Shown: piece by piece, positions 1-64,000 of the stretch
Layout: the number at the start of each line of letters is the position of its first letter
Position numbering within the stretch: position 1 is the stretch's first letter
Sequence record: NC_041937.1
Source: Escherichia phage V18
Strand: one strand, 5' to 3'
DNA length: 64,000 nucleotides
Position numbers and translations under genes: made by a program
Notes under the pieces: generated by a model
What the model saw: the letters and a program-made list of their open reading frames with translations, nothing else
What the model was told of the DNA's origin: nothing
Databases searched by the model: none

Positions 1-8780: not shown

Positions 8781-9394
8781 TGGATATTATTGTTCTTAAC
8801 GCCCCACCCAGCAGTGGTAAGGATCACATTGCAGATCTCTTGTTGGAAGCTATTCCTAACTCACACCACCGTGAGGTTAAGGAAATGCTCTTCAGTGTGG
8901 CAATTAAGGCAGCTGGTGTAACTCCTCAACTCTGGAATGCACTTTATGACCGCCACTACAAAGAAGAGCCTTGCCCTTTCTTAATGATAGACGGCAAGCA
9001 TGTTTCTCCGCGAGAATGGATGATCCATTGTAGTGAAAATCTGATTAAACCTATCTTTGGTGAAGATGCTTTCGGTAAAGCCGCAGTCGCATCTTTGAAG
9101 AAAGATTTCCCTGAAGGTAAAGGGGTTATTGTTTACTCCGATGGGGGATTCAAAGAGGAGCTGGCATGCCTTAGCGAGTACGCATACAGCACAGGTGGAG
9201 ATCTGTTGTTGTTCCGTATTCACCGTGTAGGATATGACTGGGGAAATGATTCCAGAACCTATCTAAGTCTGGAAAAGAACGGAATAAAAGGGGTTGAGTT
9301 TGATGTTGTAAACCCTGAAGGTGCACCTTGGGAGTGTGCATCGGAGATTGTGTGCAAGTATATTGATGTTAAAGAGGCCCAAGAAGAATGTTAA
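8780..9394 (+). CDS. P-loop kinase, possibly deoxynucleoside monophosphate kinase
   Basis: 204 aa; N-terminal Walker A-like LNAPPSSGKD; nucleotide-metabolism neighbourhood. Confidence 0.45.
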   Translation: MDIIVLNAPPSSGKDHIADLLLEAIPNSHHREVKEMLFSVAIKAAGVTPQLWNALYDRHYKEEPCPFLMIDGKHVSPREWMIHCSENLIKPIFGEDAFGKAAVASLKKDFPEGKGVIVYSDGGFKEELACLSEYAYSTGGDLLLFRIHRVGYDWGNDSRTYLSLEKNGIKGVEFDVVNPEGAPWECASEIVCKYIDVKEAQEEC

Positions 9395-9981
9395 TCGGAA
9401 TTGATGTAGATCTGACACTGGTAGATTCAGGAACAGCATGGTGGGAGTGGTTGGAGCGTTTGTATGGTCCAGCCAGTAAGACAGTAGCTAAACCTTCTAA
9501 TGGGCTAATGTATTACGATCTGTCAAAGTATTGGCCTGATCGTCCCAAAGAAAACATCATAGGACCTTTTGATTTCTGGAGTGATCCGTTCCTCTACGAC
9601 TTCCTTAAGCCTGAAGAGGGGGCTATTGAGGTTATGAAAGATTTGGTGGCTCGTGGTCACAAGCTTGCATTTATCTCGGTATGCAAGAAAGGTCACCTTG
9701 CATCTAAATCAAGGTTCTTAAAGCGTTGGACCAGTGATTTTATGGATCTGGACGACCACACCCAGGGCCACGGCTTCTACGCCACACATTTCAAAGGGAA
9801 TGTGGCTGTAGATGTTATAATTGACGACAGGCATGAATACCTGAACCAATTCGCTTCACGACCTGAAGTTATTAAAATCCTAAAAGATACGCCTTATGAG
9901 CAATTCGAGGAGTTAAAGGTCAGTGTTGACTATACCGCTAATAGCTGGTATAAAATAGGAAAATTTTTAGAAGGTATTTGA
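9388..9981 (+). CDS. HAD-superfamily phosphatase, possibly 5'(3')-deoxyribonucleotidase
   Basis: 197 aa; N-terminal IGIDVDLTLV (DxDxT motif I). Confidence 0.45.
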   Translation: MLIGIDVDLTLVDSGTAWWEWLERLYGPASKTVAKPSNGLMYYDLSKYWPDRPKENIIGPFDFWSDPFLYDFLKPEEGAIEVMKDLVARGHKLAFISVCKKGHLASKSRFLKRWTSDFMDLDDHTQGHGFYATHFKGNVAVDVIIDDRHEYLNQFASRPEVIKILKDTPYEQFEELKVSVDYTANSWYKIGKFLEGI

Positions 9982-9982
9982 A

Positions 9983-10183
9983 ATGGGCAGATGTTCTAAA
10001 GGTGGCGATCCTGTAGTCAGATATGGTGACTGGCTAGAGGTGTATGATCTAGAAGGTAAGCTAGTGTATGCCTCTAGGATCACCCAAGATATGTGCTCTG
10101 ACATGTTCAACAGATACCTTGCATTTAAGGCCAACATAAACCCAGACGAAATTTCCAAAATTAAAACAAGGAGAGCTAAATAA
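9983..10183 (+). CDS. hypothetical protein
   Basis: 66 aa ORF coupled to thyX. Confidence 0.3.
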   Translation: MGRCSKGGDPVVRYGDWLEVYDLEGKLVYASRITQDMCSDMFNRYLAFKANINPDEISKIKTRRAK

Positions 10184-11166
10184 TGCTAAAACTGTGCACT
10201 GCAAAGATTATTGCTGACAGCATTTCCGAGAAAGGTAAGCGTATCACCACTTTTGAACTAGAGTATCCTCGAATTATTCACTCAGAGCTTATGACGCACC
10301 GAGTGTTCAGCCGAAACGCCATGTCTTCCCGTGCAGTACCTGTCGGCAAGATGCTGCAACAGATTGTGGAGAATCCGGCAATGCCAGTTCGCTTCGGTGT
10401 AAATAAGCGAGGAATGGAAGATGGTGGGGAACACGATCAAAAGATCCGTGTAGAGTACACTGACATGGAGCTAACTCCTGAAGAGTTTTGGAAAGAAGCT
10501 GCAAAAAACGCCGCTTGGCATGCAGAGAAGTTCGCCCTTGCTGGTTACCATAAGCAAGTATGTAACCGCTTAGTGGAGCCGTTCCAGCGCATGAAAACAG
10601 TTGTAACAAGCACCGAGTGGAATAATTTTTTCCACCTCCGTTGCTGGCACGATGCGGATCCTACGATTCAGATGTTAGCTAATTGTATGTGGGAGGCTCT
10701 TGAGAATAGCACTCCTGAAATCCTTAAACCGGGTCAATGGCACACCCCATATGTAGAGCACGTTTATTTGGACGGAGAGTTTAACTACGCTGTACGTGAC
10801 ACAGAAGGAAAGCTTTGCATTCTCGATACTAAAGAAGCTCTGTCTATCAGTGCTAGTTGCTGTGCACAAGTATCTTATCGAAATATTGACAGCACGTTTG
10901 AAAAGGCAGATAGTGTTGCTAAAAAATTGATTGGTGGGGATCGTATTCATGCAAGCCCTTACGAGCACCAGGCAACACCTATGGATCACGATAATGCAAT
11001 GGAACGTTTAAACTACTACCTGTCTTCATGTGAAATCACACAAGACATCAGTACTTGGCAGGAAGGTGTAACCCATCAAGACCGTGATGGTAAATTCTGG
11101 TCTGCCAACTTTTGTGGGTGGGTTCAGCACAGACAACTGCTTAATAACCACTTCGTGAAAGGTTAA
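10183..11166 (+). CDS. thyX: flavin-dependent thymidylate synthase ThyX
   Basis: 327 aa; ThyX signature RHR-x7-S-x-R seen as MTHRVFSRNAMSSRA. Confidence 0.8.
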   Translation: MLKLCTAKIIADSISEKGKRITTFELEYPRIIHSELMTHRVFSRNAMSSRAVPVGKMLQQIVENPAMPVRFGVNKRGMEDGGEHDQKIRVEYTDMELTPEEFWKEAAKNAAWHAEKFALAGYHKQVCNRLVEPFQRMKTVVTSTEWNNFFHLRCWHDADPTIQMLANCMWEALENSTPEILKPGQWHTPYVEHVYLDGEFNYAVRDTEGKLCILDTKEALSISASCCAQVSYRNIDSTFEKADSVAKKLIGGDRIHASPYEHQATPMDHDNAMERLNYYLSSCEITQDISTWQEGVTHQDRDGKFWSANFCGWVQHRQLLNNHFVKG

Positions 11167-11195
11167 TCCTATCACAGCGATAGGTAACTTTTGTG

Positions 11196-11224
11196 TTGAC
11201 TAATAGTATCAGATAATCTATAAT
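11196..11224 (+). promoter_or_regulatory. sigma70-like promoter (TTGACT-17-TATAAT)
   Basis: -35 at 11196-11201, -10 at 11219-11224. Confidence 0.6.
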
Positions 11225-11264
11225 AATGGCTCACTTTGTTAGTGAGCCAGAAATGGAGACAGAT

Positions 11265-11726
11265 ATGAGTAATGTTATGATTCCTAAAAAGACATTTATT
11301 TCAGTTACTTTGGATTTCCTATCTACCGTTCCAGGGTTTAACGTTCGCACACGAAACGGTCTCCGAGCTGCACTCTTTGCCGTAGGGTTTGATTTAAAAA
11401 GTATTGATGTTCTTCGTGGAAAAAACGTTCGATGCAAAAATAAGCCAACACATTATCGAAAGGCAGATGTATTTGCTGGTGTCATGCGTGCAGACTTTAG
11501 ATACCCGCAAATGTATAACGGTGTAGATATTTTAGATGTAGATAAAGCACCCGGTGAGGCAATGCTTGTTCAAGATCTTCCGTATGATATCCCTGTAGAG
11601 GATCGTGTTAATGTAAGAAAGTATACAAAACAATCTGAAAAGGCTGAAGATATTCATATTGTTGATGAACCTTTCAATTTTGAAGATCTGCATCGCCTGG
11701 AAAAATTATTCGGTATTGAAAGCTAA
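11265..11726 (+). CDS. hypothetical protein
   Basis: ORF frame opens at 11226 directly after the -10 box; first RBS-preceded ATG is 11265. Confidence 0.4.
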   Translation: MSNVMIPKKTFISVTLDFLSTVPGFNVRTRNGLRAALFAVGFDLKSIDVLRGKNVRCKNKPTHYRKADVFAGVMRADFRYPQMYNGVDILDVDKAPGEAMLVQDLPYDIPVEDRVNVRKYTKQSEKAEDIHIVDEPFNFEDLHRLEKLFGIES

Positions 11727-11736
11727 GGTGGTGAAG

Positions 11737-11967
11737 ATGAGTCATAACTCCAAGTGGAAGGATCTTGGTTTTGCAAGTCGGGCAGAGTATGTTGGTTGGC
11801 TTTGGTTCAACGGCCTGACAAACGATATTAAAATGTATGATGATGTTTATTATGACGAGTATACAGGTAAAATTATAAATATCTCTGTAGAAGAGGATAC
11901 CTTTATCCAGCAAGATACTGATACCTGCCTTGATAAATACGTTAATGAAGTGGAGGAAGCAAATTGA
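11737..11967 (+). CDS. hypothetical protein
   Basis: RBS AAGGTGGTG before ATG 11737; stop overlaps nrdA start. Confidence 0.35.
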   Translation: MSHNSKWKDLGFASRAEYVGWLWFNGLTNDIKMYDDVYYDEYTGKIINISVEEDTFIQQDTDTCLDKYVNEVEEAN

Positions 11968-14279
11968 TCACCAAGGTAATTAAAAGCAACGGATGTGAAG
12001 TGGCATTCGATCCAGAACGTTTAAATAAGGCAGCTATTTTCGGTGACGACGGTAACGGCAATTGGTCACATATTGCACTGGATGCCTACAAGCGGTTGTA
12101 TGATGGATGTACAACCAAAGAAGTTAACCAAGCTATTATAGACTCTTGTGTTAGCCGTAAAGACGAAGCACATTCCCGTATGGCTGGTCGTGTTCTTATT
12201 GGTCAGATCTATAAAGAGGCTTTTGGAGGGTTTACAAAGATCCCTTCCTTACCATCATTTTACAATGACATGGTTGAGAAAGGTTATTGGGAGGATATGG
12301 GTTATAGCTTTACCGAGCTAAACACTTTAGACGCTGTTATTGACCACAGTAAAGATCTCGGTTATGGCTATGCAGTCCTTAAACAGTTTCGCGACAAATA
12401 CGGGATCAAGGATACTCTTAAAGACACCTTGTTTGAATCTCCCCAGATGATGTTTATGGGGATAGCAATGGCTGTCATGAAGAATATGCCGAAAGAACGT
12501 CGTATCAACGATGTTGTAAAATTATACACTTATCTGTCCGACTTAAAGATCAATGCCCCGACACCGTACTTAAACGGGCTGCGCACAGGTAAGACAGGGT
12601 ATGCATCTTGTTGTGTAATAAAAGCTGACGATACAGCAAAATCTATTGGTGTGGCACGTGAAGTTGCGTACACAATGACGGTTAACCAAGCAGGTATCGG
12701 CTACTACTTATCCTCAAGATCTGCAGGCGATGGTGTTCGTGGTAACACTATTAAACATATGGGTAAGATTCCATATTATCGAGGTATTGATGCTGGTGTT
12801 AAGGAGAACAGACAACAATCACGTGGCGGTTCTGCAACAGTATCATTCCTTGCACTGGACCCGCAGATTGATGAGCTAATCCGTTTGAGAAACCCTATGA
12901 CTGTTGCTTCAAAAAGAATCAACACCATGGACTACTCCATCGGTATTAATAGGTCGTTTATCAACCGTGTGGCTAAGAATTTAGATTGGATGCTTGTTTC
13001 TTATAAGCACGCTCCTCAACTGCATGAGGGTATCTTCACCATGTCTATGGAGGAGTTCGATGCAGAGGTTGAGCGTATTGCTAAAGATGACAGTATTCCT
13101 AAGACATGGATCCGGGCTAGAGATCTTGCTGTTGAGCTGATCACGCAGCGTACTGAGGTGGGAAGACTGTACGTATACTGGACAGATGAGATGAATAGAC
13201 ATACACCTTTTAAAGATGTGATCTATTCAAGCAACCTGTGTGCAGAAATAGCCCTCCCGACAAAAGGCTATTCAGATATGCGTAATATCTTCAAGTACGA
13301 TGTTGATGATGGTGAGGTTGCATTGTGCTTCCTGTCATCTCTTGTAGCTGGAAGGGTTACCCCAGAGGAGTATGAGGATGTTGCATACTACACGGTGCTT
13401 ATGATTGACAATGTTATGGAAATCATGACATATCCGTATGAAAACATGGAGAGTACTGTTAAAAAACGCAGATCCATCGGGGTTGGCCTTACCAATGTTG
13501 CACATTTTATTGCCAGCCACAAGGTTACTTACGGATCTCCTGAAAGTAAACAGCTTGTTCACGATCTTGCAGAACTTCACAGCTACAGCTTGCATAAGGC
13601 AAGTTTACGGTTGGCAAAAGAGCGTGGTGTCTGCGAGTGGATGTATAAAACAAAATATCCAGAAGGTTGGTTACCAATCGACACTTATAACAAAGAGGTC
13701 GATAGTGTGGTGAAAGATCCTTCTCTTAAACAGGATTGGGAAGGGTTACGTAAAGAAATCATTGAAAATGGTGGGCTACGTAATAGCGTTCTTGAAGCAT
13801 ATATGCCTAATGAAAGCTCTTCGCTGGCAACAAACACCACTAACGGGGTTTATCCTGTCCGTGAGCACATTATCTTTAAAAAGTCGCCACAAGGGCAGGT
13901 GCTGTTTATCGTTCCTGAATACGATGAGTTGAAAGAGTATTACACTTCGGCTTGGGACGTTGATACTAACGACATGATCGATATGTATGCTGTGATTCAA
14001 AAATTCACAGGTCAGGCAATCAGCGCGGATTTATACATAGACTACACCAAGTTGAAAGATGGTAAAATTTCAATGAAGGAGCAGCTAGGGTACCTTATCC
14101 GTGCCACTAAATTCGGGATGAAGACATGGTATTATTTAAACTCTAGGGTTGGTGCTGGTGACTCCTTGGCAGAGGAACTTCATGCCAAGAAACAGGCTGA
14201 AGATGAAACCAGAAAGAACTATCCTTTGATTGCAGATAGTTCAGTTGAAGATCCGTATTGCGAAAGTTGTGCACTATAA
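11964..14279 (+). CDS. nrdA: ribonucleoside-diphosphate reductase large subunit (class Ia)
   Basis: 771 aa; N-terminal ATP-cone, active-site NLCAEI, C-terminal CESCAL. Confidence 0.9.
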   Translation: MITKVIKSNGCEVAFDPERLNKAAIFGDDGNGNWSHIALDAYKRLYDGCTTKEVNQAIIDSCVSRKDEAHSRMAGRVLIGQIYKEAFGGFTKIPSLPSFYNDMVEKGYWEDMGYSFTELNTLDAVIDHSKDLGYGYAVLKQFRDKYGIKDTLKDTLFESPQMMFMGIAMAVMKNMPKERRINDVVKLYTYLSDLKINAPTPYLNGLRTGKTGYASCCVIKADDTAKSIGVAREVAYTMTVNQAGIGYYLSSRSAGDGVRGNTIKHMGKIPYYRGIDAGVKENRQQSRGGSATVSFLALDPQIDELIRLRNPMTVASKRINTMDYSIGINRSFINRVAKNLDWMLVSYKHAPQLHEGIFTMSMEEFDAEVERIAKDDSIPKTWIRARDLAVELITQRTEVGRLYVYWTDEMNRHTPFKDVIYSSNLCAEIALPTKGYSDMRNIFKYDVDDGEVALCFLSSLVAGRVTPEEYEDVAYYTVLMIDNVMEIMTYPYENMESTVKKRRSIGVGLTNVAHFIASHKVTYGSPESKQLVHDLAELHSYSLHKASLRLAKERGVCEWMYKTKYPEGWLPIDTYNKEVDSVVKDPSLKQDWEGLRKEIIENGGLRNSVLEAYMPNESSSLATNTTNGVYPVREHIIFKKSPQGQVLFIVPEYDELKEYYTSAWDVDTNDMIDMYAVIQKFTGQAISADLYIDYTKLKDGKISMKEQLGYLIRATKFGMKTWYYLNSRVGAGDSLAEELHAKKQAEDETRKNYPLIADSSVEDPYCESCAL

Positions 14280-14283
14280 TTTT

Positions 14284-14306
14284 AAAGGGGCTTCGGCCCC
14301 ATTTTA
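14284..14306 (+). terminator. intrinsic terminator
   Basis: ggggc-ttcg-gcccc hairpin then atttt. Confidence 0.6.
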
Positions 14307-14318
14307 GAGGTTAGAATA

Positions 14319-15407
14319 ATGGCTGTATTTAATGCTGAGAACACCGCTCATAAAACTGGTGACTATCCGCTGTTTTTAGGACAGCAAATGGGTATGTACG
14401 ACTCTATCAACAAAAAATATCCACAACTGTTTGAACTATACAAAAAACAAAAAGAACAAGATTGGGCAGAGGATGAAGTGGATTTGTCGCAATCTATTTC
14501 AGATTTTGTAACATGCTCAAAGTCAACTTATGACGTGATGGTACAGACCTTGATGTGGCAATGGGAGGCTGATAGCGTTGCGGCAAGATCGATCATCTGC
14601 CTCTTTTCACCGTTCATCACTAATAGTGAGCTTTTCACTCTATTGATGAAACAGTCGGAGATTGAAGTTCTTCACGCACTAACTTACTCAGAGATTGTTA
14701 GACAATGCCTCCCCAATGCCCGTGAGATTATAGAAGAGATTCAGGAAAACCAAAACGTTCTGAGCAGATCCGGTGTTATTGTCAAATACATGCAAGAGCT
14801 AGAGGTTATTGGTGCAAAATACCGACTGGATCCTTCTAGTGTTGAAGAAGATGTTGTGCGGAAATGCATTCTTAGAGCGCTTTTTGCACTTTTAGCTCTG
14901 GAAAGTATTGAGTTTATTGCAAGTTTTGCATGCACTTTCGCAGTAGCTGAACAGGGTATCTTTGTTCAGGTGGCGCAGCTTGTTCAAAAAATCATGCTTG
15001 ACGAAATGCTACATTCGAAAGGTGATTTTGCCATCATTGATATCTTGCTTAACGATCCCGCATGGGAGAAAAGCTTCCTGGAGATAAAAGGGGAGTTAAA
15101 AGAGATTCTTGATGAAGTACGAACCAAAGAGTACGGTTGGAGTGACTATATTTTCAGCGAAGGAAGAGCGATTATAGGTCTTAACTCACCGTTGCTTAAA
15201 GAATGGGTTGACTATAACTGCTCACCGATTTATGATTACTACGACATCGACAAAGACTTTGTGCCGCCAACAAAGGACCCGCTACCGTTTATGCAGGTGT
15301 GGATGAAACCTTCATTGCAACAGACGGCGAACCAAGAAATGTCGAACACTGACTACCGCGTCAACACAACTGTTAACGACGCTGAAGAAGAAATTTGGGA
15401 GTTTTAA
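14319..15407 (+). CDS. nrdB: ribonucleoside-diphosphate reductase small subunit
   Basis: 362 aa; follows nrdA; iron-ligand helix pattern (ESIEFIASFACTF). Confidence 0.85.
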   Translation: MAVFNAENTAHKTGDYPLFLGQQMGMYDSINKKYPQLFELYKKQKEQDWAEDEVDLSQSISDFVTCSKSTYDVMVQTLMWQWEADSVAARSIICLFSPFITNSELFTLLMKQSEIEVLHALTYSEIVRQCLPNAREIIEEIQENQNVLSRSGVIVKYMQELEVIGAKYRLDPSSVEEDVVRKCILRALFALLALESIEFIASFACTFAVAEQGIFVQVAQLVQKIMLDEMLHSKGDFAIIDILLNDPAWEKSFLEIKGELKEILDEVRTKEYGWSDYIFSEGRAIIGLNSPLLKEWVDYNCSPIYDYYDIDKDFVPPTKDPLPFMQVWMKPSLQQTANQEMSNTDYRVNTTVNDAEEEIWEF

Positions 15408-15410
15408 TAT

Positions 15411-15689
15411 ATGAGCTGCGAAAAATCTTTTTTCATCATCATTTACGGTAAGGATAACTGCCCACACTGTGTCAGAGCAAAAGAATTTGCAATCAGCAAA
15501 GGTCTGCCTTTTGTATATAAGACACTTGGCGATGGCTACACAAAAGAAGAGCTTATTGAGAAGTGTAGTCCAATTGTCCCCAGAACGTTGCCGCAGATCT
15601 TCTTAGAAAGCGATCTTGACAGTATCCATATAGGCGGTGCCGACGATTTCATCTCTTTTGTTAAGAATGGTTTTGGAGAGAAAAAGTGA
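15411..15689 (+). CDS. glutaredoxin-like protein (NrdH/NrdC-type)
   Basis: 92 aa; CPHC redox motif near N-terminus. Confidence 0.75.
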   Translation: MSCEKSFFIIIYGKDNCPHCVRAKEFAISKGLPFVYKTLGDGYTKEELIEKCSPIVPRTLPQIFLESDLDSIHIGGADDFISFVKNGFGEKK

Positions 15690-16597
15690 AAGTTGTAAAA
15701 CGGGACGGTAGAGAAGAGTTCTATAACGGAATTAAGGTGATCAAGGCGGCAGAGTCCGCCTTACTTGAGTCTGGACATACTGAAGAAGAAGCTTACCGGA
15801 TCGCCTGCGCGGTTAATGAAGTTGTTGCTAACAATCTACCAACCGACCAGTGCACGATCTCTGTAAAAAATATCCATATCCTTGTTGAAGATGCTCTTAT
15901 GGATATGGGTTTAAAATGTGCAGCCAGAGAATACATCCAGTATAGACAGACAAGAGATAATAACAGAGAGGCAGGTGGAAAACTGCTTGCAGATATTAGT
16001 GGCTTCTTGGATCGAACTTGTGATGAATTTACAAAAGAAAACGCAAATAAGCCCACTAATCATGTACACACTCATCGTGACCTGCTTGCAGGCATCCTTA
16101 GCAAACACCTTGCATCAACACAGATCCTGCCAGACCGTGTTTCAGAAGAGCACAATAAAGGCTTCATCCATGTGCATGATCTTGACTACTTGATCAGTCC
16201 GTTAACAAACTGTTGTTTGGTAAATTATCCAGATATGTTGGAAAACGGATTCAACATTGGCAACGCCCATGTCAGTAAGCCGAAGTCAATAGGGGTTGCA
16301 ACAACAATCCTTAGCCAAATCTCTAGTGCGGTAGCTAGTGCTCAATATGGTGGTCAGACTATGAGCCATATTGATCATTATCTGGCACAGTATGCTGAAG
16401 CGACCTATGAGAAGAACCTTAAATTTTGCCAGGAACATTGGTTGCCAGATGCTGAGACTGTTGCAATGCAAATGACAGATAAAGACGTGTTTGACAGCAT
16501 GCAGACGTTGCTTTATCAGATCAACACACTAACCTCGGTAAACGGTAACCCCTTTTATCACATTAAGTTTAGGTTTGGACACTTCGGTCTTTGGTAG
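15686..16597 (+). CDS. nrdD: anaerobic ribonucleoside-triphosphate reductase, N-terminal segment
   Basis: ATP-cone N-terminus and NrdD-like body; frame lost near 16547, the last residues before the stop are out-of-frame. Confidence 0.8.
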   Translation: MKVVKRDGREEFYNGIKVIKAAESALLESGHTEEEAYRIACAVNEVVANNLPTDQCTISVKNIHILVEDALMDMGLKCAAREYIQYRQTRDNNREAGGKLLADISGFLDRTCDEFTKENANKPTNHVHTHRDLLAGILSKHLASTQILPDRVSEEHNKGFIHVHDLDYLISPLTNCCLVNYPDMLENGFNIGNAHVSKPKSIGVATTILSQISSAVASAQYGGQTMSHIDHYLAQYAEATYEKNLKFCQEHWLPDAETVAMQMTDKDVFDSMQTLLYQINTLTSVNGNPFYHIKFRFGHFGLW

Positions 16598-16796
16598 AAT
16601 GATTACCAAAAACTACCTGAAAGTCCACAAAATGGGTCTTGGTGAAGAACGTATTACACCTGTGTTCCCTAAAGTGCTGTTCTTCCTAGAAGAGGGTGTC
16701 AACATGAACCCTGGGGATCCTAACTACGATTTGAAACGATTAGCTCTGGAATGCTGTGCAGAACGTATCTACCTGACTTCGTATCTGTACCACTAA
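16575..16796 (+). CDS. nrdD: anaerobic ribonucleoside-triphosphate reductase, internal segment in a second frame
   Basis: GLGEERITPVFPK...GDPNYDLKRLALEC matches the NrdD core; frame lost again near 16773 and 16843. Confidence 0.6.
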   Translation: MDTSVFGRMITKNYLKVHKMGLGEERITPVFPKVLFFLEEGVNMNPGDPNYDLKRLALECCAERIYLTSYLYH

Positions 16797-16941
16797 ATAG
16801 AAAAGTGACAGGCTCGACAGATGGCAAAGTAACGAGCATGGGATATGTAGAAGTTTCTTATCGAAATATAGCGACCCTGTAACAGGCGAGGAGAAATACC
16901 TTGGCAGATTTAACTTAGGCGTTGTTAGCCTTAACCTGCCA

Positions 16942-17808
16942 ATGATTGCGGCAAAAGCTAAGACGGAAGGTGTTGATTTCTTTGCAGTTCTTGACGAATA
17001 CTTGGATCTTGCATACGAGGCTCACCTTGTAAGGGTTAATCGTCTAAAAGGAACAAAGGCGGGGCAGAACCCCATCATGTGGTGTGAAGGCGCTCTTGCT
17101 CGCCTGGATCCCGAAGAGAGTATTGATAAACTCTTCTATGACGGGTACGCTTCCATCAGTATTGGGTATATCGGTGTGTATGAAACCTGTCAGATTTTGG
17201 GTAGAGAAGGCGACAAGGCTTTAGCTCTTGGAATCCTTCAGCACATGAGAGATGCTTGTGAGCGATACAAGAAGGAAAGTAGACTAGCATTTAGCTTGTA
17301 CGGCACTCCTTCTGAGAGTCTATGCTATAAAGCTGCAACCTGTCTGGATCGTGAATATCCGGAAGTGTTGAAGCACGAGCATGAATATCTCACCAACAGT
17401 TTCCATCAGCCAGTATGGATAAATAGCTCTCCTTTTGATAAGTGGGAGTATGAGGAAGGTTTTGCTATGATCTCCTCTGGTGGCAACATCGGATACGTAG
17501 AGACACCTAACCTGAAAAACAACCTGGATGCTTTAGAGGCCCTTGTTGACTTCGGGTATAAACACATTATGTATTTTGGTATTAACCAACCTGTAGATAA
17601 ATGTCTCAAGTGTGGTTTCTCTGGTGAGTTCAGTGCAACAGCTAAAGGCTTTGTATGCCCAGAGTGTGGAAACCATGAAGAGGGAACGATCAGTGTAATT
17701 CGACGTGTGTCTGGATACCTTTCCAGTCCTAACTCCCGTCCTTACAATAAAGGTAAGCAAGCGGAAGTTATCGAGCGAGTTAAGCACTACGGAAGTTGTG
17801 GTTGCTGA
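16942..17808 (+). CDS. nrdD: anaerobic ribonucleoside-triphosphate reductase, C-terminal segment
   Basis: CLKCGF...CPECG zinc site and glycyl-radical region IRRVSGYL. Confidence 0.8.
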   Translation: MIAAKAKTEGVDFFAVLDEYLDLAYEAHLVRVNRLKGTKAGQNPIMWCEGALARLDPEESIDKLFYDGYASISIGYIGVYETCQILGREGDKALALGILQHMRDACERYKKESRLAFSLYGTPSESLCYKAATCLDREYPEVLKHEHEYLTNSFHQPVWINSSPFDKWEYEEGFAMISSGGNIGYVETPNLKNNLDALEALVDFGYKHIMYFGINQPVDKCLKCGFSGEFSATAKGFVCPECGNHEEGTISVIRRVSGYLSSPNSRPYNKGKQAEVIERVKHYGSCGC

Positions 17809-17871
17809 TTCTTGACAAAAGCCACAAGGATGTGGCATATTATTGACACACAGTGAGCTAGGAGGTGCAGT

Positions 17872-17988
17872 ATGTCATCAGGTATTTATAAAATTTGCAA
17901 GTGTGGTTGTCGTTGCAATCTTCGTTGGTGCAAGGCACTAGACGATTTTATTTGGCATTGCCCTAAATGTGATGCGGAGTATCTATGA
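17872..17988 (+). CDS. small cysteine-rich protein (38 aa)
   Basis: GGAGG RBS; MSSGIYKICKCGCRCNLRWCKALDDFIWHCPKCDAEYL; ATGA overlap with nrdG. Confidence 0.3.
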   Translation: MSSGIYKICKCGCRCNLRWCKALDDFIWHCPKCDAEYL

Positions 17989-18458
17989 ACATTGTCGGAT
18001 ACACAGAAATATCTTACACCGAAGGGCCAGGTATTAGAACTGCCTTGTGGGTATCTGGGTGCCCACACGCTTGCCCTGGTTGCTTTAATCAGGCATTTTG
18101 GTCAAAAGATAAGGGGAGGGAGTTCACTGAAGAAGATTTGCAAAAAATCTTGTCAGATTTAGATAACCTGTCTGTGTGCGGTATCTCTCTGCTGGGTGGA
18201 GAACCCTTAGCATACTATAATGAGCCAGATATTATTAGCCTGATGGAGAAAATTAAGGAAAAATTTGGTGACAAGAAAACTATTCTTGTATATACTGGGT
18301 TCACATTTGACCATATCTCTAGTGATGTTCTTAAACTGGCTGATATCATCATTGACGGTAAGTATGTAAAAGATTTACCAACCAAGAAACCGTTCCGAGG
18401 CAGCGATAACCAAAGAATGTTTAAAAAAGTAGCAGGCGGTTGGGTTCAGGTAGACTAG
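17985..18458 (+). CDS. nrdG: anaerobic ribonucleotide reductase activating protein (radical SAM)
   Basis: 157 aa; CPHACPGC cluster near N-terminus. Confidence 0.85.
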   Translation: MNIVGYTEISYTEGPGIRTALWVSGCPHACPGCFNQAFWSKDKGREFTEEDLQKILSDLDNLSVCGISLLGGEPLAYYNEPDIISLMEKIKEKFGDKKTILVYTGFTFDHISSDVLKLADIIIDGKYVKDLPTKKPFRGSDNQRMFKKVAGGWVQVD

Positions 18459-18461
18459 TTG

Positions 18462-18491
18462 TTGACAAAGCTTGGTTTAGATAGGTATAAT
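18462..18491 (+). promoter_or_regulatory. sigma70-like promoter (TTGACA-18-TATAAT)
   Basis: -35 at 18462-18467, -10 at 18486-18491. Confidence 0.6.
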
Positions 18492-18522
18492 TATCGTAAA
18501 ATGAAAGCAGAGGAGGTGCCAA

Positions 18523-18636
18523 ATGGCTAAAAAAGCCTTGAAGAAGGCGTACAAAAAAGAGATTGCGCTTGAGCTTAAGAAAAAACACAAGCGTGAAAAG
18601 AAACATCATGAAGATGAAGAGGGGGTGCAACAGTGA
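18523..18636 (+). CDS. small lysine-rich protein (37 aa)
   Basis: GAGGAGG RBS 7 nt upstream; MAKKALKKAYKKEIALELKKKHKREKKHHEDEEGVQQ. Confidence 0.3.
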   Translation: MAKKALKKAYKKEIALELKKKHKREKKHHEDEEGVQQ

Positions 18637-18983
18637 CACAAGAACGTATCGATTTGGCTAATAAGTTTGTAGATCTCATTTTGCCACGGTTAGTTACTCA
18701 ACATGCAGATGCTATTTCTACTAATCTTGATGGCTTACGCCTAATGCTGAATCGCACAGATGACCCTCGTATTCGGGCTGATTTAGAAGCCTCTGCCAAC
18801 AAACTGGAAAAGTTCTTGCAAGTAGACACGCAAGAAGCCTTACACAAGATTATGGTGGAAGGTTTCTCTAAAGAATTTACCATTAAAGAGCTTAAGGAGC
18901 TGATCCACCAAGAAGAGATGAATATCCGAGTTCAGGCTGTTGCAAGCAGCATGGAAGCGGCTATTGAAAAACTGTTGCAGTAA
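18633..18983 (+). CDS. hypothetical protein
   Basis: 116 aa ORF, GTG start overlapping previous stop. Confidence 0.4.
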   Translation: MTQERIDLANKFVDLILPRLVTQHADAISTNLDGLRLMLNRTDDPRIRADLEASANKLEKFLQVDTQEALHKIMVEGFSKEFTIKELKELIHQEEMNIRVQAVASSMEAAIEKLLQ

Positions 18984-19021
18984 AAGTACTTGGCACATCT
19001 CAATCTGAAAGGAGTCCCAAC

Positions 19022-19387
19022 ATGGGTCGAGCTAAAGAAACAAAACGCATGCGTGATGAAGCTAGAGAGGCTCGCAAATCTGATCGCCTGCGTAAGGCTG
19101 CTGAGAAATTTGCTGACGAACGAGAGCACACTGCTCCAGCTCTCCGACCAATGAATAAGAAGCAGCAAAAGTATCTTGATTACCTAGGGTCGCGTAAAAT
19201 TATCATTGTAAACGGAGTGTTTGGGTCTGGTAAAACATTCATGGCATCTGCTATGCAGGTGACCTTCTGCGTAAGAATGAAATTGATAAGATCATTGTTG
19301 CACGTCCTTACGTTCAGACAGGAAAGACTTCAGGATTTAAACCTGGAAATGCAATGCAGAAACTGTGGCCCTATCTTCGAAGCATGA
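19022..19387 (+). CDS. phoH: PhoH-like ATPase, N-terminal segment (frame broken near 19255)
   Basis: Walker A GVFGSGKT; sequence after AMQ is out-of-frame. Confidence 0.7.
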   Translation: MGRAKETKRMRDEAREARKSDRLRKAAEKFADEREHTAPALRPMNKKQQKYLDYLGSRKIIIVNGVFGSGKTFMASAMQVTFCVRMKLIRSLLHVLTFRQERLQDLNLEMQCRNCGPIFEA

Positions 19388-19809
19388 TGGACACGATTTG
19401 TCGTCGTGTTGGCAAAGGTGCTTTTGCCGCAATGCTGGGAGACGGTCAGAACAGCCGTATCGAGATTTGTGAAGTTGAAAGCATTCGTGGTCGTAGTTTC
19501 GATGAGCGATGCTTTGTCCTGATTGACGAGGCACAGCAAACTAACCCTGAAGAAATGTTGTCAATTATCACAAGGATCTCTGATCAAGCCACCCTTGTAA
19601 TTATGGGTGATAATAGCCAACGTGACATCCCTGGTAAATCTGGCCTTGCATGGGTGACGGATTTCTTTACTCGTCATCCAGATCCTGAGGTTGGAATGAT
19701 CAGCTTTGATAGTCCAGACGATGTCGTTCGTTCTGGGTTGGGTCGTCAGATCGCACTCAATCTTATTGAGGATCGTGCAAATCATATTTGGACCCCTGTT
19801 TCCGAGTAA
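19354..19809 (+). CDS. phoH: PhoH-like ATPase, C-terminal segment
   Basis: VLIDEAQ (Walker B) and IMGDNSQRDIPG match PhoH; this frame extends upstream to ~19258. Confidence 0.7.
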   Translation: MQKLWPYLRSMMDTICRRVGKGAFAAMLGDGQNSRIEICEVESIRGRSFDERCFVLIDEAQQTNPEEMLSIITRISDQATLVIMGDNSQRDIPGKSGLAWVTDFFTRHPDPEVGMISFDSPDDVVRSGLGRQIALNLIEDRANHIWTPVSE

Positions 19810-19816
19810 TACAGAA

Positions 19817-19833
19817 GGGTGGTTATTCCACCC
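19817..19833 (+). terminator. hairpin, possible weak terminator
   Basis: gggtgg-ttatt-ccaccc followed by ttaaatatct. Confidence 0.4.
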
Positions 19834-19853
19834 TTAAATATCTAAAACAGTTG

Positions 19854-19882
19854 TTGACAAATAGGTAAGCTTTAGATATTAT
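19854..19882 (+). promoter_or_regulatory. sigma70-like promoter (TTGACA-17-TATTAT)
   Basis: -35 at 19854-19859, -10 at 19877-19882. Confidence 0.6.
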
Positions 19883-19910
19883 TATCGGACAAAACAGAGA
19901 GAAGGACAGT

Positions 19911-20222
19911 ATGGCTACAATACAAGAGAAACTGAATAAAATATACTGCCTGTTTGTCTATAACGGCGAGACAATTTTGGCAAATAAAGGATCCAAGAAT
20001 GTGTGGACCAAGGACAGCGGTGGTAATATAATTAACTTAGCGTTGCTACGTGAGCGCCGACACAGATTCTTTATCGAGTCTCGAATTATTGAAAGCAGCA
20101 CTTGCTACAGAACAGGCGATAAAGTAATTGTTGACAATGATACGTGGTATGTGGTAGACTGGCAATCATTGAGTTGTGATGCTTCTGACAATCGTAAGTA
20201 TTCCATAGTGATTGCTAAATAA
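19911..20222 (+). CDS. hypothetical protein
   Basis: 103 aa ORF downstream of promoter. Confidence 0.4.
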   Translation: MATIQEKLNKIYCLFVYNGETILANKGSKNVWTKDSGGNIINLALLRERRHRFFIESRIIESSTCYRTGDKVIVDNDTWYVVDWQSLSCDASDNRKYSIVIAK

Positions 20223-20282
20223 AGGTAAATGTGAATCAGGTTTAAATAAATAGCTTTCAACTTCCAATATTAAGGATTTCTC

Positions 20283-21329
20283 ATGAATTTAACACCTCGC
20301 AGCACCATGGTACACGGCATGAAAGAAAAACAGAACGGTTTCGAACCTATGAGTAATAAAATGTTTGGTATGCCGGGTGGTATCATGGAAACATACAGCT
20401 ACCCAACACCTGTTGTTGACCACGTTCTTTATATCGACGATTTGGAAGACCTGCAGGATCATATGTCTCGTCTGCAGACGATCCGTATGGCTCAGCCGGA
20501 AGAAAGCATTCGGGTGATCATCAATAGCCCTGGGGGTTGCGTGCACATTGCAATGGCTTATCTACAGGCATTCCGCGAGTCTCAGGCAAGCGTTGTTGCA
20601 CATGCTGAAGGGATGTGCTGCTCTGCGGGAACAATCTTATGGCTGGGTTGTAAAGAACGCACTGTGGCTCCGGACACAGAATTTATGTTCCACTACTATC
20701 AAGGTGGCACTTATGGTAATGGTGTGAACATGAATACTCAGGTCAGCTACTGGAAAAAACGTTTTGAACGCCTGATCGAAAAATACTACGGTGGGGTGCT
20801 GACAGAAGATGAGATCGCATCCATCACAGCTGGTGGTGAAGTGTGGTTGGACGGAGAGGAGCTGGCAGCTCGAACTGGAGCCATCATTCTGGATGAAGGC
20901 AACATACAACGCATCCAGAATGGACAAAAACCTAAAAAGCTTCTGGCAAAAGGTGATGAAGGCGTGTTAGGTGAAGCAGGTCTTCCGGAGATTCACCAGT
21001 GCACCTCTTTAGATGAGCTAGTTCATGCTGTTGAATCTGCGAAAGCGGTTGGTTCGAAAGGTGATGTTCACACTGTGTTCCTGAATCTGCAGATGGAAAG
21101 TGGTGAGACCATTAAGATTGCCTTAGGTGAGATTACCTCAGAAGATCTGCAGCGATTCTCTGTCGTTGAACTTCAAGACATTCTGTCCCAATTGAAGACA
21201 ACCCTGAACGGCGGTGAAGAGGTTAAGGTAAAAGATAAGACTCGCAAGCGTCTGGTGGACAATATTATTAAAACAGCAAAAGAACTCAATGAAAAAATCC
21301 TGGGTGCAGGAATTGTCGAAGAAGCTTAA
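20283..21329 (+). CDS. ClpP-like serine protease with C-terminal extension
   Basis: INSPGG, GMCCSAG (Ser) and FMFHYYQGG (His) match ClpP catalytic blocks; 348 aa. Confidence 0.75.
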   Translation: MNLTPRSTMVHGMKEKQNGFEPMSNKMFGMPGGIMETYSYPTPVVDHVLYIDDLEDLQDHMSRLQTIRMAQPEESIRVIINSPGGCVHIAMAYLQAFRESQASVVAHAEGMCCSAGTILWLGCKERTVAPDTEFMFHYYQGGTYGNGVNMNTQVSYWKKRFERLIEKYYGGVLTEDEIASITAGGEVWLDGEELAARTGAIILDEGNIQRIQNGQKPKKLLAKGDEGVLGEAGLPEIHQCTSLDELVHAVESAKAVGSKGDVHTVFLNLQMESGETIKIALGEITSEDLQRFSVVELQDILSQLKTTLNGGEEVKVKDKTRKRLVDNIIKTAKELNEKILGAGIVEEA

Positions 21330-21342
21330 ACATTAATTCTAA

Positions 21343-21365
21343 AGCCCTCTTCGGAGGGCTTTTAT
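21343..21365 (+). terminator. intrinsic terminator
   Basis: agccctc-ttcg-gagggct hairpin then tttat. Confidence 0.6.
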
Positions 21366-21380
21366 GATCTGGAGATTTGC

Positions 21381-21914
21381 ATGACTTGTGCTAGAAAACC
21401 TGATGAACAACGTAACGCCTACGATGAGTATGTGACACCGGAGTGGTGTGCAGAAGGGCTGTATGACCTTATTCCGTTCCCAGAAGACTGGACCTACTTA
21501 GAGCCTTGCAGGAATAGTGCCTCAGGTGTGTTCTACTCCCGTATGCCGTTAGGATCTGCATGGGGAGAAATCCAAGAAGGTGTTGACTATCTGAATACAG
21601 AATACAACCATGTTGACTGTATTATCACCAACCCACCATACAGTTTGGCTCGTGAGTTTGTAGACAAGGCGTTGAAAGATGCTGACGTAGTTATTATGCT
21701 TTTGCGTCTTAATTTTCTGGAAAGCAAAGCCAGATTTGAATGGTGGCTTGATAATGCACCTACCACTGTGATCACAATATCTAAGCGTCCATCTTTTCAA
21801 TCAAATGGCAGAACTGACGGGCAAGCATATGCATATTTTGTGTGGGATAAGAAAAACCGTTTAGGCTTGCCGCCATTTATGTGGTTGGCACCACCAGAGG
21901 TAGACCTGAAATGA
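21381..21914 (+). CDS. small N6-adenine DNA methyltransferase
   Basis: 177 aa; YVTPEW, LEPCRNSASG, IITNPPY motifs; paralog of 7316-7830. Confidence 0.6.
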   Translation: MTCARKPDEQRNAYDEYVTPEWCAEGLYDLIPFPEDWTYLEPCRNSASGVFYSRMPLGSAWGEIQEGVDYLNTEYNHVDCIITNPPYSLAREFVDKALKDADVVIMLLRLNFLESKARFEWWLDNAPTTVITISKRPSFQSNGRTDGQAYAYFVWDKKNRLGLPPFMWLAPPEVDLK

Positions 21915-22195
21915 AGATGAGTGCTAAGGACAAATTACACCAGTTAGCGCTAAAACGTCCTGTAACGCTCCCTGACGAGCTTAACTCCATTTATGATGCG
22001 ATTGTAGGGGAGATACAAAATAAAGCGTTAGCAGGCTTTCTGGGATGCGGATTTTCGATAAATCTACCCTCGCATCTCTCAGATTACTTCCCGCACATTG
22101 TTGGAGATTTGAGAGCAGGAGGTCTGCAGGTAGATGTTGTTGGCATCTCCCCAGAGAAAAATAACACGGTTGCCTACTTGACAGTAACCTGGTAG
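21881..22195 (+). CDS. hypothetical protein
   Basis: 104 aa ORF overlapping previous gene end; start uncertain. Confidence 0.3.
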   Translation: MVGTTRGRPEMKMSAKDKLHQLALKRPVTLPDELNSIYDAIVGEIQNKALAGFLGCGFSINLPSHLSDYFPHIVGDLRAGGLQVDVVGISPEKNNTVAYLTVTW

Positions 22196-22231
22196 TTGTG
22201 TATTGTTGTTCTCAACAAGGGGGAGTCATTT

Positions 22232-22471
22232 ATGTACAAGTCATTTTCAATTTACTCAAGACAGGGGAAACACTACACAGAGATCCTGATCACTCAGAAA
22301 AAATCTGTAGAAGGTGAGTGGGAATATCACCATAAAATGTTGCGTCCAGATTGGGTTTTTGATAGACTTATTGCCATGATCCCTCTTGGAGAAGTATATC
22401 CTCTGACAGGCGGGAGGGATGTTTGGGATTTAATTGCTTACATAGATTCATTTAAGGAGCCCAGTGTATGA
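22232..22471 (+). CDS. hypothetical protein
   Basis: RBS AAGGGGGAG before ATG 22232. Confidence 0.35.
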   Translation: MYKSFSIYSRQGKHYTEILITQKKSVEGEWEYHHKMLRPDWVFDRLIAMIPLGEVYPLTGGRDVWDLIAYIDSFKEPSV

Positions 22472-22869
22472 AGATTGAGATCACCAAAGAAGGCAAGAAA
22501 GTGTCTGGCGACTATGCAACAGTAATTCGGGATTTAATGTTTGAAGCCACCAAGATCGGTACATCTAAAGTTGGTCAAACTGTTAGTGTGCAAAGTAATA
22601 TCGCCACAGGAGAGAAGGTATTCATTGTGGTCAAAGGGCAGGATCCTGTGGAAGGAACAGTGGGCCGAGGAGGTTACCTGTGCATTTCTGAAGAGCCTCG
22701 TATGCTAGTGGCTGACTCCGCTACTATAGGTGGGAAACGTGTGTGCGAGGCGGATGAGGTAATGATTATCCAGCCTGTTGACCCAGATGATCCAGCAACT
22801 TGGGTGGTAGGAAATGAAATCTTCTCTTTAGAAGAGTTATCCTTCCCAGCCCCGCGCTCTGTTCAGTAA
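22468..22869 (+). CDS. hypothetical protein
   Basis: 133 aa, ATGA coupling, N-terminus MKIEITKEG. Confidence 0.4.
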   Translation: MKIEITKEGKKVSGDYATVIRDLMFEATKIGTSKVGQTVSVQSNIATGEKVFIVVKGQDPVEGTVGRGGYLCISEEPRMLVADSATIGGKRVCEADEVMIIQPVDPDDPATWVVGNEIFSLEELSFPAPRSVQ

Positions 22870-22908
22870 TAATTTATCTTACCAGGGACGGTAGAAGCAG
22901 GAGGTAGC

Positions 22909-23142
22909 ATGAAAGTTAAATTTCTTACAGATTTAGGGTACCCTTCCTTGGTTGACTGTGTTGGTAAAATTGTGGAAGCAAAACGGCTATCTGCAAACGA
23001 GAATGTTGTCCTGGTTAAAGGGAAGGATTTACTAGCTGCAGGTGCAGAGTCTGGCAGGATCTCTCCTGATTATATGTATTACCTATCTTTAAGTAATCTG
23101 CCAGAGCGAGGCGGTAAAGGCCTTGAAGTTGTGGAGGAGTGA
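22909..23142 (+). CDS. small acidic protein, MK[VI]K...VEE paralog family
   Basis: 77 aa; MKVKFL start, LLAAGAESG core, ends EVVEE. Confidence 0.45.
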   Translation: MKVKFLTDLGYPSLVDCVGKIVEAKRLSANENVVLVKGKDLLAAGAESGRISPDYMYYLSLSNLPERGGKGLEVVEE

Positions 23143-23344
23143 CAGGTATGCTTCTGATTAACTGGGAAGACCTCTATGGGCCTTTATGGGAAAAGAGCAT
23201 GTATTTAAAATGGTGCGTTAATTTAGGGAGGCCTTCCAGTGTTTCAAGCCATGTTTATTGAGATGCTATCTGGGGTATTGTTACTGGTAGCCATCTTAGG
23301 TGGTGCAGTTCTGATGTATAACTATCTTGAAAAAGGAGACAGCA

Positions 23345-23530
23345 ATGGTAAAAAATAAATCTTTAGAGCAGGCTGAAAACCTTCTCCACGAGCTGGTAAA
23401 GGAGTGGAAAGTTGAATACTCAGATTTTAATGCACGAGAGGGTGAAGATTATTGGCCTACGGAGCGCTCAGAGGGCGAATGGTATCAAGATTTTATAGAG
23501 TGGTTATATCAGACGTGCGATGAGGGGTGA
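23345..23530 (+). CDS. hypothetical protein
   Basis: RBS AAAGGAGA before ATG 23345. Confidence 0.35.
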   Translation: MVKNKSLEQAENLLHELVKEWKVEYSDFNAREGEDYWPTERSEGEWYQDFIEWLYQTCDEG

Positions 23531-23991
23531 CGATGTTTGTTAAATATGTAAAAACGTGCCTCAACAGTCTTGGCAGAGAGCATTGGTACACCTTGCTTGA
23601 AAAAGGGGAAATTTTAACAAAATCTGGAAAGATAACTTTTATACATAGTAAAGGTAAAGACCCGTCACGACTTGTTATAGATGATTACGTTACAGGTGTG
23701 ACGTTCGAGGTCTCTGTGGAGAGGTTAATACGCAGAGCTGGCGGCCCTTATGACCGAAGAGAGTATGTTTTCGATTCCGTTACAGAGATGGGGGAGCATC
23801 CGTCTTTAATGTTCAGGATGGTAATCAGAGATATGAGGTCATCTATAGATAGGATTGTAAAGGACATTAAGGAACCTTTTAGAGTAAAAGTTAAGAAGTT
23901 TTTCGATTCTAAGATTAACATACTCGCCGTTGCACTAGGTGTAGTTCAACTTCTGTTAATTTTGCACTATTTTGAACTACTATTTAAGTAG
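23527..23991 (+). CDS. hypothetical protein with C-terminal hydrophobic anchor
   Basis: 154 aa; C-terminal ILAVALGVVQLLLILHYF. Confidence 0.4.
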   Translation: MTMFVKYVKTCLNSLGREHWYTLLEKGEILTKSGKITFIHSKGKDPSRLVIDDYVTGVTFEVSVERLIRRAGGPYDRREYVFDSVTEMGEHPSLMFRMVIRDMRSSIDRIVKDIKEPFRVKVKKFFDSKINILAVALGVVQLLLILHYFELLFK

Positions 23992-24053
23992 TAGTTGAGA
24001 TATGGCACAAAGGATGTGCCATAGTGAAATAAACTAAGAAAGAGGTAGAGAGA

Positions 24054-24401
24054 ATGCCAAAGATTAAAACGTTATTACTGTGGGTAACTGTTTTAGCTTT
24101 TATAGGGTACTGGACTTGGGAAACTGAATTAAAAGATATAGGATATACCAGTCTTGAGAGCAAGGCGTGCATTGGCATAACCGATGCGTTCAGGCAAAAT
24201 GCTATGGATCACGAATGTGTTGATGCAGATATAGATGAGAAACTGTCTAAGGACAAAGATTTTTACCATGGGCATGCTTTACTTGATAGTGGTGACACTG
24301 TAGAGTTCTGGTCGTGGTTTCGTGAAGATGGAACAATAAAAACAGCAGTAAAGATCTCTAACAAAGAGTTAATGCTGTTGCAGCAAAAGGAGGCTCAATG
24401 A
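24054..24401 (+). CDS. hypothetical protein with N-terminal transmembrane segment
   Basis: 115 aa; LLLWVTVLAFIGYW. Confidence 0.4.
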   Translation: MPKIKTLLLWVTVLAFIGYWTWETELKDIGYTSLESKACIGITDAFRQNAMDHECVDADIDEKLSKDKDFYHGHALLDSGDTVEFWSWFREDGTIKTAVKISNKELMLLQQKEAQ

Positions 24402-24685
24402 TCTGGATATCCTATGCTGATGGCACCATGCTGTATACTGCAGGTACCAGATATGAAGTTCAGGAGAACGATAAAAAATTTATCGTAAAAACATTTGACA
24501 AGGACGACAACCTTTTGCTAGAATTGACTTACAAGGTTGGAGAGGTATCCAATATCCAATTGGATTGTGGTCATAAAGATAACCCACTCAAAAAACCTGG
24601 AATAGGCAAGGCTTCAGAAGAACGTTTGTCTCGTATTGCAGAAAGCGTTTCTACACAAAAATCTAAGAAGGGGACTAGAAAATGA
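24398..24685 (+). CDS. hypothetical protein
   Basis: 95 aa, ATGA coupling. Confidence 0.35.
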   Translation: MIWISYADGTMLYTAGTRYEVQENDKKFIVKTFDKDDNLLLELTYKVGEVSNIQLDCGHKDNPLKKPGIGKASEERLSRIAESVSTQKSKKGTRK

Positions 24686-24750
24686 AAAACTTACGTTTTA
24701 ACACTGGCGCAATGGAAGAAGCAATATTCTAAACCAGGCGGGAGGGTTTT

Positions 24751-24936
24751 ATGAAGCACTATTGCCTGTCTGGTAGAATGGGTACAGATTGTGATTGGGT
24801 TTTCTTAAAACTTGTCAGCATTCGAGAGTTCATCCCAGAGGAAGAGCAAGAAAGCGAGCTGATGTCATGGATCAACCATTACGGTAACACTTTTCGGCAT
24901 GTTAAGGTAGAAGAGTTGCCAAGCGAGGCTGATTGA
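24751..24936 (+). CDS. hypothetical protein
   Basis: 61 aa ORF. Confidence 0.3.
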   Translation: MKHYCLSGRMGTDCDWVFLKLVSIREFIPEEEQESELMSWINHYGNTFRHVKVEELPSEAD

Positions 24937-25031
24937 CTATGATTGCATCAATATTAACGTTTATGGGTGGCGTGGCATTCGGATTCATTGTTTGCCTGTT
25001 TATAGTGATTATGTCTATGCGAGGCTGAATT

Positions 25032-25403
25032 ATGAAACTTTTTGAGTGGTTTAAAAAGTTTAAATATAAAGCTGTAGCCATCGTGCCGTGGTCAATTCAG
25101 TGGGTTGATGAAGGTGGTCTACCAATACCTGGTGACAAAGATACTGGGTACTGGATTATGATGGAGAACGGGTTTGGAAAGCGAAAGTATACGTGCACAA
25201 ACTCTACTCGATCTGCCACTAACTGGTCTAAATTCTACTGGGGAGCCAACGAGTGGGGAAGATACGCCACCAAATCAATGGCACTTATTGGTATAGCAGA
25301 GTACATTGCAGCCAGAGATAGGGTTGGAGACACTTATTACTATACTGCGGACGATATTCGTAACAGTGTTTACGTCCCACAACCACCTGATGGAGACCGT
25401 TGA
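25032..25403 (+). CDS. hypothetical protein
   Basis: 123 aa ORF. Confidence 0.4.
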   Translation: MKLFEWFKKFKYKAVAIVPWSIQWVDEGGLPIPGDKDTGYWIMMENGFGKRKYTCTNSTRSATNWSKFYWGANEWGRYATKSMALIGIAEYIAARDRVGDTYYYTADDIRNSVYVPQPPDGDR

Positions 25404-25627
25404 TGAAAGTTAAAGTTTTAGATTCAAGCTTCTATATTGGTCAGGAGCCCTTAGTGGGGAAAGTGTTTACTGCTGTCCCTAACGAAGATTACCCCGACCT
25501 TTTAAAAATAAAAGGGGCAGATCTTATTGCCGCTGGTGCATCTCATGAATGCTTTGACAGTCAGTGGACCTACAACTTTGCCCTAGGTGAGGATGTAGAG
25601 ATAGTGGAGGACGATCATGAAGGTTAA
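25400..25627 (+). CDS. small acidic protein, MK[VI]K...VEE paralog family
   Basis: MMKVKVLDSSFYIGQ...GADLIAAGAS...EIVEDDHEG. Confidence 0.45.
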   Translation: MMKVKVLDSSFYIGQEPLVGKVFTAVPNEDYPDLLKIKGADLIAAGASHECFDSQWTYNFALGEDVEIVEDDHEG

Positions 25628-25871
25628 AATTCTTGATTCTAACGTCTACTTGGGACAATCCTTCCTGAAGGGAAAGGTAGTTCCTGCGGTATACTTTGAA
25701 GGGTTGCCGTGGGATGATCCTGTGCGGCAACATCACAGTTATGTAGGCCACAACGTAGTGTTTATCTTAGGATCAGACCTGATCGCTGCTGGTGCACCGG
25801 AATATTATTTCGGGGAAGAATCCTATTATGCCTTTGGGGCAGGGTCAGATGCAGATATTGTAGAGCTGTGA
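25617..25871 (+). CDS. small acidic protein, MK[VI]K...VEE paralog family
   Basis: MKVKILDSNVYLGQ...GSDLIAAGAP...DIVEL; tandem to previous. Confidence 0.45.
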   Translation: MKVKILDSNVYLGQSFLKGKVVPAVYFEGLPWDDPVRQHHSYVGHNVVFILGSDLIAAGAPEYYFGEESYYAFGAGSDADIVEL

Positions 25872-25883
25872 TGGGTAACCGTT

Positions 25884-26279
25884 GTGAAAAATAAACTGTT
25901 CAAAGTTACAATGAAAATTCGCGGAGCTTGGAGCGTAAAGCAAGGGCGTATCCCAGAATTTGAGAAAGACTTCTACGTAGTCTCCACCTCGGAGGAGGCT
26001 GCATGCTGGCAGGCTGGCTATGCCTATGCAAGAACCTGGTACGAAGGATACCAGACTGGGGGCTATGACGGAGAAATTATCAGCAAGGGTGTGGAAGAAA
26101 TTAATGTGTTGACAAGTAAAAATTTTGTTATAGTGCATCCAGATTCCAGAGTGAAGCATTACTGGAATGCCAGAACAAAAACTTGGACACCGTTTGCAGA
26201 TTCTGCTACACCACTTTTAAACCAAAAAGCTCTTGACTCTGCCCCGAGCTACGGGGTTGTTGAAGAAAAGCTAGACTGA
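25884..26279 (+). CDS. hypothetical protein (paralog of 28089-28484)
   Basis: 131 aa; shared block HP-S-xxYW-xxxx-WTP. Confidence 0.45.
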   Translation: MKNKLFKVTMKIRGAWSVKQGRIPEFEKDFYVVSTSEEAACWQAGYAYARTWYEGYQTGGYDGEIISKGVEEINVLTSKNFVIVHPDSRVKHYWNARTKTWTPFADSATPLLNQKALDSAPSYGVVEEKLD

Positions 26280-26296
26280 AACAGTGAGGTGCCACT

Positions 26297-26587
26297 ATGA
26301 TGGATTTAGTTCTGAATATTGATAACGCAGGGGAGTTTAAAGACGATGGTGTAACAAGCATTGACCAACCATGCTCTGCCAAGATTGACTCAAAATGGGC
26401 CTACAAGTTTGACGGAGAGATCTTCGCAAATGATGAGAAGGTTGTAGATGCTGCAGCCATTTTGAACGCTCTAGGGTACGACCCTGTGAATTCTTTGATC
26501 AAGGATCCTGTTGAGTTTGCAGAGTATGTTCGAAAAATGGCAGATCTTGCTGTAGATATTTTAGATACTATCGATAATAAGCTGTAA
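26297..26587 (+). CDS. hypothetical acidic protein
   Basis: 96 aa ORF. Confidence 0.4.
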   Translation: MMDLVLNIDNAGEFKDDGVTSIDQPCSAKIDSKWAYKFDGEIFANDEKVVDAAAILNALGYDPVNSLIKDPVEFAEYVRKMADLAVDILDTIDNKL

Positions 26588-26593
26588 AAACTG

Positions 26594-26622
26594 TTGACAC
26601 AACGCTTCAGATTTAGTATCAT
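26594..26622 (+). promoter_or_regulatory. sigma70-like promoter (TTGACA-17-TATCAT)
   Basis: -35 at 26594-26599, -10 at 26617-26622, immediately upstream of the HPF-like gene. Confidence 0.6.
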
Positions 26623-26671
26623 TGTTTTCAAAGAGAGATAGTTATTCCCTCTTCCTTAAAAGGAACACGTT

Positions 26672-26992
26672 ATGCAAATTGAAATCACTGGCAACAATGT
26701 AGAAATCACAGAAGGTATGGTATCTTTTATTTCCCGCAAAATGTCCAAGCTGGAGCGTTTACATCCCTCTGTCAACTATGCACGTGTGAGTGTAAAAGTT
26801 GAAAATGATCACCAGGAAGTTATGGCGTTCATTTTTGACAATTCTGGAAAAGAAGTTATTGCCAAAGCTAAAGGCAGTGATGCTTACGAGGCAACTGACC
26901 GTATGGTAGATGTTGCAGCACGTCAGCTGGCTAAATGCGGTGGAAAGAAAGGTAAGGGGAAAGGCAAAGTAAAGATTGACTTTGGAGAATGA
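26672..26992 (+). CDS. hpf: ribosome hibernation promoting factor / RaiA-like protein
   Basis: 106 aa; MQIEITGNNVEITEG...KLERL nearly identical to the bacterial HPF N-terminus MQLNITGNNVEITEA...KLE; similarity continues through VKVEN...ARQLAK. Confidence 0.8.
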   Translation: MQIEITGNNVEITEGMVSFISRKMSKLERLHPSVNYARVSVKVENDHQEVMAFIFDNSGKEVIAKAKGSDAYEATDRMVDVAARQLAKCGGKKGKGKGKVKIDFGE

Positions 26993-27129
26993 GGTGCTAC
27001 AATGGGTGTGATTAAGAAATTAGTCACAAATGTAGAGATTGCATGCTTTGAAATTATGTTTGCAATCGCAGTTGTAGTTAATGTGTTAGGTTACGGCTAT
27101 TAATATCAAATAATTGAGGAGACCTCTAA

Positions 27130-27399
27130 ATGAAAATTAAATTATTCAAAACTGAGCTGGCAGACAAAAACTGTGGACTGGTTGAAGGCATGATTGTTGA
27201 AGCACAACCAGTGGACTATATGAAGGTGGTTCGTGATGCCCTAGGTGAAGGTTTTGATCTGATGGAGCCAGCTCTGCGAGAAGATGTTATCGAGATGGCT
27301 AAAAAGCACACACCTGAAGGTTTGGTGGTGTTTGTTGCACCGGGTAACGGAGAAGAGTTGATTGTAACTCCGGATGTGTATGAGATTGTAGAGGAATAA
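27130..27399 (+). CDS. small acidic protein, MK[VI]K...VEE paralog family
   Basis: MKIKLFKTE start, ends YEIVEE. Confidence 0.45.
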   Translation: MKIKLFKTELADKNCGLVEGMIVEAQPVDYMKVVRDALGEGFDLMEPALREDVIEMAKKHTPEGLVVFVAPGNGEELIVTPDVYEIVEE

Positions 27400-27490
27400 T
27401 CCTGCTTGGATTAGCATACTTCCTCGATAAGGAAGATTTGTAATTATTTGTGGGAAAGGAATCCCAATCTCTTACCAGAGGTGATACTAT

Positions 27491-27670
27491 ATGATTGTTT
27501 ATTTTAAAACTTCAGGTGGATACCCTGATTCTCAAAGCTTGATCGGAAAAACGTGCACAGCATACTCACCTCTTGATGAGGAGGTAAGCGATATTCTACG
27601 AAATATGTATCGGATTGACCCCCAAGAAGCTTTGATCAAAACCTTGTATTTGTCAAGGGCTCAGATATGA
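27491..27670 (+). CDS. hypothetical small protein (59 aa)
   Basis: RBS GAGGTGA before ATG 27491; below the ORF-track size cutoff. Confidence 0.3.
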   Translation: MIVYFKTSGGYPDSQSLIGKTCTAYSPLDEEVSDILRNMYRIDPQEALIKTLYLSRAQI

Positions 27671-27757
27671 AGTCTTTGGGAGCATTCCCTGAAGCAGATG
27701 ATGATGCCGTTTATTCGTTCATGACTCCTTTTGAAGCTATGGTTGTTGGGTGATAAT

Positions 27758-27949
27758 ATGAAAGTACGCTTTATTGGTGAAACAATTCCTGTGCATCTCC
27801 GGTCTCCTGAGGATTCTGCAGATCTTGCATCTCAAAAGGCGAGAGGTTATGATAAGAAAGTAACCTCAACCGATGTAGTGCTTGAGGCTACTAGCTACCT
27901 GACCCTGCTGCATTCTTTAATCATTATGGGTACTATTTCAGCAACCTGA
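27758..27949 (+). CDS. hypothetical protein
   Basis: ATG 27758 (MKVRFIGE) inside the 27731 ORF frame. Confidence 0.3.
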   Translation: MKVRFIGETIPVHLRSPEDSADLASQKARGYDKKVTSTDVVLEATSYLTLLHSLIIMGTISAT

Positions 27950-28088
27950 TGAATATCGGTGAGCTTGTATTTATTAGTGGTGGAGAAATTGTTAGCAAGC
28001 TCGGTGGCGATCCAGATGTCTTTCATGAAACCTGTCCTTTTGCATTTGTGGTAGGTTCAGATGTGGAAGTTATTGAGGAGGTGCGGTA

Positions 28089-28484
28089 ATGGTAAGCCTA
28101 TACCGTGTCGAGTATAGCTCGGATACTGTATACAACGTAAGAAGCAAAGATCGCAGCGACAGAGTGCAAGAAATGTATGTTCTTGCCGACAGTCCGTTAT
28201 CTGCAGCGTTCAAGGCAGGGGCTCTTGCATCTCGTTGGAAATTTGAAGGTGGATCTTTCTATGAAGAAACCCTTGAAGATTCTGTTGTTATTTCTTCTGT
28301 AGAGGTTTCAGATGACTACGAAGGGAAAAAGTTCGTAATGCGGCACCCACACAGCAATATTGCGTACTACTGGGACGTTCTGAACAACGAGTGGACCCCA
28401 GATCTTCAGAAGGCTACTGTGCTAACACCGTTTTTGGCAGATAAGTTCCCACCAGAAGGTAATTTATCTGCACTGTTTCAGTAA
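28089..28484 (+). CDS. hypothetical protein (paralog of 25884-26279)
   Basis: 131 aa; FVMRHPHSNIAYYWDVLNNEWTP versus FVIVHPDSRVKHYWNARTKTWTP. Confidence 0.45.
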   Translation: MVSLYRVEYSSDTVYNVRSKDRSDRVQEMYVLADSPLSAAFKAGALASRWKFEGGSFYEETLEDSVVISSVEVSDDYEGKKFVMRHPHSNIAYYWDVLNNEWTPDLQKATVLTPFLADKFPPEGNLSALFQ

Positions 28485-28502
28485 TTTTCTTGCACACAGG
28501 TG

Positions 28503-28531
28503 TTGACAACGCCAACCCTGTGTGAAATAAT
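28503..28531 (+). promoter_or_regulatory. sigma70-like promoter (TTGACA-17-AATAAT)
   Basis: -35 at 28503-28508. Confidence 0.55.
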
Positions 28532-28563
28532 ACCTTCATCTTAACAAGACAGGAGACCGATTG

Positions 28564-28821
28564 ATGAAGATTAAATTGAAAAACCTTGAAACGGCAGAGA
28601 TTCAGGACGGTGTTGATTTCCGTTCTAAAGATGGTGACATCTTAGAGGTAAATATTCCAACCTACGATCTGATCAAAGGTTTTGGCAACGTCCCCGAGGA
28701 AGGTATCGCAGACGTTCTTCTAATGTTAATCGTTAGTGGGACAGTGTTCTTGGGTGAAGGTGAGAACGCTATTGCAATCCCAAGCCATTTTTATGAAGTA
28801 GTTGACGAAGAGGTGCTGTAA
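28564..28821 (+). CDS. small acidic protein, MK[VI]K...VEE paralog family
   Basis: MKIKLKNLE start, ends YEVVDEEVL. Confidence 0.45.
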   Translation: MKIKLKNLETAEIQDGVDFRSKDGDILEVNIPTYDLIKGFGNVPEEGIADVLLMLIVSGTVFLGEGENAIAIPSHFYEVVDEEVL

Positions 28822-29172
28822 ATGAAAGTAGAAATTACTGGTTTTGATGTGAATGCGGTTCCGGAAGATATTTTAGCTAAACTTCCGGAAGGTTTTGGTA
28901 ACGGTGTTGTGGTGGATGCTGTTCCTCCTACCAAAGACATTCTGCTGCAGTATGGTGTAGCAGAGGAAGATGTCGATAAAGTTCTTACAATGATGGCAAT
29001 CGATCGTGTTGTCGTTGTTAAAGGTCTCGATAATTTTGAGAGTGATCCCCTGATTATTCGTGGAGATGACTACAAAATCATCGATAATGAAGGCCAAGAG
29101 TTCTATGAACCTTGTGCAGAAGATATTCTTAACTTATTACTGGAAGCAGGCACCGAAGAGGAGGACGAATAA
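28822..29172 (+). CDS. hypothetical acidic protein
   Basis: 116 aa; MKVEITGFD start, very acidic C-terminus. Confidence 0.45.
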   Translation: MKVEITGFDVNAVPEDILAKLPEGFGNGVVVDAVPPTKDILLQYGVAEEDVDKVLTMMAIDRVVVVKGLDNFESDPLIIRGDDYKIIDNEGQEFYEPCAEDILNLLLEAGTEEEDE

Positions 29173-29501
29173 TGAAGATTGACCCGTTACTGAAGGCTCG
29201 TGCAGAAAAAGCGTACACCATTAAGCTGACCACCCTGGTTCCTGCTTGTCATCCGGATGTAGGTTGGCCCGAAGGTCTGGTAGAGGGGACTGTAACAGCC
29301 GCATACCTTCCTAACATCAAATACCTTATGGAAATCTTAGAGATGGATGAGGAAACTGCAGAACAGTTCCAGTTGGATATGAAACAAAGTGGGACTTTGG
29401 TTATTCACGGGTGGTATAATACTAAAGATGCAGAAGACCCTCTGGTAACTTCTAATCTGGCATATGAAATCTTAGGGCCTTTGAACCTGGGGGAAGACTA
29501 A
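29172..29501 (+). CDS. hypothetical protein
   Basis: 109 aa, start/stop coupled. Confidence 0.4.
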   Translation: MKIDPLLKARAEKAYTIKLTTLVPACHPDVGWPEGLVEGTVTAAYLPNIKYLMEILEMDEETAEQFQLDMKQSGTLVIHGWYNTKDAEDPLVTSNLAYEILGPLNLGED

Positions 29502-29788
29502 TGAAAGATCTGGTTAAGATTAAGATTAAAGATACCAATGGAGAACTCAGCCATTTTGGAATTAATGATGGTGACGAGCTGATCGCACACTTGCCTACCA
29601 AGGAAGTTGTAAGCAAAGCGGTTGCCGGAGAAGAAGCTGCAATGCAGGCTGCAGGTGTGGATGAAAACTATGTAGCCATGTGCATGTGCCGAGATCAGGT
29701 TGTTCTGTATAAAGCGTATCGACCAAACGGAGCCACGGAGTGGCTTGTATTCCGACCTGAAGGATATGAAATCTTAGAGGCACTATGA
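29501..29788 (+). CDS. hypothetical protein
   Basis: 95 aa, start/stop coupled. Confidence 0.4.
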   Translation: MKDLVKIKIKDTNGELSHFGINDGDELIAHLPTKEVVSKAVAGEEAAMQAAGVDENYVAMCMCRDQVVLYKAYRPNGATEWLVFRPEGYEILEAL

Positions 29789-29877
29789 TAAATCTTGCCA
29801 AGGTTGCAATGGTCCTGCTAATTATTTGCTGGTCAGTAACCTTAACACTGTGTCTTGTATTTCAGTAAGGTGCTTAT

Positions 29878-30075
29878 ATGAACATCCTGATGTGGGTTGT
29901 AGCAGTGGCGTTTGTTGCATGTTTTTGCTGCTGGGTTGCGGTGAGGATTTCTGTAGCTACCTTCGGAAGTTGGGGTTCTCAGAGTGGGATATTAATATCC
30001 TTTCTTTTCGCAATGAAACAATCTCAGCCGCCCTGCTCTGTAAGAAATTCAAGTGGGAACCTTGTGAGGTCATGA
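29878..30075 (+). CDS. small membrane protein
   Basis: RBS TAAGGTG before ATG; hydrophobic WVVAVAFVACFCCWVAV. Confidence 0.35.
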   Translation: MNILMWVVAVAFVACFCCWVAVRISVATFGSWGSQSGILISFLFAMKQSQPPCSVRNSSGNLVRS

Positions 30076-30295
30076 ACTATCTAAGAACGGGGGATATCCC
30101 TGAAAGATTTAAAAAAGTTCTTGACGGCAAGGATAAATGATAGTATAGTGACTAACAAGAGGTGAGGAATGACTGATTTTACTGAAGCTTTGATGATGGC
30201 CTTGTCTGTTTTAGCGCTATCGGTATGTTTTGGGGCGTTATTCACATCTCTGGTTAAAGTTTTACATACAGTATTATTACCCAAGGAGCGCAGTA

Positions 30296-30547
30296 ATGAC
30301 GAAGATTGACTTGAATGCTGGCGACCATGTTGTTGTCAAATGCATCGGAGATTATCTTGGATTCACAATCGGCAATACTTACGAGGCGGTAGTGTCGAAG
30401 GTTTATCATGATAAAGTCCTCAGTCTTGTATTTGACTGCGATGATGATGGGGATGACCGATACGTCTGTGAGGTGCTGGCACGAGACGATAGTGAAGACC
30501 AGAAATTCCTGGTTATTGAACTGAACGGTATTTTTGTAGAACGTTAA
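30296..30547 (+). CDS. hypothetical protein
   Basis: RBS AAGGAG before ATG 30296. Confidence 0.4.
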   Translation: MTKIDLNAGDHVVVKCIGDYLGFTIGNTYEAVVSKVYHDKVLSLVFDCDDDGDDRYVCEVLARDDSEDQKFLVIELNGIFVER

Positions 30548-30575
30548 TTTAAAACAACATAAGGAGACTCTTACT

Positions 30576-30881
30576 ATGGCTAAATCTAAAGTTGAACTGT
30601 TCACCTCTCTTCCTTCTGACACTGCAGAACGTGATCGCCTTCGCAAAACAATCGAAGAACTGGTGGAACTCCAGCTTCAGATTAAAGACCTGAAAGATGC
30701 CATCAAGGATATCATTCTCGTTGAGAAGCAGGATCATCTATATTCTCCTAAATTCATCAAATCTCTGGTGGCTACAGAGTTTGATATCCGCTACGAAGCT
30801 GAAAAACGTCGCGCTAAGATTGAAGAAGAGGTTGAGCACATGTCTGAGGCAGACATTCTGTTCAAACGCTCTGTAGAATAA
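30576..30881 (+). CDS. hypothetical coiled-coil protein
   Basis: 101 aa; RBS AAGGAGA; followed by strong terminator. Confidence 0.45.
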   Translation: MAKSKVELFTSLPSDTAERDRLRKTIEELVELQLQIKDLKDAIKDIILVEKQDHLYSPKFIKSLVATEFDIRYEAEKRRAKIEEEVEHMSEADILFKRSVE

Positions 30882-30886
30882 TGACA

Positions 30887-30913
30887 AAAAGAGGGGCCCA
30901 AGCCCCTCTTTTT
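30887..30913 (+). terminator. intrinsic terminator
   Basis: agaggggc-ccaa-gcccctct hairpin then ttttt. Confidence 0.65.
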
Positions 30914-30936
30914 ACTATCTATGAAGGAGATTTGAG

Positions 30937-31263
30937 ATGGGTATACCGATCACTGTAAAAGAATTGAATGAACGTGATGCAGGCGGTCTATGGCCTGCAC
31001 GAAAAATACGCTGCGTCTATATGAAAGAGAATCTTGAACATCTTGATCAACAGATAAAGGTCGGCGATATTTTCGAGGTCTTCTATTCCAATCGGCGCAA
31101 CTGGGAAACCATTCAGCCTTCTGGTTTTGTTCTTGCCAAACTTGACACTGGAGAAGTGATTATCCCTGGGTTGGATATTGTCTTCGAAATTATCCAGGAG
31201 TGGGATCCGGATAAGATTAGATACGAAGAACTATTCGGTAAAGGTATTATCAAACCTGTGTGA
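30937..31263 (+). CDS. hypothetical protein
   Basis: 108 aa; RBS GAAGGAGA. Confidence 0.4.
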   Translation: MGIPITVKELNERDAGGLWPARKIRCVYMKENLEHLDQQIKVGDIFEVFYSNRRNWETIQPSGFVLAKLDTGEVIIPGLDIVFEIIQEWDPDKIRYEELFGKGIIKPV

Positions 31264-31271
31264 GGTGGATT

Positions 31272-31655
31272 ATGTCTACAAAGGCGGCTAAATACTCTTA
31301 CATGCCATCAACCTCTGCAGAGGTAGACTTTAGTTTCGATGTGTTTCCACTGTTTGAGGTGGTTCTGGCATACCCAACAATACTATCTACTCCTGAATCA
31401 CTTGTGCCTGTTAAGTTGCAGAACGCTATGCATTCTATGCACTACAACAATAAATGTAGGCACAGATGGTGTCAAGACGAGGAAAAAGATTTGGATAGTT
31501 TGAGGGATTTTGACAGTCACCTTTTGACACCTTTCAGCTACTCCAACCTTGATAAGCCTCATGGGTATAGCAAAATATCAAATTTAAGACACCTAGGACG
31601 CTCTGTGGCGTCCTTTTCTTTATCTGGTGCACGATTGCATACCTTGGACAGATAA
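31272..31655 (+). CDS. hypothetical protein
   Basis: RBS GAGGTGG before ATG 31272. Confidence 0.4.
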   Translation: MSTKAAKYSYMPSTSAEVDFSFDVFPLFEVVLAYPTILSTPESLVPVKLQNAMHSMHYNNKCRHRWCQDEEKDLDSLRDFDSHLLTPFSYSNLDKPHGYSKISNLRHLGRSVASFSLSGARLHTLDR

Positions 31656-31928
31656 TCCCGTTACAGAGCGTTTAAGAGCTTCCTACAAACAAATCTCTCT
31701 TTCGAGCGTAGCGAGAACGCACGTCCGTTTTGACCCAAATCACCATACGCTCGGATTTTAACCAAACCCTCGCGGCGTTTCTGTTGACACATTACCGCTA
31801 CCGTGATAGTATCCACACAGTTTGGAGAATATGGAATACACAATGAGAACATTGTCTGAAGTTTTAGTGGTGATCCTGATGATCATTACGTCTATAGCGG
31901 CTGTTGCCGGAATACTCACGGGTGGAAC

Positions 31929-32129
31929 ATGATCAACACACATGCATCTGAAGGAGTGACGACATGTAGCCTGGATGAGCCAGTTAAAGAGGAAAACTTA
32001 GATTCTGATGACTCTTCATCTTCGTCCCAGACAGATCCTGAGGCTGATGACCTAACGTGGGAAGACATCGTAGACATCTGGTTCTCTATTATGCCTGAGC
32101 ACGAAGAGTTCAGAGGTGGTAGACTATGA
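31929..32129 (+). CDS. hypothetical acidic serine-rich protein
   Basis: 66 aa ORF. Confidence 0.3.
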   Translation: MINTHASEGVTTCSLDEPVKEENLDSDDSSSSSQTDPEADDLTWEDIVDIWFSIMPEHEEFRGGRL

Positions 32130-32250
32130 AGCACCGAGCCCACACAGATTCCTCATGCTAAAGCATGGCCTGAAGAGGCAAACGTGCATAATTCCAGCGT
32201 ATTGGAACGTATAAAACCCTGTTCACACTCTCATTTCCAGAGGAGATTTC

Positions 32251-32466
32251 ATGAAGATAGAAATATTTGGTGGAGCTGACAACACTCGTGGCCTGATTTA
32301 CCTTGAATTTGATGAATCATACCTGCCAGAGGTGTTAAATATAGACTCTGTTGCTGAGGCTTTGGGAGTAAACCCTAAAGAACTCCACTCTTGTGCTGAG
32401 ATCGATGGTTGGGAAGAGACCATGAACATTGATTTCAGTGAAGTGGAGGATGAACCGCTAGACTGA
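32251..32466 (+). CDS. hypothetical acidic protein
   Basis: 71 aa; RBS AGAGGAG; MKIEIFGG start; last plus-arm gene. Confidence 0.4.
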   Translation: MKIEIFGGADNTRGLIYLEFDESYLPEVLNIDSVAEALGVNPKELHSCAEIDGWEETMNIDFSEVEDEPLD

Positions 32467-32593
32467 CGCACAATTAGCTGCCCGGCTAAAGTGCTGGAAG
32501 CACCTATAACACATCTTTCAACTAAATTTCCTACCACCACAATCACTTACCTCCCGCACATGACTGTTTGCTTGTTTAGTGAGCAGTCATGCC

Positions 32594-32621
32594 TTGACAT
32601 TCTTGCCTATCCTGATAAAAT
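32594..32621 (+). promoter_or_regulatory. sigma70-like promoter (TTGACA-16-TAAAAT) firing into ORF-free DNA
   Basis: -35 at 32594-32599, -10 at 32616-32621; no credible ORF downstream. Confidence 0.5.
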
Positions 32622-33160
32622 TAAGTTCTTCTCTTTTCTTTTACCGAGTAATTCGGGTTTTCTGTTCTCTTCGGTTTGAAGGGGTATGGAGATACACCTG
32701 AGTGAACAGGGTGAACAACCGAACCATTAGCTATGGCATTAGCATGGCGAAGCGGACGGGTGACGAAAGAGGGGCCGGAGGACACCAGTCACTGCCATAT
32801 GATATATGGGTGATAACCTGAAGAGTCTGAATAAGTGTTTAAGTACCAGTCAGAGGAAAAGGTGAATGGTAGCCGAAGGGGGGAGGGGGGTTTCTTGTAT
32901 CTTTAATTTGTATATTATGTATACACTTGTAAACCAATCTAATCTGAATCTGTTTACCACACAAAGCGGATAGAGACAAATATTGCCTATTAAACTTGAA
33001 TTATTTATAGAAAATACCACAACACCCCTTAAGTCTTTGATTTACACACAAATCCTACAGATATTCAACCTCCATATTTAACATACTTGTAACATATTCC
33101 ATACTCTACCTGTCTGATCAATTTCCCAACTACATTCTCATATTTTCCCTGTCTGTACTA

Positions 33161-33356
33161 CCCCTGCCCCGCCGGGAGTCCCGTCATATCTGGCTTTCCA
33201 GCAAATATCACACCCACAAATATCATTGCCTGAAGAGGGTTTCATCCCATAATACCTGCCTTACCTGAAGAGCGCTTCATACACCACGTAAATTTTTTAA
33301 TTGACCTCCCCCTGCCCCTCCGGAGAGGTTGGCTTTTCCCACACAGACCTGAAGAG
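33161..33356. repeat. cluster of short direct repeats
   Basis: cccctgcccc-g/t-ccgg-g-ag at 33161 and 33308; cctgaagag at 33229, 33264, 33348. Confidence 0.5.
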
Positions 33357-33976
33357 TCAGCCAGAAATATCTGAATAGGCCCGATCTGCCCAGTCAGGAG
33401 CCAGTAGCGACTGGAGTGCTGCCAGGCGGACGGAATGGGAATACTTCTCATTCTTATAACAATTCTCAAATATCGAGGCAGTGAGAGAAATTAATAGGCC
33501 AGGCCGTTCACACAGTGGCACAACATTTGCAACCTATCCTGTGGGGATGAATGAGAATACCTATCATTGTGAGAACTATTATCATTACGGGCAATTTAAC
33601 ATAATACCCATTATGCGCACCACTGGCGATACATACAGGGATTGATACCATGAGTTACAGTTTACACACATAACAATTATATTTCTTACTATTTGTGTGG
33701 GATATAGTTAGCAGCCAATAGATTAGATATTGACCTGTAGACTTCCAACCGTCTGGACGTCTAAACGCCCACACACCAAGGGTTATACATACATCGCTGA
33801 ATGTAAACAGGGCCGCAAAAATGCTACCATACCAGTTTGTAAATTTTTCATGCAGCACTTGACAAAGAGGAGAAAAACTTGTCTGACACAATGTCACACA
33901 ATATGACACTTTACACTGGACACACTAGGCACAAAAAAAAAAAACTGCAGTGACTAGGTCACCCCTTCAGGTGTTT

Positions 33977-34171
33977 CTATGACATAATATAAAAGCAGGG
34001 CAACTATTACAAATCTAAAGTTGCCTTGCTTGTTATGTCATGATTAACTAAATACAAGGCAACTATGATCTGATTAATAGTTTGCAGACAAACTATCACG
34101 GGGGTGATGGTTACTGCTTTTATATTATGTCGCGACTCCGTCGCGCCATGCCATTCGTTTGCATAGTTGCC
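33977..34171. repeat. palindrome-flanked iteron cluster
   Basis: 19-bp inverted arms at 33980-33998 and 34114-34132; GGCAACTAT copies at 33999, 34048, 34087 (variant) and inverted at 34017, 34163. Confidence 0.55.
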
Positions 34172-34824
34172 TTATTGTTACAGATAAAATAATTGTATTG
34201 TTAATTATTTCTTATCTTTCTATTAGTCATCTAATGATTCCAGTTAGTATAGTAACGTATAGTAAACATTAGACGACTAAATATTTCTCTGTTTATGATA
34301 ACTCACCGTAATAATTTCGGACTGTTTACGAAAAATGTTGACACCCTGGCTGATTTATGTTATGCAATTTAAACGAATAATTATTTTATGCAGGTATTGA
34401 CTATTCCGTTATTCTATGGTTGGAATAAATACTTAGCAGGCTATAGAATGGTGAGCGTACGTAAATTCTGAGATCTGTCGGCTATAGTTATACCCGATTT
34501 TTCACGTAGAACACGCTTTCGATGCTGTGTAAGTGTATGACTTATAAAGATTTTTAGTTGTTGACAAGATATTGGAGATGTGCATCAGGTTAAAATTTGT
34601 GCAATAGCGGCATTACGTGCACTTTTGGGAGAGAAAACGGGTAAAAATGGACTTGCTACCACACAATGAAAAATTATGCAATAGCTATTTTACATGTATG
34701 TTTGTACAGTGCGGGCAATTGATGGCTCGTCAATTATTCCACTTGCCAGGTAGGGCCGTTTATGGTAGGGGGAAGAGCAGACAAAAAGAAAGGGGCCTAA
34801 GCCCTTGATAATTCAGTTAAAAAA

Positions 34825-35244
34825 TTATAATGATTCGTATATTTCAAAAATCCGATTTGCCAGGTCGTTACGGTAGCGGAATTTTTCCTCACGTTTGATC
34901 ATCAGATCTTTAAAGCCATATTCTTTAAGCACTTCATTAACTTTATGGCGGCACACCTTCATATTATCTTGAGCGTCACCAATAAACTTGTTGCTGTGGT
35001 GCATTGCTTTAATTTCTTCTTCCAGGACCAGGGCAACTACCCGGACCGGATCAAGCTGGTAGGCGGTAACATCGATGCGGCATTGTAGACGGCTTTTAAC
35101 GTCTGCCACCGGATATACTGCAACCTCTTCCCCGTCAACATTGACAATAACTAGTTTACCATCGATCTCGAATCCTTTCGCCGCCGGACCGTGACAAAAA
35201 GCGTTATCAAAGCTATATGCCGGATTATTAGATTTAATGTTCAT
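34825..35244 (-). CDS. hypothetical protein (last gene of minus arm)
   Basis: 139 aa; RBS AGAGGTAAA upstream. Confidence 0.4.
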   Translation of the reverse strand: MNIKSNNPAYSFDNAFCHGPAAKGFEIDGKLVIVNVDGEEVAVYPVADVKSRLQCRIDVTAYQLDPVRVVALVLEEEIKAMHHSNKFIGDAQDNMKVCRHKVNEVLKEYGFKDLMIKREEKFRYRNDLANRIFEIYESL

Positions 35245-35388
35245 GGTGTTTTTACCTCTTAGTTAATTTTCTTACAACTTCCCTTCAAAAAAGAATATAG
35301 CAAAACTGCCGATCCCTGTCAACCAAGGATGGCATAATTTTTATGTGATCAAGGGGCTTTATTGCCCCTGACCATGTAACTTGTTGTA

Positions 35389-35652
35389 TTATTTGTTATT
35401 CATCCAGTTTTCCCAAGCTGCCTGATAATCTGCCTCACTGCGGCGGATCTCTTCTTGCTCTTCAAGCCGGATCTCTTCTTCCAGGTACCCCAAGATATCG
35501 GCTTTTTTGGTCTGGCGTAACATCCAATCATCTTTTTTACGGGTAAAGATCTTATATGCTTTCTCGCAAACCTCTTTTTTGCTACCTTTTTGGACTTTAA
35601 GAACTTTGTAGGCCATGTACTGAACTAGTTTGAGCTGATCAAGACGTTTCAT
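35389..35652 (-). CDS. hypothetical protein
   Basis: 87 aa; RBS AAAGAGGTAAA; GC hairpin in leader. Confidence 0.4.
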   Translation of the reverse strand: MKRLDQLKLVQYMAYKVLKVQKGSKKEVCEKAYKIFTRKKDDWMLRQTKKADILGYLEEEIRLEEQEEIRRSEADYQAAWENWMNNK

Positions 35653-35744
35653 GATGTTTACCTCTTTATGAGGTTCTGGTTTGGTGTGGGCCTTTTGGCC
35701 CGTGTCATTATCTTATTACTTACGGCGGCAAAATTCAAGTGTTT

Positions 35745-35987
35745 TTAATTGATAATCTTCCTCAGCTTGGAGTACAACCGCTCGATCATTTCGTTGGCAT
35801 TGGTGAAGCCATACCCTTGAGCGAACTCATCCGCGCCACCTTCGTGATCATGTTCTGCGTTCATCGCTTCCACAAAATGGAATTCAAGATTATTGAGGTA
35901 AGGGCTTGATGTTCCGTCCTCTTTTTCGATGAGATCCCAGATAGCATTAAAACGTGATTCAACTTCTTGATTAATCCAGCTTGACAT
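35745..35987 (-). CDS. hypothetical acidic protein
   Basis: 80 aa; RBS AGAGAGGAAA. Confidence 0.4.
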   Translation of the reverse strand: MSSWINQEVESRFNAIWDLIEKEDGTSSPYLNNLEFHFVEAMNAEHDHEGGADEFAQGYGFTNANEMIERLYSKLRKIIN

Positions 35988-36197
35988 AATGTTTTCCTCT
36001 CTTCTGGTTGTTGTGTGGGCACTTTTGCCCCTTCAAGATAAATAATATCCCACCACCTGGCAGATGTCAACGGTTTTTATAGTTTTTATATAACAGGCAC
36101 CCCCGGTGATTGTCTCCCCCCGTCGCCAGGTGCCACCCGTGAAACAAGTATAACAAAAAACAGGACAAAAACAAGCCCTGTTTTGTAGATATAAGGA

Positions 36198-36389
36198 TTA
36201 TATTTTTTCGCCTATGTAGTCCGGCCTATTCTTTTCGGTCATACGCTTAAGCATTTTTTGCAAAGAGTTAATATATAACACCAGATCGCTGACTACCAGG
36301 ACAACATTAATCAGCACATACCTAACCATAAAGGGAAAGATCGCCAACATTGCCGCCACGATCCCCATGGTAATAATTACCTTTCTCAT
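36198..36389 (-). CDS. small membrane protein
   Basis: 63 aa, two hydrophobic segments. Confidence 0.35.
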   Translation of the reverse strand: MRKVIITMGIVAAMLAIFPFMVRYVLINVVLVVSDLVLYINSLQKMLKRMTEKNRPDYIGEKI

Positions 36390-36399
36390 GGTTAGCGGT

Positions 36400-36675
36400 T
36401 TACGTAGCTTTACCGTTTACGGTTATCGGCAGATCCTCCAGGTCTGGATCTTCTTTAAGGTCGCGAGCAAGTTCACCGCACCGAACGCCCTCGAATCCGT
36501 AGTACTCTGTCGTGCCATCCTGGAAAGTTTTAGCGGCAAGGCATAGGCGATAAGTAACACCGATTTGATTGACGGCATGGATATCAGTTAGATCTACCTC
36601 TTTTGCCAGCTCTTTGGCCATTACAGGCGCATTAAGTCCAACAACCAGGGCAACCACTGCGATCATCTTTTTCAT
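36400..36675 (-). CDS. small secreted protein with signal peptide
   Basis: MKKMIAVVALVVGLNAPVMA signal-like N-terminus. Confidence 0.45.
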   Translation of the reverse strand: MKKMIAVVALVVGLNAPVMAKELAKEVDLTDIHAVNQIGVTYRLCLAAKTFQDGTTEYYGFEGVRCGELARDLKEDPDLEDLPITVNGKAT

Positions 36676-36766
36676 TGTATCTATCCTCTTTCTGCTACGT
36701 TTAAGGCGGCGGCAACCGCCTGTTTATGCTTTGTTGGTTAATTTTCGGGTATCGGTATAAATTAAA

Positions 36767-36982
36767 CTATGCTGTACGCTCAACTATAACAACGGCTTGA
36801 GGGATCTCACCTTCCACCACTATCAAGGCTTTTTTCTGCGTAATGGATATCTTTACCCGCTTCAGCGTGGCGGTAAAGTCTTTCATTTCGTCACGTGGTG
36901 TTTTAGTGCAATACCAGATCTCAGGCTTGCCGATCTGTAAGTTGCGTAAAAATTCCGTTTTGCCTGTTTTGTTAGTGATCAT
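36767..36982 (-). CDS. hypothetical protein
   Basis: 71 aa ORF. Confidence 0.35.
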   Translation of the reverse strand: MITNKTGKTEFLRNLQIGKPEIWYCTKTPRDEMKDFTATLKRVKISITQKKALIVVEGEIPQAVVIVERTA

Positions 36983-36991
36983 TTGCCAACC

Positions 36992-37096
36992 TCACCCGAT
37001 ACCGTTGGAAGACAAGATCACATTAGCCATGGTTGCAATCAGGCCAATACCCAGGGCAATAACCAGGATCACCGCATCAATTAATTTCTGTTTCAT
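36992..37096 (-). CDS. small hydrophobic peptide (34 aa)
   Basis: RBS AGGAAGAGGATAAA; MKQKLIDAVILVIALGIGLIATMANVILSSNGIG. Confidence 0.3.
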   Translation of the reverse strand: MKQKLIDAVILVIALGIGLIATMANVILSSNGIG

Positions 37097-37240
37097 GGTG
37101 TTTATCCTCTTCCTGTTGCGTTTAATGGGGCGCTTGTCTCCCCTACTTATTATGTTTTAATCTTCTTGTTCCAGGTGGCGGACCATTCCACCGCCTTATG
37201 TATTATGCTTTGTAAGATGGTTGTTTGTTTTCAAACTATT

Positions 37241-37420
37241 TTAACGATAATCATCGTACGCTTTATTAACCTGGCGAATATAACATTCAAAAGCCAGATC
37301 AATAGATTTATATTCACGGATATACTCACCATAGGAAACCACATACATTTCTATAGCTTCCTCATATGCGAGGAGAGTAGAATCCAAGCCTACGATCTCA
37401 GTCTTTGCAATAATAGCCAT
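37241..37420 (-). CDS. hypothetical small protein (59 aa)
   Basis: RBS AAAGAGGA before ATG; below ORF-track cutoff. Confidence 0.35.
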   Translation of the reverse strand: MAIIAKTEIVGLDSTLLAYEEAIEMYVVSYGEYIREYKSIDLAFECYIRQVNKAYDDYR

Positions 37421-37490
37421 GATTTTTATCCTCTTTGTGGTTGGTGGGCTTGCCCCTTTGATTTATATACTACAGTCTTATATGGTCATG

Positions 37491-37724
37491 TCAACTATTT
37501 TCAAAAAATTTTTCTGCCGTGATATTCTTCCCGGTGGGGTTCGCCACCTTCAAAATTTTATCATGCACTGGACGCCCAAAAGAATAAGCGCCGTACGCAG
37601 TAAGCCAATAATCCCCGTCAGGCTGTACTATTACCGCCGCATATGGTACGCCTTTTTCGTTTTTGCTGACAAAATAGATCACATTGCCATTAATAGCCTC
37701 AGCGCGTTTAATTTGTTCCATCAT
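37491..37724 (-). CDS. hypothetical protein
   Basis: 77 aa ORF. Confidence 0.4.
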   Translation of the reverse strand: MMEQIKRAEAINGNVIYFVSKNEKGVPYAAVIVQPDGDYWLTAYGAYSFGRPVHDKILKVANPTGKNITAEKFFENS

Positions 37725-37780
37725 GATGATTCACCTATCTTTATTTTTAATAGTTTCAGGCCTTTTTGGCCCCGCCAGGT

Positions 37781-38065
37781 TTATTTATTGATAGCGTGCA
37801 ACGGGAAAGGTACGCCAGGTTGATAGATAACTTTTACAACCTCATCGGGGCAAAAGAAATTACAAAATTCACCCCGATAAGCTTCATCTTCTTTTAATTC
37901 TTCATCAACATACTCAAAAAAGTAGTCGATGCTTGGATAATCCTGACCGGGATTATAGTCAACCATTGTCAGGACTAGTTCAAGATCGTTGCGTAGGATA
38001 TGCATACCTGCTTTTAAGTATTTTGCTTCCATTTCTACTACATCGCCAACGGTAACAATAGCCAT
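37781..38065 (-). CDS. hypothetical protein
   Basis: 94 aa; RBS TAGGAGTTAAAA; leader contains the G17 tract. Confidence 0.4.
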   Translation of the reverse strand: MAIVTVGDVVEMEAKYLKAGMHILRNDLELVLTMVDYNPGQDYPSIDYFFEYVDEELKEDEAYRGEFCNFFCPDEVVKVIYQPGVPFPLHAINK

Positions 38066-38101
38066 GATTTTAACTCCTATCTATCCGGTTAATGATTGGA
38101 G

Positions 38102-38118
38102 CCCCCCCCCCCCCCCCC
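38102..38118. repeat. homopolymeric C17 tract (G17 on the coding strand)
   Basis: 17 consecutive C residues counted in the sequence, 37-53 nt upstream of the 38065 start. Confidence 0.9.
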
Positions 38119-38298
38119 GACACCCTTTATTATCCATATTGTAGGGCTTGATGCAAGTACTTCTTTAAAAATTTTTTAAGCGCCTTGGGGGCCGCTGTAG
38201 CGCTAAAATAATAAAGGCCATGCAACCGCATAGCTTTATGTGATTATATCGCTGCAGGCCCTACCATGGGCCTTATTTTGCATCATTTGCTGGAATTA

Positions 38299-38616
38299 TT
38301 AAGAGAAAACATCGTTCACAATAGCGATCACAATGCCGCCCACCTTGTCACGGTCAACAATGCACAAATCACCATAGATCATGTGGTAGTCTGGATGATC
38401 TTTCACGGAATAGTCAATGAGTGTCTTCTTATCGTCCAGCTTACTAACTTCCATTCTCATAAAGATATGAGAATCATCAAAGGCATTATTCCGAAAAGTC
38501 ATAACCTGACCGCCAGGGCACCCGGTGATTTCCACCTCCACGCCGTCTACGATCTGACCATCAAAGAAATAAAGATTATTAGCGGGTATAAACATGATCA
38601 TTGCTCCTTTTTGCAC
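38299..38616 (-). CDS. hypothetical protein
   Basis: 105 aa; RBS AAAAGGAG. Confidence 0.4.
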   Translation of the reverse strand: MQKGAMIMFIPANNLYFFDGQIVDGVEVEITGCPGGQVMTFRNNAFDDSHIFMRMEVSKLDDKKTLIDYSVKDHPDYHMIYGDLCIVDRDKVGGIVIAIVNDVFS

Positions 38617-38640
38617 TGATTATTTTAACAGGGTTTAAAT

Positions 38641-38689
38641 TTACTTTATTGATGGCCCTGGAGTCAAGGCCATCTAAAAATAAATTTTA
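38641..38689. repeat. copy 1 of a conserved ~50-bp intergenic element
   Basis: ttactttattgatggccctggagtcaaggccatctaaaaataa; near-identical to copies at 42367 and 42987. Confidence 0.7.
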
Positions 38690-38694
38690 CAGGC

Positions 38695-38886
38695 CTACAA
38701 TCTCTTTATTCGTTTTACTGCTGCCTCAGCGCCTTGAGGGTAAAAATTATGGTAACCAATCACGCGGGTAATACTGATCGCCGCCTGATGATCTTCATAA
38801 TACCCCTTGAATATTTCTTGACCATCAACCAGCACAGCAATTTTTTCTTCTTTTTTGAAGTTAATAACGCGGATATTGTTGCTCAT
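38695..38886 (-). CDS. hypothetical protein
   Basis: 63 aa ORF. Confidence 0.35.
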   Translation of the reverse strand: MSNNIRVINFKKEEKIAVLVDGQEIFKGYYEDHQAAISITRVIGYHNFYPQGAEAAVKRIKRL

Positions 38887-39364
38887 TTTGTTTCTCCTTT
38901 TGGAACTTTGTCTGTGTGGTGGGGAGTGTCTCCCCGTTGATTGTTATTATCCATATTCAGGACCGGATTGCAACACCCAGGGAGAAAAAATTTGAAAAGT
39001 TAGGCCCCAGGGATCGGGGCCGTTATCAGGCACGTACAGCGATAAAATACATCCCTACGCCTAACAATATTTCAAGGGCGATGATCTCCAGCCATACCAT
39101 AACACGGCGCGCCTTATCGGTGCTGGGCTTATCCTTGGGTGTCATCGTCTCCCCCTTTCCTCCTGTTAGTAGTGACGTGGTTTGTAATGGTCCCCAGGAG
39201 TATTATCACCACGCACATTACAAGAAAAATTATCTCTGTCGTTGTTCGATCCATTGTTATAAAACTCCTTAAGATCAGGCCTGAAAATAAAGCTTTCGTT
39301 ATTGAATCCATCCCGCCAGGCGGCTGGCTTCAAATCTTCACTAAATGGATTAATTAACGTGGTA

Positions 39365-39736
39365 TTATTTAAACGGCTGGCCCACATATTTTCTATTCCT
39401 CTCAAATAAGCGATCCGCCTCAGTTAAACAAATCTCATGGGCGTGATCTCTGGTTTTAGCTTCATCGAAAACCTGTTGTGCAAGGCTGCAACGTAGGGAG
39501 ACTGGAAGATCACTATAATAGGCGTTGACAAACGTTTGAGCGTCGTACAGGTCTGAAAATACTTTACCCTTTCTATTATTCCCCTTGTCAACAATTGCAA
39601 GGATAACCAATACAATAGTTGCAACCACCCCCAGGAAAATAGATATAATAAACCATAAAAAGGCGGATCTTCCCATCTTGCCAGCGATCCAGGCGTTAAA
39701 CAAGGCAACCAATACAGCCAAAATAATAAATTCCAT
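39365..39736 (-). CDS. membrane protein
   Basis: RBS AAGAGG before ATG 39736 (MEFIILAVLV); two transmembrane segments. Confidence 0.4.
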   Translation of the reverse strand: MEFIILAVLVALFNAWIAGKMGRSAFLWFIISIFLGVVATIVLVILAIVDKGNNRKGKVFSDLYDAQTFVNAYYSDLPVSLRCSLAQQVFDEAKTRDHAHEICLTEADRLFERNRKYVGQPFK

Positions 39737-39877
39737 TCTATGTACCTCTTTTACAGTTCTGATTAACAATAAGGCGGCAAATATGCCGCCTGTTACCTGA
39801 TTAAAAATTATCGCCGTAAAGCTTTCCGCTTTCTGCCCATACCACCACGCGAGGCATACTATCCCACACGTCTTGTT

Positions 39878-40180
39878 TTAGATTAACGCGTGCAATTCTT
39901 CGGTGGTGCTCATACCGGGCACGGGCTGATTGTATACTGCAAAACGACCGCCTGCATAATCATAGGCCAGGGTTAAATCACACTGGATCATCTTTTTGAT
40001 CATGGCATTAAGCATGGCGTTAGCCGCATATTGATCACGTTTTAAAGGCAACTCTTTGATTAGTTTGCGATAGTTTTCGATATGGTCGCACACTGTTTCA
40101 CGAGGAAGATCTTTCATATCCTCGCGAAAGGTAACCAGGTTAAACATAACGGTGTCAATAGCTTTGGTAGTGTTTTTCAT
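39878..40180 (-). CDS. hypothetical protein
   Basis: RBS AAAGAGGA before ATG 40180. Confidence 0.4.
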   Translation of the reverse strand: MKNTTKAIDTVMFNLVTFREDMKDLPRETVCDHIENYRKLIKELPLKRDQYAANAMLNAMIKKMIQCDLTLAYDYAGGRFAVYNQPVPGMSTTEELHALI

Positions 40181-40268
40181 GATGTTATCCTCTTTGTTTT
40201 GTGTGGGGCAAATCATCGCCCCCTTGAGTTTTAATATAGCAGGTTTTTAGGTTATTGCAACACTTTAT

Positions 40269-40478
40269 TTATGAAAAAGTCATCTCACCATATTCATCGA
40301 CATCAAACCGCCAATCATTGGCCTCGATAAGGCCGATCAGGTTTTCTGCGGTGAACTGTTCTAGATAGGCCTCCTCCAGGTCTACGTAAACCTTGCGGGA
40401 TAGCTCCCGTACCGTCTCGGTGATCAGTTCTTCCAGTCTTCCACTTTGTTTTCTTGTTTGGCGGTCAGATCTAGCCAA
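40269..40478 (-). CDS. hypothetical acidic protein
   Basis: 69 aa ORF. Confidence 0.35.
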   Translation of the reverse strand: MARSDRQTRKQSGRLEELITETVRELSRKVYVDLEEAYLEQFTAENLIGLIEANDWRFDVDEYGEMTFS

Positions 40479-40497
40479 GTGGTATCAATGTACCCGC

Positions 40498-40890
40498 TTA
40501 CAGTGTTTTCATGGCTGTAATGGCTGTACTTGTCGCGTTCAACACTGGCTGATAACTCGCATCGTGCATTGTGCCGAACAAGTGACGAATTGATCGGAAC
40601 TTGGTCAGGGCCCTTACTTTACGCAAAAATTTTTCTAAATCCACGTTTTCAGCACTGATTGAAGCGCCGTCACCCTGGCACCAAAAGCCGGACCAATGTA
40701 CTTCGGTATCTTCAAGGCCGTACTCTGGAAAGATATATTCTTTGTAGTGTTCAATTACACTTTCTGCAAAAAAGTCATCCCCGCTGCGTTCTTCTCTTTC
40801 GCGGACCATTTCAATGGCTTTTTCTTTTTGTTCGTCGGTCAGCACGTCGAAAGATAAATTGCAACCTGTAGTAATGTTAACGGTAGTCAT
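40498..40890 (-). CDS. hypothetical protein
   Basis: 130 aa; RBS ATAGGAGAAAA; promoter and leader hairpin upstream. Confidence 0.4.
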   Translation of the reverse strand: MTTVNITTGCNLSFDVLTDEQKEKAIEMVREREERSGDDFFAESVIEHYKEYIFPEYGLEDTEVHWSGFWCQGDGASISAENVDLEKFLRKVRALTKFRSIRHLFGTMHDASYQPVLNATSTAITAMKTL

Positions 40891-40946
40891 GATGTTTTCT
40901 CCTATTTTCTTTGTTAGTGGCGGGAAGTTTTCCCGTTTACGTGTTT

Positions 40947-40975
40947 AAGTATACTTATCAAGATTTACTTGTCAA
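40947..40975 (-). promoter_or_regulatory. sigma70-like promoter (TTGACA-17-ATACTT)
   Basis: plus-strand tgtcaa at 40970-40975 and aagtat at 40947-40952. Confidence 0.5.
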
Positions 40976-41225
40976 CACTATTTTTTAAATTATTGTGGCG
41001 CAAAATGTTTAAAATCTCCTCAACGTCATCAACACGGCGGCAATTTTTAAACGCTACCAATTGCCCCATGATTTTAATCACTGGGCGGCCTTGCCAGTGC
41101 CCCTGGAGAAAGCGCGCCTTGACTTTATCGGTGGAACTATCACGCCACCAAATAGCCTTGTTGTTGCAGTAGTAAAAATTATTCAGGACAACATCAACTT
41201 TATCAAAATTTTTTAATTTACGCAT
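40965..41225 (-). CDS. hypothetical protein
   Basis: 86 aa ORF. Confidence 0.35.
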   Translation of the reverse strand: MRKLKNFDKVDVVLNNFYYCNNKAIWWRDSSTDKVKARFLQGHWQGRPVIKIMGQLVAFKNCRRVDDVEEILNILRHNNLKNSVDK

Positions 41226-41430
41226 GGCGTTTACTCCTTTCTCTCTTTGATGTGGTTAGTATAGCTAACCTGTTGACGATGTCAAGGTTAAATAAAAAAC
41301 TGTCAATGATATTTTTAACGCCATAAAACGGCCCTAAGCGATGTTTTCAGGTTAAAGGGGGGGCGATTGCATAGGTGGGGCCTTTTTGGCGCTTACAGGG
41401 CCAACCAGGGGCGCTATTCGTAGGATAGAA

Positions 41431-41457
41431 ATAAAAAGCCCCGCACAATGGCGGGGC
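41431..41457 (-). terminator. intrinsic terminator
   Basis: gccccgc-6 nt loop-gcggggc then U5 on the minus-strand transcript, just after the 41466 stop. Confidence 0.6.
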
Positions 41458-41465
41458 GTTGGTTG

Positions 41466-41687
41466 TTATTTGTCTTTATGGCGGTATCGTTCTGCCTGTC
41501 GTTCACGTTCCAAAAGTAGGCCGGGCAATTTACGATCATAATGATTGCGCCAGATCTTCCCAAACCTTTTTGGCTTATTCAGTTTATTGTTACGCTGGCG
41601 GCGTTCTGGCAGCTCTTCGGAATCATGAGGGCGCTTTACAATTTTCTCGAAATTAATTTTCATATATTCCCCCCTTGCTAACTTCAA
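41466..41687 (-). CDS. hypothetical basic protein
   Basis: 73 aa, Arg/Lys-rich. Confidence 0.4.
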   Translation of the reverse strand: MKLARGEYMKINFEKIVKRPHDSEELPERRQRNNKLNKPKRFGKIWRNHYDRKLPGLLLERERQAERYRHKDK

Positions 41688-42004
41688 TATTGGCCTGAAT
41701 AGCCGATACGGCGCTTTATAACTTCCTGATCTGTGTGGTCATATCCCCAAAAGTCTACGATTTTTGCGCCTCCAGCCTTTAGGCGGTATAGTGTTTCTTG
41801 CATCTTGTAAGCTGGGATCGGTCGCGGTGTTACCTGGTCGCCTCTCTCATCCTTGTACTTGATAATGTAGTCTTCGTTGTCGTTGAATGCCCAAAATGGG
41901 TATTCTGTGAGCGCGTTGCTATCTTTTTCGTTTTTAGATTGGATCTTGTTTACAATTAAAGCCGTAGCAATAGCGCCAATGATAAAACTAGCCCCGCTAA
42001 TCAT
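41684..42004 (-). CDS. membrane protein
   Basis: 106 aa; N-terminal SFIIGAIATALIV. Confidence 0.4.
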   Translation of the reverse strand: MISGASFIIGAIATALIVNKIQSKNEKDSNALTEYPFWAFNDNEDYIIKYKDERGDQVTPRPIPAYKMQETLYRLKAGGAKIVDFWGYDHTDQEVIKRRIGYSGQY

Positions 42005-42079
42005 GTACTTTCTCCTTTCATGGTGTTAATAAATTATCTTTATAGATGGCCCTGCAACCAGGACCACCGAAAAAACAGC

Positions 42080-42325
42080 TTATTTGACGATACCGACAAA
42101 ACAGATCCCGCCTTCCCCTATATAGGCAATATCGGTAATTTTATAATTTGTCAAGATCTGCTTATTTAGTTCATTAATAAAATCGGTCATTGCGTTGGTG
42201 TAGTTGTCTTCCGTGTCTAAGGCATAATCCCAGGTGTACACCTTTTTACGTCCGAAGCCTTTTACCATGATACGGGCGCTTTTGGTGTTGGTAGGGGCAT
42301 AATATTTGGTGATTAGTGCTGCCAT
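42080..42325 (-). CDS. hypothetical protein
   Basis: 81 aa ORF. Confidence 0.4.
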   Translation of the reverse strand: MAALITKYYAPTNTKSARIMVKGFGRKKVYTWDYALDTEDNYTNAMTDFINELNKQILTNYKITDIAYIGEGGICFVGIVK

Positions 42326-42366
42326 GGTTTTAACTCCTATGCATTAGTTCAGTGTTAACAGTATAA

Positions 42367-42417
42367 AGTTTACTTTATTGATGGCCCTGGTGTCAAGGCC
42401 ATCTAAAAATAAGCTTA
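42367..42417. repeat. copy 2 of the conserved ~50-bp intergenic element
   Basis: 51 nt identical to 42987-43037. Confidence 0.8.
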
Positions 42418-42755
42418 CTCGTTTTCTTCCAGCTCCGCAAGCTCTTCTTTTGCTTCTTCCAACCCTGTCTGTAATTCCTGGTATTCTTCATCGTCCTCAA
42501 TATCCAGCTGTCGATGTAGTCGCTAAATCCGCAGCGGTAAGCGATAGGATCTAGCTCCTTGAGGATACGCGACGGAAGAAAAGAAATGTTTCCGATCATA
42601 ATTTCGCCGTAGATCTCGTCTAACCATTCATCATAGTTTTCGTCGTACTTGTCCTCGTCGATTTCAAAGTTATCGATCTTATTCTCAAGGTCTGCGATCT
42701 GTTTTTTCAGCGCGGCGATCTGCATGGCTTTTTCTGCGGCGGTCATAGTAGTCAT
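42393..42755 (-). CDS. hypothetical coiled-coil acidic protein (3' end probably frameshifted)
   Basis: tracked frame ends in a K/R-rich tail; an alternative frame gives an acidic end LDIEDDEEYQELQTGLEEAKEELAELEENE with stop at 42416. Confidence 0.4.
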   Translation of the reverse strand: MTTMTAAEKAMQIAALKKQIADLENKIDNFEIDEDKYDENYDEWLDEIYGEIMIGNISFLPSRILKELDPIAYRCGFSDYIDSWILRTMKNTRNYRQGWKKQKKSLRSWKKTSKLIFRWP

Positions 42756-42806
42756 GGTGTTTTTCTCCTTTTGTGTGTTCTGGGAAGTTTTCCCGTTTAT
42801 GTGCTT

Positions 42807-42834
42807 ATTATAGCGATTTAAGTTAGCTTGTCAA
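42807..42834 (-). promoter_or_regulatory. sigma70-like promoter (TTGACA-16-TATAAT)
   Basis: plus-strand tgtcaa at 42829-42834 and attata at 42807-42812. Confidence 0.5.
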
Positions 42835-42954
42835 TTAAAAGTTTAAGAAAAATTTTGCGACACCGTTGGCGCTACCCATCAACATTTGCGCCAGGATGTA
42901 CCCAATGATGCAAACGATGATGGTTACCTTTGTGTGCTGGCGTGTAGTGCTCAT
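42835..42954 (-). CDS. small hydrophobic peptide (39 aa)
   Basis: MSTTRQHTKVTIIVCIIGYILAQMLMGSANGVAKFFLNF. Confidence 0.3.
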   Translation of the reverse strand: MSTTRQHTKVTIIVCIIGYILAQMLMGSANGVAKFFLNF

Positions 42955-42986
42955 CTTCAAGCCTCCTTTTTCGCTTAATTGAGATT

Positions 42987-43037
42987 AGTTTACTTTATTG
43001 ATGGCCCTGGTGTCAAGGCCATCTAAAAATAAGCTTA
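42987..43037. repeat. copy 3 of the conserved ~50-bp intergenic element
   Basis: 51 nt identical to 42367-42417. Confidence 0.8.
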
Positions 43038-43183
43038 GTAAATTTTCAGTACTTTACCGTCCAACCTGTCAAGCTGGATCTCGATAGCTGCAGAAAACCT
43101 ATTGTACACCACGTCGCCCATAGAATCCAACCAGTCTATGACGTTATACACTTGCTCTTTGTTCTTGCAGGTCCGGATCCGTT

Positions 43184-43396
43184 TCATGATGTAAGCCGGA
43201 TCAATATTGGTACTCTCGTTGGGGCCTTTACCACCACCTGGAATGGCTTTAAGGTGCCTTTTGCGTTCATCTCACGCGCTTTTGCGGCGCGGTTGTTATA
43301 TGTTACACAACGGCGGCAAATGTTGATCAAATGCATGTCAATAATTTTTTCATCGTTTGCCAACTCGTTCATGATGCGGCGTACGTTCTTATTCAT
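43184..43396 (-). CDS. hypothetical protein
   Basis: 70 aa ORF; C-terminal part may be out of frame. Confidence 0.3.
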   Translation of the reverse strand: MNKNVRRIMNELANDEKIIDMHLINICRRCVTYNNRAAKAREMNAKGTLKPFQVVVKAPTRVPILIRLTS

Positions 43397-43443
43397 GATC
43401 TTTTTCCTTTGTGCTGGCGGGAAACATTCCCGCCTTTTGTGTC

Positions 43444-43472
43444 TAGTTTACTTAAATTTTGCAGCGTGTCAA
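43444..43472 (-). promoter_or_regulatory. sigma70-like promoter (TTGACA-17-AAACTA)
   Basis: plus-strand tgtcaa at 43467-43472. Confidence 0.45.
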
Positions 43473-43478
43473 TGATTT

Positions 43479-43877
43479 TTATTCGTGGGCGCATGTTACA
43501 ATGTGCTTTTTATAACCCAGGTGGTCAGCAAGTGCCGACAAAAACTCTTCTTCGTAGATCCAGCCGTCGGCAGTGATCCCCATAGCATCTAATGCGCTTT
43601 CAAGTGCTGCGTTGGCTTTATCGTAACCGTGACCGCTCGCCTTGCCGCCAGTATAACCGTACTTATTGTTCTTGTTGTCGTGAATCCAAAACACGCAGTA
43701 GTAAGTGTTCCCGCTGGCTGCGGCATAATACCGGATCTCAGCTACTTCGTGCAAATTATTGTCATCGTCCAGGCCCACCAGATTATAAGCCTTGTAAAAT
43801 CCACGATCACGGCGGCAGTTCTTAACATCAGAAAAAGAGAAGTTAGCATTATCAAAATTAAAGGTAGTGGTTTTCAT
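43479..43877 (-). CDS. hypothetical protein
   Basis: 132 aa; RBS AAGAGGATAAA. Confidence 0.4.
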   Translation of the reverse strand: MKTTTFNFDNANFSFSDVKNCRRDRGFYKAYNLVGLDDDNNLHEVAEIRYYAAASGNTYYCVFWIHDNKNNKYGYTGGKASGHGYDKANAALESALDAMGITADGWIYEEEFLSALADHLGYKKHIVTCAHE

Positions 43878-43941
43878 GATTTTATCCTCTTAGTGTCTTT
43901 TGTGCTTTCAGTGTATTTTGTGTCAGACTATATGTCAATAC

Positions 43942-44139
43942 TTATTTTTTATTAAACCAGTGGTTGATCTGACCTTTTGTCAGGGCGCAACGGTTAAGCT
44001 GTTGCAGGGTATAGCTATGACCGCGACGGAATTTATAAAGGCCTTGCCCGTTGTTGATGGTTACATCCACCCGGCAAATCACTTGATTGGTGACCACCTG
44101 GCGAGTATTGCGACGTACTTTAATTCCGTAGGCGTTCAT
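43942..44139 (-). CDS. hypothetical basic protein
   Basis: 65 aa; RBS AGAGGATAAA. Confidence 0.35.
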   Translation of the reverse strand: MNAYGIKVRRNTRQVVTNQVICRVDVTINNGQGLYKFRRGHSYTLQQLNRCALTKGQINHWFNKK

Positions 44140-44215
44140 GATTTTTATCCTCTCTGTTAATTAGTGTGGTGTTGTTCACCTTGCGAGGATAAGAATAACA
44201 GAACTATCCGAGCTG

Positions 44216-44386
44216 TCAACCATTGGTTAGAATTATTTTTTGGGCAGAATCCCCGCCCAGGTTAACCATCATTTTTTCGTACTCTTCTTTATGTTCCAAT
44301 GCTTCCGTTTTAGCCTTTTCGACCAGGGTGATAGCCTCAGCGTCATTAATCGCTACATTTCCCAGGTGAGTAGCATTACCTTTCAT
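44216..44386 (-). CDS. hypothetical small protein (56 aa)
   Basis: strong RBS GAGGAGGT 7 nt before ATG; translation checked by hand. Confidence 0.4.
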   Translation of the reverse strand: MKGNATHLGNVAINDAEAITLVEKAKTEALEHKEEYEKMMVNLGGDSAQKIILTNG

Positions 44387-44544
44387 TTTTGTACCTCCTC
44401 TTCAATTGTTTACCCTACAGCATGGGCCTACCAGGTTTGCAAGATTTCACCCTCTCCCACCTGGTCAGTTAGGTCCTGCCAGGCTGGCCCCGCCAGGTTG
44501 CAGCGGTTGGCGCATTATGTTAGAAAAAAAATTTTGAAAAGGTG

Positions 44545-44573
44545 TTGACAGCGGCCCCGCCAGGTGGCACAAT
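44545..44573 (+). promoter_or_regulatory. sigma70-like promoter on the plus strand inside the minus arm
   Basis: TTGACA at 44545-44550, 17-nt GC-rich spacer, CACAAT. Confidence 0.4.
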
Positions 44574-44670
44574 ATACCTATCGAAAGGACGGCAGGCACC
44601 GGTGACGGGGGAGACAACCACCGGGGATGGGCGCTGCATAAAATGAGAACGGTTATCATTATCATTTAAA
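44574..44670 (+). ncRNA. candidate small non-coding element, copy 1
   Basis: no ORF; GGGAGACAACCACCGGGG core and GAGAACGGTTATCATTATCATT tail; paralogous to 44720-44800. Confidence 0.3.
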
Positions 44671-44719
44671 AATTTATGCAAAAAATCCTTGCTTTCTTTG
44701 TCCTGTGTGATACTATAAT

Positions 44720-44800
44720 AACAAGCCGGGGCAACAGGGGCCGGGAGACAATCACCGGGCCTGCCCGTTATTCTGCAAACGAGAATGATTATCATTCAAA
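44720..44800 (+). ncRNA. candidate small non-coding element, copy 2
   Basis: TATAAT at 44714-44719 upstream; GGGAGACAATCACCGGG core and palindrome GAATGATTATCATTC. Confidence 0.3.
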
Positions 44801-44913
44801 ATTCTAAATGAGAACTCCTCGCATTTAACAAATTTAATTAGCATGCTAATTACCTTCCGTAACAATTTCCTATAAAATAGTACCCCATAAAATATTCCCA
44901 TATAGAAATTTTA

Positions 44914-45089
44914 AAAATCCATTTCTGAAAACGAAAAATCGATTTCGTTCCCAAAAATTTTAGACCTGGTGCTGGACCAATTTCAAGAAAATCCGATTCA
45001 GAAAACGAAAAACAGATCGAGTACCGAAAAATTTATCGAGAAAAATTTTCAGAAAATTCAATCTTTGAAACGAAAAACAGATCGAGTAC
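44914..45089. repeat. tandem direct repeats (three units of ~66-74 bp)
   Basis: gaaaacgaaaaa(c/t)... at 44927, 45001, 45067; a 23-mer is identical between units 2 and 3. Confidence 0.7.
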
Positions 45090-45401
45090 TTGGAAAGCTG
45101 TGCCGCAACTTCAAGATAGTGGTTGGATTATTACCATAAAAGGTCAAGGGTAAGCGGAGGAAGTTCCCGTAGAAGGGTGTGAGCATGTGCGGGAAATCTG
45201 TAATGGTGATCTGGAATATGGTGCAAACGATAGGATGAGTGATTCATCTCGTCGTGCCTGCTCTGAAAAATCCATTTTAGTTTTCGATCCATTTTCTGAT
45301 TTTCTAAGGATTTTAAAATATCCGGGCAGGTAAAATATCAAAAGGAGGAAATCCATTTTAGAAATCCCCCTTACACTTGATATGCCAGGAATTTTCAAGT
45401 A

Positions 45402-45728
45402 TCAGCTGTTTTTGTTTTTAGGTTTGTACATGCGCAGAGGTATGGTCGTAACAGTCCATCTCCCCAGCCCTTCCCAGTTCCAGTTGTAGGCATGGTACCC
45501 GGTTATGCATGCACTGCTAGAGTGGTCATAGGCATAAGAGAACGCTATACGCACCAAATGGAACCAGTCTTTCCACGGTTGTGGTCCGTAAGCTTTTCTC
45601 CAACACCGACACAAACTAAATGTCTCAAGAATAGGCAGGATAACAAATCCATACACCGCCACCAGAATAGCCAGCGCAATGATTGTCAGGAATACATACC
45701 CTGCAGTTGAAACGATGATCTCTGTCAT
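45402..45728 (-). CDS. membrane protein
   Basis: 108 aa; N-terminal YVFLTIIALAILVAVYGFVILPIL. Confidence 0.4.
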   Translation of the reverse strand: MTEIIVSTAGYVFLTIIALAILVAVYGFVILPILETFSLCRCWRKAYGPQPWKDWFHLVRIAFSYAYDHSSSACITGYHAYNWNWEGLGRWTVTTIPLRMYKPKNKNS

Positions 45729-45928
45729 TTGTCGTCCCCTTTCTTACGGATATAGATGTGAGAGCCTGCCTGTATATAAATTTCTCGACCATCTTCTGCA
45801 AAGATATGAAATACACGATCACCTTCATACTCGATACGTGATATCTTCATAATGGTCTTTCCACCTGGGATGCGGATCTCGTCCCCCACAGCGATGTTCC
45901 ATGCAGATTTAAGCTTAAACATCTGCAC
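45725..45928 (-). CDS. hypothetical small protein
   Basis: 67 aa ORF. Confidence 0.4.
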   Translation of the reverse strand: MQMFKLKSAWNIAVGDEIRIPGGKTIMKISRIEYEGDRVFHIFAEDGREIYIQAGSHIYIRKKGDDK

Positions 45929-46160
45929 CCTCCTTTGGGAGCTCTAACTCTGGCATAGCCATATACGCCACAACAGGGTTGTAATCAAAGTAGAAATGAC
46001 CGTTAATTATCCCAGTTTTGTGAGCATAGTCACCAGATCCTGCAAGAACAACCTCGCAAACTCCGAAATCCACCTTGCCATTCTCATCTGCCATGGCTAC
46101 AATATACTTTCCTAGAGGCATGTTTTTAACGCCGTCTACAAATGTCCACCCTTTGTTCAT
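45915..46160 (-). CDS. hypothetical protein
   Basis: 81 aa ORF. Confidence 0.4.
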   Translation of the reverse strand: MNKGWTFVDGVKNMPLGKYIVAMADENGKVDFGVCEVVLAGSGDYAHKTGIINGHFYFDYNPVVAYMAMPELELPKEGADV

Positions 46161-46180
46161 ACTTTATCTCCTGCATTCTC

Positions 46181-46513
46181 TTAAGGTAACCAGTAAACAA
46201 TCTCGCCTTTCAGCTTCATGTCGTTTCCAACATAAATTTGCCAGCCATCCATCTTAGCAGCTGCAGGCCCAAAGTCATCCGCACCCCTTACCTCTTTCCA
46301 GGTCCCGTAGTCAGGTTGCCAGATGTAAAATCCACCATCTTTATCCCATGCTCCGTACACTACGTTTAACAGGTTTCCCATTGCAACAATGGTGGGCCGT
46401 GGGAATAATACATCTACAGATGCGCCACAATTTCTGGTATCTTTTAAGTTGCAATCCCAAAAGATGTCTGCCAGTGTGGCGGCGATAGCTTTACGTCTTT
46501 CCAATGTTACCAT
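46181..46513 (-). CDS. hypothetical protein
   Basis: 110 aa ORF. Confidence 0.4.
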   Translation of the reverse strand: MVTLERRKAIAATLADIFWDCNLKDTRNCGASVDVLFPRPTIVAMGNLLNVVYGAWDKDGGFYIWQPDYGTWKEVRGADDFGPAAAKMDGWQIYVGNDMKLKGEIVYWLP

Positions 46514-46710
46514 ATCATACTCACTTTGTTAATAAGTTCTAAAACTTTCTGTCTTACTTTGTCAAGGTCTGTGGATTCAAAAACTGTACGGTATCCCCAA
46601 CTTTGCCCATAGGAGTGACTGCAATCCCCGTAGCACCATTGCTCAATTTGATAGTATTCAAGGAACGGGTGCTGTCTAACTATGATACCATCTCGGTTAA
46701 AAATTACCAT
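46507..46710 (-). CDS. hypothetical protein
   Basis: 67 aa ORF. Confidence 0.35.
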   Translation of the reverse strand: MVIFNRDGIIVRQHPFLEYYQIEQWCYGDCSHSYGQSWGYRTVFESTDLDKVRQKVLELINKVSMIW

Positions 46711-46773
46711 AATACATCGCTCTCTGTTAGTTTATGCGTATATTATACACTGCAGTCTTCAGATGTCAACCTC

Positions 46774-46968
46774 TTACAGATTGCTCCAGTACAATCGGCA
46801 TTTACATTTTGGGCAATGAGGTTCTTTTATGTAATAACCGTCAGTCTTTGGAACACTTTTTGGTGCAGTTTTAAGATTGTACCTGGTAAAACATCGGAAG
46901 CAGGTTACCTCTCCCACCTGTTGATCGTTGATCCACTCACCAGAGTAAAGTTCTTTCTTGTTTCTCAT
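46774..46968 (-). CDS. small zinc-ribbon protein
   Basis: RBS GGGAGAG before ATG 46968; CFRC...CPKCKC. Confidence 0.4.
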   Translation of the reverse strand: MRNKKELYSGEWINDQQVGEVTCFRCFTRYNLKTAPKSVPKTDGYYIKEPHCPKCKCRLYWSNL

Positions 46969-47164
46969 AATTCTCTCCCAAATCATCTGCAATCTTATAC
47001 CAAAATCTCCAGCCAGAAAGCACACGGGAACACTTTGAGGATTGAATCTTTACTTGGCTCGGAAGTTCTTTTCCGTATGGTAGGTAGAAATACCCTCCTG
47101 CAGATTCGAATATAGCTCCTTCGGTTGTATCTACCACAGCAAGAATTAAGATTTTAGTCTCCAC
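46937..47164 (-). CDS. hypothetical protein
   Basis: 75 aa; own promoter-like TTGACG-17-TATAGT upstream. Confidence 0.4.
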   Translation of the reverse strand: METKILILAVVDTTEGAIFESAGGYFYLPYGKELPSQVKIQSSKCSRVLSGWRFWYKIADDLGENYEKQERTLLW

Positions 47165-47252
47165 AGTGCTCTCCTCTCTTAGTTGTTGTGGAAACTATAT
47201 CACCTCAGAAGATGGTCGTCAACACTTTTAACCTTTCATGATTGAAAAGTAT

Positions 47253-47543
47253 TCAGCATTGGGTCCTGGGTAGAACTGGGTATACAGCTAGATTGCCATA
47301 AGCAGTCTCTTTGTCGGCTGCCAGTGCTTGAGGGAACTCACGGGCAATATCTTTCGCTATACCTGCACCCATTGTGTGAAAGCAGTTACAACCGTGGATC
47401 ATGTGGCCTGACCCTTTCTTGAAAATGGAGATTAGATCTCCCTTTACAGTATCAATAATCACGGTATGCCAACTCCTCTTCCGCAATTTCAAAAAACTCA
47501 GTCCAGCACTGTGGCATATTGGAGTTACCGAAGTGGCTTTCAT
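47253..47543 (-). CDS. short protein with TARG1/DarG-type macrodomain-like N-terminal motif (possibly truncated)
   Basis: VKGDL...HGCNCFHTMGAGIAKD resembles the TARG1 block VKGDL...HCISEDCRMGAGIA; only ~96 aa. Confidence 0.3.
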   Translation of the reverse strand: MKATSVTPICHSAGLSFLKLRKRSWHTVIIDTVKGDLISIFKKGSGHMIHGCNCFHTMGAGIAKDIAREFPQALAADKETAYGNLAVYPVLPRTQC

Positions 47544-47877
47544 AGTAAAGGTTCTCACCACTTGGAAGGTAGAAATCTGTTACCTCATAGAATCCACAAT
47601 CGTCGCACTCACCTTCTTCAAACTTGGCCTCAACCTTAATACCGAGGAAGGTAAAAAGTTTATGGATATCTTCAGTTTCGAACTCCCAGTGAATGTTGTT
47701 TTCCGCATCGGTATAGAACTGGATCAGCAGACCATTGTCCAGTTTACCAAAATACTCTGTGAAGTAACTTCCTTCCCAGAAATCTTTATGACAAATAATA
47801 TCCATGCGTTTACCCATAATAATGGTGTGAGCGTTTTGGGCATCGTCACGAATCAGTTTTGGCATTTCATAGCTCAT
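47452..47877 (-). CDS. hypothetical acidic protein
   Basis: 141 aa ORF. Confidence 0.4.
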   Translation of the reverse strand: MSYEMPKLIRDDAQNAHTIIMGKRMDIICHKDFWEGSYFTEYFGKLDNGLLIQFYTDAENNIHWEFETEDIHKLFTFLGIKVEAKFEEGECDDCGFYEVTDFYLPSGENLYYESHFGNSNMPQCWTEFFEIAEEELAYRDY

Positions 47878-47945
47878 CTTAGTTCTCCGGGTTCAACAGG
47901 TGGTGGCGCTACAGGAAGATCATAAAACATGGCTATCACAGTCTC

Positions 47946-48143
47946 TTACACAGGAATTGCTTCAAATAGACCGTTATCTATACCGTCCTTCAGGTAGAGG
48001 TTATATTCTATGTCGGTATCTGTATAAAGGGCAGCATCCAGCATTCTATCCGTGAGTCCATCCATCGGGGGGAGAAACCACCACCCACGCCAGTCAAAGT
48101 AACAGCCTGGTGCATCTTCTCTTACACGGATTCGATAAATCAT
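47946..48143 (-). CDS. hypothetical protein
   Basis: 65 aa ORF. Confidence 0.35.
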   Translation of the reverse strand: MIYRIRVREDAPGCYFDWRGWWFLPPMDGLTDRMLDAALYTDTDIEYNLYLKDGIDNGLFEAIPV

Positions 48144-48239
48144 GAGCAGTGGCCTCCTGTTAGTTATACATCCCAGTTTTCTTCGTTCATCACGTCCTCC
48201 CGTTCTATGAAGTTATAATTGCACACCTTTCAACCTGTG

Positions 48240-48656
48240 TCAACAGAAAACTTCAACAAATTCTTCCACAGTTTTAATGTCGTGGGAAAAAGGTTTACGG
48301 CTATAACGGGCAATAGCACTATCAACCACCGCCCGGTACTCCAAATCTTCAGAATATTTCATGAAGCATTGTAGCGTCTCTGGACAGATAGCTAAATAGC
48401 TCCACCACCCCTCTTCAGATTGGTAGTCGAATCCCATACTCTCCAACCATGAAGCATATACGCCTGCACCCTCAAGCCAGTGAGTGTTTTCATCCAGGAA
48501 CTTGTTAACAGACATGTGGGCTTCCAAGCATTTATCCAACTCTTTTCCGTTAACCAGCCACGCACTGACCGTGGCGCATCCAAGGTCTACAGATTGAGTT
48601 GACAGGTTGTATTGGTCATAGTTCTCAGGCTTAACAATGATATCTTCTAATGTCAT
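48240..48656 (-). CDS. hypothetical protein
   Basis: 138 aa ORF. Confidence 0.4.
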   Translation of the reverse strand: MTLEDIIVKPENYDQYNLSTQSVDLGCATVSAWLVNGKELDKCLEAHMSVNKFLDENTHWLEGAGVYASWLESMGFDYQSEEGWWSYLAICPETLQCFMKYSEDLEYRAVVDSAIARYSRKPFSHDIKTVEEFVEVFC

Positions 48657-48718
48657 TTTTCAGATCTCCTTATACAAAAATGCCCCACCCTTTCGGGCAG
48701 GGCTATGTCAGTTAGGTG

Positions 48719-49153
48719 CTAAAAGTATTCATAGAAGTATCCATCTGGAGCTGGAATTTTTTCATGAATGTAGTAACCAATATATATTCCGGTTTCTCTG
48801 CTACAAGAGTTGTGGGATACCCATTCTTTAAGAACGTTACCATTCATGTCCAACCTCCTTACATTTTTGCACCGTCTACCGCTGGTGCTTCTATGCAACA
48901 GAATATCCTCCGTCTGCTTATCTTTATTTTCTCCCCAAGTCGTTAAACGGATATTATCAAAAGAGTACCCTTTGAAATCATCTATCCTGTCACAAGAAGG
49001 CTTTTTCCTTTTGTCGTATCCGCTGGCTACCCACTGATCATACAACTCTTTGTAACCGTTTAGGTATAGCCACTCCTTAAACTCTTTTTTGGTGTAAGTC
49101 GGAGGAGGGTGACCTCTTTGCTTGCTGTTGCACTTTTGAGCCTTGTACAACAC
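48719..49153 (-). CDS. putative HNH-family endonuclease
   Basis: PSCDRIDDFKGYSFDNIRLTTWGEN resembles the HNH_3 core (DxID...DN...EN). Confidence 0.35.
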   Translation of the reverse strand: MLYKAQKCNSKQRGHPPPTYTKKEFKEWLYLNGYKELYDQWVASGYDKRKKPSCDRIDDFKGYSFDNIRLTTWGENKDKQTEDILLHRSTSGRRCKNVRRLDMNGNVLKEWVSHNSCSRETGIYIGYYIHEKIPAPDGYFYEYF

Positions 49154-49263
49154 ACGTATTACACCTTTTTCTGAAGAGTCTTTAGCAAATTGGTCAGCCT
49201 CCCTGCTGGCCTTCTTGCAACACTCTTTGCACGTTGATTTGTTGCTGGTATAGAAGTCGGACC

Positions 49264-50490
49264 TTAGAAAGGGATCGAGTCATCGAACTCATACTGTGCT
49301 GGATTCTGATCCATTGGGTCATCTTCCTCATCATTTACAGGAGGAGCGTCTACAGTGTTTTGCTGTGGAGCTGCTTCCTGTTTGGCAGCTTGAGGTTCTT
49401 GATGGTCAGTGGACCCAGCACCGTTCTTGATCCAATCGTACAACGGCTCAGCCAGATTAGTCAAGACATCTTTTGCTTCTGCAGTAATTGCCGCTGCAAA
49501 ATCATCAACTTTCGTTTTCTTGTCAATACGGCGACAAGCGTTCAACACCGCATTGCCGACACTGGCACCTACTTCATCTTCAGTTCGGTTGGTGGCTTGA
49601 GCATACTCTTTCTTAAGCTCAATGGTGACTACGTGCAGTGTTTTAGCCACGCCTAGTGGGTCGTCCACCTTAAACCCGCGATCCAGGATGATCTGCAACG
49701 CATTGATGCTATGTCCCGTCTCCACACCGATAGGGTCGTAAGAGGATTTACGCTTGCCACCAGAGCCTTGAGTGCCGTTCTCTGCCTTAGGAGGATAGGC
49801 CTTGAAACCACTGATAATGTTTCCGGTGTCTTTGTCAACAATGGCTGCAACACGACCACCTACCACCAGGTCTTTAAGCTGCTCATCAGTGACAACCATA
49901 GCACCTTCGCCAATCTTGTGGTCATTAACAGTAACCACGTTGCCAACAATCTGAGTCACATCACCATAGATGCGTAAAACGTCCTGATTGGCATTCTGCT
50001 GAGGTTTCTGCTTCTGGCCTTGTGATTGTGCACCTTGTTGCTGTTTTTGCTGCTGAGTCGCTGCTGGAGCCTCTCCTGCACCCAGCTTAACCATCTTAGC
50101 CAGTGAGCCTTTGTAATAGGTCTTACCGTTATGCTCGTTTGCCTTCAAAGGGATATTTACGATCCATCCTGGCGTTACGGTTTCCCACTTGTCATCAATC
50201 TTAACAGAGACAGAGTCTTGATGACCCGGTTTAAGCAGTTTATCACCCATGCTGATCCAGACTTCTTCACCACCTTGAAGCAGGTTATCAGAGGAATCCA
50301 GTTCAGAAATCAGTAAAGAGATGGTGTGGCTGGATTCAATTTTCTTACCTTGCCACACAGTGGTTTTAATACCTGTTGTAGGATCAGTACCTTTGATAGG
50401 CTTGATGCTGACACGTTTAATCATGCCGTGAGCCAGTAAAACAGTTTCACGCGGATTCATCGGGTTAGCGAATTGTTGAATAACGCTCAT
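49264..50490 (-). CDS. SSB-like protein with conserved acidic C-terminal tip
   Basis: 408 aa; Gln-rich linker; C-terminus EFDDSIPF like bacterial SSB DFDDDIPF. Confidence 0.5.
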   Translation of the reverse strand: MSVIQQFANPMNPRETVLLAHGMIKRVSIKPIKGTDPTTGIKTTVWQGKKIESSHTISLLISELDSSDNLLQGGEEVWISMGDKLLKPGHQDSVSVKIDDKWETVTPGWIVNIPLKANEHNGKTYYKGSLAKMVKLGAGEAPAATQQQKQQQGAQSQGQKQKPQQNANQDVLRIYGDVTQIVGNVVTVNDHKIGEGAMVVTDEQLKDLVVGGRVAAIVDKDTGNIISGFKAYPPKAENGTQGSGGKRKSSYDPIGVETGHSINALQIILDRGFKVDDPLGVAKTLHVVTIELKKEYAQATNRTEDEVGASVGNAVLNACRRIDKKTKVDDFAAAITAEAKDVLTNLAEPLYDWIKNGAGSTDHQEPQAAKQEAAPQQNTVDAPPVNDEEDDPMDQNPAQYEFDDSIPF

Positions 50491-50855
50491 TATTTGTCTC
50501 CTTGTTCTTCGTTAGTGTTTGCCGTGTGTGCAAACCCTGCCTGAATTAATTTGTCCTGAACTTGAGCCAACAGGCCCATTGCAAAACTTGTGGTCCCAGA
50601 GAGAGCCATCAGCATATCTCGTTGTTGAGCTACCCAACCTAAGGCATAGTCCAAACGACGATATTTTTCTTCTTCGCGCAGAGCCTGAAATAATTGTTCA
50701 GCCTCCGGTTGTTGTGTGAGCTCCTGAAGTCTTCCCATGAAAGAAGAAAGCACTAGCAAAAGAGACACTTGATCTTTACTTAACCCTAAGAAAAATTCTT
50801 GAGGTTGTTCTTGCTCGTTCATTGCAACCGACGTTTGATCGTTCATTTGTTCCAT
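50490..50855 (-). CDS. hypothetical protein
   Basis: 121 aa ORF. Confidence 0.4.
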   Translation of the reverse strand: MEQMNDQTSVAMNEQEQPQEFFLGLSKDQVSLLLVLSSFMGRLQELTQQPEAEQLFQALREEEKYRRLDYALGWVAQQRDMLMALSGTTSFAMGLLAQVQDKLIQAGFAHTANTNEEQGDK

Positions 50856-50938
50856 TATGGAATCTCCGATTTTATTTGAACAACATAGAAGGAGACACTA
50901 TTTTAGCATCCCCTTCTGCAAATTACAATAGGTATTTG

Positions 50939-51184
50939 TTAGCCAATCACTTCAAAAGTTCCCCAATTCCCGTCCAGCAGGCAGGTGATCGGATCCCCAT
51001 CGTCGTCAAAGATTTCAAAGTTTTCAGCATCCAGGATGTGACCCTCGAACACGATACTTTCGTCTCCACCACCAGAAATAACAGCGTATTCCTTACCTTG
51101 AGTCAAGTTTTGACACCCTTTGCCACCAAAACCTACTTCAACACAACGTACTTTCTGTCCTGCGCGAGCAACTGCTTCAGTCAT
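50939..51184 (-). CDS. hypothetical protein
   Basis: 81 aa ORF. Confidence 0.4.
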   Translation of the reverse strand: MTEAVARAGQKVRCVEVGFGGKGCQNLTQGKEYAVISGGGDESIVFEGHILDAENFEIFDDDGDPITCLLDGNWGTFEVIG

Positions 51185-51201
51185 CTTAAGGTCTCCTGAT
51201 A

Positions 51202-51522
51202 TTAATCGTCAAGTTCAAAATAGATTTTAACAGCTTCATCAAAGATTGGAATCCCGATGTTGTTGATAAGCTGCCAAACTACCATATCTTTACCTGGATC
51301 TGGGAGAATGTCAACCTTTCTCCATGCGCTGTATACCCAGTTCGGACCGCCTTCTGCACTAACTGGCAGATTTTCACCAGCTTCTTGTAGATACTTATAC
51401 AGCAAAAGATATTCTGGATACTCTAGAACACTGTCCTCTGTAGTATATAGCAGTTCACGGTATACTTTTAAGAACCCTGCTGGGGTAATGTTTTCAGTCT
51501 TCATTTGCCGCTTCTCCTGCAT
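51202..51522 (-). CDS. hypothetical protein
   Basis: 106 aa ORF. Confidence 0.4.
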   Translation of the reverse strand: MQEKRQMKTENITPAGFLKVYRELLYTTEDSVLEYPEYLLLYKYLQEAGENLPVSAEGGPNWVYSAWRKVDILPDPGKDMVVWQLINNIGIPIFDEAVKIYFELDD

Positions 51523-51676
51523 TCATCAGGTCTGCCATAGCGTCACCCACGAAGAGGACAACCACATCGTTGACAGCGTCAGCATCATCTTTGTTGACGT
51601 TGCTGAATTTAGGACACACAGCAATGATCATATAGACACCGTTACCAACCTGAACTGTCCGTGTGGTGCACATCAT
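51494..51676 (-). CDS. hypothetical protein
   Basis: 60 aa ORF starting ATGATG. Confidence 0.35.
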   Translation of the reverse strand: MMCTTRTVQVGNGVYMIIAVCPKFSNVNKDDADAVNDVVVLFVGDAMADLMNAGEAANED

Positions 51677-51882
51677 GGCGGTATTTGTGCCTTCTTTGAA
51701 GGCGAAGCTTGAAGACGCTCCTCTAAAGTGTTACCGGTAGATTTCAGAAGCGCCAGCTCGTCCAAGGCATAGATGATATCTCCGGAAGTTAGTGTTGCCT
51801 TGCCATCAGACACCATAATCACTCCATCAGCACCGTCAAGCTTAGAGGCTTCAAAGATATCAATATCCCAAATATTTTTCAT
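51673..51882 (-). CDS. hypothetical protein
   Basis: 69 aa ORF, ATGA coupling. Confidence 0.35.
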   Translation of the reverse strand: MKNIWDIDIFEASKLDGADGVIMVSDGKATLTSGDIIYALDELALLKSTGNTLEERLQASPSKKAQIPP

Positions 51883-52214
51883 TACGCTTCCTCGTCGTCT
51901 AAGTAATCATCAAGAGAGGTGAAGATTTCACCGAAGTATTCTAAGATTTCTAGCTCACGTGTGGTGCAGCAAACATAATCTCCTTGGTCGTCCTTAATAG
52001 TGGCCTCTTTACCCAGAACATCTACTTCAAATTCATCGTTCAGCAGGACGGCCCCTGTGTAAACTTTGTCAGCTGTGCAGTCCCGAAAAGCAGAGTCCTT
52101 TTCCAGATAGTCTGGCTTAACCTTGGCTTTAATTCGTTGATATTGTTTGGTCATTGCTGTGGTCTCCTTTCGTTTTGATAGGGCCATTATATTAGGCCCC
52201 ATCACTGTTGTCAA
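51882..52214 (-). CDS. hypothetical protein (paralog of 52218-52472)
   Basis: shared KP(D/E)...D-AF(R/K)DCT...KDD(Q/E)GD. Confidence 0.4.
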   Translation of the reverse strand: MTTVMGPNIMALSKRKETTAMTKQYQRIKAKVKPDYLEKDSAFRDCTADKVYTGAVLLNDEFEVDVLGKEATIKDDQGDYVCCTTRELEILEYFGEIFTSLDDYLDDEEA

Positions 52215-52217
52215 GTA

Positions 52218-52472
52218 TTAATGTTCAGGTTTTACAAAAACTACTTCATTAACAGTGCACCAGACAGAGTCTCCTTCGTCATCTTTAAAGGTAAGGCACT
52301 GTGCTGAGTTTTCCAGCTCATCAATCTCTTCTTGTGATAAAGGGGCCCCTTCTTCCAGAAGGGCTTTTACCAGAGGGTTCTCACAAAACTCTGCTTCATA
52401 AATTGCACCGACTGTGCAATCTTTAAAAGCTCGGTCATTTGCAACGCATTCTGGCTTCAAAGTAATTTTCAT
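52218..52472 (-). CDS. hypothetical protein (paralog of 51882-52214)
   Basis: 84 aa; tandem paralog. Confidence 0.4.
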   Translation of the reverse strand: MKITLKPECVANDRAFKDCTVGAIYEAEFCENPLVKALLEEGAPLSQEEIDELENSAQCLTFKDDEGDSVWCTVNEVVFVKPEH

Positions 52473-52548
52473 CTTGGCAGTCTCCTTAGTTATTTAAAAA
52501 TCAACGCTCTGTTTGTGTGAAGCATCTTATATCTAATCTTACTTCTTG

Positions 52549-52947
52549 TCAATGACTATTTTCAATCAGCCACACAGGGTCGAGGTAGATTTGTTGGCGT
52601 GTTGCCCAATGACAAACTTCATTGTACATCTGCACCTCTTTGTCTGTCAATTCACGAATAGGCTCATCTATACCCTCATTTTTGTGGTAATCCCAGTCGG
52701 CATCGATTTCCCACAGCCATGACTTGTTGTCACCACGCTTACGCACACAGAAGTCACCAGGACGGCCTGCCAGTGCATTTAAGAACTCGTTCTCTGCTCG
52801 CTCTTGAAGAATGCTAAGGAGCAAAACGTTGGAGCATGACCGTAAAATATGCTTCAGCTCACAATCATCAATCTCAACTTCAATACGTTGTTTGACTGTG
52901 TGGGTACCTTTTACTAACATCCTACCTCCTCTAAACGAACTCTGCAA
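52549..52947 (-). CDS. hypothetical protein
   Basis: 132 aa ORF. Confidence 0.4.
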   Translation of the reverse strand: MQSSFRGGRMLVKGTHTVKQRIEVEIDDCELKHILRSCSNVLLLSILQERAENEFLNALAGRPGDFCVRKRGDNKSWLWEIDADWDYHKNEGIDEPIRELTDKEVQMYNEVCHWATRQQIYLDPVWLIENSH

Positions 52948-53125
52948 GGGTTGTGTTGTTCACTGCACCACAGTAAATGGAGTATCCCAGCCCATTAGAG
53001 TGCAGAAACCACGGCGTGCCGAAATTATCTTTCACGTAGACATCGCCGTTGCTTGTAAAGGGCCAATATTCTTCACCAAGGGTGAAATACCTACTCATAC
53101 CCTCAGCCAGATACTTTACTTTCAT
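52931..53125 (-). CDS. small protein of a tandem paralog family
   Basis: LGEEYWPFTSNGDVYVKDNFGTPWFLHSNG. Confidence 0.4.
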   Translation of the reverse strand: MKVKYLAEGMSRYFTLGEEYWPFTSNGDVYVKDNFGTPWFLHSNGLGYSIYCGAVNNTTLAEFV

Positions 53126-53349
53126 AGGTCCTCTTCAACAGCTACAAACTTGGCAAGCAGGGTGGTTCCGTAGATATGATACTCACCGTTTGCCAGATGG
53201 GAGATAAACCAGGCAATCCCTTCCTCGTCTTTAATCATCTTGTTTGCACGATTTTTATCGTAATAAACCTCGTAGGTCTTTCCTTCTTTAAAGAAGGACA
53301 GGTCTGTCATCTTTTCTTCTACAAAAGTAGCTTTAACCAAAGTTGTCAT
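53122..53349 (-). CDS. small protein of a tandem paralog family
   Basis: EGKTYEVYYDKNRANKMIKDEEGIAWFISHL. Confidence 0.4.
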   Translation of the reverse strand: MTTLVKATFVEEKMTDLSFFKEGKTYEVYYDKNRANKMIKDEEGIAWFISHLANGEYHIYGTTLLAKFVAVEEDL

Positions 53350-53720
53350 TGATCGGTCTCCTTCTTGTTAAGTCTGAATACTGCAATAATAGCATTCCCA
53401 AGGTGCAGTGTCAAATCATTTCCAAGATACCACAGCATCCCACGGTCATCTTTAATGAAAGGGTAACAATCTGGTGCCTTCCAGACATTGTACACTTTGC
53501 CAACCTGAAAGAAATCAGGCCCTGTTGGGATTTTAGTTCCAGGCCACACTTGAGATACCTGAACACATTCCACCTGCATAATAACAGGGATAGTCATGGA
53601 TGTAAATGTTTTTGTTGGTTCTACTACCATAAAAGTCTCCTCTTTGCTCAACAACACTTCCATGTGTTGATAGTTTACATTAGTGACAATCACCCCAATT
53701 ACGACCACACAAGTATTCAC
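53346..53720 (-). CDS. small protein of a tandem paralog family
   Basis: VGKVYNVWKAPDCYPFIKDDRGMLWYLGND. Confidence 0.4.
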   Translation of the reverse strand: MNTCVVVIGVIVTNVNYQHMEVLLSKEETFMVVEPTKTFTSMTIPVIMQVECVQVSQVWPGTKIPTGPDFFQVGKVYNVWKAPDCYPFIKDDRGMLWYLGNDLTLHLGNAIIAVFRLNKKETDQ

Positions 53721-56457
53721 CTGTGATCTGGAACGGGACTCCCATCATTTTAGAAGCTTGCCAGAAGCAATGCACCACCATTTCACCCACAGGGCTCCAG
53801 ATAAGCTCAAGCTTTCCGTCATCGTTCAGGATAGGATCGTACACCGTGTTTCCGTCTCTGTCAACCACTTCGTTTCCGTCCTCATCCTTGCGTGCCTTTT
53901 TGTACTTATGACCGTCGAACACATGAAGTTTGGCCTCCTGCTCTGCCTTAAATGCTTCCAGTTCTTCGATTGTGTCGAAGGTGTACACAGTCTTATACTT
54001 CGGTGTGTCAGGGACTTGAAGCTGATATTCGTCATGGTAATAGATAATACGACGAACACCTTCATCGTACCACCCACGCTTCACCATTTGGTGGTGCATG
54101 AGTATCCCAACTAAGTCACACAGCGATGCACCACCATTCTGTTGGTATGCATTAAGTAAAGAGTGTTTAGATCGGGTCCAGATAGCATGACCATCAAAAG
54201 AGTAGATAAACTTCTTACCCGTTGCTTCCCAGAATTTCTCCAGATCTTCTTTACGCCCCTTAAGACCGGGGTTGGCATCCCAAAGTGCATCGATTACCCT
54301 TTGTCCCAACTCTGGAGAGATGTCCAGCATATCTGCAACTTTATCTTTTTGTGCCCCATACATAACCCCATACGTGATAGGTTTACCGTCGTTACGAGAC
54401 ACCTCTCTGCCTGCTACTTTTGTATATGCTTCAGCATTGTTTTGGTGTGCGTCCCCGTTACTTACAACATCATAATACAATCCGTTGTCGAACTCAAAGG
54501 CACCCCAAGCCCCGATAAGCTGCTCTAAGTTGGACCCGTCAATACCGATCTCAAAGTATCCTGGAGGAACACCCCACAGACTACGCATCTCTTTACCCAT
54601 GACCACTTTAGGAGATGGTTTAGGCATGTTTGCACAAATACTGTGTTTCTGTCGGGAAGTGTTTGTTAACCCAGAGCTTTTAGCAGGAAGCTTATGGTCA
54701 ATCTTCAAACGTGGATGATTAAGAAGACCAGTATCAACCTTATCCTCCTTGATTGGATCAAGTACCGATCTGCGGTTTCGCAATGATAACCACAAGACGA
54801 TATCTTTAGCCATCTCTCCGTTCAATTTTTCAAGATTCGGGCATAGGTGTCCAAACGTATCTTTCAGTTGCGGAGAAGTAATAAGTGCCCTAGCTTTTCT
54901 ACGTATTTTCCCGAATACTTCCTTTTTAATCCTTTCGGAGTTAGGAAAGCTTCGGAACTTGTGCACGGTTGTCTGGAACTTAGCATCAGTTTTGTTCCAG
55001 AAGTTGATAATCAGGTCACAATACTCTGACTCTAAAAGCTCGTCCATATATGCATATACTCGTGCATCAACATCTGCATCAGGTAGAGCTTTCTTCTTGC
55101 TGTCTTTAGTTACATCCTTAGTTCTCCACATTGTCGGAAGCCAACCAGCACTGATCAGGTATCGCTTAATGTCGTCCTGGTTGCTGATTTTCATAGGTAT
55201 CTTGCAGTCCGGCATTCGCTTCTGCTGTAGATCACTTATTGCCTGATCCATTAGCTCTTTAGGTAAAGGTTGTGGTGTGGAGGTGCCCTTAATATAGCCT
55301 CTCAAGAAATCAGCCATCTTATCGGGGTCTTTGCAGCCCATCTCTTCACACCATTTTATCCCCATCTTACTGACATCTCCTGTAGAGGTAAATGCTCGCT
55401 TAGGCGGGGCTTTGAACTCTAAAGCGCTCATATCTACAGGATAGCCAAGCTTATCTTTTAACCATTTCCAACCATTATTGGAGATTGTCCCATCTTGGTT
55501 AAACGGCTTTTCAGGGAACTTGGGCCGCTGAGACATTGACAGCTCTTTTAAAGGTAGTTGCGGTTCAACACGATCAGCGATTTCTTTCATCCACGCATCG
55601 CAACGGTCACGTAAAGCAATAGCTCCATCTATGTCAAAATACACACCCTGACGGGCCTGCAGCTCCATCAGGAAGTGCTGCAGCATGCCTCGGCGTAATG
55701 CGTTCTTCCAGGTGATCTTCTTGAACCCTTTCGGCTTCTCTTTGGCAGGATCGTACATAAAGTTCTGCATGTCAGATTTGCCGTAGAATACACCTTTTGA
55801 TTCCGCTACCAGCTCTTTCCAGAGCAGCTCCTGGATGATAACGTCCTCGAATACACGATCCACATACTTCCACAACGGAAGATCGCGCCAGTCATCAATT
55901 TGAACTTTCTGGTTACCAAGGGCGTAGCCCCATGCCATAAGGCCGTGAGGACCAACAGGTTGCATTTTCTTAGTAACCGGGTTGAATACAGCGTCCGGAC
56001 AACCTTTTGGTAAAGGGCGATCAGGCCACAAGATTCGGCTCATAGCCAACGTATCAAACAGGTTAACCTGGTGGTCGTTGATAGTCCCCATGCATTTAGG
56101 ATCACGGAACATATCAAAATGAATACCGGATAATCTTTCCATCAGCATAAAGTCATAACTGTAGCAGTTATGGCAGTTCAAAGCTGTTGGTGACCAGTCG
56201 GAATTGCCTGTAAGCCAACCTTCCAACTCCGAAAAATCTGCTATGCGAACTTCAAAATCTTTATAAAGAGTTTTCTTTGCCAGAATAAAGTTCTTAGCCT
56301 TTTCTATATCCTCCTCGGAGTAGTGTGTGCGGCTATTTAGAGGAAGGAACAGCATAAAACGGTTCTTATTCAGCTCTTTAAACAGACCGCAGTGATAATA
56401 AAGATCTGGGTCTTCCAGCAAACCGGATGACTCAAAATCGAACGACCACATACTCAT
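53680..56457 (-). CDS. DNA polymerase, family A (Pol I/T7-like) with 3'-5' exonuclease domain
   Basis: 925 aa; N-terminal FDFESSGL (Exo I), motif B-like KPITYGVMYGAQ, motif C YYHDEYQ. Confidence 0.9.
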   Translation of the reverse strand: MSMWSFDFESSGLLEDPDLYYHCGLFKELNKNRFMLFLPLNSRTHYSEEDIEKAKNFILAKKTLYKDFEVRIADFSELEGWLTGNSDWSPTALNCHNCYSYDFMLMERLSGIHFDMFRDPKCMGTINDHQVNLFDTLAMSRILWPDRPLPKGCPDAVFNPVTKKMQPVGPHGLMAWGYALGNQKVQIDDWRDLPLWKYVDRVFEDVIIQELLWKELVAESKGVFYGKSDMQNFMYDPAKEKPKGFKKITWKNALRRGMLQHFLMELQARQGVYFDIDGAIALRDRCDAWMKEIADRVEPQLPLKELSMSQRPKFPEKPFNQDGTISNNGWKWLKDKLGYPVDMSALEFKAPPKRAFTSTGDVSKMGIKWCEEMGCKDPDKMADFLRGYIKGTSTPQPLPKELMDQAISDLQQKRMPDCKIPMKISNQDDIKRYLISAGWLPTMWRTKDVTKDSKKKALPDADVDARVYAYMDELLESEYCDLIINFWNKTDAKFQTTVHKFRSFPNSERIKKEVFGKIRRKARALITSPQLKDTFGHLCPNLEKLNGEMAKDIVLWLSLRNRRSVLDPIKEDKVDTGLLNHPRLKIDHKLPAKSSGLTNTSRQKHSICANMPKPSPKVVMGKEMRSLWGVPPGYFEIGIDGSNLEQLIGAWGAFEFDNGLYYDVVSNGDAHQNNAEAYTKVAGREVSRNDGKPITYGVMYGAQKDKVADMLDISPELGQRVIDALWDANPGLKGRKEDLEKFWEATGKKFIYSFDGHAIWTRSKHSLLNAYQQNGGASLCDLVGILMHHQMVKRGWYDEGVRRIIYYHDEYQLQVPDTPKYKTVYTFDTIEELEAFKAEQEAKLHVFDGHKYKKARKDEDGNEVVDRDGNTVYDPILNDDGKLELIWSPVGEMVVHCFWQASKMMGVPFQITGEYLCGRNWGDCH

Positions 56458-56515
56458 ATACAGTTCTCCTTAAAGGGGAGGCGGTTGTACTACCCCTCCC
56501 ACTCTTTGTTAAACA

Positions 56516-58222
56516 TTAAAAAGGCGTTTCATCATCCTCAAAACCAGGGACCGGGTCAGAGGATGGATCATCGTACTGGAGGTCTTCCTGCGTGTCAACA
56601 GGCTTAACAGTAGGAGTTACAACCTTATCAGCCACAACCTTGCCCATAGGTGTTTCTACAACTGCATGCTCCTGATCCTCAAACATAGCCTGAGGTCTCC
56701 AAACAACCTCCCCGCCTTCTCCGTCTGTAAACATTTGCATTTCTTTGTCCCAGTACCAATTACTGGCATCATGGAACTTACCTGTGTGCGGGTCCATAAC
56801 CAAAGTGTCAGCAATACCTAGAGTTTTTGCTGGACGGTTTTTAAGACCTACCAGACGGACACGTCCACGAGAACGATCCACCATTTCTTCGGCCTCGACA
56901 CCTATGACTACCCAACTCAACTGTTCAAGCCCAGCCGATCCTCGCAAATTCTCTTTTCGCACAGGATACCAGAAAGGTAACGGGTTACCATCCTTGTCCT
57001 TAGGAGGCACAATCTCTGTACGTTTGAGGTGAGCGATCACCAAGATAAACACATTAAACTGCTTACAAAACGCAGCCAGTTGGGTCATAGCCATGTCCAG
57101 TTCTTTTCGCTCATCCTTAACATTAAGCCCTGAAATTACCATGGACAGGTGATCCAGCACAATATAACGACAATGGTACAGGCAAACCATTTGCTTAAGC
57201 TTGGTAATCAACTCGTCCACCGGAATAGACCCGAAATGTTTGAACACTTTGATTTTTCCAGCTTTTGCCCATGATTGGTGAATCTCTGCGTGTTCTTGAT
57301 CAGTTAAAAACTGGCTAGGATCTTCAACAAACTCTTTAACATCAAACCCTAACTGGTTTGCATACAAGGAGTTAATTGCTTCCTCTGGGTCCTCCTCAAG
57401 ATGGATCATGCATAGACGATCATCCTCTTCATAGTCATCAGCCTTCGGGCATGTCGGGTCCATTAGGTATCTTGCAATACAGTGTTCCAGTTTTTTAGCC
57501 ACGGTTGTTTTACCGCCCCCTGATGGCCCTGTAAGCATTACGAGTGTCCCTTTGTGCAAGCCTTTTAGCATTTTTTGCAGTTTTGGGAACTCTGCGCTGA
57601 TATCTACCCCGTTGGAAGTCTTTTTCCGCAAAGACTCGATAGAGAAGTCTTCTAAATCCGACACAGCATCAGGCACATATTTAACAGGATGCCGGAACAT
57701 GTTGACAATATCTTCCAGCTTTTTAGCCTTCAGCATGTCACGGATATCTTTTACACCGTCAGGATCGTTTACCTCACCGGGGTATTCTACGTGGTAAACG
57801 TTATCAGCCATCAAAAATGCTGCAATATTGTGCGTGGCCTCGACACCTTTAATGACGTGTTTTTGCTTCTCTACCTCGTTAGCTGCATCGTTATCCATTG
57901 CCAGCACAACTGTTCCATAGCTACGGATAAACTTCTCATTGTTTGCAAAAGTATCTACTGCGTTTGCACATCCACAGTTAATTCCAACAAAAGGTAGGCA
58001 AGGTTTTCCTGCCAGATCACCACCGTTGATAACTGCGTCGATCCCGTCCTGGACCTCTTTAGCCCACTGCTTCACCTTTGCCGGGGCTTTAGCGTTGGTG
58101 AGAATCCCTTTTACTTGTATCTGATATGCAGCCTGCCATGCTGCAATAACATCACCTTCTCCCTCACAAACGTTAATCTGCTTACGGTTGTTGGAAGATG
58201 CACACAGCTTTTGACCAAACAT
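56516..58222 (-). CDS. primase-helicase (T7 gp4-like): TOPRIM plus DnaB-family helicase
   Basis: 568 aa; TOPRIM VLAMDNDAANE; Walker A TGPSGGGKT; acidic C-terminus ending EDDETPF. Confidence 0.85.
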   Translation of the reverse strand: MFGQKLCASSNNRKQINVCEGEGDVIAAWQAAYQIQVKGILTNAKAPAKVKQWAKEVQDGIDAVINGGDLAGKPCLPFVGINCGCANAVDTFANNEKFIRSYGTVVLAMDNDAANEVEKQKHVIKGVEATHNIAAFLMADNVYHVEYPGEVNDPDGVKDIRDMLKAKKLEDIVNMFRHPVKYVPDAVSDLEDFSIESLRKKTSNGVDISAEFPKLQKMLKGLHKGTLVMLTGPSGGGKTTVAKKLEHCIARYLMDPTCPKADDYEEDDRLCMIHLEEDPEEAINSLYANQLGFDVKEFVEDPSQFLTDQEHAEIHQSWAKAGKIKVFKHFGSIPVDELITKLKQMVCLYHCRYIVLDHLSMVISGLNVKDERKELDMAMTQLAAFCKQFNVFILVIAHLKRTEIVPPKDKDGNPLPFWYPVRKENLRGSAGLEQLSWVVIGVEAEEMVDRSRGRVRLVGLKNRPAKTLGIADTLVMDPHTGKFHDASNWYWDKEMQMFTDGEGGEVVWRPQAMFEDQEHAVVETPMGKVVADKVVTPTVKPVDTQEDLQYDDPSSDPVPGFEDDETPF

Positions 58223-58239
58223 CTGGGAGTTGGCCTTTA

Positions 58240-58509
58240 CTATGCTACTACAGACCAGTGCCCTTTCTGCTCTTTCGGCTTAGACCAGTCACGCTTTTTG
58301 AAACCAGACAGATTTCCGTAGCGGTCGTAATATGGGAAATATGTTGCAGTGACTGTCACACCGTCTTCTTGGGACAATGCTGATCGCACACCAAAATATT
58401 GTGCAGCCATCAGACCGATATTTTGTTGTGGGACAGGGACAATTTTAGTATTTTCTAAAACAGTCTCTACAGTTTCAACCTCTTTTTCATCACGATAGTC
58501 TCGTTTCAT
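58240..58509 (-). CDS. primase RNA-polymerase-domain N-terminal segment, frame-separated from the primase-helicase
   Basis: RSALSQEDG...YDRYGNLSGFKKRD resembles the T7 gp4 segment YSALTARGIS...YRDQNGNIVSQKVRD; no Cys4 zinc-binding domain. Confidence 0.55.
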   Translation of the reverse strand: MKRDYRDEKEVETVETVLENTKIVPVPQQNIGLMAAQYFGVRSALSQEDGVTVTATYFPYYDRYGNLSGFKKRDWSKPKEQKGHWSVVA

Positions 58510-58582
58510 ACTACCCCCACTTTTGTATCTTGTTGCAACTGGGTTAGGTTCTCCATAGCGGCTATATGCAGAGGATATAAAC

Positions 58583-59368
58583 TTATTCCCCTCTCCTTAC
58601 TACAGGCTCGTTTGCTAAGAATACAGCTTTTGCCCAGCCACGTGGTGTGAGGCTTCGAATCATCTTCGTTCTTGCACTCTTTCCACCAAGCTTGGCGTGT
58701 TGCATGGAATACCCGCTAACCACGTCAACTATTTGCGGGACAGGTTTTGTGTCCGGGATTATAAATCCATTACCTATCCAGCCGCAAGTTATTTTTGGAT
58801 AGGCATCACGTGGAGCTATAAATTCAGGAAACCATGGGTTTACATCATCCTCAGGTAAATACCCGCCATAGTCAGAAGGATGAAAACGGTAATCAGGTTT
58901 GCGCCACAGTGTGGACATAACACCAACAGGATTCTCTACATGCCACGGGCAATCGTAAATCTCTCCCAGCTCTTCCGCAACCCGAGCATCCTTTACAGCA
59001 TTAATTTGGATCATGGGGTCCTTAGCCAGCTTTTTCTTAAAATGTGCAGCACCCGATACCGCTAAATGCGTGCACGGAGGAAATGCAAGAATAAAGTCTG
59101 GAGCTGGATACATGCAAAAAGTTTCCTGAGGGAACCACGGGTCAATCCAATAGTCAACATAGTGAATGTTGGGATGATCGGTTATCACCTCTGCATAACT
59201 GCCGTGATCAGCACCTTCTGCGTTAAAGCACAGGCACAGATATCCAGCTTTTGCCCAGTCAATGACTGCACCACCAGACCCGTCAAATAGACTCCACACA
59301 ACACCTTTGTGGTAGTGTTCTTTGTAGATAAATTTCAATTTGCTGTCTCCTAATGCAAAAAGCCCCAC
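58583..59368 (-). CDS. putative DNA cytosine-5 methyltransferase-like protein
   Basis: 261 aa; SLFDGSGG (motif I-like), FPPCTH (PC motif), HVENPVG (ENV motif). Confidence 0.5.
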   Translation of the reverse strand: MGLFALGDSKLKFIYKEHYHKGVVWSLFDGSGGAVIDWAKAGYLCLCFNAEGADHGSYAEVITDHPNIHYVDYWIDPWFPQETFCMYPAPDFILAFPPCTHLAVSGAAHFKKKLAKDPMIQINAVKDARVAEELGEIYDCPWHVENPVGVMSTLWRKPDYRFHPSDYGGYLPEDDVNPWFPEFIAPRDAYPKITCGWIGNGFIIPDTKPVPQIVDVVSGYSMQHAKLGGKSARTKMIRSLTPRGWAKAVFLANEPVVRRGE

Positions 59369-59389
59369 CCTTTCGGGCAGGGCCTAGTG

Positions 59390-59872
59390 TTAAACCCGGA
59401 TACCTATTGTATACTCGGTGGATACCAATGTCAAATCTAAATTTAAAATTTCTTGCATCTCATAATATGCGTCCAGGGTGAGATACATTTCCCCATCCTT
59501 TTCTACATACTTGTCCAAGTGCTTGAGGCATTTCGGATAACTATCAAGTGCAGCTTTCAGACACTCAAATTCTGTGCTGTTGATGAATCCTTCCATCTTA
59601 GCTACCCGTTCTGGAGTAACGATAGCACTGTAGTGAGATTTAGCTTCCTGAATGCAATGGGTCCAAGCATCAACTTTCTCTTCAAAAAGTCCGAAGAACT
59701 TCTTTTTGGTGAGCTTCAGATTCTTTAAGTGCTTAAGCACTCGGTTGCCGATCACAGCTACATCACGAAACTTAAGGATCACTTTGTCGATATCCTCGCG
59801 GCCTATTTTCACAAAGCAAGCCTCGCACATTTCAGGAGTGGCATAGCCTACTTTCCACATAAAATCTGACAT
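59390..59872 (-). CDS. hypothetical protein
   Basis: 160 aa ORF. Confidence 0.4.
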   Translation of the reverse strand: MSDFMWKVGYATPEMCEACFVKIGREDIDKVILKFRDVAVIGNRVLKHLKNLKLTKKKFFGLFEEKVDAWTHCIQEAKSHYSAIVTPERVAKMEGFINSTEFECLKAALDSYPKCLKHLDKYVEKDGEMYLTLDAYYEMQEILNLDLTLVSTEYTIGIRV

Positions 59873-59884
59873 AGCACTCTCTCC

Positions 59885-60280
59885 TTATTCCTGAAAAGCA
59901 ACGATATCATATGAACTTGCAGATGATCCTGGTGAAGAATGACTCCAGTCTAGGTCATCAGAGTAGTCAGCGTACTGTGCACCACTACGTAGTTTGTATT
60001 TTACCCACTTACCTGGTGCAGGGTTTTCACCACCTTCCCATACTTCCCAGCCTTCTGGCAGGCCGTCCTGGGGGTAGTCATCCACCTCACTAATAATCTT
60101 AGGGTTTGGCACCAAGATCCCCGCAGGCTCTTCCTTCCGGATAAGTGTCCACACAGCGCAGGTGTCTGAGCAGGCGCATGATAGCAAAGTATATCCACTA
60201 TTCAGAACTTCTGCAAGCTCTTTTTCAGCATCTTCTAATTTGGTTAAGTGGTATTGGATAATCTTCACACCTGTAATCAT
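59885..60280 (-). CDS. hypothetical protein
   Basis: 131 aa ORF. Confidence 0.4.
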   Translation of the reverse strand: MITGVKIIQYHLTKLEDAEKELAEVLNSGYTLLSCACSDTCAVWTLIRKEEPAGILVPNPKIISEVDDYPQDGLPEGWEVWEGGENPAPGKWVKYKLRSGAQYADYSDDLDWSHSSPGSSASSYDIVAFQE

Positions 60281-60624
60281 CAGAAACCTCCCACTTCTTC
60301 AGCAAATGCAGCTGCTGTCGTCGCTGCATCCAGATAGGACTCTAGTTCACGGGATGCACGTTTGTAAATTGAGTGGCGCATATCGTTTGGCAGTTGGTGG
60401 AAGTCCACCTCTTCACCGTTGTGGTAAACATGCACATCGGTAATTTGTCTAAATCCGTAATAGTCAACATCAGAATCACGGCACTCTGGGTCTGGCAACT
60501 GGACAACTGCCTGAGCTTCCACAGTGAACATATCGTCAAGTTCGAAATCGATTTCAAAAGTGTATGGTTTATAACGTTTCATCATTTGATTGTGCTCTTT
60601 ATTGATCAGACTTATCTTTCGCAA
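60280..60624 (-). CDS. hypothetical protein
   Basis: 114 aa ORF. Confidence 0.4.
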   Translation of the reverse strand: MRKISLINKEHNQMMKRYKPYTFEIDFELDDMFTVEAQAVVQLPDPECRDSDVDYYGFRQITDVHVYHNGEEVDFHQLPNDMRHSIYKRASRELESYLDAATTAAAFAEEVGGF

Positions 60625-61924
60625 TTAAGGTCGGGGTAAGTTTGTAATAACGGAAGCCACCACCACCTTTCCAGTTTACAGACTTAGAAATACCACCTTG
60701 ATCTTCGCCATCGATCACTTTTTCCAAGCGCGGAATAATATGGGTATGACAATGATCACCTAGCTCGATTGAGATCCAACGTCTTTTCATCTTGTGAGCT
60801 ACAGCAGCAGTAGTTCCCGAACCACCGAATGAATCCAATACCAAATCGCCTTCTCGCGTACACATTTCTAAAATCCGCTTCAAAAGAGCTTCTGGTTTTT
60901 TCCCATTTTTGAAACTGACGCCGCCTTCATTTGCTATTCCATTCCAACTAATGTCTGTCCAAACATCAGTTATTAGTTCCGCAGGTTGCATCTCACCGTC
61001 AATTTCCAAAAGTCTATTGGAGTAAAAGACCATTTGCCTACCATTTGCGATATAAAATCCTTCAACATCCTCATTTGGATGTACATAAACCTTATCCCTA
61101 TCTTTCTTTGACTTCTCGATAGTTTCTTTTCTCTTTATTTTAGCACCACCACCAATTGCAACAGATTGAAATACACGTTCTGCATTATCAGTTGCGAATT
61201 GTGCTAATTCATCATCGAATGTATCAGGCAGTTTTTTCTTGGCTTCTTTTGCATCTTTATAACCATTGGCCTTTGCAAACGCATCGGCAATACCGCACCA
61301 CGTCCAATTTTTATAATGGTCATCCGGGTTTAATAGGTATTTGTTATATCCTGTATCATACCCTTTAGGTATATAGATTTTGTTAAGCGGTTTCTGGGTG
61401 CGATCTTTTGCATATACAAGCAAAAAGTTTGCTGTGGAGAAAACTGTGGCTCCTGTTGCCTTAAATCCCGAAGGGGAATTTGTGGTCATCGATATGGTAT
61501 TTAACTGATTTGCACGACCAAAAATCTCGTCCATCAAAACTTTTAAATACGCCATTTCGCAATCATCTAAGTGAACGAATATTACCCCATCATCACTTAG
61601 AAGATTACGAATTATTTCTAACCTATCCCTCATTAAGCCCAGCCAAATGGAATGCTCCAGGCTATCATCGTAGTGCTCAAAAGCCCTTCCGGTATTGAAT
61701 GGTGGGTCTATGTAAACACACTTCACTTTGCCTGCATACTCTTGCTCTAGCGCCTTCAATGCTAATAAGTTATCTCCAAAAATCAGTTTATTATCAAAAA
61801 TATCGTTTTCGGTCACTTTCTGGCTGTGGTAAGACTTGCTAGAATCCTCTAACAAAATGTGCGGCTCTAACTTTTTGCGCTCGTTTTTACCTATCCAGGT
61901 AAGTTCTAATTTGGTTTTGCTCAT
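60599..61924 (-). CDS. DNA N6-adenine/N4-cytosine methyltransferase, type III Mod / ParB-methylase-like
   Basis: 441 aa; YIDPPFNTG (DPPF motif) upstream of LDSFGGSGTT (SAM-binding); N-terminal ELTWIGK. Confidence 0.8.
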   Translation of the reverse strand: MSKTKLELTWIGKNERKKLEPHILLEDSSKSYHSQKVTENDIFDNKLIFGDNLLALKALEQEYAGKVKCVYIDPPFNTGRAFEHYDDSLEHSIWLGLMRDRLEIIRNLLSDDGVIFVHLDDCEMAYLKVLMDEIFGRANQLNTISMTTNSPSGFKATGATVFSTANFLLVYAKDRTQKPLNKIYIPKGYDTGYNKYLLNPDDHYKNWTWCGIADAFAKANGYKDAKEAKKKLPDTFDDELAQFATDNAERVFQSVAIGGGAKIKRKETIEKSKKDRDKVYVHPNEDVEGFYIANGRQMVFYSNRLLEIDGEMQPAELITDVWTDISWNGIANEGGVSFKNGKKPEALLKRILEMCTREGDLVLDSFGGSGTTAAVAHKMKRRWISIELGDHCHTHIIPRLEKVIDGEDQGGISKSVNWKGGGGFRYYKLTPTLIAKDKSDQ

Positions 61925-61985
61925 CGTTTGGTGCTCTCCTTAGTTTTTGTGGGGAGGAGTGCCTCCCCTTTATACTCACATCTTA

Positions 61986-62327
61986 CTACTCAAGGTCTTC
62001 AGAGTCAAGCTCAAAAAGAATCAAACTGTGCATGCCTGCAGAGAGATTAACACACCCTGCAACAATAAGGGTTTGATAGTAAGGTTCAGCACCCTCAATG
62101 TCTTCGTTAAAATCCACAACAAGGTAGTCACCTTTGTTAAAGGTGTATTTGTCCGATGTAAACGCAAAACCTGCCCAGTCCCCTACTGCAGGATCTTTAT
62201 CAGTCACCTTTGTTAGCAGTAGATCTTTTTCACGAGATCTTTTAGTAAAATCGTGAATCACAACATCCTTCTCTTCAGGAGTCGGATTGCCACACACGTA
62301 GTTAACGATATTTCTCCACAAACTCAT
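61986..62327 (-). CDS. hypothetical protein
   Basis: 113 aa ORF. Confidence 0.4.
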   Translation of the reverse strand: MSLWRNIVNYVCGNPTPEEKDVVIHDFTKRSREKDLLLTKVTDKDPAVGDWAGFAFTSDKYTFNKGDYLVVDFNEDIEGAEPYYQTLIVAGCVNLSAGMHSLILFELDSEDLE

Positions 62328-63694
62328 ACGTCCCCCTCTTCTGCTCTGGTTTCAAAATCTTTCCTGACAATTTTGTCTAAGTCAGGGAATGTTGTATTGT
62401 AAAACTCTACGACTCGCGGGTCAACAATAATGTCAACTTCTCTTAGCGGACGCAACAAGTTTATTCCTTGTATTGTCTTAACTCTACTCAAAGCGACATA
62501 CGTCATCCCAGGAGAGAAAGCTCCGTTCTTTCCAAGGTCTAGGTTGTAACAATCTAGCGTAAGTCCTTGACTTTTATGAGATGTTACGGCGTACCCAGAT
62601 TTCAGAGGAAGTTGCTTGTATGACCCAATCACTACCCTCTCTATAAACTTCTCCATCTTCCTTTCTGCAATGTTGTATCTCTGAGATGGCTTATACTCGT
62701 TATTCTCCCACAACCTCTGCTCTATGTCAACCTGTGTTCCATCTTCAAGCTCTACCACCACCGCCTTGTTCTTAAATTTAACAATCGTGGCACGTGTTCC
62801 GTTAACATAATAAGGTACTTTGTGCGTCGGGTCAACATCGTTGGCGGTTATCATAACTTTCATGCCAATTTTCAACTTCATCTCCTGCTCAACTGGCAGG
62901 GTGGAGGGAAACTTACCCTTCATTTCACCAGTGTATACCTTCTCTGGGGCGTTGATGGCATCATAGAACCTTCTGTTCACTTCCTCTGCTTGTTTGTTGG
63001 TGGCGCAAATTGTGAGAGCATCTGTTGGTACACCACCTTTGTAACAGCGAGCATTAAGTTCTGCTACAACCTCTTTTATGCGACGACCCTCACGAACACA
63101 GTTGAGCATTGTGGCAAATCGAATAGACTCCTGTCGGAACTGATCTATTAGGGCTATGTTGTGGAGGTCAAGCTCTTTCCAAGATTCGGTATAGCAACAC
63201 AGGTCCGTATGGTAGAAGTTGAAATAGGCTTCCTTCTCCATAGAAGAGACAACAGGAGGTGCCTGGTAAAAATCGCCAAACAATATGACCTGTATGCCTC
63301 CGAAAGGTTTGTCATTTTTTCGAAGGAAGCGGAGTTTCCTATCCATCTCTATAAACTTATCAGCGCGGATCATAGAGATTTCATCGATAATTAGGATGGT
63401 AAATGCCTTGCTTTTCAAAGGCTTTGCTGTTTTTGCCCTTATTGCGGTCCAGTCTGACTCCATGCTCACACCTGCTGCAAGATCGAAGGTTCGGTGTGCT
63501 GTTGCTCCATTAACGTTTAAAGCGGCTACCCCTGTCGGGGCAACCGTTATGCAAGAGTCTCCATACATTGACTGGATCATGTTGATGAGATACGTCTTCC
63601 CACAACCTGCAGGCCCTGAAACGAAGACATTCTCACCACTCATGATTGCAACGAGGGCAGCATCTGTGCCTACATCATACTGCCCTTTTTCCAT
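62324..63694 (-). CDS. SF1B DNA helicase (Dda/RecD-like)
   Basis: 456 aa; Walker A VSGPAGCGKT, IIDEISM, TSHKSQGLT, YVALSRV. Confidence 0.8.
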   Translation of the reverse strand: MEKGQYDVGTDAALVAIMSGENVFVSGPAGCGKTYLINMIQSMYGDSCITVAPTGVAALNVNGATAHRTFDLAAGVSMESDWTAIRAKTAKPLKSKAFTILIIDEISMIRADKFIEMDRKLRFLRKNDKPFGGIQVILFGDFYQAPPVVSSMEKEAYFNFYHTDLCCYTESWKELDLHNIALIDQFRQESIRFATMLNCVREGRRIKEVVAELNARCYKGGVPTDALTICATNKQAEEVNRRFYDAINAPEKVYTGEMKGKFPSTLPVEQEMKLKIGMKVMITANDVDPTHKVPYYVNGTRATIVKFKNKAVVVELEDGTQVDIEQRLWENNEYKPSQRYNIAERKMEKFIERVVIGSYKQLPLKSGYAVTSHKSQGLTLDCYNLDLGKNGAFSPGMTYVALSRVKTIQGINLLRPLREVDIIVDPRVVEFYNTTFPDLDKIVRKDFETRAEEGDV

Positions 63695-63972
63695 TACGCC
63701 TCCTCGTAAAGAATGTCGATAGTGTTACCGTCACGATCAACTACATATTCAATAGGGTCTCCATCTTTGCGTGCTTCCGGAGCTACCACAATCTCATAGC
63801 GGCATGCACGGCACTTAGCGCTATTGTGTTGGTATGGCACACTAACCACATCTGCAGGGTCAACCATAACAGTCATTACAGTGCCGTAGCTCTTTGCATA
63901 CTCTTTGCTGGCGCAGTGTAGGCCATAGGAGCACGCAGCTTCAGGATCATCCTCTACAAAGTTACGAGGCAT
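63694..63972 (-). CDS. hypothetical protein
   Basis: 92 aa ORF. Confidence 0.35.
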   Translation of the reverse strand: MPRNFVEDDPEAACSYGLHCASKEYAKSYGTVMTVMVDPADVVSVPYQHNSAKCRACRYEIVVAPEARKDGDPIEYVVDRDGNTIDILYEEA

Positions 63973-64000
63973 GGATACAAAAGCACCTTGGTATTGTGGG

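Follow-up and report, generated by a model that had tools for sequence, protein, structure and literature searches.

The closest known relatives of the peptides considered here are encoded by phage rV5, where gp131, gp145, gp156, gp173 and gp193 are listed as 'membrane protein, 1 TMD' on the basis of TMHMM and Phobius predictions (Kropinski et al. 2013, Virol J 10:76, Table S3). The same table lists gp170 and gp181 as '1 TMD' and flags structural proteins with 'MS evidence', and the same paper describes the rV5 transcription units and 33 sigma-70 promoters, the late genes being genes 27-66. Functionally characterized small membrane proteins from other systems include MgrB, a 47-aa protein that binds the PhoQ sensor kinase (2025 review), Gp11 of phage PhiNM1, whose partners in S. 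aureus are MurG and DivIC, and T4 Imm, which binds the incoming tape-measure protein. Type I toxins are shorter than 60 aa and have one transmembrane (TM) helix with very short termini (2025 review).

The DNA analysed here (64,000 nt of Escherichia phage V18, NC_041937.1; below, the window) is that of a Vequintavirus, an rV5-like E. coli myovirus. Seven short ORFs of this genome, c1 to c7, encode candidate membrane peptides:

c1, 23239..23358, plus strand: 39 aa, ortholog of rV5 gp131, one predicted TM helix, charged C-terminal tail EKGDSNGKK
c2, 24939..25028, plus strand: 29 aa, almost wholly hydrophobic, with a GVAFG (GxxxG) motif
c3, 27002..27103, plus strand: 33 aa, ortholog of rV5 gp145 ('1 TMD')
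c4, 30169..30309, plus strand: 46 aa, ortholog of rV5 gp156 ('1 TMD'), acidic N-terminus, one predicted TM helix, charged C-terminal tail
c5, 31831..31932, plus strand: 33 or 29 aa, depending on whether the ATG at 31831 or that at 31843 is the start
c6, 36992..37096, minus strand: 34 aa, ortholog of rV5 gp173 ('1 TMD'), conserved C-terminal motif ATM(A/S)NxILSSxGIG
c7, 42835..42954, minus strand: 39 aa, ortholog of rV5 gp193, basic N-terminus, one predicted TM helix, C-terminal AKFFLNF

All seven ORFs of the initial annotation were found in the window, with the ATG starts, in-frame stops and lengths of 29-46 aa that it had given. It had also predicted a single TM helix in each peptide. Indeed, each contains one TM-grade hydrophobic stretch of 17-19 residues with mean Kyte-Doolittle hydropathy of 2.1-2.9, in agreement with the '1 TMD' calls on the rV5 orthologs. 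When all six frames of the window are considered, 16 of 225 (7%) ATG-initiated ORFs of 25-50 aa are equally hydrophobic, compared to 6 of 10 among ORFs of the same length that lie on the coding strand, fill gaps between genes and carry ribosome-binding sites (RBS); one out-of-frame overlap was removed before the latter count. This is an approximately 8-fold enrichment over the six-frame background (P ~2e-5, binomial arithmetic on these counts). The seven ORFs lie in the spaces left between coding-strand genes, and their Shine-Dalgarno (SD) sites are conserved; except at the end of c5, they are separated from the adjacent genes by 2-26 nt or overlap them by 11-14 nt. Of the translation signals proposed earlier for some of the ORFs, the RBS are retained, whereas a true ATGA overlap was found only at the end of c5.

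On the other hand, the description of these ORFs as unannotated is mostly wrong: five are annotated in rV5 and all seven in BASEL phages, and only c2 lacks annotation in most records. They match CDSs of EmilHeitz, RudolfGeigy, rV5, JES2013 and Murica one to one in synteny and length. By these matches c1-c7 are orthologs of gp131, gp145, gp156, gp173 and gp193 plus two genes, c2 and c5, that were left uncalled in rV5 itself and are called in BASEL and other records. The rV5 proteins, together with gp170 and gp181, are direct orthologs of equal synteny and length with 82-100% amino acid identity, and apart from the missing c2 and c5 calls nothing substantive differs between the two sets. Six peptides (c1, c3-c7) have dedicated PHROG families (15251, 15151, 16755, 34195, 14631 and 16391, respectively), the matches covering the whole peptide and the whole profile with E-values from 1e-21 to 1e-36. 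The genes are thus already known, having been catalogued in 2006-2013, and no functional assignment is added here. As to conservation in related genomes, each ORF is intact in approximately 70-116 GenBank records of Vequintavirus.

The start of c1 is more likely GTG at 23239 than ATG at 23251, 12 nt downstream, which would yield a 35-aa peptide: the codon at 23239 toggles between GTG and ATG among relatives, and a conserved GGGAG(G/A) lies 7 nt upstream of it. The full-length match is to phrog_15251 (E 1.5e-26), and all 116 matching Vequintavirus records contain the gene. In a diverged IMG/VR genome, itself only about 85% identical at the nucleotide level, c1 retains 97% amino acid identity. 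Its variable sites are distributed over codon positions as 2:1:17.

The c2 ORF is a 96-nt presence/absence cassette with the 10-nt direct repeat GCGAGGCTGA at its bounds. It fills a 95-nt gap, the upstream stop lying 2 nt before it and the next start 3 nt after it, and its last codons contain the RBS of the downstream gene. It occurs in about 89 records, mostly without annotation, and is cleanly missing from Murica, A112b, A135 and the diverged IMG/VR genome. Seven alleles differ at 12 sites (5:0:7 by codon position), and all amino acid changes are conservative hydrophobic swaps. No dedicated PHROG was found for c2, the only match being a weak one to phrog_6302 (E 3.8e-3).

The c3 ORF starts 9 nt past the stop of a gene for a phage HPF-like protein (ribosome hibernation factor; 26672-26992) and has a conserved GAGGTG SD site. 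It matches phrog_15151 (E 1.6e-25) and is present in 116 records. No change is seen in the segment VEIACFEIMFAIAVVVNVLGYGY, the diverged genome included; changes are limited to the N-terminus. The c4 ORF, also present in 116 records (phrog_16755, E 3.6e-36), overlaps the following gene by 14 nt; a promoter-like site (30121-30149) lies directly upstream, and the start codon toggles between ATG and GTG at one position. A search of 5.8 billion proteins yielded only 11 clusters of c4 relatives, each 46 aa long and each from rV5-like contigs. Taken singly, c3 and c4 show a weak selection signal (enrichment at codon position 3, p = 0.37 and 0.15, respectively).

The true start of c5 is probably the ATG at 31831, although that at 31843, 12 nt downstream, had been listed initially. 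It appears to be the first gene behind a conserved extended -10 promoter-like site (31784-31812), whose TGaTAGTAT is kept even in the diverged genome. Its stop overlaps the start of the next gene in the ATGA at 31929-31932 (region 31929-32132). It matches phrog_34195 (E 2.8e-21), is present in 112 records, and has variable sites distributed as 0:2:9. The gene is annotated in JES2013, Murica and BASEL phages, whereas rV5 has no such annotation.

The c6 ORF (phrog_14631, E 1.8e-22; at least 70 records) and the gp172 homolog downstream (36767-36982) form a two-gene module, and the two are jointly missing from the diverged genome. A second allele of c6, again of exactly 34 codons, was found in phAPEC8, where it is unannotated, and in an IMG/VR contig (pS 0.68 vs. 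pN 0.29), so the length is exactly kept across two phage subfamilies. The c7 ORF stands alone between two sigma-70-type promoter-like sites, one upstream (43016-42987) and one directly after the stop codon (42834-42807); the latter has a 12/12 consensus and corresponds to rV5 P192. An AGGAGG SD site lies 7 nt upstream of c7. It matches phrog_16391 (E 1.8e-31), is present in 111 records with 82-100% amino acid identity, has variable sites distributed as 7:1:13, and carries an in-frame 3-nt deletion in the diverged genome.

Two siblings were missed in the initial annotation:

gp181 homolog, 39026..39145, minus strand: 39 aa, basic N-terminal tail, predicted C-terminal TM helix; from the gap scan
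gp170 homolog, 36198..36389, minus strand: related to rV5 gp170 and phAPEC8 gp248, residues 1-43 hydrophobic

The former matches phrog_13629 (E 1.5e-30), has a strong SD site and a terminator-like hairpin downstream, and is 82% identical in the diverged genome. In the latter, residues 1-43 match phrog_16005 (E 5.4e-25) and are followed by a novel 20-aa tail, the product of a deletion.

The seven ORFs are genuine protein-coding genes of a Vequintavirus, as are at least two siblings; each encodes a peptide with one predicted hydrophobic helix and short polar ends. The pooled variable sites are distributed over codon positions as 48:18:83, and the depletion at position 2 is highly significant (p = 2e-9). 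Pooled pN/pS is 0.16 in frame, as opposed to 1.09 and 1.28 when the same DNA is read off frame. Nearly all orthologous loci carry an intact ORF, and amino acid identity to the diverged genome is 70-97%, the median for neighbouring genes being 90%. By these data, selection keeps the reading frame, length, start codon, SD site and hydrophobic character. With a hydrophobic segment and a selection signature both found, the peptides can be placed in the predicted class of bitopic (single-pass) small membrane proteins. Thus the earlier suggestion of small single-helix phage membrane peptides is backed by conservation, by selection and by the published predictions for the orthologs.

The peptides are spread over two arrays of about 65 small genes with many sigma-70-type promoter-like sites, apart from the late structural genes. 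The enrichment of the promoter-like motifs is modest (60 found vs. 46 ± 6 in shuffled sequences), the motifs including the 12/12 consensus one. As these sites are of the sigma-70 type and the arrays are separated from the late structural genes, the peptides are probably made early by the host RNA polymerase. The literature searched contained no transcriptomes, ribosome profiles, fractionation data or proteomes of infected cells for any Vequintavirus. No Rfam matches were found in positions 22000-44000.

We lean, somewhat better than evenly, towards the reading that these are genes of single-helix membrane peptides, probably early, that act through contacts with larger proteins of the inner membrane. 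The peptides would be inserted as single-pass microproteins; the positive-inside rule suggests that the N-terminus is inside in c3, c5, c6 and c7, and the C-terminus in c1, c2 and c4. Each peptide would then pack its helix against those of a larger protein or complex of the inner membrane and so tune or block the latter. By analogy with known systems this is the most likely mechanism, to be held with modest confidence. Possible targets are host transporters, division or envelope enzymes, defence effectors and the entry machinery of a superinfecting phage. Superinfection exclusion and inhibition of membrane defence, two of the roles suggested initially, are plausible sub-cases of membrane-protein binding, although the sequence points to neither specifically, and no match to any named superinfection-exclusion family (T4 Imm/Sp or P22 SieA type) was found in Pfam, PHROG or NCBIfam. 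More generally, no homology to characterized proteins was seen in these libraries or among the 5.8 billion proteins searched. The peptides are likely accessory rather than essential, since c2 and c6 are absent from some relatives.

Several characterized proteins resemble the proposed role. MgrB is of the same size class, has a single TM helix and shares the proposed way of acting by TM and periplasmic contacts to a bigger membrane protein, but it has no sequence similarity to the V18 peptides, which are phage-encoded and restricted to the genus. Gp11 of PhiNM1 is a small phage membrane protein from an early region that binds membrane-associated host proteins; however, it comes from an unrelated phage of an unrelated host, has no homology to the V18 peptides and is experimentally supported, whereas these are known from sequence. 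Imm, made early by a virulent E. coli myovirus, resides in the inner membrane and there binds another protein, but it has 83 aa and a multi-helix core, compared to 29-46 aa and one helix here, again without homology.

A more speculative extension, to which we give little weight, is that the nine or more peptides are genus-specific 'decoy helices', each tuned to a different inner-membrane machine of the host, perhaps also to membrane-embedded defence effectors, and that c2 is a very young mini-gene moving or being lost as the 96-nt cassette between the 10-nt repeats.

Another possibility, which sequence by itself does not tell apart from partner binding, is that the peptides act alone, in the manner of type I toxins such as TisB, HokB, DinQ and IbsC, oligomerizing and dissipating the proton-motive force and so aiding host shut-off, without a specific partner. 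Being 29-46 aa long, with one TM helix flanked by very short polar stretches, they fit the general description of these toxins (ShoB included) in the 2025 review, and several small-xxx-small or GxxxG motifs, such as GVAFG in c2, could support self-association. However, the V18 genes lie in operon-like arrays with ordinary SD-driven translation, most of the peptides do not show the amphipathicity or positive charge that typify pore formers, and nine different depolarizers in one genome would be redundant. Moreover, each family keeps its own polar motifs (GYGY, ILSSxGIG, AKFFLNF), as would suit specific contacts better than unspecific damage to the membrane. In NCBIfam, which collects curated families of bacterial and archaeal proteins, c1-c7 and the gp181 homolog have no match at E <= 5, although models of small membrane proteins and of type I toxins (Hok, Ldr, TisB, Ibs, ShoB, DinQ, ZorO and others) are expected there (we assume that the copy used contains them), and the gp170 homolog has only weak, unrelated matches (E 0.024 and 1). 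Toxin-like action is therefore unlikely.

The role of holin or antiholin proposed in the initial annotation, or more broadly of a lysis-timing component (holin, pinholin, antiholin or spanin-like helper), is disfavoured and seems quite improbable. The c1 gene lies two genes downstream of the position of rV5 gp129, the 2-TMD protein proposed as a holin in 2013, and the holin assignment of the genus is still unsettled, as BASEL annotations choose another gene, the gp183 homolog. However, gp129 is deleted in V18 while c1 is intact, so c1 is not tied to this holin candidate. The endolysin (1595-2074; phrog_90, E 1.3e-40) is 21 kb from c1, the nearest of the peptides, and 35-41 kb from c6 and c7. 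T4-type phages scatter their lysis genes, and thus this distance only lowers the probability of a lysis role. No PHROG of the lysis category and no Pfam holin family was matched by any of the peptides, none of their immediate neighbours has a lysis annotation, and the small-gene arrays with sigma-70 promoters are distinct from the late genes 27-66 of rV5.

Finally, it is hardly credible that the peptides have no function, being chance frames, translational-coupling spacers or carriers of promoters and RBS for their neighbours: although c2 bears a downstream RBS in its last codons and is cleanly lost in some relatives, c7 adjoins a consensus promoter, and c3 and c4 singly show no significant third-position excess, this reading is largely refuted by the selection data, namely the pooled pN/pS (about 1.2 in the wrong frames), the scarcity of second-position changes, the conservative replacements, the exact length of c6 and the in-frame indel in c7, as well as by the excess of hydrophobic ORFs.

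The present analysis strengthens the case for c2 and c5 as genuine genes and adds corrected starts, two extra members of the set and the unannotated homolog in phAPEC8. Small membrane proteins make up a large, mostly uncharacterized share of the early-gene 'dark matter' of phages; across the 22-kb accessory region considered here, approximately one gene in seven encodes a single-helix peptide. Purifying selection on these peptides, and their near-universal presence in a genus employed for phage therapy and biocontrol, make them reasonable targets for functional work. If c2 is indeed a young mini-gene, it would offer a tractable system in which to follow how a virulent phage gains and loses a functional microprotein.

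Seven short ORFs with a single predicted transmembrane (TM) helix, listed in the initial annotation and denoted here c1-c7, are all present, each with an ATG, a stop codon and a single strongly hydrophobic stretch. With two further single-TM genes that had been missed, they make nine single-TM small genes among the roughly 65 genes of the region (ORF numbers are those of phage rV5, DQ832317):

23251-23358, plus strand: c1, ORF131
24939-25028, plus strand: c2
27002-27103, plus strand: c3, ORF145
30169-30309, plus strand: c4, ORF156
31843-31932, plus strand: c5
36992-37096, minus strand: c6, ORF173
42835-42954, minus strand: c7, ORF193
39026-39145, minus strand: further single-TM gene, gp181, phrog_13629
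36198-36389, minus strand: further single-TM gene, gp170 homolog, phrog_16005

The start of c1 is probably GTG at 23239. This codon is ATG in JES2013 and is preceded by a conserved GGGAG(G/A) motif 7 nt upstream. The c5 ORF could start at either of two in-frame ATGs, 31831 or 31843; different annotations use one or the other.

The abundance of hydrophobic ORFs is not due to chance. Of the 225 ATG-initiated ORFs of 25-50 aa in the six frames of the window, only 16 have a Kyte-Doolittle mean of at least 2.0 over 17 residues. The proportion is 7 of 11 among ORFs of this length that are on the coding strand, occupy gaps between larger genes and carry a Shine-Dalgarno-like motif. One of the seven, 37231-37344 (minus strand), was discarded since it overlaps a real gene (37241-37420, phrog_9374) out of frame, leaving 6 hydrophobic ORFs among 10 (P about 2e-5, binomial, our own arithmetic). 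c1 and c4 did not pass the gap filter, solely on account of spurious TTG-extended ORFs that overlap both. The ORF at 33508-33651 (minus strand) was also rejected, because it has no ribosome-binding site (RBS) and lies inside a zone free of convincing ORFs.

The possibility that c1-c7 are themselves chance ORFs is rejected on the basis of selection in orthologous segments, taken for each ORF from 5-13 related loci, among them an IMG/VR genome at only 73-85% DNA identity (below, the diverged genome). Almost all of these segments have an intact reading frame. Variable sites are distributed 48:18:83 over codon positions 1, 2 and 3, with depletion at position 2 (p = 2e-9) and excess at position 3 (p = 2e-8), and the pooled pN/pS is 0.16 in the proposed frames, whereas the same DNA read in the two wrong frames gives 1.09 and 1.28. 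Protein identity to the diverged genome is 70-97% for the peptides, the median for 54 accepted neighbouring genes being 90%. There is one amino acid change in 35 in c1 despite about 85% DNA identity, the 3-nt deletion in c7 of the diverged genome is in frame, and the start codon of c4 toggles between ATG and GTG. In both this phage and phAPEC8, a member of another subfamily, c6 has a length of exactly 34 codons (pS 0.68, pN 0.29). Taken singly, c3 and c4 do not have a significant third-position excess; their helix cores are invariant and the changes cluster at the termini.

Nearly the entire 22-kb span is matched at 90-97% identity by over 100 Escherichia phages assigned to Vequintavirus, the genus of rV5-like myoviruses (megablast, 50,697 GenBank phage records). 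About 20 records named "UNVERIFIED: Campylobacter phage ..." (e.g. MG065646, MG065682) share 94-96% identity with this region and carry a Vequintavirus classification; Campylobacter as their host looks doubtful. By tblastn against all GenBank phages (E <= 10), the numbers of records with a match are 116 for each of c1, c3 and c4, 112 for c5, 111 for c7, about 89 for c2 and at least 70 for c6, the last count being a lower bound since low-complexity masking lowers the scores and a second allele exists. All peptide matches in this search are confined to Vequintavirus records, save four chance-level matches of c2 (below 60% identity; E of 5 and 8 for the two listed). In IMG/VR, scans with two neighbouring genes as anchors yielded only four loci, one being the diverged genome. 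Among 5.8 billion proteins c4 has 11 clusters, all of 46 aa, at 78% identity or more and from rV5-like contigs only.

The ORFs had been described as unannotated, which holds for c2 only; the observation is real but already known. The rV5 record annotates c1, c3, c4, c6 and c7. All seven are annotated in the BASEL phages, and six of the seven peptides match dedicated full-length PHROG families without assigned function (E 1e-21 to 1e-36). The orthologs of c1, c3, c4, c6 and c7, as well as gp170 and gp181, are each listed as "membrane protein, 1 TMD" (Kropinski et al. 2013, Table S3).

Only c2 is truly under-annotated, most records having no feature over it. One likely reason is its size of 90 nt, the shortest that common gene callers accept. 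It fills most of a 95-nt gap, within a 96-nt segment flanked by a 10-nt direct repeat, GCGAGGCTGA. Genomes lacking c2 retain exactly one copy of this repeat, and thus the RBS of the downstream gene is the same with or without c2. The 12 variable sites across seven c2 alleles are distributed 5:0:7 by codon position, and all replacements are hydrophobic swaps (I/V, V/M, F/V, V/L/I or S/A). This substitution pattern, together with the clean absence from some genomes, marks c2 as a constrained but dispensable mini-gene.

All ten immediate neighbours of the peptides have no assigned function, and guilt by association failed. The c3 gene begins 9 nt after a gene for a ribosome hibernation factor (HPF/S30AE-like; 26672-27103, plus strand, for the pair), and all relatives examined, the diverged genome among them, have this pairing; no c3 homolog was found outside Vequintavirus by tblastn of GenBank phages. 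In the region 36767-37096 (minus strand), c6 and the downstream gene encoding a 71-aa homolog of rV5 gp172 (phrog_5988) behave as a two-gene module: they are jointly absent from the diverged genome (L006/L008) and have the same order in phAPEC8 and Serratia Justusliebigvirus. The 34-aa homolog of c6 in phAPEC8, MLEKIFTVAVVGLALSVGVVATMANMILSSHGIG, is unannotated and lies between gp254 and gp253 (NC_020079.1, 2447-2551, plus strand; 4403-4507, minus strand, of the extracted locus L016). This second allele occurs in phAPEC8 and one IMG/VR contig. The copy in Serratia phage KKP_3264 (about 2195-2391 of locus L017) is frameshifted in a homopolymer run.

In annotated relatives, small plus-strand genes extend to about 32.5 kb and small minus-strand genes start from about 34.8 kb; the GC skew changes sign near 32 kb. 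Where the two arrays converge, about 2.4 kb (32467-34824) have no convincing ORFs and correspond to the rV5 "non-coding" segment 104013-106618. The GC content of this zone is 0.40, and no tRNA, Rfam family or tandem repeat was found in it. It is 84-90% identical to the diverged genome, being conserved at least as well as the flanking coding DNA, and might be a replication element, a regulatory element or a long non-coding RNA.

Promoter-like sigma-70 sites occur just upstream of c4, c5 and c7. The c7 gene (42807-43016, minus strand, with flanks) lies between two such sites, an arrangement conserved in all relatives, the upstream one matching 10 of 12 consensus positions and the other, 12 of 12, starting 1 nt past the stop codon and coinciding with the annotated rV5 promoter P192. 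The -10 element of c5 with its TG extension is conserved even at 73% identity of the flanking DNA. According to the rV5 paper, these genes belong to transcription units distinct from those of the late structural genes, and there are 33 sigma-70-type promoters. Thus early expression by the host RNA polymerase is a reasonable inference. Literature searches yielded no transcriptomics, Ribo-seq or gene-function screens for Vequintavirus that include these genes.

The assignment to small phage membrane peptides is borne out by the single hydrophobic stretch, the single TMD predicted in the rV5 orthologs and the selection on the proposed frames. The particular functions offered initially are speculative. 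The peptides match no named function in Pfam, NCBIfam or the named PHROG families; weak Pfam matches (MP_p6, YqzM, FAM176) score under the cut-offs and stem from the hydrophobic composition. In the working model with the best support, the peptides are single-pass inner-membrane microproteins which would bind larger membrane proteins, by analogy with MgrB, which binds PhoQ, PhiNM1 Gp11, which binds MurG and DivIC, and T4 Imm, which binds the tape-measure protein. Autonomous, toxin-like action is less likely; the family-specific conserved polar motifs (GYGY, ILSSxGIG, AKFFLNF) are more in keeping with specific contacts than with general damage to the membrane. A holin or antiholin role is the least likely of the suggested functions, as the endolysin gene (1595-2074; phrog_90, E 1.3e-40) is 21-41 kb away and the peptides resemble no holin family.

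Three deletions within 14 kb, each leaving an open fused frame, are unusual. In the hydrophobic gp170 homolog, about 140 nt present in RudolfGeigy are deleted, which creates a new 20-aa C-terminal tail, QKMLKRMTEKNRPDYIGEKI. Directly downstream of c2, the ORF 25032-25403 (plus strand) fuses in frame the N-terminal part of a gp138 homolog (phrog_8932) with the C-terminal part of a gp139 homolog (phrog_12340), about 209 nt being missing compared to EmilHeitz, rV5 and Murica. Finally, the ORF 23148-23261 (plus strand) joins in frame the N-terminus of rV5 gp128 (MLLINWEDLYG) and the C-terminus of gp130. About 815 nt that each of the six relatives compared has is missing, and with it the greater part of gp128 (a "putative glycosidase" in BASEL) and the whole of gp129, a two-TMD protein proposed in 2013 as the rV5 holin. 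If this phage is viable, gp129 would not be an essential holin.

Follow-up and report, generated by a model that had tools for sequence, protein, structure and literature searches.

Among the phages described so far, the closest counterparts of the two genes analyzed here are found in the E. coli myophage rV5, whose gp137 (ORF142, YP_002003639) and gp144 (ORF149, YP_002003646) are both labelled as hypothetical proteins in the RefSeq record, where the neighbouring gp128 carries the label of virion structural protein. In the paper on the rV5 genome, E. coli-type promoters are predicted throughout the genome, and paralogy between gp137 and gp144 is not discussed (PMC3606486). The annotation of ORF142 in the rV5 record as 'similar to Listeria phage A118 hypothetical protein' was not reproduced, as a tblastn search of 50,697 phage records with the corresponding protein of the DNA studied here (E <= 0.01) retrieved only Vequintavirus sequences. 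Both genes, as well as the family to which they belong, are already present in public databases: phrog_7379 is a profile of 131 positions whose function is unassigned, and the grouping of the two proteins is implicit in PHROGs. Our literature searches did not find a study of these genes; a preprint on phage transposon mutagenesis mentions neither rV5 nor Vequintavirus, and the gp144 that appears there is the phiKZ protein.

The window, that is, the whole stretch of 64,000 nucleotides that was analyzed (Escherichia phage V18, NC_041937.1), is assigned by its sequence to the rV5-like E. coli myophages of the genus Vequintavirus, the 6-kb stretch around the pair being 96.5-97.4% identical to more than 100 deposited phages of this group. 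The pair belongs to an extended run of small rightward genes, located downstream of those for PhoH, a ClpP-like protease, and an adenine methyltransferase. ORF A (25884..26279, + strand, GTG start) and ORF B (28089..28484, + strand, ATG start) encode 131 aa each, in agreement with the original prediction, and are the orthologues of rV5 gp137 and gp144, respectively, as named in the rV5 annotation. Their products are 95-100% identical to deposited Vequintavirus proteins, from which that of ORF A differs by a private deletion of one codon.

The two ORFs had been proposed to be a duplicated pair because they share a C-terminal block. This block was located by alignment in both of them, from F81 to P103 in A (FVIVHPDSRVKHYWNARTKTWTP; 26124..26192, + strand) and from F82 to P104 in B (FVMRHPHSNIAYYWDVLNNEWTP; 28332..28400, + strand), and the similarity is not confined to it, since the BLASTP alignment (E 1e-9) spans residues 5-111 of A and 4-112 of B, with 28% identity across its 112 columns. 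The pair was also recovered, with E 3e-7, when all the ORFs of the window were compared with one another by BLASTP. When B was shuffled 2000 times, the global score of the pair (106) was compared with -40 +/- 13 for the shuffles (z 11.3) and the local score (118) with 28 +/- 4.7 (z 19), and in neither case did any of the 2000 shuffles reach the observed value, so that the global similarity lies well above background. Both proteins also match the phrog_7379 profile end to end, A with E 8.1e-72 (residues 2-131 on profile positions 1-131) and B with E 2.1e-66 (residues 1-131 on 1-131). An identity of just 28% might by itself suggest an effect of chance or composition between ORFs that are unrelated or even non-coding; this explanation is, however, refuted by the two z-scores, by the match of one independent profile to the whole of both ORFs, and by dN/dS ratios of about 0.05 (see below), which indicate that both are translated and constrained, and its probability is practically nil. 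These comparisons identify ORF A and ORF B as homologous along their whole length and as paralogues within one genome. A third copy was not found in the six-frame translation of the window with a profile built from the pair.

The spacer of ca. 1.8 kb between ORF A and ORF B is occupied by genes that, according to the ORF list and to PHROG matches, are unrelated to the pair (26297..28089, + strand): they encode a 96-aa protein of phrog_12029, a phage ribosome hibernation factor (HPF; 26672-26992), an 89-aa protein of phrog_11868, and two small proteins, whose genes are frameshifted in the window. A consensus scan predicted in this spacer a sigma-70-type promoter (26594..26622, + strand; TTGACA, 17 nt, TATCAT; 11/12 matches), which is the equivalent of the 'Sigma70-type promoter; P144' of the rV5 RefSeq record and would assign the two ORFs to separate predicted transcription units. 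Another putative promoter of this type (28503..28531, + strand; TTGACA, 17 nt, AATAAT, with a TG extension) was predicted by the same kind of scan 19 nt past the stop codon of ORF B; it corresponds to 'P150' in the rV5 annotation, and its -35 hexamer is enclosed, as part of the loop, by an 8-bp inverted repeat (28493-28500 / 28517-28524). The ATG of ORF B is preceded by a strong ribosome-binding site, GAGGAGG, and overlaps the stop codon of the upstream gene (TAATG).

The original prediction also held that a second, independent duplication is found nearby and that the locus is therefore evolving by gene duplication. The second family does exist, phrog_5009 being represented in the region, independently of the pair, at 22909, 25400, and 25617. 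The presence of two paralogue families in one 6-kb stretch and the equal length of A and B in the window would be in favour of a recent or ongoing local duplication and of a locus that is expanding, but this reading is already contradicted by several lines of evidence. Synonymous sites between A and B are saturated (pS 0.78, dN ~1.0), to the point that dN/dS from paralogue to paralogue is not estimable; the codon alignment has 39% nucleotide identity; no direct repeat and no repeat family was found that joins the two loci; and the copies are set apart by unrelated genes and a predicted promoter. Moreover, A and B are not each other's closest relatives, since each of them is closer to a single-copy orthologue from a different lineage. 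Protein identity in the family comparison is 23-24% between A and B, compared with 36-39% between A and the copy of one sister lineage (L005-type) and 37-38% between B and the copy of another (L002-type), the crossed comparisons giving 24-28% (L002-type and A) and 24-27% (L005-type and B). The quartet that pairs A with the copy of L005 type and B with that of L002 type was recovered in 1998 of 2000 bootstrap replicates; the tree is unrooted, and the sole candidate outgroup, gp155 of Escherichia phage 4MG, is too distant for reliable alignment. The length equality is private to this genome, and the comparison of copy number with related phages, ca. 117 genomes, rendered none that had gained a copy, the variation observed consisting of losses. 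The pair, with its copies 1.8 kb apart, its lack of joining repeats, its pS of 0.78, and its non-sister position, does not behave as a recent or tandem duplication, and present expansion of the locus is hardly credible. Rather, the split between A and B predates the divergence of Vequintavirus from the two sister lineages, and what these data depict is an ancient duplication and an old and fixed pair.

Duplication of a two-gene module, made up of a phrog_5009-like small gene and the 131-aa gene, was considered as well. A weak similarity (E 3e-4 to 1e-3, with a tiny database) links the C-terminal domain of the gene preceding B to the genes that precede A, but members of this small-protein family are scattered through the region, the gene that precedes the L005 A-type copy is unrelated, and the duplication of such a module was not established.

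An exhaustive profile search covering 1.84 billion representative proteins added just two full-length relatives (P0007 and P0008), and a later search contributed a variant of the first (P0014). The first two also match phrog_7379 (E ~1e-25), and the contigs that carry the three proteins are syntenic with the window and much more diverged. Four long repetitive proteins from the exhaustive search (P0010-P0013) were rejected as relatives because their scores are inflated by repetition: P0010 is a low-complexity repeat, P0013 has RYYWTVRA repeats, and P0011 and P0012 contain five FYLLNNPDVAAAV.AG..GWEHY repeats, each of which matches profile positions 22-53 at only a few bits.

The lineage represented by L002 and L013, found as a phage contig within an assembly of E. 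coli, has only a B-type gene, which occupies the B slot, downstream of HPF and of three small genes, and its A slot is taken by an unrelated 96-aa gene. The lineage of L005, known from metagenomes and including also L007-L010 and L027-L029, has only an A-type gene, located between homologues of the window genes at 25032 and 27130; its B slot is empty, and neither a B-type gene nor an HPF gene was found in the ca. 20 kb examined. The gene occupying the L002 A slot has a homologue two positions upstream of the L005 A-type copy. These observations cover 20 kb of contigs of 124-139 kb, and a second copy elsewhere in these contigs is unlikely, since none is found in the 90%-identity clusters.

The simplest history for this distribution is one duplication before the three lineages separated, followed by reciprocal loss, and it is probable that the pair arose in this way, by a single in-genome duplication in the ancestor, the sister lineages having lost one copy each. 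It could also be the case that the ancestor had a single gene and that the rV5 lineage acquired A (or B) by recombination from a co-infecting relative. The region is clearly mosaic in its sequence, given that only 28-29% of the 20 kb of L002 is common to rV5-like phages, at ~89-91% identity, the rest being much more diverged, and that PhoH is 91% identical to that of L005 and 72% identical to that of L002; and the distances estimated (1.27 from A to the L005-type copy, 1.52 from the L005-type to the L002-type copy, and 2.06 from A to B) are compatible with an acquisition of this kind. However, each of the single-copy genes is found in the slot that matches its type, and the gene retained in the L002 A slot has a homologue in the neighbourhood of the L005 A-type copy. 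Differential loss from a two-copy ancestor is therefore a simpler account than acquisition, which we consider rather unlikely.

The equal length of A and B, on which the original prediction had drawn, is true of the window but is an accident of this genome, A having 399 nt (132 aa) in the 7 other Vequintavirus genomes compared (7/7). The codon missing from the window corresponds to a 3-nt deletion at ~26115-26123, which changes SEKVF to SKNF, and the coincidence in length is a consequence of it. The start of ORF A deserves attention too, since in some records the protein is annotated as 123 aa, from an internal ATG. Upstream of this internal Met, the sequence can be aligned with that of B and of distant orthologues ([LI][YF]x[VI]), and exactly at the codon that is GTG in the window an ATG is found in locus L006; these two observations make the GTG at 25884 the better start. 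The annotation of gp137 should thus begin at this GTG (ATG in some strains), rendering a protein of 131-132 aa, not of 123 aa.

Within Vequintavirus, A is full-length in 115 records, with 95-98% identity, and B is present in 117, in 104 of which it is at least 99% identical; both copies are found in ca. 115 genomes, which is essentially every one. Beyond the genus, searching 50,697 phage records with A by tblastn gave no matches at E <= 0.01. The analysis of dN/dS that had been suggested for the pair could be run within each orthologue set, in a sample of 8-11 Vequintavirus lineages, and revealed strong purifying selection: the Nei-Gojobori ratio summed over pairs was 0.059 for A and 0.053 for B, and comparisons with L006, the most divergent member (dS ~0.5-0.6), rendered 0.04-0.07 for A and 0.04-0.06 for B. 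Ratios of this order imply that A and B are translated and strongly constrained.

The changes that the region undergoes at present are mostly deletions and frameshifts. Relative to phage EmilHeitz, the window has three deletions and two frameshifts, and related lineages have been left with the A-type copy only or with the B-type copy only. In EduardKellenberger, a natural isolate of BASEL, a deletion of 3.8 kb (L001 4726-8550, with ~15 nt of overlap at the junction) takes ca. 14 genes and the first ~103 codons of A, leaving B intact. E. coli K-12 served for both the isolation and the propagation of this phage, and its growth there without most of A means that A is dispensable for lytic, plaque-forming growth in the laboratory. 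That both copies are kept at a dN/dS of about 0.05 in spite of this dispensability suggests that, in nature, each of the two is advantageous in its own way.

No long hydrophobic segment is obvious in A (GRAVY -0.51) or in B (GRAVY -0.38), and A is near neutral (pI 7.8) and B acidic (pI 4.7). AlphaFold models of moderate confidence were obtained for A from a 4-sequence alignment (pLDDT 62) and for B from 7 sequences (pLDDT 76, pTM 0.70). Both models have a common predicted topology, which consists of a beta hairpin, a long helix, a strand, a three-stranded meander, a short helix, and a final strand. The meander corresponds to the conserved C-terminal block, with predicted strands at residues 80-84, 91-95, and 100-103 of A and at residues 81-85, 94-96, and 101-103 of B, where pLDDT is 80-90. 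In this block, F, H, P, W, and W are invariant in 11/11 family sequences, and the positions invariant in these 11 sequences amount to 14 along the protein, including Y30, G44, R49, F82, H86, P87, W95, and W102 (B numbering). It is likely that A and B are anciently diverged paralogues of a phage-clade-restricted family, phrog_7379, of soluble alpha+beta proteins of ca. 15 kDa.

With regard to function, we tentatively put forward, as one possibility, that A and B are non-essential host-interaction factors made from promoters used by the host RNA polymerase, within an accessory module that would include PhoH, ClpP, the methyltransferase, and HPF. Each protein would bind a host macromolecule, and not catalyze a reaction, and this binding of host components could serve host takeover or counter-defence. 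The beta meander with its invariant F..HP..W..W.P pattern would either form the core of the structure or provide the surface for binding, and the differing charges of the two proteins suggest that the paralogues may have sub-functionalised toward different partners. This proposal draws on the genomic context, the predicted host-type promoters, the small size, the narrow distribution, the losses of one or other copy in related phages, the strong selection acting in nature, and the dispensability of A; context, small size, dispensability, and narrow distribution are generic features of phage accessory genes. The location of the HPF gene between the two copies, and a possible likeness of the modelled fold to that of ribosomal protein LX, could point instead to an action on ribosomes or RNA, in which A and B would flank the phage hibernation factor and work with it. 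Such a role loses weight with B being acidic and HPF missing from the L005 lineage, and we find it very improbable. It is equally hard to favour, being very improbable, the specific proposal that A and B are ribosome- or RNA-binding factors of LX/eL20 fold that would constitute, together with HPF, a module reprogramming host ribosomes early in infection, a basic or neutral A and an acidic B then taking different sites or forming a heterodimer.

The pair is in itself an ordinary finding that matters little beyond annotation, in which rV5 gp137 and gp144 should appear as paralogues of one family. Nonetheless, the reciprocal single-copy orthologues in two Vequintavirinae lineages and the natural deletion of gp137 in a BASEL isolate provide a convenient, well-controlled case for addressing the function of an orphan accessory family.

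The comparison with characterized families rendered nothing significant for the A/B family in Pfam, 0 matches in PADLOC (anti-phage defence), a match below threshold in NCBIfam (E 0.16, 11.5 bits versus a cut-off of 250), and nothing significant in a sequence-profile search of the PDB, in which the best E value was 0.31 (PI4K2A and Prp19). A beta meander with a W..W..P pattern is characteristic of the WW domain. The family proteins have no Pfam match to this domain, and their invariant Trp residues are 7 residues apart, versus 20-22 in WW, so that it was rejected as a relative. The models of A and B are read as resembling a common small alpha+beta fold, without membership in any of the characterized families. 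A likeness to ribosomal protein eL20/LX (L18Ae) would be one of fold and not of membership: sequence similarity to A or B was not found, none of 7 family members matched the Ribosomal_L18A Pfam at E <= 10, and the phage proteins differ in their predicted extra C-terminal beta meander and in the acidity of B. A likeness to the N-terminal beta-beta-alpha-beta domain of the pair was found in gp155 (185 aa) of Escherichia phage 4MG, a Seunavirus, whose gene is located near the end of the same PhoH / ClpP / methyltransferase array of small genes. It was detected by Foldseek against BFVD (E 9e-4, TM 0.57) and by hhalign (E 0.002), phrog_7379 is its only PHROG match (E 0.009), and it is the top six-frame match in the 4MG genome. 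In contrast to A and B, gp155 is devoid of the HP..S..YW..WTP block and has a basic, probably helical tail, and 4MG bears a single copy versus the two of the window. Four individually weak results agree, however, and the N-terminal half of 4MG gp155 is probably a remote relative of the pair.

Relative to the related phage EmilHeitz, the window has lost sequence at three points of the small-gene array, where deletions of 814, 144 and 207 nt are located at the junctions 23180/23181, 24705/24706 and 25222/25223, respectively. A 'putative glycosidase' gene and several small genes have been lost from the window through the first of these, and the third has joined two genes into the ORF at 25032-25403, the N-terminus of which matches phrog_8932 and the rest phrog_12340. 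A larger natural deletion, of 3.8 kb and with a junction overlap of about 15 nt (positions 4017-4031 of L014, Escherichia phage EduardKellenberger, MZ501061), joins the 'putative glycosidase' gene to the final ca. 30 codons of ORF A; about 14 accessory genes have thereby gone from this phage, which is a viable isolate.

Two single-base deletions were also detected by comparison with EmilHeitz, one within a T run at 27630/27631 and the other at 27894/27895, and these introduce frameshifts in both genes immediately upstream of ORF B, so that homologues of 87 and 110 amino acids are split in the window into the ORFs 27491-27670, 27731-27949 and 27949-28089. The members of this gene pair could be true pseudogenes, or the frameshifts could be sequencing errors. 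A second paralogue family, phrog_5009, is also present in the window, with proteins of 75-85 amino acids that show the pattern MKVK...GSDL...VEE and are encoded at 22909-23142, 25400-25627 and 25617-25871, the last two being 42% identical (E value of 1e-13). Among the weaker members of the family is the C-terminal domain encoded by the gene located 5' of ORF B (27949-28089).

Between ORF A and ORF B lies a gene for a phage-encoded ribosome hibernation factor of the S30AE/RaiA family (26672-26992), which is found in rV5-like phages and in those of the L002-type, carrying the B-type gene only, and is absent from the L005-type lineage, carrying the A-type gene only. Directly 3' of ORF B, an 8-bp inverted repeat (CACACAGG / CCTGTGTG, 28493-28524) flanks the -35 hexamer of a promoter-like site; a comparable palindrome was not found at the other strong promoter-like sites of the region.

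L005 itself bears a T5orf172/MUG113-domain gene (1657-2556) inserted between the genes for PhoH and the ClpP-like protease, as well as a TnpB-like gene (OrfB_IS605 / Cas12f1-like_TNB, 13532-14644) within the small-gene array. In L027, a metagenomic contig of the same type, the A-type gene is in frame with a preceding, unrelated ORF of 120 amino acids with no stop codon intervening, and the region 5644-6384 may encode a fusion protein of about 246 amino acids. Two long metagenomic proteins, P0011 (659 amino acids) and P0012 (1006 amino acids), contain a tandemly repeated unit of about 34 residues (FYLLNNPDVAAAV.AG...GWEHY..FG..EGR) with a weak likeness to the helix region of phrog_7379 (profile positions 22-53); they were rejected as relatives of this family, the match being judged to reflect inflation of the score by repetition.

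Eighteen GenBank records (MG0656xx) are titled 'Campylobacter phage' and give C. jejuni as the host. Their ORF A protein shows 96-97% identity among the matches listed, and throughout the region around the two ORFs they share 90% identity or more with E. coli rV5-like phages, a degree of sequence similarity that suggests contamination or a wrongly assigned host.

Follow-up and report, generated by a model that had tools for sequence, protein, structure and literature searches.

Does a phage-borne homologue of a bacterial ribosome hibernation factor act on the ribosomes of the host, and would it silence them, shield them or do something else? The question is raised by a small open reading frame (ORF) in the window, by which we mean the whole stretch of 64,000 nucleotides of Escherichia phage V18 (NC_041937.1) analysed here. 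The initial annotation had described this ORF as an HPF/RaiA homologue with an early promoter of its own. Control of ribosome dormancy by a phage would bear on the replication of virulent phages in slow-growing or stationary bacteria. Such a state is usual for gut bacteria, and it is a limit on phage therapy.

The hpf gene and its family

The ORF is present on the + strand and reads as it had been translated, giving a protein of 106 aa that starts MQIEITGNNVEITEG, and it is flanked by a run of small ORFs, in keeping with its described placement in an array (Table 1). The AAGGA Shine-Dalgarno sequence is kept in all Vequintavirus copies. The window itself belongs to an rV5-like Vequintavirus: the region is 96-98% identical to rV5 and to ~115 other Vequintavirus genomes, and the HPF protein is 93-100% identical in 116 of the 117 matching phage records. 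Identification of the gene as the Vequintavirus (rV5-type) homologue of short bacterial HPF is near certain.

Table 1. Features of the hpf locus (window coordinates)
Feature	Position	Strand	Description
sigma-70-type promoter	26594-26622	+	-35 TTGACA at 26594-26599; 17-nt spacer; -10 TATCAT at 26617-26622
Possible leader stem-loop	26632-26652	+	AAGAGAG...CCCTCTT; weak in the window
Shine-Dalgarno-like AAGGA	26660-26664	+	7 nt 5' of the ATG; sequence reading
hpf-like gene	26672-26992	+	106 aa plus stop; ATG start; orthologue of rV5 ORF144 / ABI79209
HPF domain part	26672-26938	+	AlphaFold2 pLDDT ~85-96 per 10-residue block; Foldseek match to HPF
Lys/Gly-rich C-terminal tail	26939-26989	+	residues 90-106 (GGKKGKGKGKVKIDFGE)

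An HMM search against PF02482 (Ribosomal_S30AE) gave a significant match above the curated cut-off (E 4.2e-15; 56.7 bits against a gathering score of 23.7; Pfam), with the alignment spanning positions 1-83 of the 88 in the profile. TIGR00741 (HPF/YfiA family) was matched with 56.8 bits against a cut-off of 40.9, and the best PDB sequence match was E. coli HPF (E 4e-15). Only the first half of the double label "HPF/RaiA" stands, as the phage protein is HPF-like rather than RaiA-like: it shares 44% identity with E. coli HPF versus 26% with RaiA, and it scores 65.2 bits with NF007780 (gammaproteobacterial short HPF equivalog) versus 22.8 bits with NF007654 (RaiA/YfiA equivalog), both below the respective cut-offs of 125 and 158. 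The RefSeq name 'RaiA' for the phage protein was rejected on these scores and identities, which favour HPF instead. The N-terminus, said to be almost identical to that of HPF, does match it at 12 of 15 residues, and the N-terminal strand is the most conserved motif across the whole HPF family in our alignment; in the remainder of the protein, however, identity falls to 28-47%, the overall figure being the 44% given above.

In the AlphaFold2 model of the phage protein (mean pLDDT 85), the predicted elements are strands at residues 2-8, 34-43, 48-56 and 61-68 and helices at residues 14-30 and 71-93. The model superimposes on V. cholerae HPF with TM scores of 0.82/0.94 (Foldseek), and on E. coli HPF within the 100S ribosome (6h4n chain x) with an rmsd of 1.1 Å over 92 columns. 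Furthermore, all of the 35 significant PDB structure matches (Foldseek) are HPF, RaiA or pY chains. Structure prediction and superposition thus support an HPF fold for the phage protein, and neither a missing PF02482 match nor an unlike fold, two of the outcomes named beforehand as speaking against the assignment, occurred.

The novelty that the initial annotation implied does not hold, as the gene, its family assignment and its promoter were already known. In the rV5 record DQ832317 (2006), the gene appears as ORF144 'sigma 54 modulation factor', and a 'Sigma70-type promoter; P144' is placed immediately upstream of it. Phage HPFs, namely rV5 ABI79209 with four relatives and that of Cronobacter phage GAP32, were described by Mizuno et al. 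2019 (Nat Commun 10:752), and Mathieu et al. 2020 noted the hpf gene in five new rV5-like phages; beyond these two papers, our literature search found no later functional study of viral HPFs. In ~100 related genomes the gene carries an annotation, under names including hpf, ribosome hibernation factor and RaiA. The gp144 of rV5 (ABI79209) is the same gene, with a 97% identical protein, the same position in the array and the same promoter P144, and the window allele differs from it by an extra Asn (GNNVEIT versus GNVEIT in rV5) and by R22 and V34. The Asn polymorphism lies at codons 8-9 (26693-26698): the window and ~20 records carry GNNVEIT, like E. coli HPF, and the GNVEIT form is found in rV5, in most other records and in a divergent lineage described below. 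Among the matching records are 18 named 'Campylobacter phage' (including MG065635 and MG065653; host C. jejuni), which are 97-98% identical to E. coli vequintaviruses in this region and are probably mislabelled or contaminant assemblies.

Other phage proteins invite comparison. The S30AE proteins of jumbo phages (GAP32 K4F6Q6 and Escherichia phage PBECO4 L7TII8) are likewise phage-borne and of the same fold and family, but they are only 22-26% identical to the phage HPF and fall into a different PHROG (8990 versus 12469). They were not retrieved by tblastn at E <= 1e-5, and from their sequences they look like an independent acquisition. With the phage bS21 and bL12 proteins of Mizuno et al. 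2019, the phage HPF shares the concept of a virus carrying a host ribosome component or ligand.

Promoter, conservation and origin of the gene

The TTGACA-17-TATCAT promoter that had been proposed directly before the ORF is indeed there, and it is the equivalent of P144 in rV5. It matches the sigma-70 consensus at 11 of 12 positions with 17-nt spacing, and it lies within the 84-nt gap between the stop of the upstream ORF and the hpf start codon, where ~0.001 matches of at least 11/12 are expected by chance. Across the window, 19 sites reach at least 11/12, against 1.6 +/- 1.3 expected from 200 first-order Markov simulations of the window, which is a 12-fold enrichment. These near-consensus sites are co-oriented with the genes, 9 of 9 lying on the + strand before ~33 kb (e.g., at 1363, 18462, 28503 and 32594) and 10 of 10 on the - strand after ~35 kb (e.g., at 35322, 42834, 46769 and 52214). 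The small-ORF regions of the window thus appear to be driven by a dense array of host-type promoters. At hpf, no variation was seen among 11 copies in the -35 hexamer or in the AAACTG context upstream of it, and this extends to the lineage with an HPF of only 64-65% identity; the spacer bases differ in EcoIv14a, and in YN3 the spacer differs and the -10 element is TATTAT. Since the hpf promoter is near-consensus, conserved and a member of an enriched, co-oriented class, it is reasonable to suppose that this class is read by unmodified host RNA polymerase. The label 'early' is a reasonable inference from the near-consensus host-type promoter and the gene layout; transcriptome data for Vequintavirus or timing data for rV5-like phages were not found in a literature search. 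No strong terminator was seen upstream of hpf, and therefore read-through from upstream promoters is likely. The phage gene stands behind a phage promoter, whereas the E. coli hpf gene is part of the rpoN operon.

Between promoter and gene, at what is predicted to be the 5' end of the leader, a stem-loop (AAGAGGG/CCCTCTT in rV5) is kept in most Vequintavirus copies. In rV5 and EcoIv14a the stem has 7-8 bp (-9.9 and -12.5 kcal/mol; z -0.9 and -2.8), and in the window it contains a mismatch (-7 kcal/mol; z -1.0). Given these modest z values, the mismatch and the absence of the hairpin from the sister lineage, we rejected it as a solid feature. The 3' end of hpf is overlapped by a second promoter-like site at 26976-27003 on the + strand (TTGACT-16-TACAAT with a TG extension), whose -10 hexamer overlaps the ATG of a 33-aa ORF at 27002; this site could serve the gene at 27130.

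The hpf gene is present intact in all 117 matching phage records, and its dN/dS of 0.04-0.10 among Vequintavirus copies (residues 1-89) clearly points to strong purifying selection on a functional gene. Conservation extends to an uncultured sister lineage, represented by metagenome and run assemblies, in which hpf is syntenic and holds the same position in the small-ORF array. The contigs of this lineage are 125-137 kb (the fetched loci, L003-L006 from Logan/ENA, measure 15.7-125.8 kb, and the longest contig on record has 136,793 bp). In an 8.3-kb stretch the lineage shares 15-19% with known phages at 81-88% identity, and at >20% coverage the phage collection contains no member of it. One of its copies is filed at NCBI as 'Escherichia coli'. 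The sister-lineage HPF (P0004) has 103 aa and is 64-65% identical to that of the vequintaviruses. Between the two lineages synonymous sites are saturated, and HPF retains 65% amino acid identity versus 36% and 58% for the flanking genes.

Outside its own cluster, the best match of the phage protein among 1.84 billion representative proteins (HMMER) is an enterobacterial HPF with 44% identity. A word-index homologue search gave only 5 close relatives, and the isolation of the clade is therefore taken from the exhaustive HMMER search. The closest relatives of the phage clade are gammaproteobacterial short HPFs, and the GC and GC3 of hpf match the phage background. Mizuno et al. 2019 raised the possibility of a recent horizontal transfer of the viral HPF. 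A recent transfer is not supported here: no cellular HPF exceeds 44% identity to the phage protein, and the base composition is phage-like, which together suggest that a gammaproteobacterial short HPF was acquired long ago. When E. coli HPF was used as tblastn query against 50,697 phage records, Vequintavirus was practically the sole cultured group matched. In a separate protein of 1160 aa (P0007), eight separate stretches match residues ~36-82 of the phage HPF, and this protein may, by its sequence, be a tandem-repeat S30AE-like protein.

Predicted ribosome-contact surface and C-terminal tail

A cryo-EM preprint (10.1101/2025.10.07.680626) gives K80, R83, K87 and K91 (E. coli numbering) as basic contacts common to HPF and RaiA. 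According to the same work, R83 contacts m4C1402, a Tyr or His at position 30 stacks on A790, m2G966 is contacted by T53 and residue 62, and D75 is conserved. We projected these published contacts onto an alignment of the phage HPFs with 101 cellular homologues. The phage clade retains K26, R29, E44, D75, R83, K87 and K91 (the last of these is Ser in the sister lineage), and hence D75 and three of the four universal basic contacts, K80 being lost. In phage numbering, the retained contacts are R84 (= E. coli R83), K88, K92, D76, K26 and R29.

Other positions are replaced. Y30 is Leu in both phage lineages, although Y, H or F is found in 80 of the 101 cellular homologues, and K80 is Val (Thr in the sister lineage) where 83 of the 101 have K or R. 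Likewise, K89 has become Gly (Ser in the sister lineage), a position with K, R or H in 93 of the 101. T53 is replaced by Phe (Arg in the sister lineage; T in 44 of 101), and H62 by Ile (Met in the sister lineage; cellular homologues are mixed, with H, R, F and V commonest). In helix 1, R17, a conserved position that is not among the contacts quoted from the preprint, is Val in both phage lineages versus K, R or H in 89 of 101 cellular homologues. Both phage lineages are non-basic at all three alignment positions 17, 81 and 90, whereas none of the 101 cellular homologues is, and the phage HPF has three of five basic alpha2 positions, versus four or five in 88 of the 101. Certain residues are peculiar to the phage proteins and shared by both lineages (V17, L30-H31-P32, DHQEV and AKAKG). 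Compared with E. coli short HPF (YhbH, P0AFX0; PDB 2rql, 6h4n), the phage protein thus keeps the equivalents of R83, K87, K91, D75 and K26, but it scores below the equivalog cut-off, has R17, Y30, T53, H62, K80 and K89 replaced, and is 11 residues longer, ending in a Gly/Lys tail that is predicted to be disordered.

In the sequence, Cys-Gly-Gly comes directly after K88, and the predicted disorder of the tail is reflected in pLDDT values of <50 at residues 92-99 and 101-104 of the AlphaFold2 model. It carries a net charge of +4 (residues 89-106), and its five Gly in the first 13 residues are matched by only one of the 101 cellular homologues. The extension after K88 comprises 18 residues in the phage protein, versus 7 in HPF and 25 in RaiA, whose long tail is directed at the RMF site. 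E. coli RaiA (YfiA / protein Y, P0AD49) resembles the phage protein in having the same fold, a predicted common site and a C-terminal extension beyond HPF length; however, besides the low identity of 26%, its tail is acidic (net -4), opposite in charge to the basic phage tail and unrelated to it in sequence. The tail also varies between isolates, with a 2-aa deletion in YN3 and frameshifts in Murica and APCEc02. Thus, either the exact tail sequence seems dispensable or the records contain homopolymer sequencing errors, and if frameshifts are tolerated the tail may not matter.

Published ribosome data, possible roles and neighbouring genes

Mizuno et al. 2019 expressed the rV5 HPF in E. coli and analysed ribosomes in sucrose gradients, and 70S and 100S by mass spectrometry; the gradient check that the initial annotation proposed is thus already published. 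In late-exponential cells, the viral HPF was present in the extract yet absent from ribosomes, and 100S was unchanged, with no shift between 70S and 100S; phage bS21 and bL12 were recovered on salt-washed ribosomes, whereas the viral HPF was not. The authors speculated that dimerisation might be prevented by competition of the viral HPF with its cellular counterpart. Cells were taken at an OD600 of 1, and their ribosomes were sedimented in 20 h through a cushion with 500 mM NH4Cl. We re-read Supplementary Data 2-5 of that study and found host HPF and RMF in none of the three ribosome preparations, although the viral-HPF strain had both in its crude extract. Since host HPF was likewise not retained by the procedure, the absence of the viral HPF is not readable as lost binding or as 'does not bind ribosomes', and the negative result of 2019 is uninformative on this point.

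The same tables contain a pattern for host RaiA, which passed without comment in Mizuno et al. 2019. RaiA was identified by 1 peptide in the bS21 preparation and by 2 peptides and 6 spectra in the bL12 preparation. It is missing from the 71-protein list of the viral-HPF ribosomes, although this list reaches down to single-peptide matches and RaiA is present in the extract of that strain; there is one preparation per condition (n=1), and other identifications in the tables rest on single low-score peptides. No protein list for an empty vector was seen in the supplementary MS tables. In the extract, the amount of viral HPF did not exceed that of the host factors. The missing RaiA, taken as no more than a hint, would fit displacement from a shared site by a salt-labile competitor.

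The explanation that we favour is as follows. The hpf gene would be transcribed by host RNA polymerase from the start of infection, and the HPF domain would enter the decoding channel of vacant 30S or 70S host ribosomes at the HPF/RaiA site, held there by the retained R84, K88, K92, D76, K26 and R29. Because contact and basic positions are lost and helix alpha2 runs out into a new, flexible Lys/Gly tail, the phage HPF is expected to be a salt-labile, fast-exchanging occupant that does not promote RMF-dependent 100S formation. As such it would compete with host RaiA and HPF/RMF, as the contact-site substitutions and the new tail would predict, and keep idle ribosomes shielded and quickly reusable for phage mRNAs. 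The ribosomes concerned would be those of slow-growing or nutrient-limited hosts and those idled by loss of host mRNA. We lean slightly towards binding of the phage HPF at the HPF/RaiA site and are less certain of the competition role, which taken alone is a tentative and rather doubtful proposal. The 2019 result, with the viral HPF absent after 500 mM NH4Cl and 100S unchanged, fits weak binding without dimerisation. However, with four conserved contact or basic positions gone, it is just as conceivable that the protein no longer binds ribosomes. In addition, an early blocker of the decoding site would inhibit phage translation too unless it exchanges rapidly, and rapid exchange is an assumption of this explanation.

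Several other roles can be weighed against this one. The phage protein might be an anti-hibernation factor, i.e., a weakened HPF which drives host RaiA and HPF/RMF off dormant ribosomes and in turn gives way easily to initiation complexes; although we think this unlikely, it would allow rV5-like phages to rouse ribosomes in starved E. coli of the gut, and the absence of RaiA from the viral-HPF preparation would be its first trace. We would also not expect the phage protein to be a classical hibernation factor, which, like host HPF, would silence vacant ribosomes and shield them, perhaps in 100S dimers together with host RMF, and thereby shut down residual host translation or protect the ribosome pool from RNases or defence toxins while the phage takes over. 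Expression in E. coli did not raise 100S (Mizuno et al. 2019), the score of 65 bits stays below the 125-bit HPF equivalog cut-off, the conserved contacts K80, Y30 and K89 are lost, and a tight blocker would stop phage protein synthesis as well. A classical role would nevertheless agree with the gammaproteobacterial short HPFs as nearest relatives, with a predicted fold identical to that of ribosome-bound HPF, with the kept equivalents of R83, K87, K91 and D75, and with nuclease protection of ribosomes as an established role of the HPF family (PMC7764885).

It is also improbable, in our judgement, that ribosome binding has been lost and that the HPF/dsRBD-like scaffold with its basic tail has been repurposed for another RNA or for a host or phage protein. 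The failure to find the viral HPF on purified ribosomes (Mizuno et al. 2019) would suit this possibility, but says little given that host HPF and RMF were lost in the same assay. Further points in its favour are the combination of substitutions at conserved basic positions seen in 0 of 101 cellular homologues, the isolation of the clade, with a next-best protein of 44% identity among 1.84 billion representatives, and the phage-specific residues, from V17 to AKAKG as listed above, that both lineages conserve. On the other hand, strong purifying selection has maintained the m4C1402-contacting residues and the basic track of alpha2, and the gene context offers no alternative partner, since all neighbours of hpf are without a family match. 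That hpf is a non-functional passenger gene taken from a host and now decaying is hardly credible. The frameshifts and indels in the tail region of some isolates and the lack of a known phenotype would be consistent with decay, but the low dN/dS over residues 1-89 effectively refutes it, and every one of the 117 matching phage records has an intact gene, as does a lineage in which synonymous divergence is saturated, with the gene's own promoter and Shine-Dalgarno sequence likewise conserved.

Among the neighbours, the 89-aa ORF at 27130-27399 (+), two genes downstream of hpf, was considered as a second HPF and rejected, as it has no Pfam match. Several records (navn, nom and others) label this ORF 'sigma 54 modulation factor'; the label can be traced to a shifted annotation in APCEc02 that was propagated, the true hpf being called 'hypothetical' there. 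The small-ORF array contains paralogues at 22909-23142, 25400-25627 and 25617-25871 (blastp E 1e-14 and 1e-6), and a pair of 131-aa paralogues at 25884-26279 and 28089-28484 (blastp E 3e-8); no known domains were seen in these small-ORF paralogue families. A search for tRNAs and Rfam families as translation-related cargo returned none in the window, including the stretch at ~32700-34800. This stretch is ORF-poor, with a turn in GC skew near 33 kb, and here the + strand block of promoters and genes meets the oncoming - strand block; its counterpart is the 2.6-kb region called non-coding in the rV5 paper (rV5 104013-106618).

Follow-up and report, generated by a model that had tools for sequence, protein, structure and literature searches.

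The terminal regions of phages T7 and T3 consist of a short exact direct repeat with adjoining arrays of short repeats and the promoter phiOR near the right end, and RNA polymerase pauses at the concatemer junction. Phages also encode stable or large non-coding RNAs that have no known role, such as T4 RNAs C and D, GOLLD and ROOL. We know of no RNA-assisted terminus function in tailed phages with terminal repeats.

The DNA analyzed here, a window of 64 kb, comes from a phage which by its sequence is rV5-like (Vequintavirus). The same locus is found in rV5, Gotham, HdK5, and EdH4 with 90-97% identity and is ORF-free between the converging gene arms there as well. Fig. 2 of the rV5 genome paper already shows the ORF-free box, labelled "non-coding" (PMC3606486), and the papers on the four phages assign it no function, promoter, or RNA. 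Defined genome ends are stated in the Gotham publication, and terminal redundancies of 458 bp have been reported for HdK5 and EdH4 (Korf et al., PMC6563267).

We consider it probable that the locus is the terminus of a linear genome whose ends are exact, together with an adjoining structured RNA gene (Table 1). With the T7/T3 terminal region it shares a short exact terminal repeat, short motifs on either side, and a promoter near the right end directed toward the repeat. However, there is no sequence similarity, the promoter is of the host type whereas that of T7 is of the phage-polymerase type, a conserved structured RNA is missing from this place in T7, and the phage here is a 137-kb myovirus. 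Like T4 RNAs C and D, GOLLD, and ROOL, the RNA is phage-encoded, structured, and strongly conserved, but it has no similarity in Rfam and does not lie beside tRNA genes.

Table 1. Features in and around the gene-free stretch (window coordinates)
Feature	Position	Strand	Remarks
Hairpin, 14 bp, -19 kcal/mol	32559..32591	+	directly 5' of the -35 hexamer
Sigma-70 promoter with extended -10	32594..32621	+	11/12 consensus match
Structured RNA gene, ~265 nt (supported by comparison)	32625..32893	+	5' end predicted +/-3 nt; 3' end is the conservation limit
Block CUGAGUGAACAG(G/C)GUGAACA(A/U)CCGAA	32698..32723	+	invariant in both lineages except the two bracketed positions
Invariant GUUUAAGUACCAG in P7 loop	32837..32849	+	stem 32826-32830 with 32850-32854
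G6-A-G6 tract, 3' strand of closing helix	32878..32890	+	isolates range from G5 to G7
C-rich, G-poor, poorly conserved tract	32894..33330	+	C/G = 2.3, most extreme in the 64-kb window
Between-lineage conserved island (76%)	33147..33245	+	C-box CCCCTGCCCCGCCGGGAG and one CCTGAAGAG
Three-copy CCTGAAGAG cluster	33229..33356 (copies 33229, 33264, 33348)	+	ahead of the repeat
Direct terminal repeat (supported by homology)	33425..33883		homology to Gotham, HdK5, EdH4
Hypervariable short-repeat/indel zone	33884..34150		just inside the left repeat copy
AT-rich block	34181..34460		30% GC, conserved to a moderate degree
Second between-lineage conserved island (73%)	34479..34587		TTGACA hexamer without matching -10
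Intrinsic terminator-like hairpin closing the minus arm	34790..34806	-	from sequence

The gene-free stretch

The last ORF of the plus strand stops at 32466 and the last of the minus strand at 34825. A preliminary description of this DNA had seen no credible ORF between them (32467-34824), together with direct repeats and an AT-rich block, and all of this holds: the longest ORF has 84 aa, none of 12 candidate ORFs is coding-like, and direct as well as inverted repeats were found. ORFs of 54-84 aa are present, and several public records annotate hypothetical proteins there, as would be expected if the gap encoded at least one small protein. However, variable sites in the 12 candidates are spread flatly over the codon positions (e.g., 21, 22, 15 and 19, 18, 26) and lack the third-position excess of two flanking control genes (7, 3, 28 and 8, 6, 54). 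The majority of the candidates are interrupted in relatives, PHROG matches are absent for 9 of the 12, and indel lengths between lineages are not divisible by three. We give the small-protein explanation practically no credence.

A tRNA/tmRNA scan (ARAGORN) returned nothing, with 0 tRNAs in the window, and none of 5,426 E. coli genomes has anything similar to the stretch, leaving a host origin unsupported. Close to the position of the hairpin which ends the minus arm, a terminator is annotated in the records of Murica, Gotham, and HdK5, just 3' of the last minus-arm gene. A conserved 101-aa gene (30576-30881) that was tried as a locus anchor lies elsewhere in Salmonella phage PVP-SE1, KB57, and FENT2.

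The probable terminal repeat and its surrounding motifs

Genome ends had been suspected within the stretch, and homology to termini mapped in relatives bears this out. In the Gotham record, positions 1-459 and 136567-137025 are identical and annotated as a 459-bp terminal repeat, which aligns to 33425-33883 at 92-94%. The HdK5 record starts at the window equivalent of 33425 and ends at that of 33883. At least seven independent records break at one of these two positions; bov10K2, bov22_2, and Gotham also start at the former, and YN3, ECP2309, Gotham, and EcoIv14a_Aya end at the latter. Conservation returns about 22 bp outside the left boundary and persists for about 12 bp beyond the right one; PVP-SE1 has a right-boundary sequence with 74% similarity. 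The comparison thus supports 33425-33883 as a direct terminal repeat of about 459 bp that would represent the physical genome ends. Contrary to exact ends, two announcements of related phages give "circularly permuted" or headful packaging as the PhageTerm result. In the virion, the DNA molecule would begin at 33425 and finish at 33883, and with physical ends at these positions both converging gene arms would therefore run outward toward the ends.

Short motifs occur on both sides of the repeat. The 9-mer CCTGAAGAG is found 8 times in the window vs 0.52 expected. Five copies are non-coding and all on the plus strand, two of them (32169 and 32817) outside the cluster in Table 1; the three in-gene copies, which represent Pro-Glu-Glu codons, were rejected as sites. 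Similar clustering is seen in L007 and PVP-SE1. A second C-box lies at 33308-33325, and PVP-SE1 carries a similar one.

The A12 run of the preliminary description is present (33933-33944) and belongs to the hypervariable indel zone rather than to a conserved element. The same zone contains an 18-bp perfect inverted repeat (33981-33998 and 34114-34131) and in relatives arrays of ACTGTT(C/T)AC, mostly missing from the source phage. With regard to the iterons suggested earlier, repeats resembling GCAACTAT are present along with the AT-rich block; the repeat zone is hypervariable, differs in copy number, and is largely deleted here, and no cognate initiator was found. By analogy, the CCTGAAGAG cluster, the C-boxes, and the short-repeat zone would most likely be recognition sites for packaging or end cutting.

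The probable RNA gene

The promoter noted earlier is confirmed as TTGACA (32594-32599), a 16-nt spacer, and TG-n-TAAAAT (32613-32621). Its position is kept in both lineages compared here, the rV5 type and an uncultured sister lineage; the L007 lineage has TTGCAA-17-TGcTATAAT, and in L006 and L022 the hexamers are kept while the spacer has diverged (+2 nt). The sister lineage also has a hairpin in the same place upstream, with a different sequence. As the promoter is a near-consensus host promoter, the RNA is probably abundant early in infection.

Across 15 Vequintavirus genomes, the nucleotide diversity of 32551-32900 is 0.003-0.036, compared with 0.02-0.06 for a neighboring gene and 0.27 for a minus-arm gene. 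The RNA unit is thus more conserved than the flanking CDSs, and conservation drops sharply past the G-tract and TTT. In both lineages, the conserved block ends at the G-tract followed by UU(U/A), after which no canonical intrinsic terminator was found. The purine-rich stretch described before is real, as 32670-32893 is 65% purine (top 0.15% of same-size windows), and the G6-A-G6 tract lies where it had been placed. Nine metagenomic or IMG/VR contigs of the sister lineage carry a homologue which is 64% identical, has the same start and end, and keeps the promoter. Region 32594-32893 is unannotated in the records of rV5, Gotham, BASEL phages, and others.

A covariance model built on the sister lineage alone recovered every rV5-type copy at full length, with 45-56 bits and E values of 1e-13 to 1e-16 in complete genomes. 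The source phage scored 45.5 bits (E 4e-13, plus strand, full length). There is one copy of the RNA per genome, always on the strand of the promoter. Structure cells are paired in 91.1% vs 47-55% in slid controls, and compensatory (two-sided) changes are seen in 25 pairs vs 3-8. The covariation score of 0.206 (0.05-0.09 in controls; reached in 0 of 500 shuffles) reflects mostly one deep split between two lineages, and since the alignment was fitted to the model its cells are not independent. Such comparative evidence supports 32625-32893, the stretch from the promoter to the G-tract, as a structured non-coding RNA gene, as the preliminary description had suggested.

The best-supported hairpin is P7 (helix 9), which is 99.2% paired with 8 covarying pairs. 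Compared by hand, P7 has four compensatory pairs between lineages and two more within the sister lineage, and hairpin P2 has three between lineages. The closing helix, formed between a 5' pyrimidine tract (32625-32639) and the G-tract (32877-32892), is 98.7% paired with 6 covarying pairs. It is rich in G-U pairs and so works on the plus strand alone. The corresponding tract of the sister lineage reads G5-6 UA G5. In the rV5 type, helices 4, 5, and 8 are weak and pairing of the 32698-32723 block is unsupported (helices 4 and 5 just 82-84% paired).

Single-sequence folding energy is unexceptional (z = -1.14; opposite strand -0.44). The minimum-energy pairings 17-22/87-92 and 28-35/73-80 (RNA positions) of the rV5 type were dropped in favor of P2, because a hand comparison showed that they are not kept in the sister lineage.

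The Rfam search proposed earlier gave no known family; none of the 4227 models of Rfam 15 (including pRNA, GOLLD, ROOL, 6S, tmRNA, and CsrB) matched 31500-35500 at E <= 1, and the sister-lineage copy gave only a chance-level match (E 2.3). A two-lineage model had no match in the roughly 112 kb of PVP-SE1 that were scanned (genome size 146 kb; gene-free gap included) or in the loci from KB57, FENT2, and L008. Being undetected in PVP-SE1, a member of the next genus, the RNA is not universal in the subfamily. Forty pattern matches from a scan of bacterial genomes were in unrelated taxa and were read as chance, as were nine pattern matches in metagenomes, in which the covariance model had no match. 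Literature searches, part of which were swamped by generic terms, gave no description of the RNA, which appears to be new.

Possible roles of the RNA and alternative explanations

The arrangement that we favor would have a self-contained RNA gene about 800 bp ahead of the right-hand repeat copy. From its near-consensus host-type promoter (32594-32621), host RNA polymerase would early in infection transcribe an RNA of about 265 nt (about 32625-32893), closed by the pairing of its 5' pyrimidine tract with its 3' G-tract and having at least three additional helices maintained through compensatory changes as well as two near-invariant blocks (32698-32723 and 32837-32849). Polymerases reading through would reach the C-rich tract, whose bias is likewise seen after the RNA of the sister lineage, where the first 265 nt have a C/G of 2.14. 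We propose from this composition that 32894-33330 may be a Rho entry and termination zone, where polymerases would be released ahead of the repeat. Exonuclease trimming back to the closing helix could then set the 3' end, again judging from composition, and the RNA may use its two invariant blocks to act in trans on a protein or nucleic-acid partner.

A different possibility is that the transcript primes replication, with the G-rich 3' end of a structured primer RNA in an R-loop on the C-rich template and DNA synthesis starting at the border of an AT-rich stretch that melts readily. The model for this is given by ColE1 RNA II, the T4 oriF/oriG transcripts, and the mitochondrial light-strand-promoter transcript at CSB II, which share with our locus a non-coding transcript that is driven by a promoter and runs up to a G-rich tract, in the case of CSB II of identical GmAGn form (PMC5027508). 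The strong promoter does point into gene-free DNA, the sequence after the G6AG6 end of the transcript is about 75% AT, phage-type polymerases stall at GmAGn tracts (PMC5027508), and compensatory changes are expected in a folded primer RNA too. The cumulative GC skew turns here and likewise in rV5, but according to the rV5 authors the turn coincides with the switch in transcription direction (PMC3606486). Unlike in the model systems, the G-tract is occupied in the conserved helix with the 5' end, is below the length for efficient termination, and is followed by unconserved DNA. Indeed, 32901-33000 is among the most variable regions (diversity 0.18-0.22) and is replaced in L010, L013, and L014, and no conserved unwinding element or initiation site was found in it directly 3' of the RNA. 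Common human CSB II variants have 12-15 G; G6AG2 to G6AG6 give only basal POLRMT termination, as do shorter tracts, and 8-11 G give none (PMC5027508). The tract here totals 10-13 G, and a G-quadruplex stop of the CSB II type was rejected because G5-7 A G5-6 falls short of the required length and is engaged in pairing inside the RNA. Lineages also differ 2.5-fold in how far the RNA lies from the repeat, and we find a primer role unlikely.

Two further explanations leave the RNA itself without a role. Transcription through the concatemer junction could mark or open the terminase site in cis, following the example of T7, in which gp18/gp19 are recruited by an RNA polymerase that has paused at the junction (PMC3276506). 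The promoter is aimed at the terminal repeat with no gene between, and motif clusters flank the repeat on both sides, in agreement with such an element. A purely cis role, however, leaves unexplained the near-invariance of 265 nt and the compensatory helix changes, the C-rich tract is expected to halt host polymerase ahead of the repeat, and PVP-SE1 retains the motifs and boundary-like sequence while the RNA is undetected there, all of which makes this element improbable. The conserved block might instead be a DNA site for terminase or initiator binding or for single-strand initiation. It does lie near a genome end and contains one CCTGAAGAG copy and two GTGAACA, the inverse of the repeats across the terminal repeat. 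Yet 265 contiguous near-invariant bases far exceed the needs of a protein site, the conserved promoter lies exactly at the block's start, the CCTGAAGAG copy is missing in four of six sister-lineage RNAs, and the compensated helices rely on G-U pairs, which are non-functional in duplex DNA or on the opposite strand. A DNA site is therefore very improbable.

Returning to an RNA that acts in trans, its partner could lie in the biology of the genome ends. The RNA is always encoded just inside the right end, and its near-invariant block has two GUGAACA copies that are the exact complement of the ACTGTT(C/T)AC left-end repeats of most relatives. Therefore the RNA could pair with a strand of the left repeats or mimic those sites. 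Closure by a pyrimidine/G-tract helix is unusual and fits such a reading. The pRNA of phi29 is likewise a structured RNA in this size class that is encoded beside a genome end and closed by a helix between its 5' and 3' ends, but there is no Rfam match here, and phi29 is a protein-primed podovirus without such terminal repeats; a place in the packaging motor would be pure conjecture for the RNA described here. That the RNA is a cofactor of end recognition, end protection, or packaging, and not a generic regulator, is a speculative idea to which we attach little weight.

The invariant blocks are no more complementary to E. coli 16S, 23S, 5S, and tRNA-Glu than chance would give, and matches of at least 10 nt between the RNA and the phage's own transcripts are about as frequent as expected. 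Neither an 11-nt match to the 5' leader of gene 32251 nor a 9-nt one of the sister lineage, which falls elsewhere, was counted as evidence. The idea of a CsrA sponge was rejected, as a hand count of GGA was close to the expectation from base composition.

The 2.4-kb stretch is blank or filled with spurious ORFs in more than 100 public records of phages that are common in therapy and biocontrol cocktails and form part of the BASEL reference collection. The terminus assignment would give these genomes a well-founded first coordinate and a means of checking annotation, and the motifs common to PVP-SE1 are candidate cis-sites for the end-cutting mechanism of the subfamily. The RNA of about 265 nt would add an unannotated gene that is better conserved than the neighboring proteins. 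As a tractable E. coli system allows it to be removed from the phage or provided in trans, its role is testable, with host takeover, defense evasion, replication, and packaging as the candidates.

Coding status of the gap

The 2,358-base gap between the converging arms of phage V18 matches 120 phage records at 90-99% identity, nearly all of them from rV5-like coliphages of the genus Vequintavirus. It is unannotated in most records, and some show scattered "hypothetical proteins" which differ from record to record. That it holds no credible ORF, as the preliminary description stated, was confirmed, with the ORF limits at 32466 and 34825. None of 12 candidate ORFs was gene-like, as the sites that vary among 15 genomes fall evenly on their three codon positions, compared with [7,3,28] and [8,6,54] in the flanking genes. 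Most of the 12 are broken in relatives, and the nine scanned gave no PHROGs family match. A grey "non-coding" box already marks the gap in the genome paper on rV5, the type phage; that paper ascribes the GC-skew turn found there to the change in transcription direction (PMC3606486). The bare observation is thus real, yet not new.

The last minus-arm gene (34825-35244, 139 aa), with a diversity far above that of the adjoining non-coding DNA, is missing in Gotham, FV3, and APCEc02, and an IMG/VR contig (L008) encodes a protein 91-93% identical to its product beside unrelated DNA. A 101-aa gene at 30576-30881, for which some records give the name "transcriptional regulator", shows 100% conservation across most genomes of Vequintavirus and has homologues of 42-59% identity at another genomic position in Seunavirus, Mydovirus, Certrevirus, and Aeromonas phages. 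Over this region, an identity of 90-97% to rV5-like coliphages was found for nineteen MG0656xx records (e.g., L013 and L014) named "Campylobacter phage" (UNVERIFIED, with C. jejuni as host), which look like mislabelled or contaminating coliphage genomes.

Promoter, conservation, and base pairing of the RNA unit

Comparison between genomes shows that the gap contains a discrete conserved unit (about 32625-32893, plus strand) with its own predicted promoter, conserved base pairing, and no coding signal, which agrees with the structured non-coding RNA proposed initially. The promoter was found as described (TTGACA at 32594, a 16-nt spacer, and TG-n-TAAAAT to 32621; 11/12 plus an extended -10), as were the G6-A-G6 tract (32878-32890), the A12 run (33933-33944), and the purine richness, since the 224 nt up to the G-tract end are 65% purine (top 0.15% of such windows). 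In a 15-genome alignment, 32551-32900 is the most conserved segment of the neighbourhood, with a diversity of 0.003-0.036 compared with 0.02-0.06 in the neighbouring gene and 0.27 in the last minus-arm gene. Conservation is lost directly past the G-tract and TTT, where diversity is 0.22 (32901-32950) and unrelated sequence starts in three genomes. The most divergent rV5-type genome keeps both promoter hexamers, with an altered spacer that is 2 nt longer.

A strong hairpin lies directly upstream of the -35 hexamer (32559-32591) and likewise in L007, a contig of the second lineage (reverse strand, about 9880-9910). The two are unrelated in sequence, comprise 14 bp and 10 bp, lack a U-run, and may serve either to shield the RNA gene against transcription coming from upstream or to stabilise the mRNA on that side. 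Among isolates, the first run of the G-tract has 5, 6, or 7 G and the second 5 or 6, a variation that may reflect true slippage or errors in sequencing homopolymers.

The second lineage is an uncultured sister type of the unit. One IMG/VR contig with the same flanking gene carries a copy that is 64% identical; its promoter is TTGCAA-17-TGcTATAAT, its 5' pyrimidine tract is the same, and it ends at GGGGG-UA-GGGGG. Pattern scans of viral and metagenome collections gave nine second-lineage contigs and more rV5-type copies; no cultured phage of the collection carried the second type.

Single-sequence folding is unremarkable (z = -1.14), and the case for RNA structure is therefore comparative. A covariance model made solely from the six full-length second-lineage sequences recovers all rV5-type copies at full length (45-56 bits and E 1e-13 to 1e-16 in complete genomes), one per genome and always on the strand of the promoter, with no matches in unrelated loci. 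Standard pairs fill 91.1% of structure cells, a share that is 47-55% once partners are shifted by 1-3 columns, and changes on both sides affect 25 pairs, compared with 3-8 for controls. For covariation the score is 0.206 vs 0.05-0.09 and none of 500 shuffles was as high as the observed values, a signal that comes mostly from one deep split in an alignment fitted by the model itself. In the rV5 type, helices 4, 5, and 8 are weak. P7 (see table) has four compensatory pairs between the lineages and two more inside the second. Because many P1 and P3 pairs are G-U, the strand is fixed. A second block, CUGAGUGAACAG(G/C)GUGAACA(A/U)CCGAA, varies only at the two positions in brackets, and no pairing is supported for it. 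Rfam gave no match to either type, no similarity to E. coli genomes was found, and the literature searched held no description of the unit.

Features of the gap and helices of the predicted RNA
Feature	Position	Description	Pairing
Right-end flank	32467-33424	non-coding, ahead of right repeat copy	
Repeat	33425-33883	terminal repeat	
Left-end flank	33884-34824	non-coding, past left repeat copy	
P1		closing helix formed by the 5' pyrimidine tract and the G-tract	98.7% paired, six covarying pairs
P2		small hairpin, CCGA/UCGG vs CCAGAA/UUCUGG	three compensatory pairs
P3		pyrimidine-purine hairpin	94.2% paired, four covarying pairs
P7		hairpin, loop is invariant GUUUAAGUACCAG	99.2% paired, eight covarying pairs

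Genome ends, repeats, and motifs

Several public records break inside the gap at two shared points. Gotham has an annotated repeat at both record ends, with identical 459-bp copies aligning to the V18 repeat; the HdK5 record starts at the equivalent of 33425 and ends at that of 33883, and terminal redundancies of 458 bp have been described for HdK5 and EdH4 by a separate laboratory (PMC6563267). By homology (92-94%), V18 virion DNA would begin at 33425 and finish at 33883 after a full turn, which supports the earlier proposal that the gap carries the genome ends. Contrary PhageTerm calls, "permuted" or "headful", appear in two other related-phage announcements. At 33861-33883, the right boundary of the repeat is embedded in CACTTGACAAAGAGGAGAAAAACTTGTC, which contains a perfect TTGACA with no matching -10, is conserved in PVP-SE1, and is a candidate site for cutting or recognition.

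In relatives, the DNA just inside the left repeat has variable ACTGTT(C/T)AC arrays, all in the same orientation and with as many as seven strict copies within 200 bp against a background of 0.27 per kb, as in the relative L009 at about 2965-3165. This short-repeat zone is the most variable part of the region (diversity 0.32-0.46). V18 lacks most of the units, and its A12 run sits in the hypervariable zone, at the scar (33903-33975) where about 180 bp of array is missing relative to most relatives. Two GUGAACA copies in the near-invariant RNA block 32698-32723 are the exact complement of the ACTGTT(C/T)AC units past the left repeat of most relatives (zone 33884-34150 in the window), which could mean pairing, mimicry, shared protein sites, or coincidence.

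The motif CCTGAAGAG occurs eight times in the window vs 0.52 expected. Three copies were ruled out as sites, being Pro-Glu-Glu codons within genes; the other five are non-coding, all on the plus strand, and span 1.2 kb, with three at most 200 bp ahead of the repeat. Such clustering recurs in the second lineage. A 26-27-nt hairpin with CCTGAAGAG is present in the sister-lineage RNAs L023 and L026, is cleanly missing from L025, L027, L028, and L038 (RNA alignment columns 189-214 of A2), and resembles a small insertable module; as it is optional, absent in four of six second-lineage sequences, the motif falls outside the RNA core.

In Salmonella phage PVP-SE1 (genus Seunavirus), the equivalent convergent gap of 2.2 kb (record 116552-118792; 20553-22793 in L089) is likewise free of genes. 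It contains CCTGAAG(A/T)G in four copies, a similar C-rich box with CCGGAG after it, and a counterpart of the right repeat boundary, CACTTGACAGGGAGGGAAAATTGT, at 74% similarity. The two-lineage model found no RNA in that gap, and the motifs and repeat boundaries thus look older than the RNA gene. In T7, repeat arrays lie beside the terminal repeat. By analogy with this phage, where the concatemer junction has a role (PMC3276506), motifs and boundaries would be stronger candidates as signals of end-cutting or packaging. A plus-strand promoter-like TTGACA-17-TATGCA (34339-34367) faces inward at the left end, in antisense orientation relative to the minus arm, and the PVP-SE1 gap has two similar units, TTGACA ... 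TTATGCTCAAAA.

Transcript end and possible role of the RNA

No canonical intrinsic terminator was found after the G-tract. The 400 nt past it have a C/G of 2.3-2.7, the highest of the 64-kb window (top 0.04%), and are poorly conserved; the second lineage shows the same C-rich bias downstream of its RNA (C/G 2.14). This composition is expected of a Rho entry site and, with no intrinsic terminator, suggests Rho-dependent release downstream of the G-tract, after which the RNA may be trimmed back to the closing helix. Host polymerase would make the RNA early in infection, and it may act in trans via its two invariant blocks. Complementarity to host rRNAs, one tRNA, and the phage's own transcripts gave chance-level matches only, and complement counts for the invariant block are likewise at chance level. 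The last plus-arm gene has in its 5' leader an 11-nt perfect complement to an invariant block (32216-32226), roughly 10 nt ahead of the ribosome-binding site; the sister lineage has a 9-nt complement elsewhere, 35 nt upstream of the RNA promoter, which tracks the RNA's G-to-C difference.

The main rival is a transcript-primed replication origin. It is weakened by the pairing of the G-tract inside the RNA, by the unconserved DNA downstream of the unit, and by the mitochondrial system, where tracts of G6AG6 length gave no more than basal termination (PMC5027508). Less likely still are a packaging role in cis, a site that acts purely as DNA, and small proteins encoded in the gap. The preliminary description was thus correct in its observation, and its reading of genome ends together with a structured RNA is largely borne out by comparison. 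For the genus, the ends were known before; what is apparently new is the RNA gene, which appears to represent a new family of phage non-coding RNA confined to rV5-like phages and an uncultured sister lineage.

Follow-up and report, generated by a model that had tools for sequence, protein, structure and literature searches.

A conserved same-strand array of short words beside the terminal repeat of Escherichia phage V18 and its relatives, a candidate packaging signal

A group of direct repeats in a non-coding stretch of Escherichia phage V18 is part of a larger array, i.e., an ordered set of words on one strand at 33158-33372, which stands just before the left boundary of the terminal repeat (DTR) as mapped by homology. 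All positions refer to the window, which is the whole stretch of 64,000 nt from NC_041937.1 that was analyzed. Because this conserved array lies just outside the DTR, the repeats most likely help the packaging enzyme to find and cut the genome ends. On balance, and with only somewhat more confidence than doubt, we read the array from comparative evidence as a signal for recognition and cleavage by the terminase where concatemer units meet. The repeats are genuine and not a product of chance. Their words, strand and order, and the distance of the word AAATATC to the end, are conserved across genera in the sequences compared.

Genomic setting of the array

The window belongs to the genus Vequintavirus, the rV5-like E. 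coli myophages; megablast returned 120 phage records with 90-99% identity. Two convergent gene blocks, of which the plus-strand genes stop at 32466 and the minus-strand genes begin at 34825, enclose a zone of 2.35 kb (about 32467-34824) that contains no credible ORFs. In the rV5 genome paper, this stretch is a grey 'non-coding' box between ORFs 163 and 164 without a function, and a 'non-coding' box of about 2 kb has been drawn on the maps of rV5-like genomes since 2013, with no function given. Small ORFs across the zone (e.g., 33242-33469 on the minus strand) were considered as coding sequences and rejected due to 1-nt and other non-triplet indels among relatives. Three records (PP554575, OR449013 and PQ511146) have 12-16 'hypothetical proteins' of 30-60 aa annotated over the zone, including the DTR and the array. 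Since relatives differ by non-triplet indels, we regard these tiny proteins as over-calls.

A permissive Rfam scan of 31000-36000 found no family at E <= 1, and the window contains no tRNAs. No intrinsic terminator, i.e., a GC-rich hairpin with a U run, was found in 33100-33430; the terminator-like signals nearest to the array are at 32644-32656 on the plus strand and at 33963-33949 on the minus strand. At the other side of the zone, just downstream of the first minus-strand gene, a 36-nt direct repeat occurs twice (34592-34704; 72% identical, 77 nt apart). Further, 19 GenBank records in MG065635-MG065674 are named 'Campylobacter phage' and are 90-97% identical to the window across the zone. 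Two of these were inspected and both are marked UNVERIFIED; the hosts given for this series are probably misattributed.

Genome ends and terminal repeat

A 459-bp terminal repeat at both genome ends has been published for Gotham (PMC7471380) and is annotated at both ends of its record. It aligns to 33425-33883 of the window over 459 columns with 94% identity and no indel. HdK5 and EdH4 have a redundancy of 458 bp, which agrees with Gotham (PMC6563267), and the genomes of the bov phages were oriented after PhageTerm analysis; fixed ends or repeats of 458-459 bp in vequintaviruses have been reported by three groups. In low-stringency blastn, five records (Gotham, HdK5, YN3, ECP2309, EcoIv14a_Aya) end at the equivalent of 33883 and two (bov10K2, bov22_2) start at the equivalent of 33425. 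The Gotham repeat maps only once in the window and, consequently, one DTR copy is present here, which corresponds to what a concatemer junction or a collapsed assembly would show.

Following the Gotham mapping, the left end would be cut between 33424 and 33425 in the context GTGCTGCCA^GGCGGACGGAA (33415-33434; ^ marks the cut), and the right end between 33883 and 33884 in the context TTGACAAAGAGGAGAAAAACTTGTC^TGACAC (33859-33892). We infer 33425 and 33883 as the end positions of phage V18. By homology, these are ends of the T7 type, with a repeat of a few hundred bp and two fixed cuts. Published statements to the contrary exist: rV5 was described as circularly permuted in its genome paper, one vequintavirus was called headful by PhageTerm, and Certreviruses were reported as permuted.

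The preliminary description had suggested that short direct repeats of this kind may be terminase/pac recognition sites or mark a terminal-repeat boundary. With the Gotham DTR placed at 33425-33883, the flagged repeats are at a distance of 69 to 264 nt from the left DTR boundary, on its outer side, and the last of them is indeed just 69 bp away from the left genome end mapped by homology. Measured to the left cut, the array ends at 69 nt with its last CCTGAAGAG and at 53 nt with its last AAATATC.

Words of the array and their frequency

Reading of the sequence and a repeat finder placed all four flagged copies of CCTGAAGAG where they had been described, at 33229, 33264, 33348 and 32817 on the plus strand. 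For the C-rich repeat CCCCTGCCCCKCCGG, the placement at 33161 was correct, while the second copy starts at 33309 and not at 33308, as one extra C had been included there. The portrayal of the repeats as GC-rich within AT-rich DNA is valid against the left flank only, because this flank (32901-33157) has 31% GC but the window averages 43%; the flagged interval has 51.5% GC (C 34%, G 18%).

In the 64-kb window, CCTGAAGAG occurs eight times compared to 0.52 expected, and none of 100 shuffles reached eight. Four of the eight copies are outside the ORF-free zone and all of these are located within coding ORFs; two were checked against the ORF list and are in frame as Pro-Glu-Glu. The four non-coding copies are found within 540 bp. 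The C-rich 15-mer is present twice (0.09 expected). A further word, AAATATC, was absent from the preliminary description; it occurs four times in 266 bp (33203, 33218, 33365, 33468; 0.07 expected), and all copies are on the plus strand.

The content of the array amounts to two C-rich boxes, two TGGCTTTYCC, three CCTGAAGAG and four AAATATC, one of the latter being within the DTR. Three CCTGAAGAG and three AAATATC are located at most 267 nt before the left end, and every element named in the following is on the plus strand. C-box 1 (CCCCTGCCCCGCCGG, 33161-33175) is followed by TGGCTTTCC (33191-33199), by the tandem pair CAAATATCA-N6-CAAATATCA (33202-33225, starts at 33202 and 33217), which is enriched, and by the first and second copy of CCTGAAGAG (33229-33237 and 33264-33272). 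C-box 2 (CCCCTGCCCCTCCGG, 33309-33323) has TGGCTTTTCC as its follower (33330-33339), and then come the third CCTGAAGAG and TCAGCCAG with AAATATC at 33365 (33348-33371 altogether). Within the DTR, CAAATATCG (33467-33475) holds an AAATATC that starts 43 nt from the left end. The fourth CCTGAAGAG (32817-32825) is an outlier, 608 nt before the left end and within a G-rich element that is conserved separately. The C-boxes and CCTGAAGAG are not independent of each other, since TGGCTTTYCC comes after either C-box (33191, 33330) and CCTGAAGAG comes next; together, the three parts make up a composite unit that is present twice, in a degenerate form with indels.

The base composition and strand of the array would also suit a signal in the RNA where the rightward operon ends, acting by Rho loading, processing or stability, which would stop transcription before the terminal repeat. 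The upstream genes have the plus strand as their sense strand and all words are on the transcribed strand, the 450 nt before the end have 29% C and 15% G, and no intrinsic terminator was found where the rV5 authors expected a bidirectional one. However, the bias of C over G is much weaker in other genera which keep the words, and composition cannot explain exact words of 7 to 9 nt or the spacing of AAATATC at +43. No stable or conserved fold was detected, either: the predicted RNA fold of 33150-33430 is no better than that of shuffled sequences (z = −0.11), and there is no Rfam match. We, therefore, consider a signal of this kind unlikely. A structured non-coding RNA was ruled out on the same two grounds, the absent Rfam match and a fold not above shuffles. 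Folded as single-stranded DNA, the surroundings of the left cut are only mildly better than shuffles (z = −2.1). A structural reading, i.e., hairpins at CCTGAAG, was rejected as well; by eye, KPP-1 has an 8-bp stem and one PVP-SE1 copy a 6-bp stem, and the other copies do not retain these stems.

Conservation within Vequintavirus

Within the genus, the zone was aligned for 13 Vequintavirus sequences. Mean identity to the window is 91% for the array region (33158-33424), 93.5% for the DTR (33425-33883) and 95.6% for the last upstream gene. Variation in the array is mostly found in the spacers. In the 13 sequences, C-box 1, TGGCTTTCC, both CAAATATCA and the first CCTGAAGAG show no or almost no variation; C-box 1 belongs to the nearly invariant elements, TGGCTTTCC is kept, and the tandem pair and the first CCTGAAGAG are invariant. 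Copies 2 and 3 of CCTGAAGAG have single substitutions in one or two phages (for copy 2, one each in FV3 and PMBT16), and C-box 2 exists in two alleles, both of which are C-rich. In some phages, additional modules of about 20-70 nt are found between the units, and the indels in the spacers between modules measure 1 to about 70 nt. Since these include 1-nt and other non-triplet lengths, we can rule out that the array is coding. The segment 33377-33410 is replaced or expanded in several phages, and the cut context GTGCTGCCA^GGCGGACGG is kept in the genus.

Conservation beyond the genus

Even at low stringency, blastn did not align the ORF-free zone outside the genus and, consequently, the comparison across genera rests on words and on conserved end contexts. 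Equivalent zones in other lineages were located via the flanking genes and published ends. A protein-anchored search of IMG/VR found three relatives only. In addition, a pattern scan of IMG/VR for GACCTGAAGNGTCAGCC was tried and set aside; it yielded 26 matches, which were judged as a group, and all but one vequintavirus contig are seemingly chance matches on unrelated contigs.

The DTR of KPP-1 (Mydovirus) has 514 bp (116316-116829) and is situated in a convergent ORF-free zone like that of the window; its boundaries are matched independently by the record ends of KP12 and DP. Both cuts are recognizably homologous to those of the window, the left one being GTGCTA^GACGGACAG in KPP-1 and GCTGCCA^GGCGGACGG here, the right one CTTGACAAGGAGAGAGAATTGTGTT^TAGCAA in KPP-1 and CTTGACAAAGAGGAGAAAAACTTGTC^TGACAC here. 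End contexts recur in PVP-SE1, GEC_vB_MG and 4MG (Seunavirus), in A73 (Septuagintavirus) and in IMG2, a divergent metagenomic relative. In particular, the left context GTGCTA^GACGGACA is found in KPP-1, PVP-SE1, GEC_vB_MG and 4MG, and a context resembling the right end in KPP-1, PVP-SE1, IMG2 and A73.

In 500-bp segments around the left end, AAATATC and CCTGAAG are the only 7-mers common to four lineages; in 500 control trials, random segments taken from these loci shared 0.07 7-mers on average and 2 at maximum. AAATATC is found at exactly +43 in the window, KPP-1, PVP-SE1, GEC_vB_MG and 4MG, i.e., in Vequintavirus, Mydovirus and Seunavirus, and furthermore at +43/44 in A73 and at +38/39 in IMG2, for which the ends are inferred. 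Thus, the geometry agrees with that of a pac site, as the array adjoins the cut and a spacing is kept, with AAATATC at +43 in five lineages. The terminal repeats of Gotham, HdK5, EdH4 and KPP-1 are the same element as the DTR of the window, and KPP-1 shares both the cut context and AAATATC at +43. The DTR of vequintaviruses has already been published, the Vequintavirinae reports (Gotham, HdK5/EdH4, KPP-1) giving the repeat length only (PMC7471380, PMC6563267); the literature searched contained no description of the flanking word array, of its conservation throughout the subfamily or of the +43 rule.

Pairs of AAATATC, 15-23 nt apart, are also present in IMG2, A73 and KPP-1. The 9-mer CCTGAAGAG was detected in the ORF-free zone of five of six lineages, with one to six copies; its distance to the cut is not conserved (−77, −134, −107, −317 and −173; full range 63 to 608 nt). 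C-rich boxes are found at the equivalent place in IMG2, KPP-1 and PVP-SE1, and the best block common to the window and KPP-1 is GACCTGAAGAGTCAGCC. IMG2 has about 77% identity where it can be aligned, with the same module order and nearly the same spacings. PVP-SE1 carries five same-strand CCTRAAGWG, one CTAAAGAG variant and the C-box CCCACCCCTCCCCCGCCCGGAGGG before its homologous end, and A73 has its own array of five CCACAGAG copies. In all lineages, all copies of a word are on the same strand. The more distant relative IMG3 has no CCTGAAG; AAATATC-like words and a similar end context are kept.

Taken as chance matches or decaying duplications without any function, the repeats would fit the variation of C-box 2 and the modules gained or lost by indels within the genus. 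However, the shuffle tests reject chance, and the words persist in lineages where the surrounding non-coding DNA does not align anymore, so that conservation across genera contradicts this explanation, which we judge very improbable. The preliminary description had named two findings that would speak against a pac site or boundary array, namely genome ends far away and repeats absent from close relatives. Neither was observed: the ends are nearby, and the repeats are kept in the 13 Vequintavirus sequences and recur as words in other genera, so that the interpretation offered there is supported.

Other conserved elements of the ORF-free zone

Upstream of the array, the segment 32594-32892 starts with a near-consensus sigma-70 promoter (TTGACA, 16 nt, TG-n-TAAAAT; 11/12), followed by a G-rich element of about 265 nt, which is the best-conserved part of the zone (98.6% compared to 95.6% for the neighboring gene). 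The conserved stretch has a sharp start where transcription is predicted to begin (about 32628) and stops behind GGGGGGAGGGGGG (32891), and single-nt indels argue against coding. The relative IMG2 keeps the −10 box, several blocks and the equivalent of the fourth CCTGAAGAG in the homologue of this element, and a 5′ hairpin of the element shows compensatory changes in IMG2 (CCGA/TCGG vs CCAGAA/TTCTGG). No Rfam match and no E. coli homologue were found for the element, and its fold is no better than shuffles (z = −0.82). We propose 32594-32892, which holds the fourth CCTGAAGAG, as a candidate phage non-coding RNA.

The DTR itself contains blocks at 33506-33514 and 33594-33621 (ATTTAACATAATAC..TTAT.CGCAC and GTTCACACA) that are conserved in five of six lineages of different genera, and its right two-thirds align between Mydovirus and Seunavirus at about 74%. 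Based on these internal blocks and this alignment, the DTR carries functional elements of its own.

Just right of the DTR, the segment 33884-33980 is hypervariable in length among close relatives, between 48 nt (here) and about 250 nt (rV5), and has a mean identity of 65%. In the window, it comprises five to six (G)ACAC repeats, 12 consecutive A and a terminator-like hairpin on the minus strand (33949-33963); at the equivalent place, IMG2 has three AGGCATAC repeats. Given (G)ACAC here and AGGCATAC in IMG2, the right boundary has a lineage-specific repeat array of its own. Next to it, 33981-34180 contains a perfect 18-nt inverted repeat (33981-33998 and 34114-34131) with several nested ones, the hairpin ATCACGGGGGTGAT and the block GTCGCGACTCCGTCGCGCCA (34130-34149), versions of which are found in IMG2, A73 and KPP-1. 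A second module of conserved non-coding DNA, which might be an origin, is present here to the right of the DTR.

As the whole zone is conserved across genera, it probably has more than one function. This conservation, which includes the blocks within and right of the DTR, could also mean that the array words are iterons of a replication origin, or serve in end replication or recombination, with an initiator binding to them and unwinding the AT-rich neighbor. Short same-strand repeats do adjoin a stretch of 31% GC (32901-33157), and the cumulative GC skew turns at the ORF-free zone, where the GC skew reverses its sign. However, the rV5 authors ascribed this turn to the switch in transcription direction. 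Moreover, no initiator gene is adjacent, no mapped origin is available in this phage group, and AAATATC, being spaced at exactly +43, is linked to the formation of the ends. We, thus, regard iterons as rather unlikely.

Comparison with T7, T3 and other packaging systems

The closest analogue of the array are the SRR/SRL arrays of T7 and T3, which were read from the sequence records of these phages and which, for T7, the older literature equates with the PacB site itself. T7, T3 and the window have a short DTR with fixed ends in common (for the window, by homology). Likewise, each has an array in which a word of 7-9 nt recurs on one strand, within about 50-200 nt ahead of the repeat when viewed in the concatemer. 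Before the right terminal repeat, T7 carries CCTAAAGA (−107) and CACCTAAAGAGGGTC (−78). In T3, CCTAAAG is present four times between −152 and −46, with TTACCTAAAGTGG at −59 and TTGCCTAAAGAGA at −46 among these copies. The counterpart words in the window are TTGCCTGAAGAGGGT and TTACCTGAAGAGC, and exact CCTAAAGAG is found in IMG2, A73, PVP-SE1, T7 and T3. Hence, CCT(G/A)AAG(A/T)G of the window group and CCTAAAG(A/T)G of T7 and T3 are near-identical, and this includes the flanks (TTG/TTA before, GGGT after). SP6 has a different word. In T7, the packaging signal, consisting of PacB and PacC, is recognized in concatemers by the small terminase (PMC9860248).

There are also differences. T7 and T3 carry the word within the repeat and have a second array after the repeat, whereas no CCTRAAG is found on the plus strand in 33425-33883 or rightward of it. 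The fixed spacing to the cut is held by a second word, AAATATC, in the window group. Using tblastn and blastp, no similarity was detected between T7 gp19/gp18 and the large terminase of rV5 or its neighboring 89-aa gene, and phmmer found no gp18 relative in the window plus segments of Gotham and rV5, which together represent an estimated 97% of a genome (all but about 3.5 kb). According to Pfam, the large terminase of rV5 is Terminase_6N/6C, of which only the generic Terminase_6N is common with T7; the T7-specific nuclease domain is found only in gp19. In rV5 (NC_011041, 58027-60872), the annotated large terminase gene consists of three joined parts and encloses an HNH endonuclease gene, and it is preceded by two spanin genes and the 89-aa gene. 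This is the order of T7 genes 18, 18.5/18.7 and 19. We consider the shared order (small gene, Rz, Rz1, large terminase) a weak link between rV5 and T7. Judged by these comparisons, the junction in the window would work like that of a T7-type phage, although it falls outside the T7 family on two points, namely the copies within the repeat and in a second array, and the terminase similarity at the sequence level.

Several short, repeated protein-binding words at one or both flanks of the terminase cut are also known from lambda cosB, SPP1 pacL/pacR and P1 pac. These phages have cohesive ends or headful series and not a duplicated short terminal repeat, and their sites have no sequence resemblance to the array of the window.

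The near-same word (CCTAAAG and CCTGAAG, respectively) beside the terminal repeats of T7, T3 and rV5-like phages, which lack detectable terminase similarity yet have enterobacterial hosts in common, might indicate that the words are sites of a host or phage regulator apart from packaging, acting on transcription into the repeat or on the organization of the injected DNA end. The near-consensus sigma-70 promoter at 32594-32621 points at the array, too. However, no known host factor of such specificity was found, nothing similar to the array exists in 5,426 E. coli genomes, and its position goes with the ends in all lineages compared. Regulator sites are, in our view, quite unlikely. It is similarly doubtful that CCT(G/A)AAG(A/T)G represents one recognition code for T7/T3-like podophages and rV5-like myophages, the terminases of which have no detectable relationship. 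If it were true, there would be a shared reader, either a host protein or a very divergent small terminase, at enterobacterial junctions with short terminal repeats; alternatively, the packaging signal would have been exchanged between unrelated packaging machines or would have converged. The near-identity of the word to that of the T7/T3 array is an unexplained lead and not a result.

A packaging signal at the concatemer junction

Under the packaging reading, which we prefer, replicating DNA would be a head-to-tail series of unit genomes, neighboring units being separated by one copy of the repeat, and the array would form the recognition part of the packaging signal at this concatemer junction. 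A putative DNA-binding packaging protein, most likely the small terminase subunit, would bind the words, which have the same orientation on both sides of the cut. The large terminase would, thereby, be positioned to cut at CCA^GGCGGACGG (33424/33425) and at CTTGTC^TGACAC (33883/33884), with the repeat being duplicated by DNA synthesis, as assumed by analogy with T7-type phages. Words that extend across about 200 nt to one side of the cut, together with one at a fixed 43 nt on the other side, would be a fit for a multimeric packaging protein. The two boundaries differ in sequence and each of them is conserved, as in other phages with short DTRs. Some observations count against this reading: no small terminase was recognized in the rV5-like phage group, the copy number of CCTGAAGAG and its distance to the cut vary, C-box 2 has two alleles, IMG3 lacks CCTGAAG, one CCTGAAGAG is located 608 nt away in another conserved element, and published accounts of packaging in these phages disagree.

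Implications for rV5-like phages

Of about 120 deposited genomes, most have not been opened at their true ends. The conserved context offers a rule for opening assemblies at the true ends, which is A^G(G/A)CGGAC with AAATATC 43 nt downstream. For the many tiny ORFs annotated across the zone, the present results are a reason for doubt. Phages of the rV5 type are widely used against E. coli O157 and further pathogens, both in biocontrol and in therapy. With the ends placed in the 'non-coding' box and the conserved words around the left end named, this region becomes a testable packaging signal. Such a signal would be useful for constructing transducing particles or non-replicating derivatives of these phages, which has already been done for T7.
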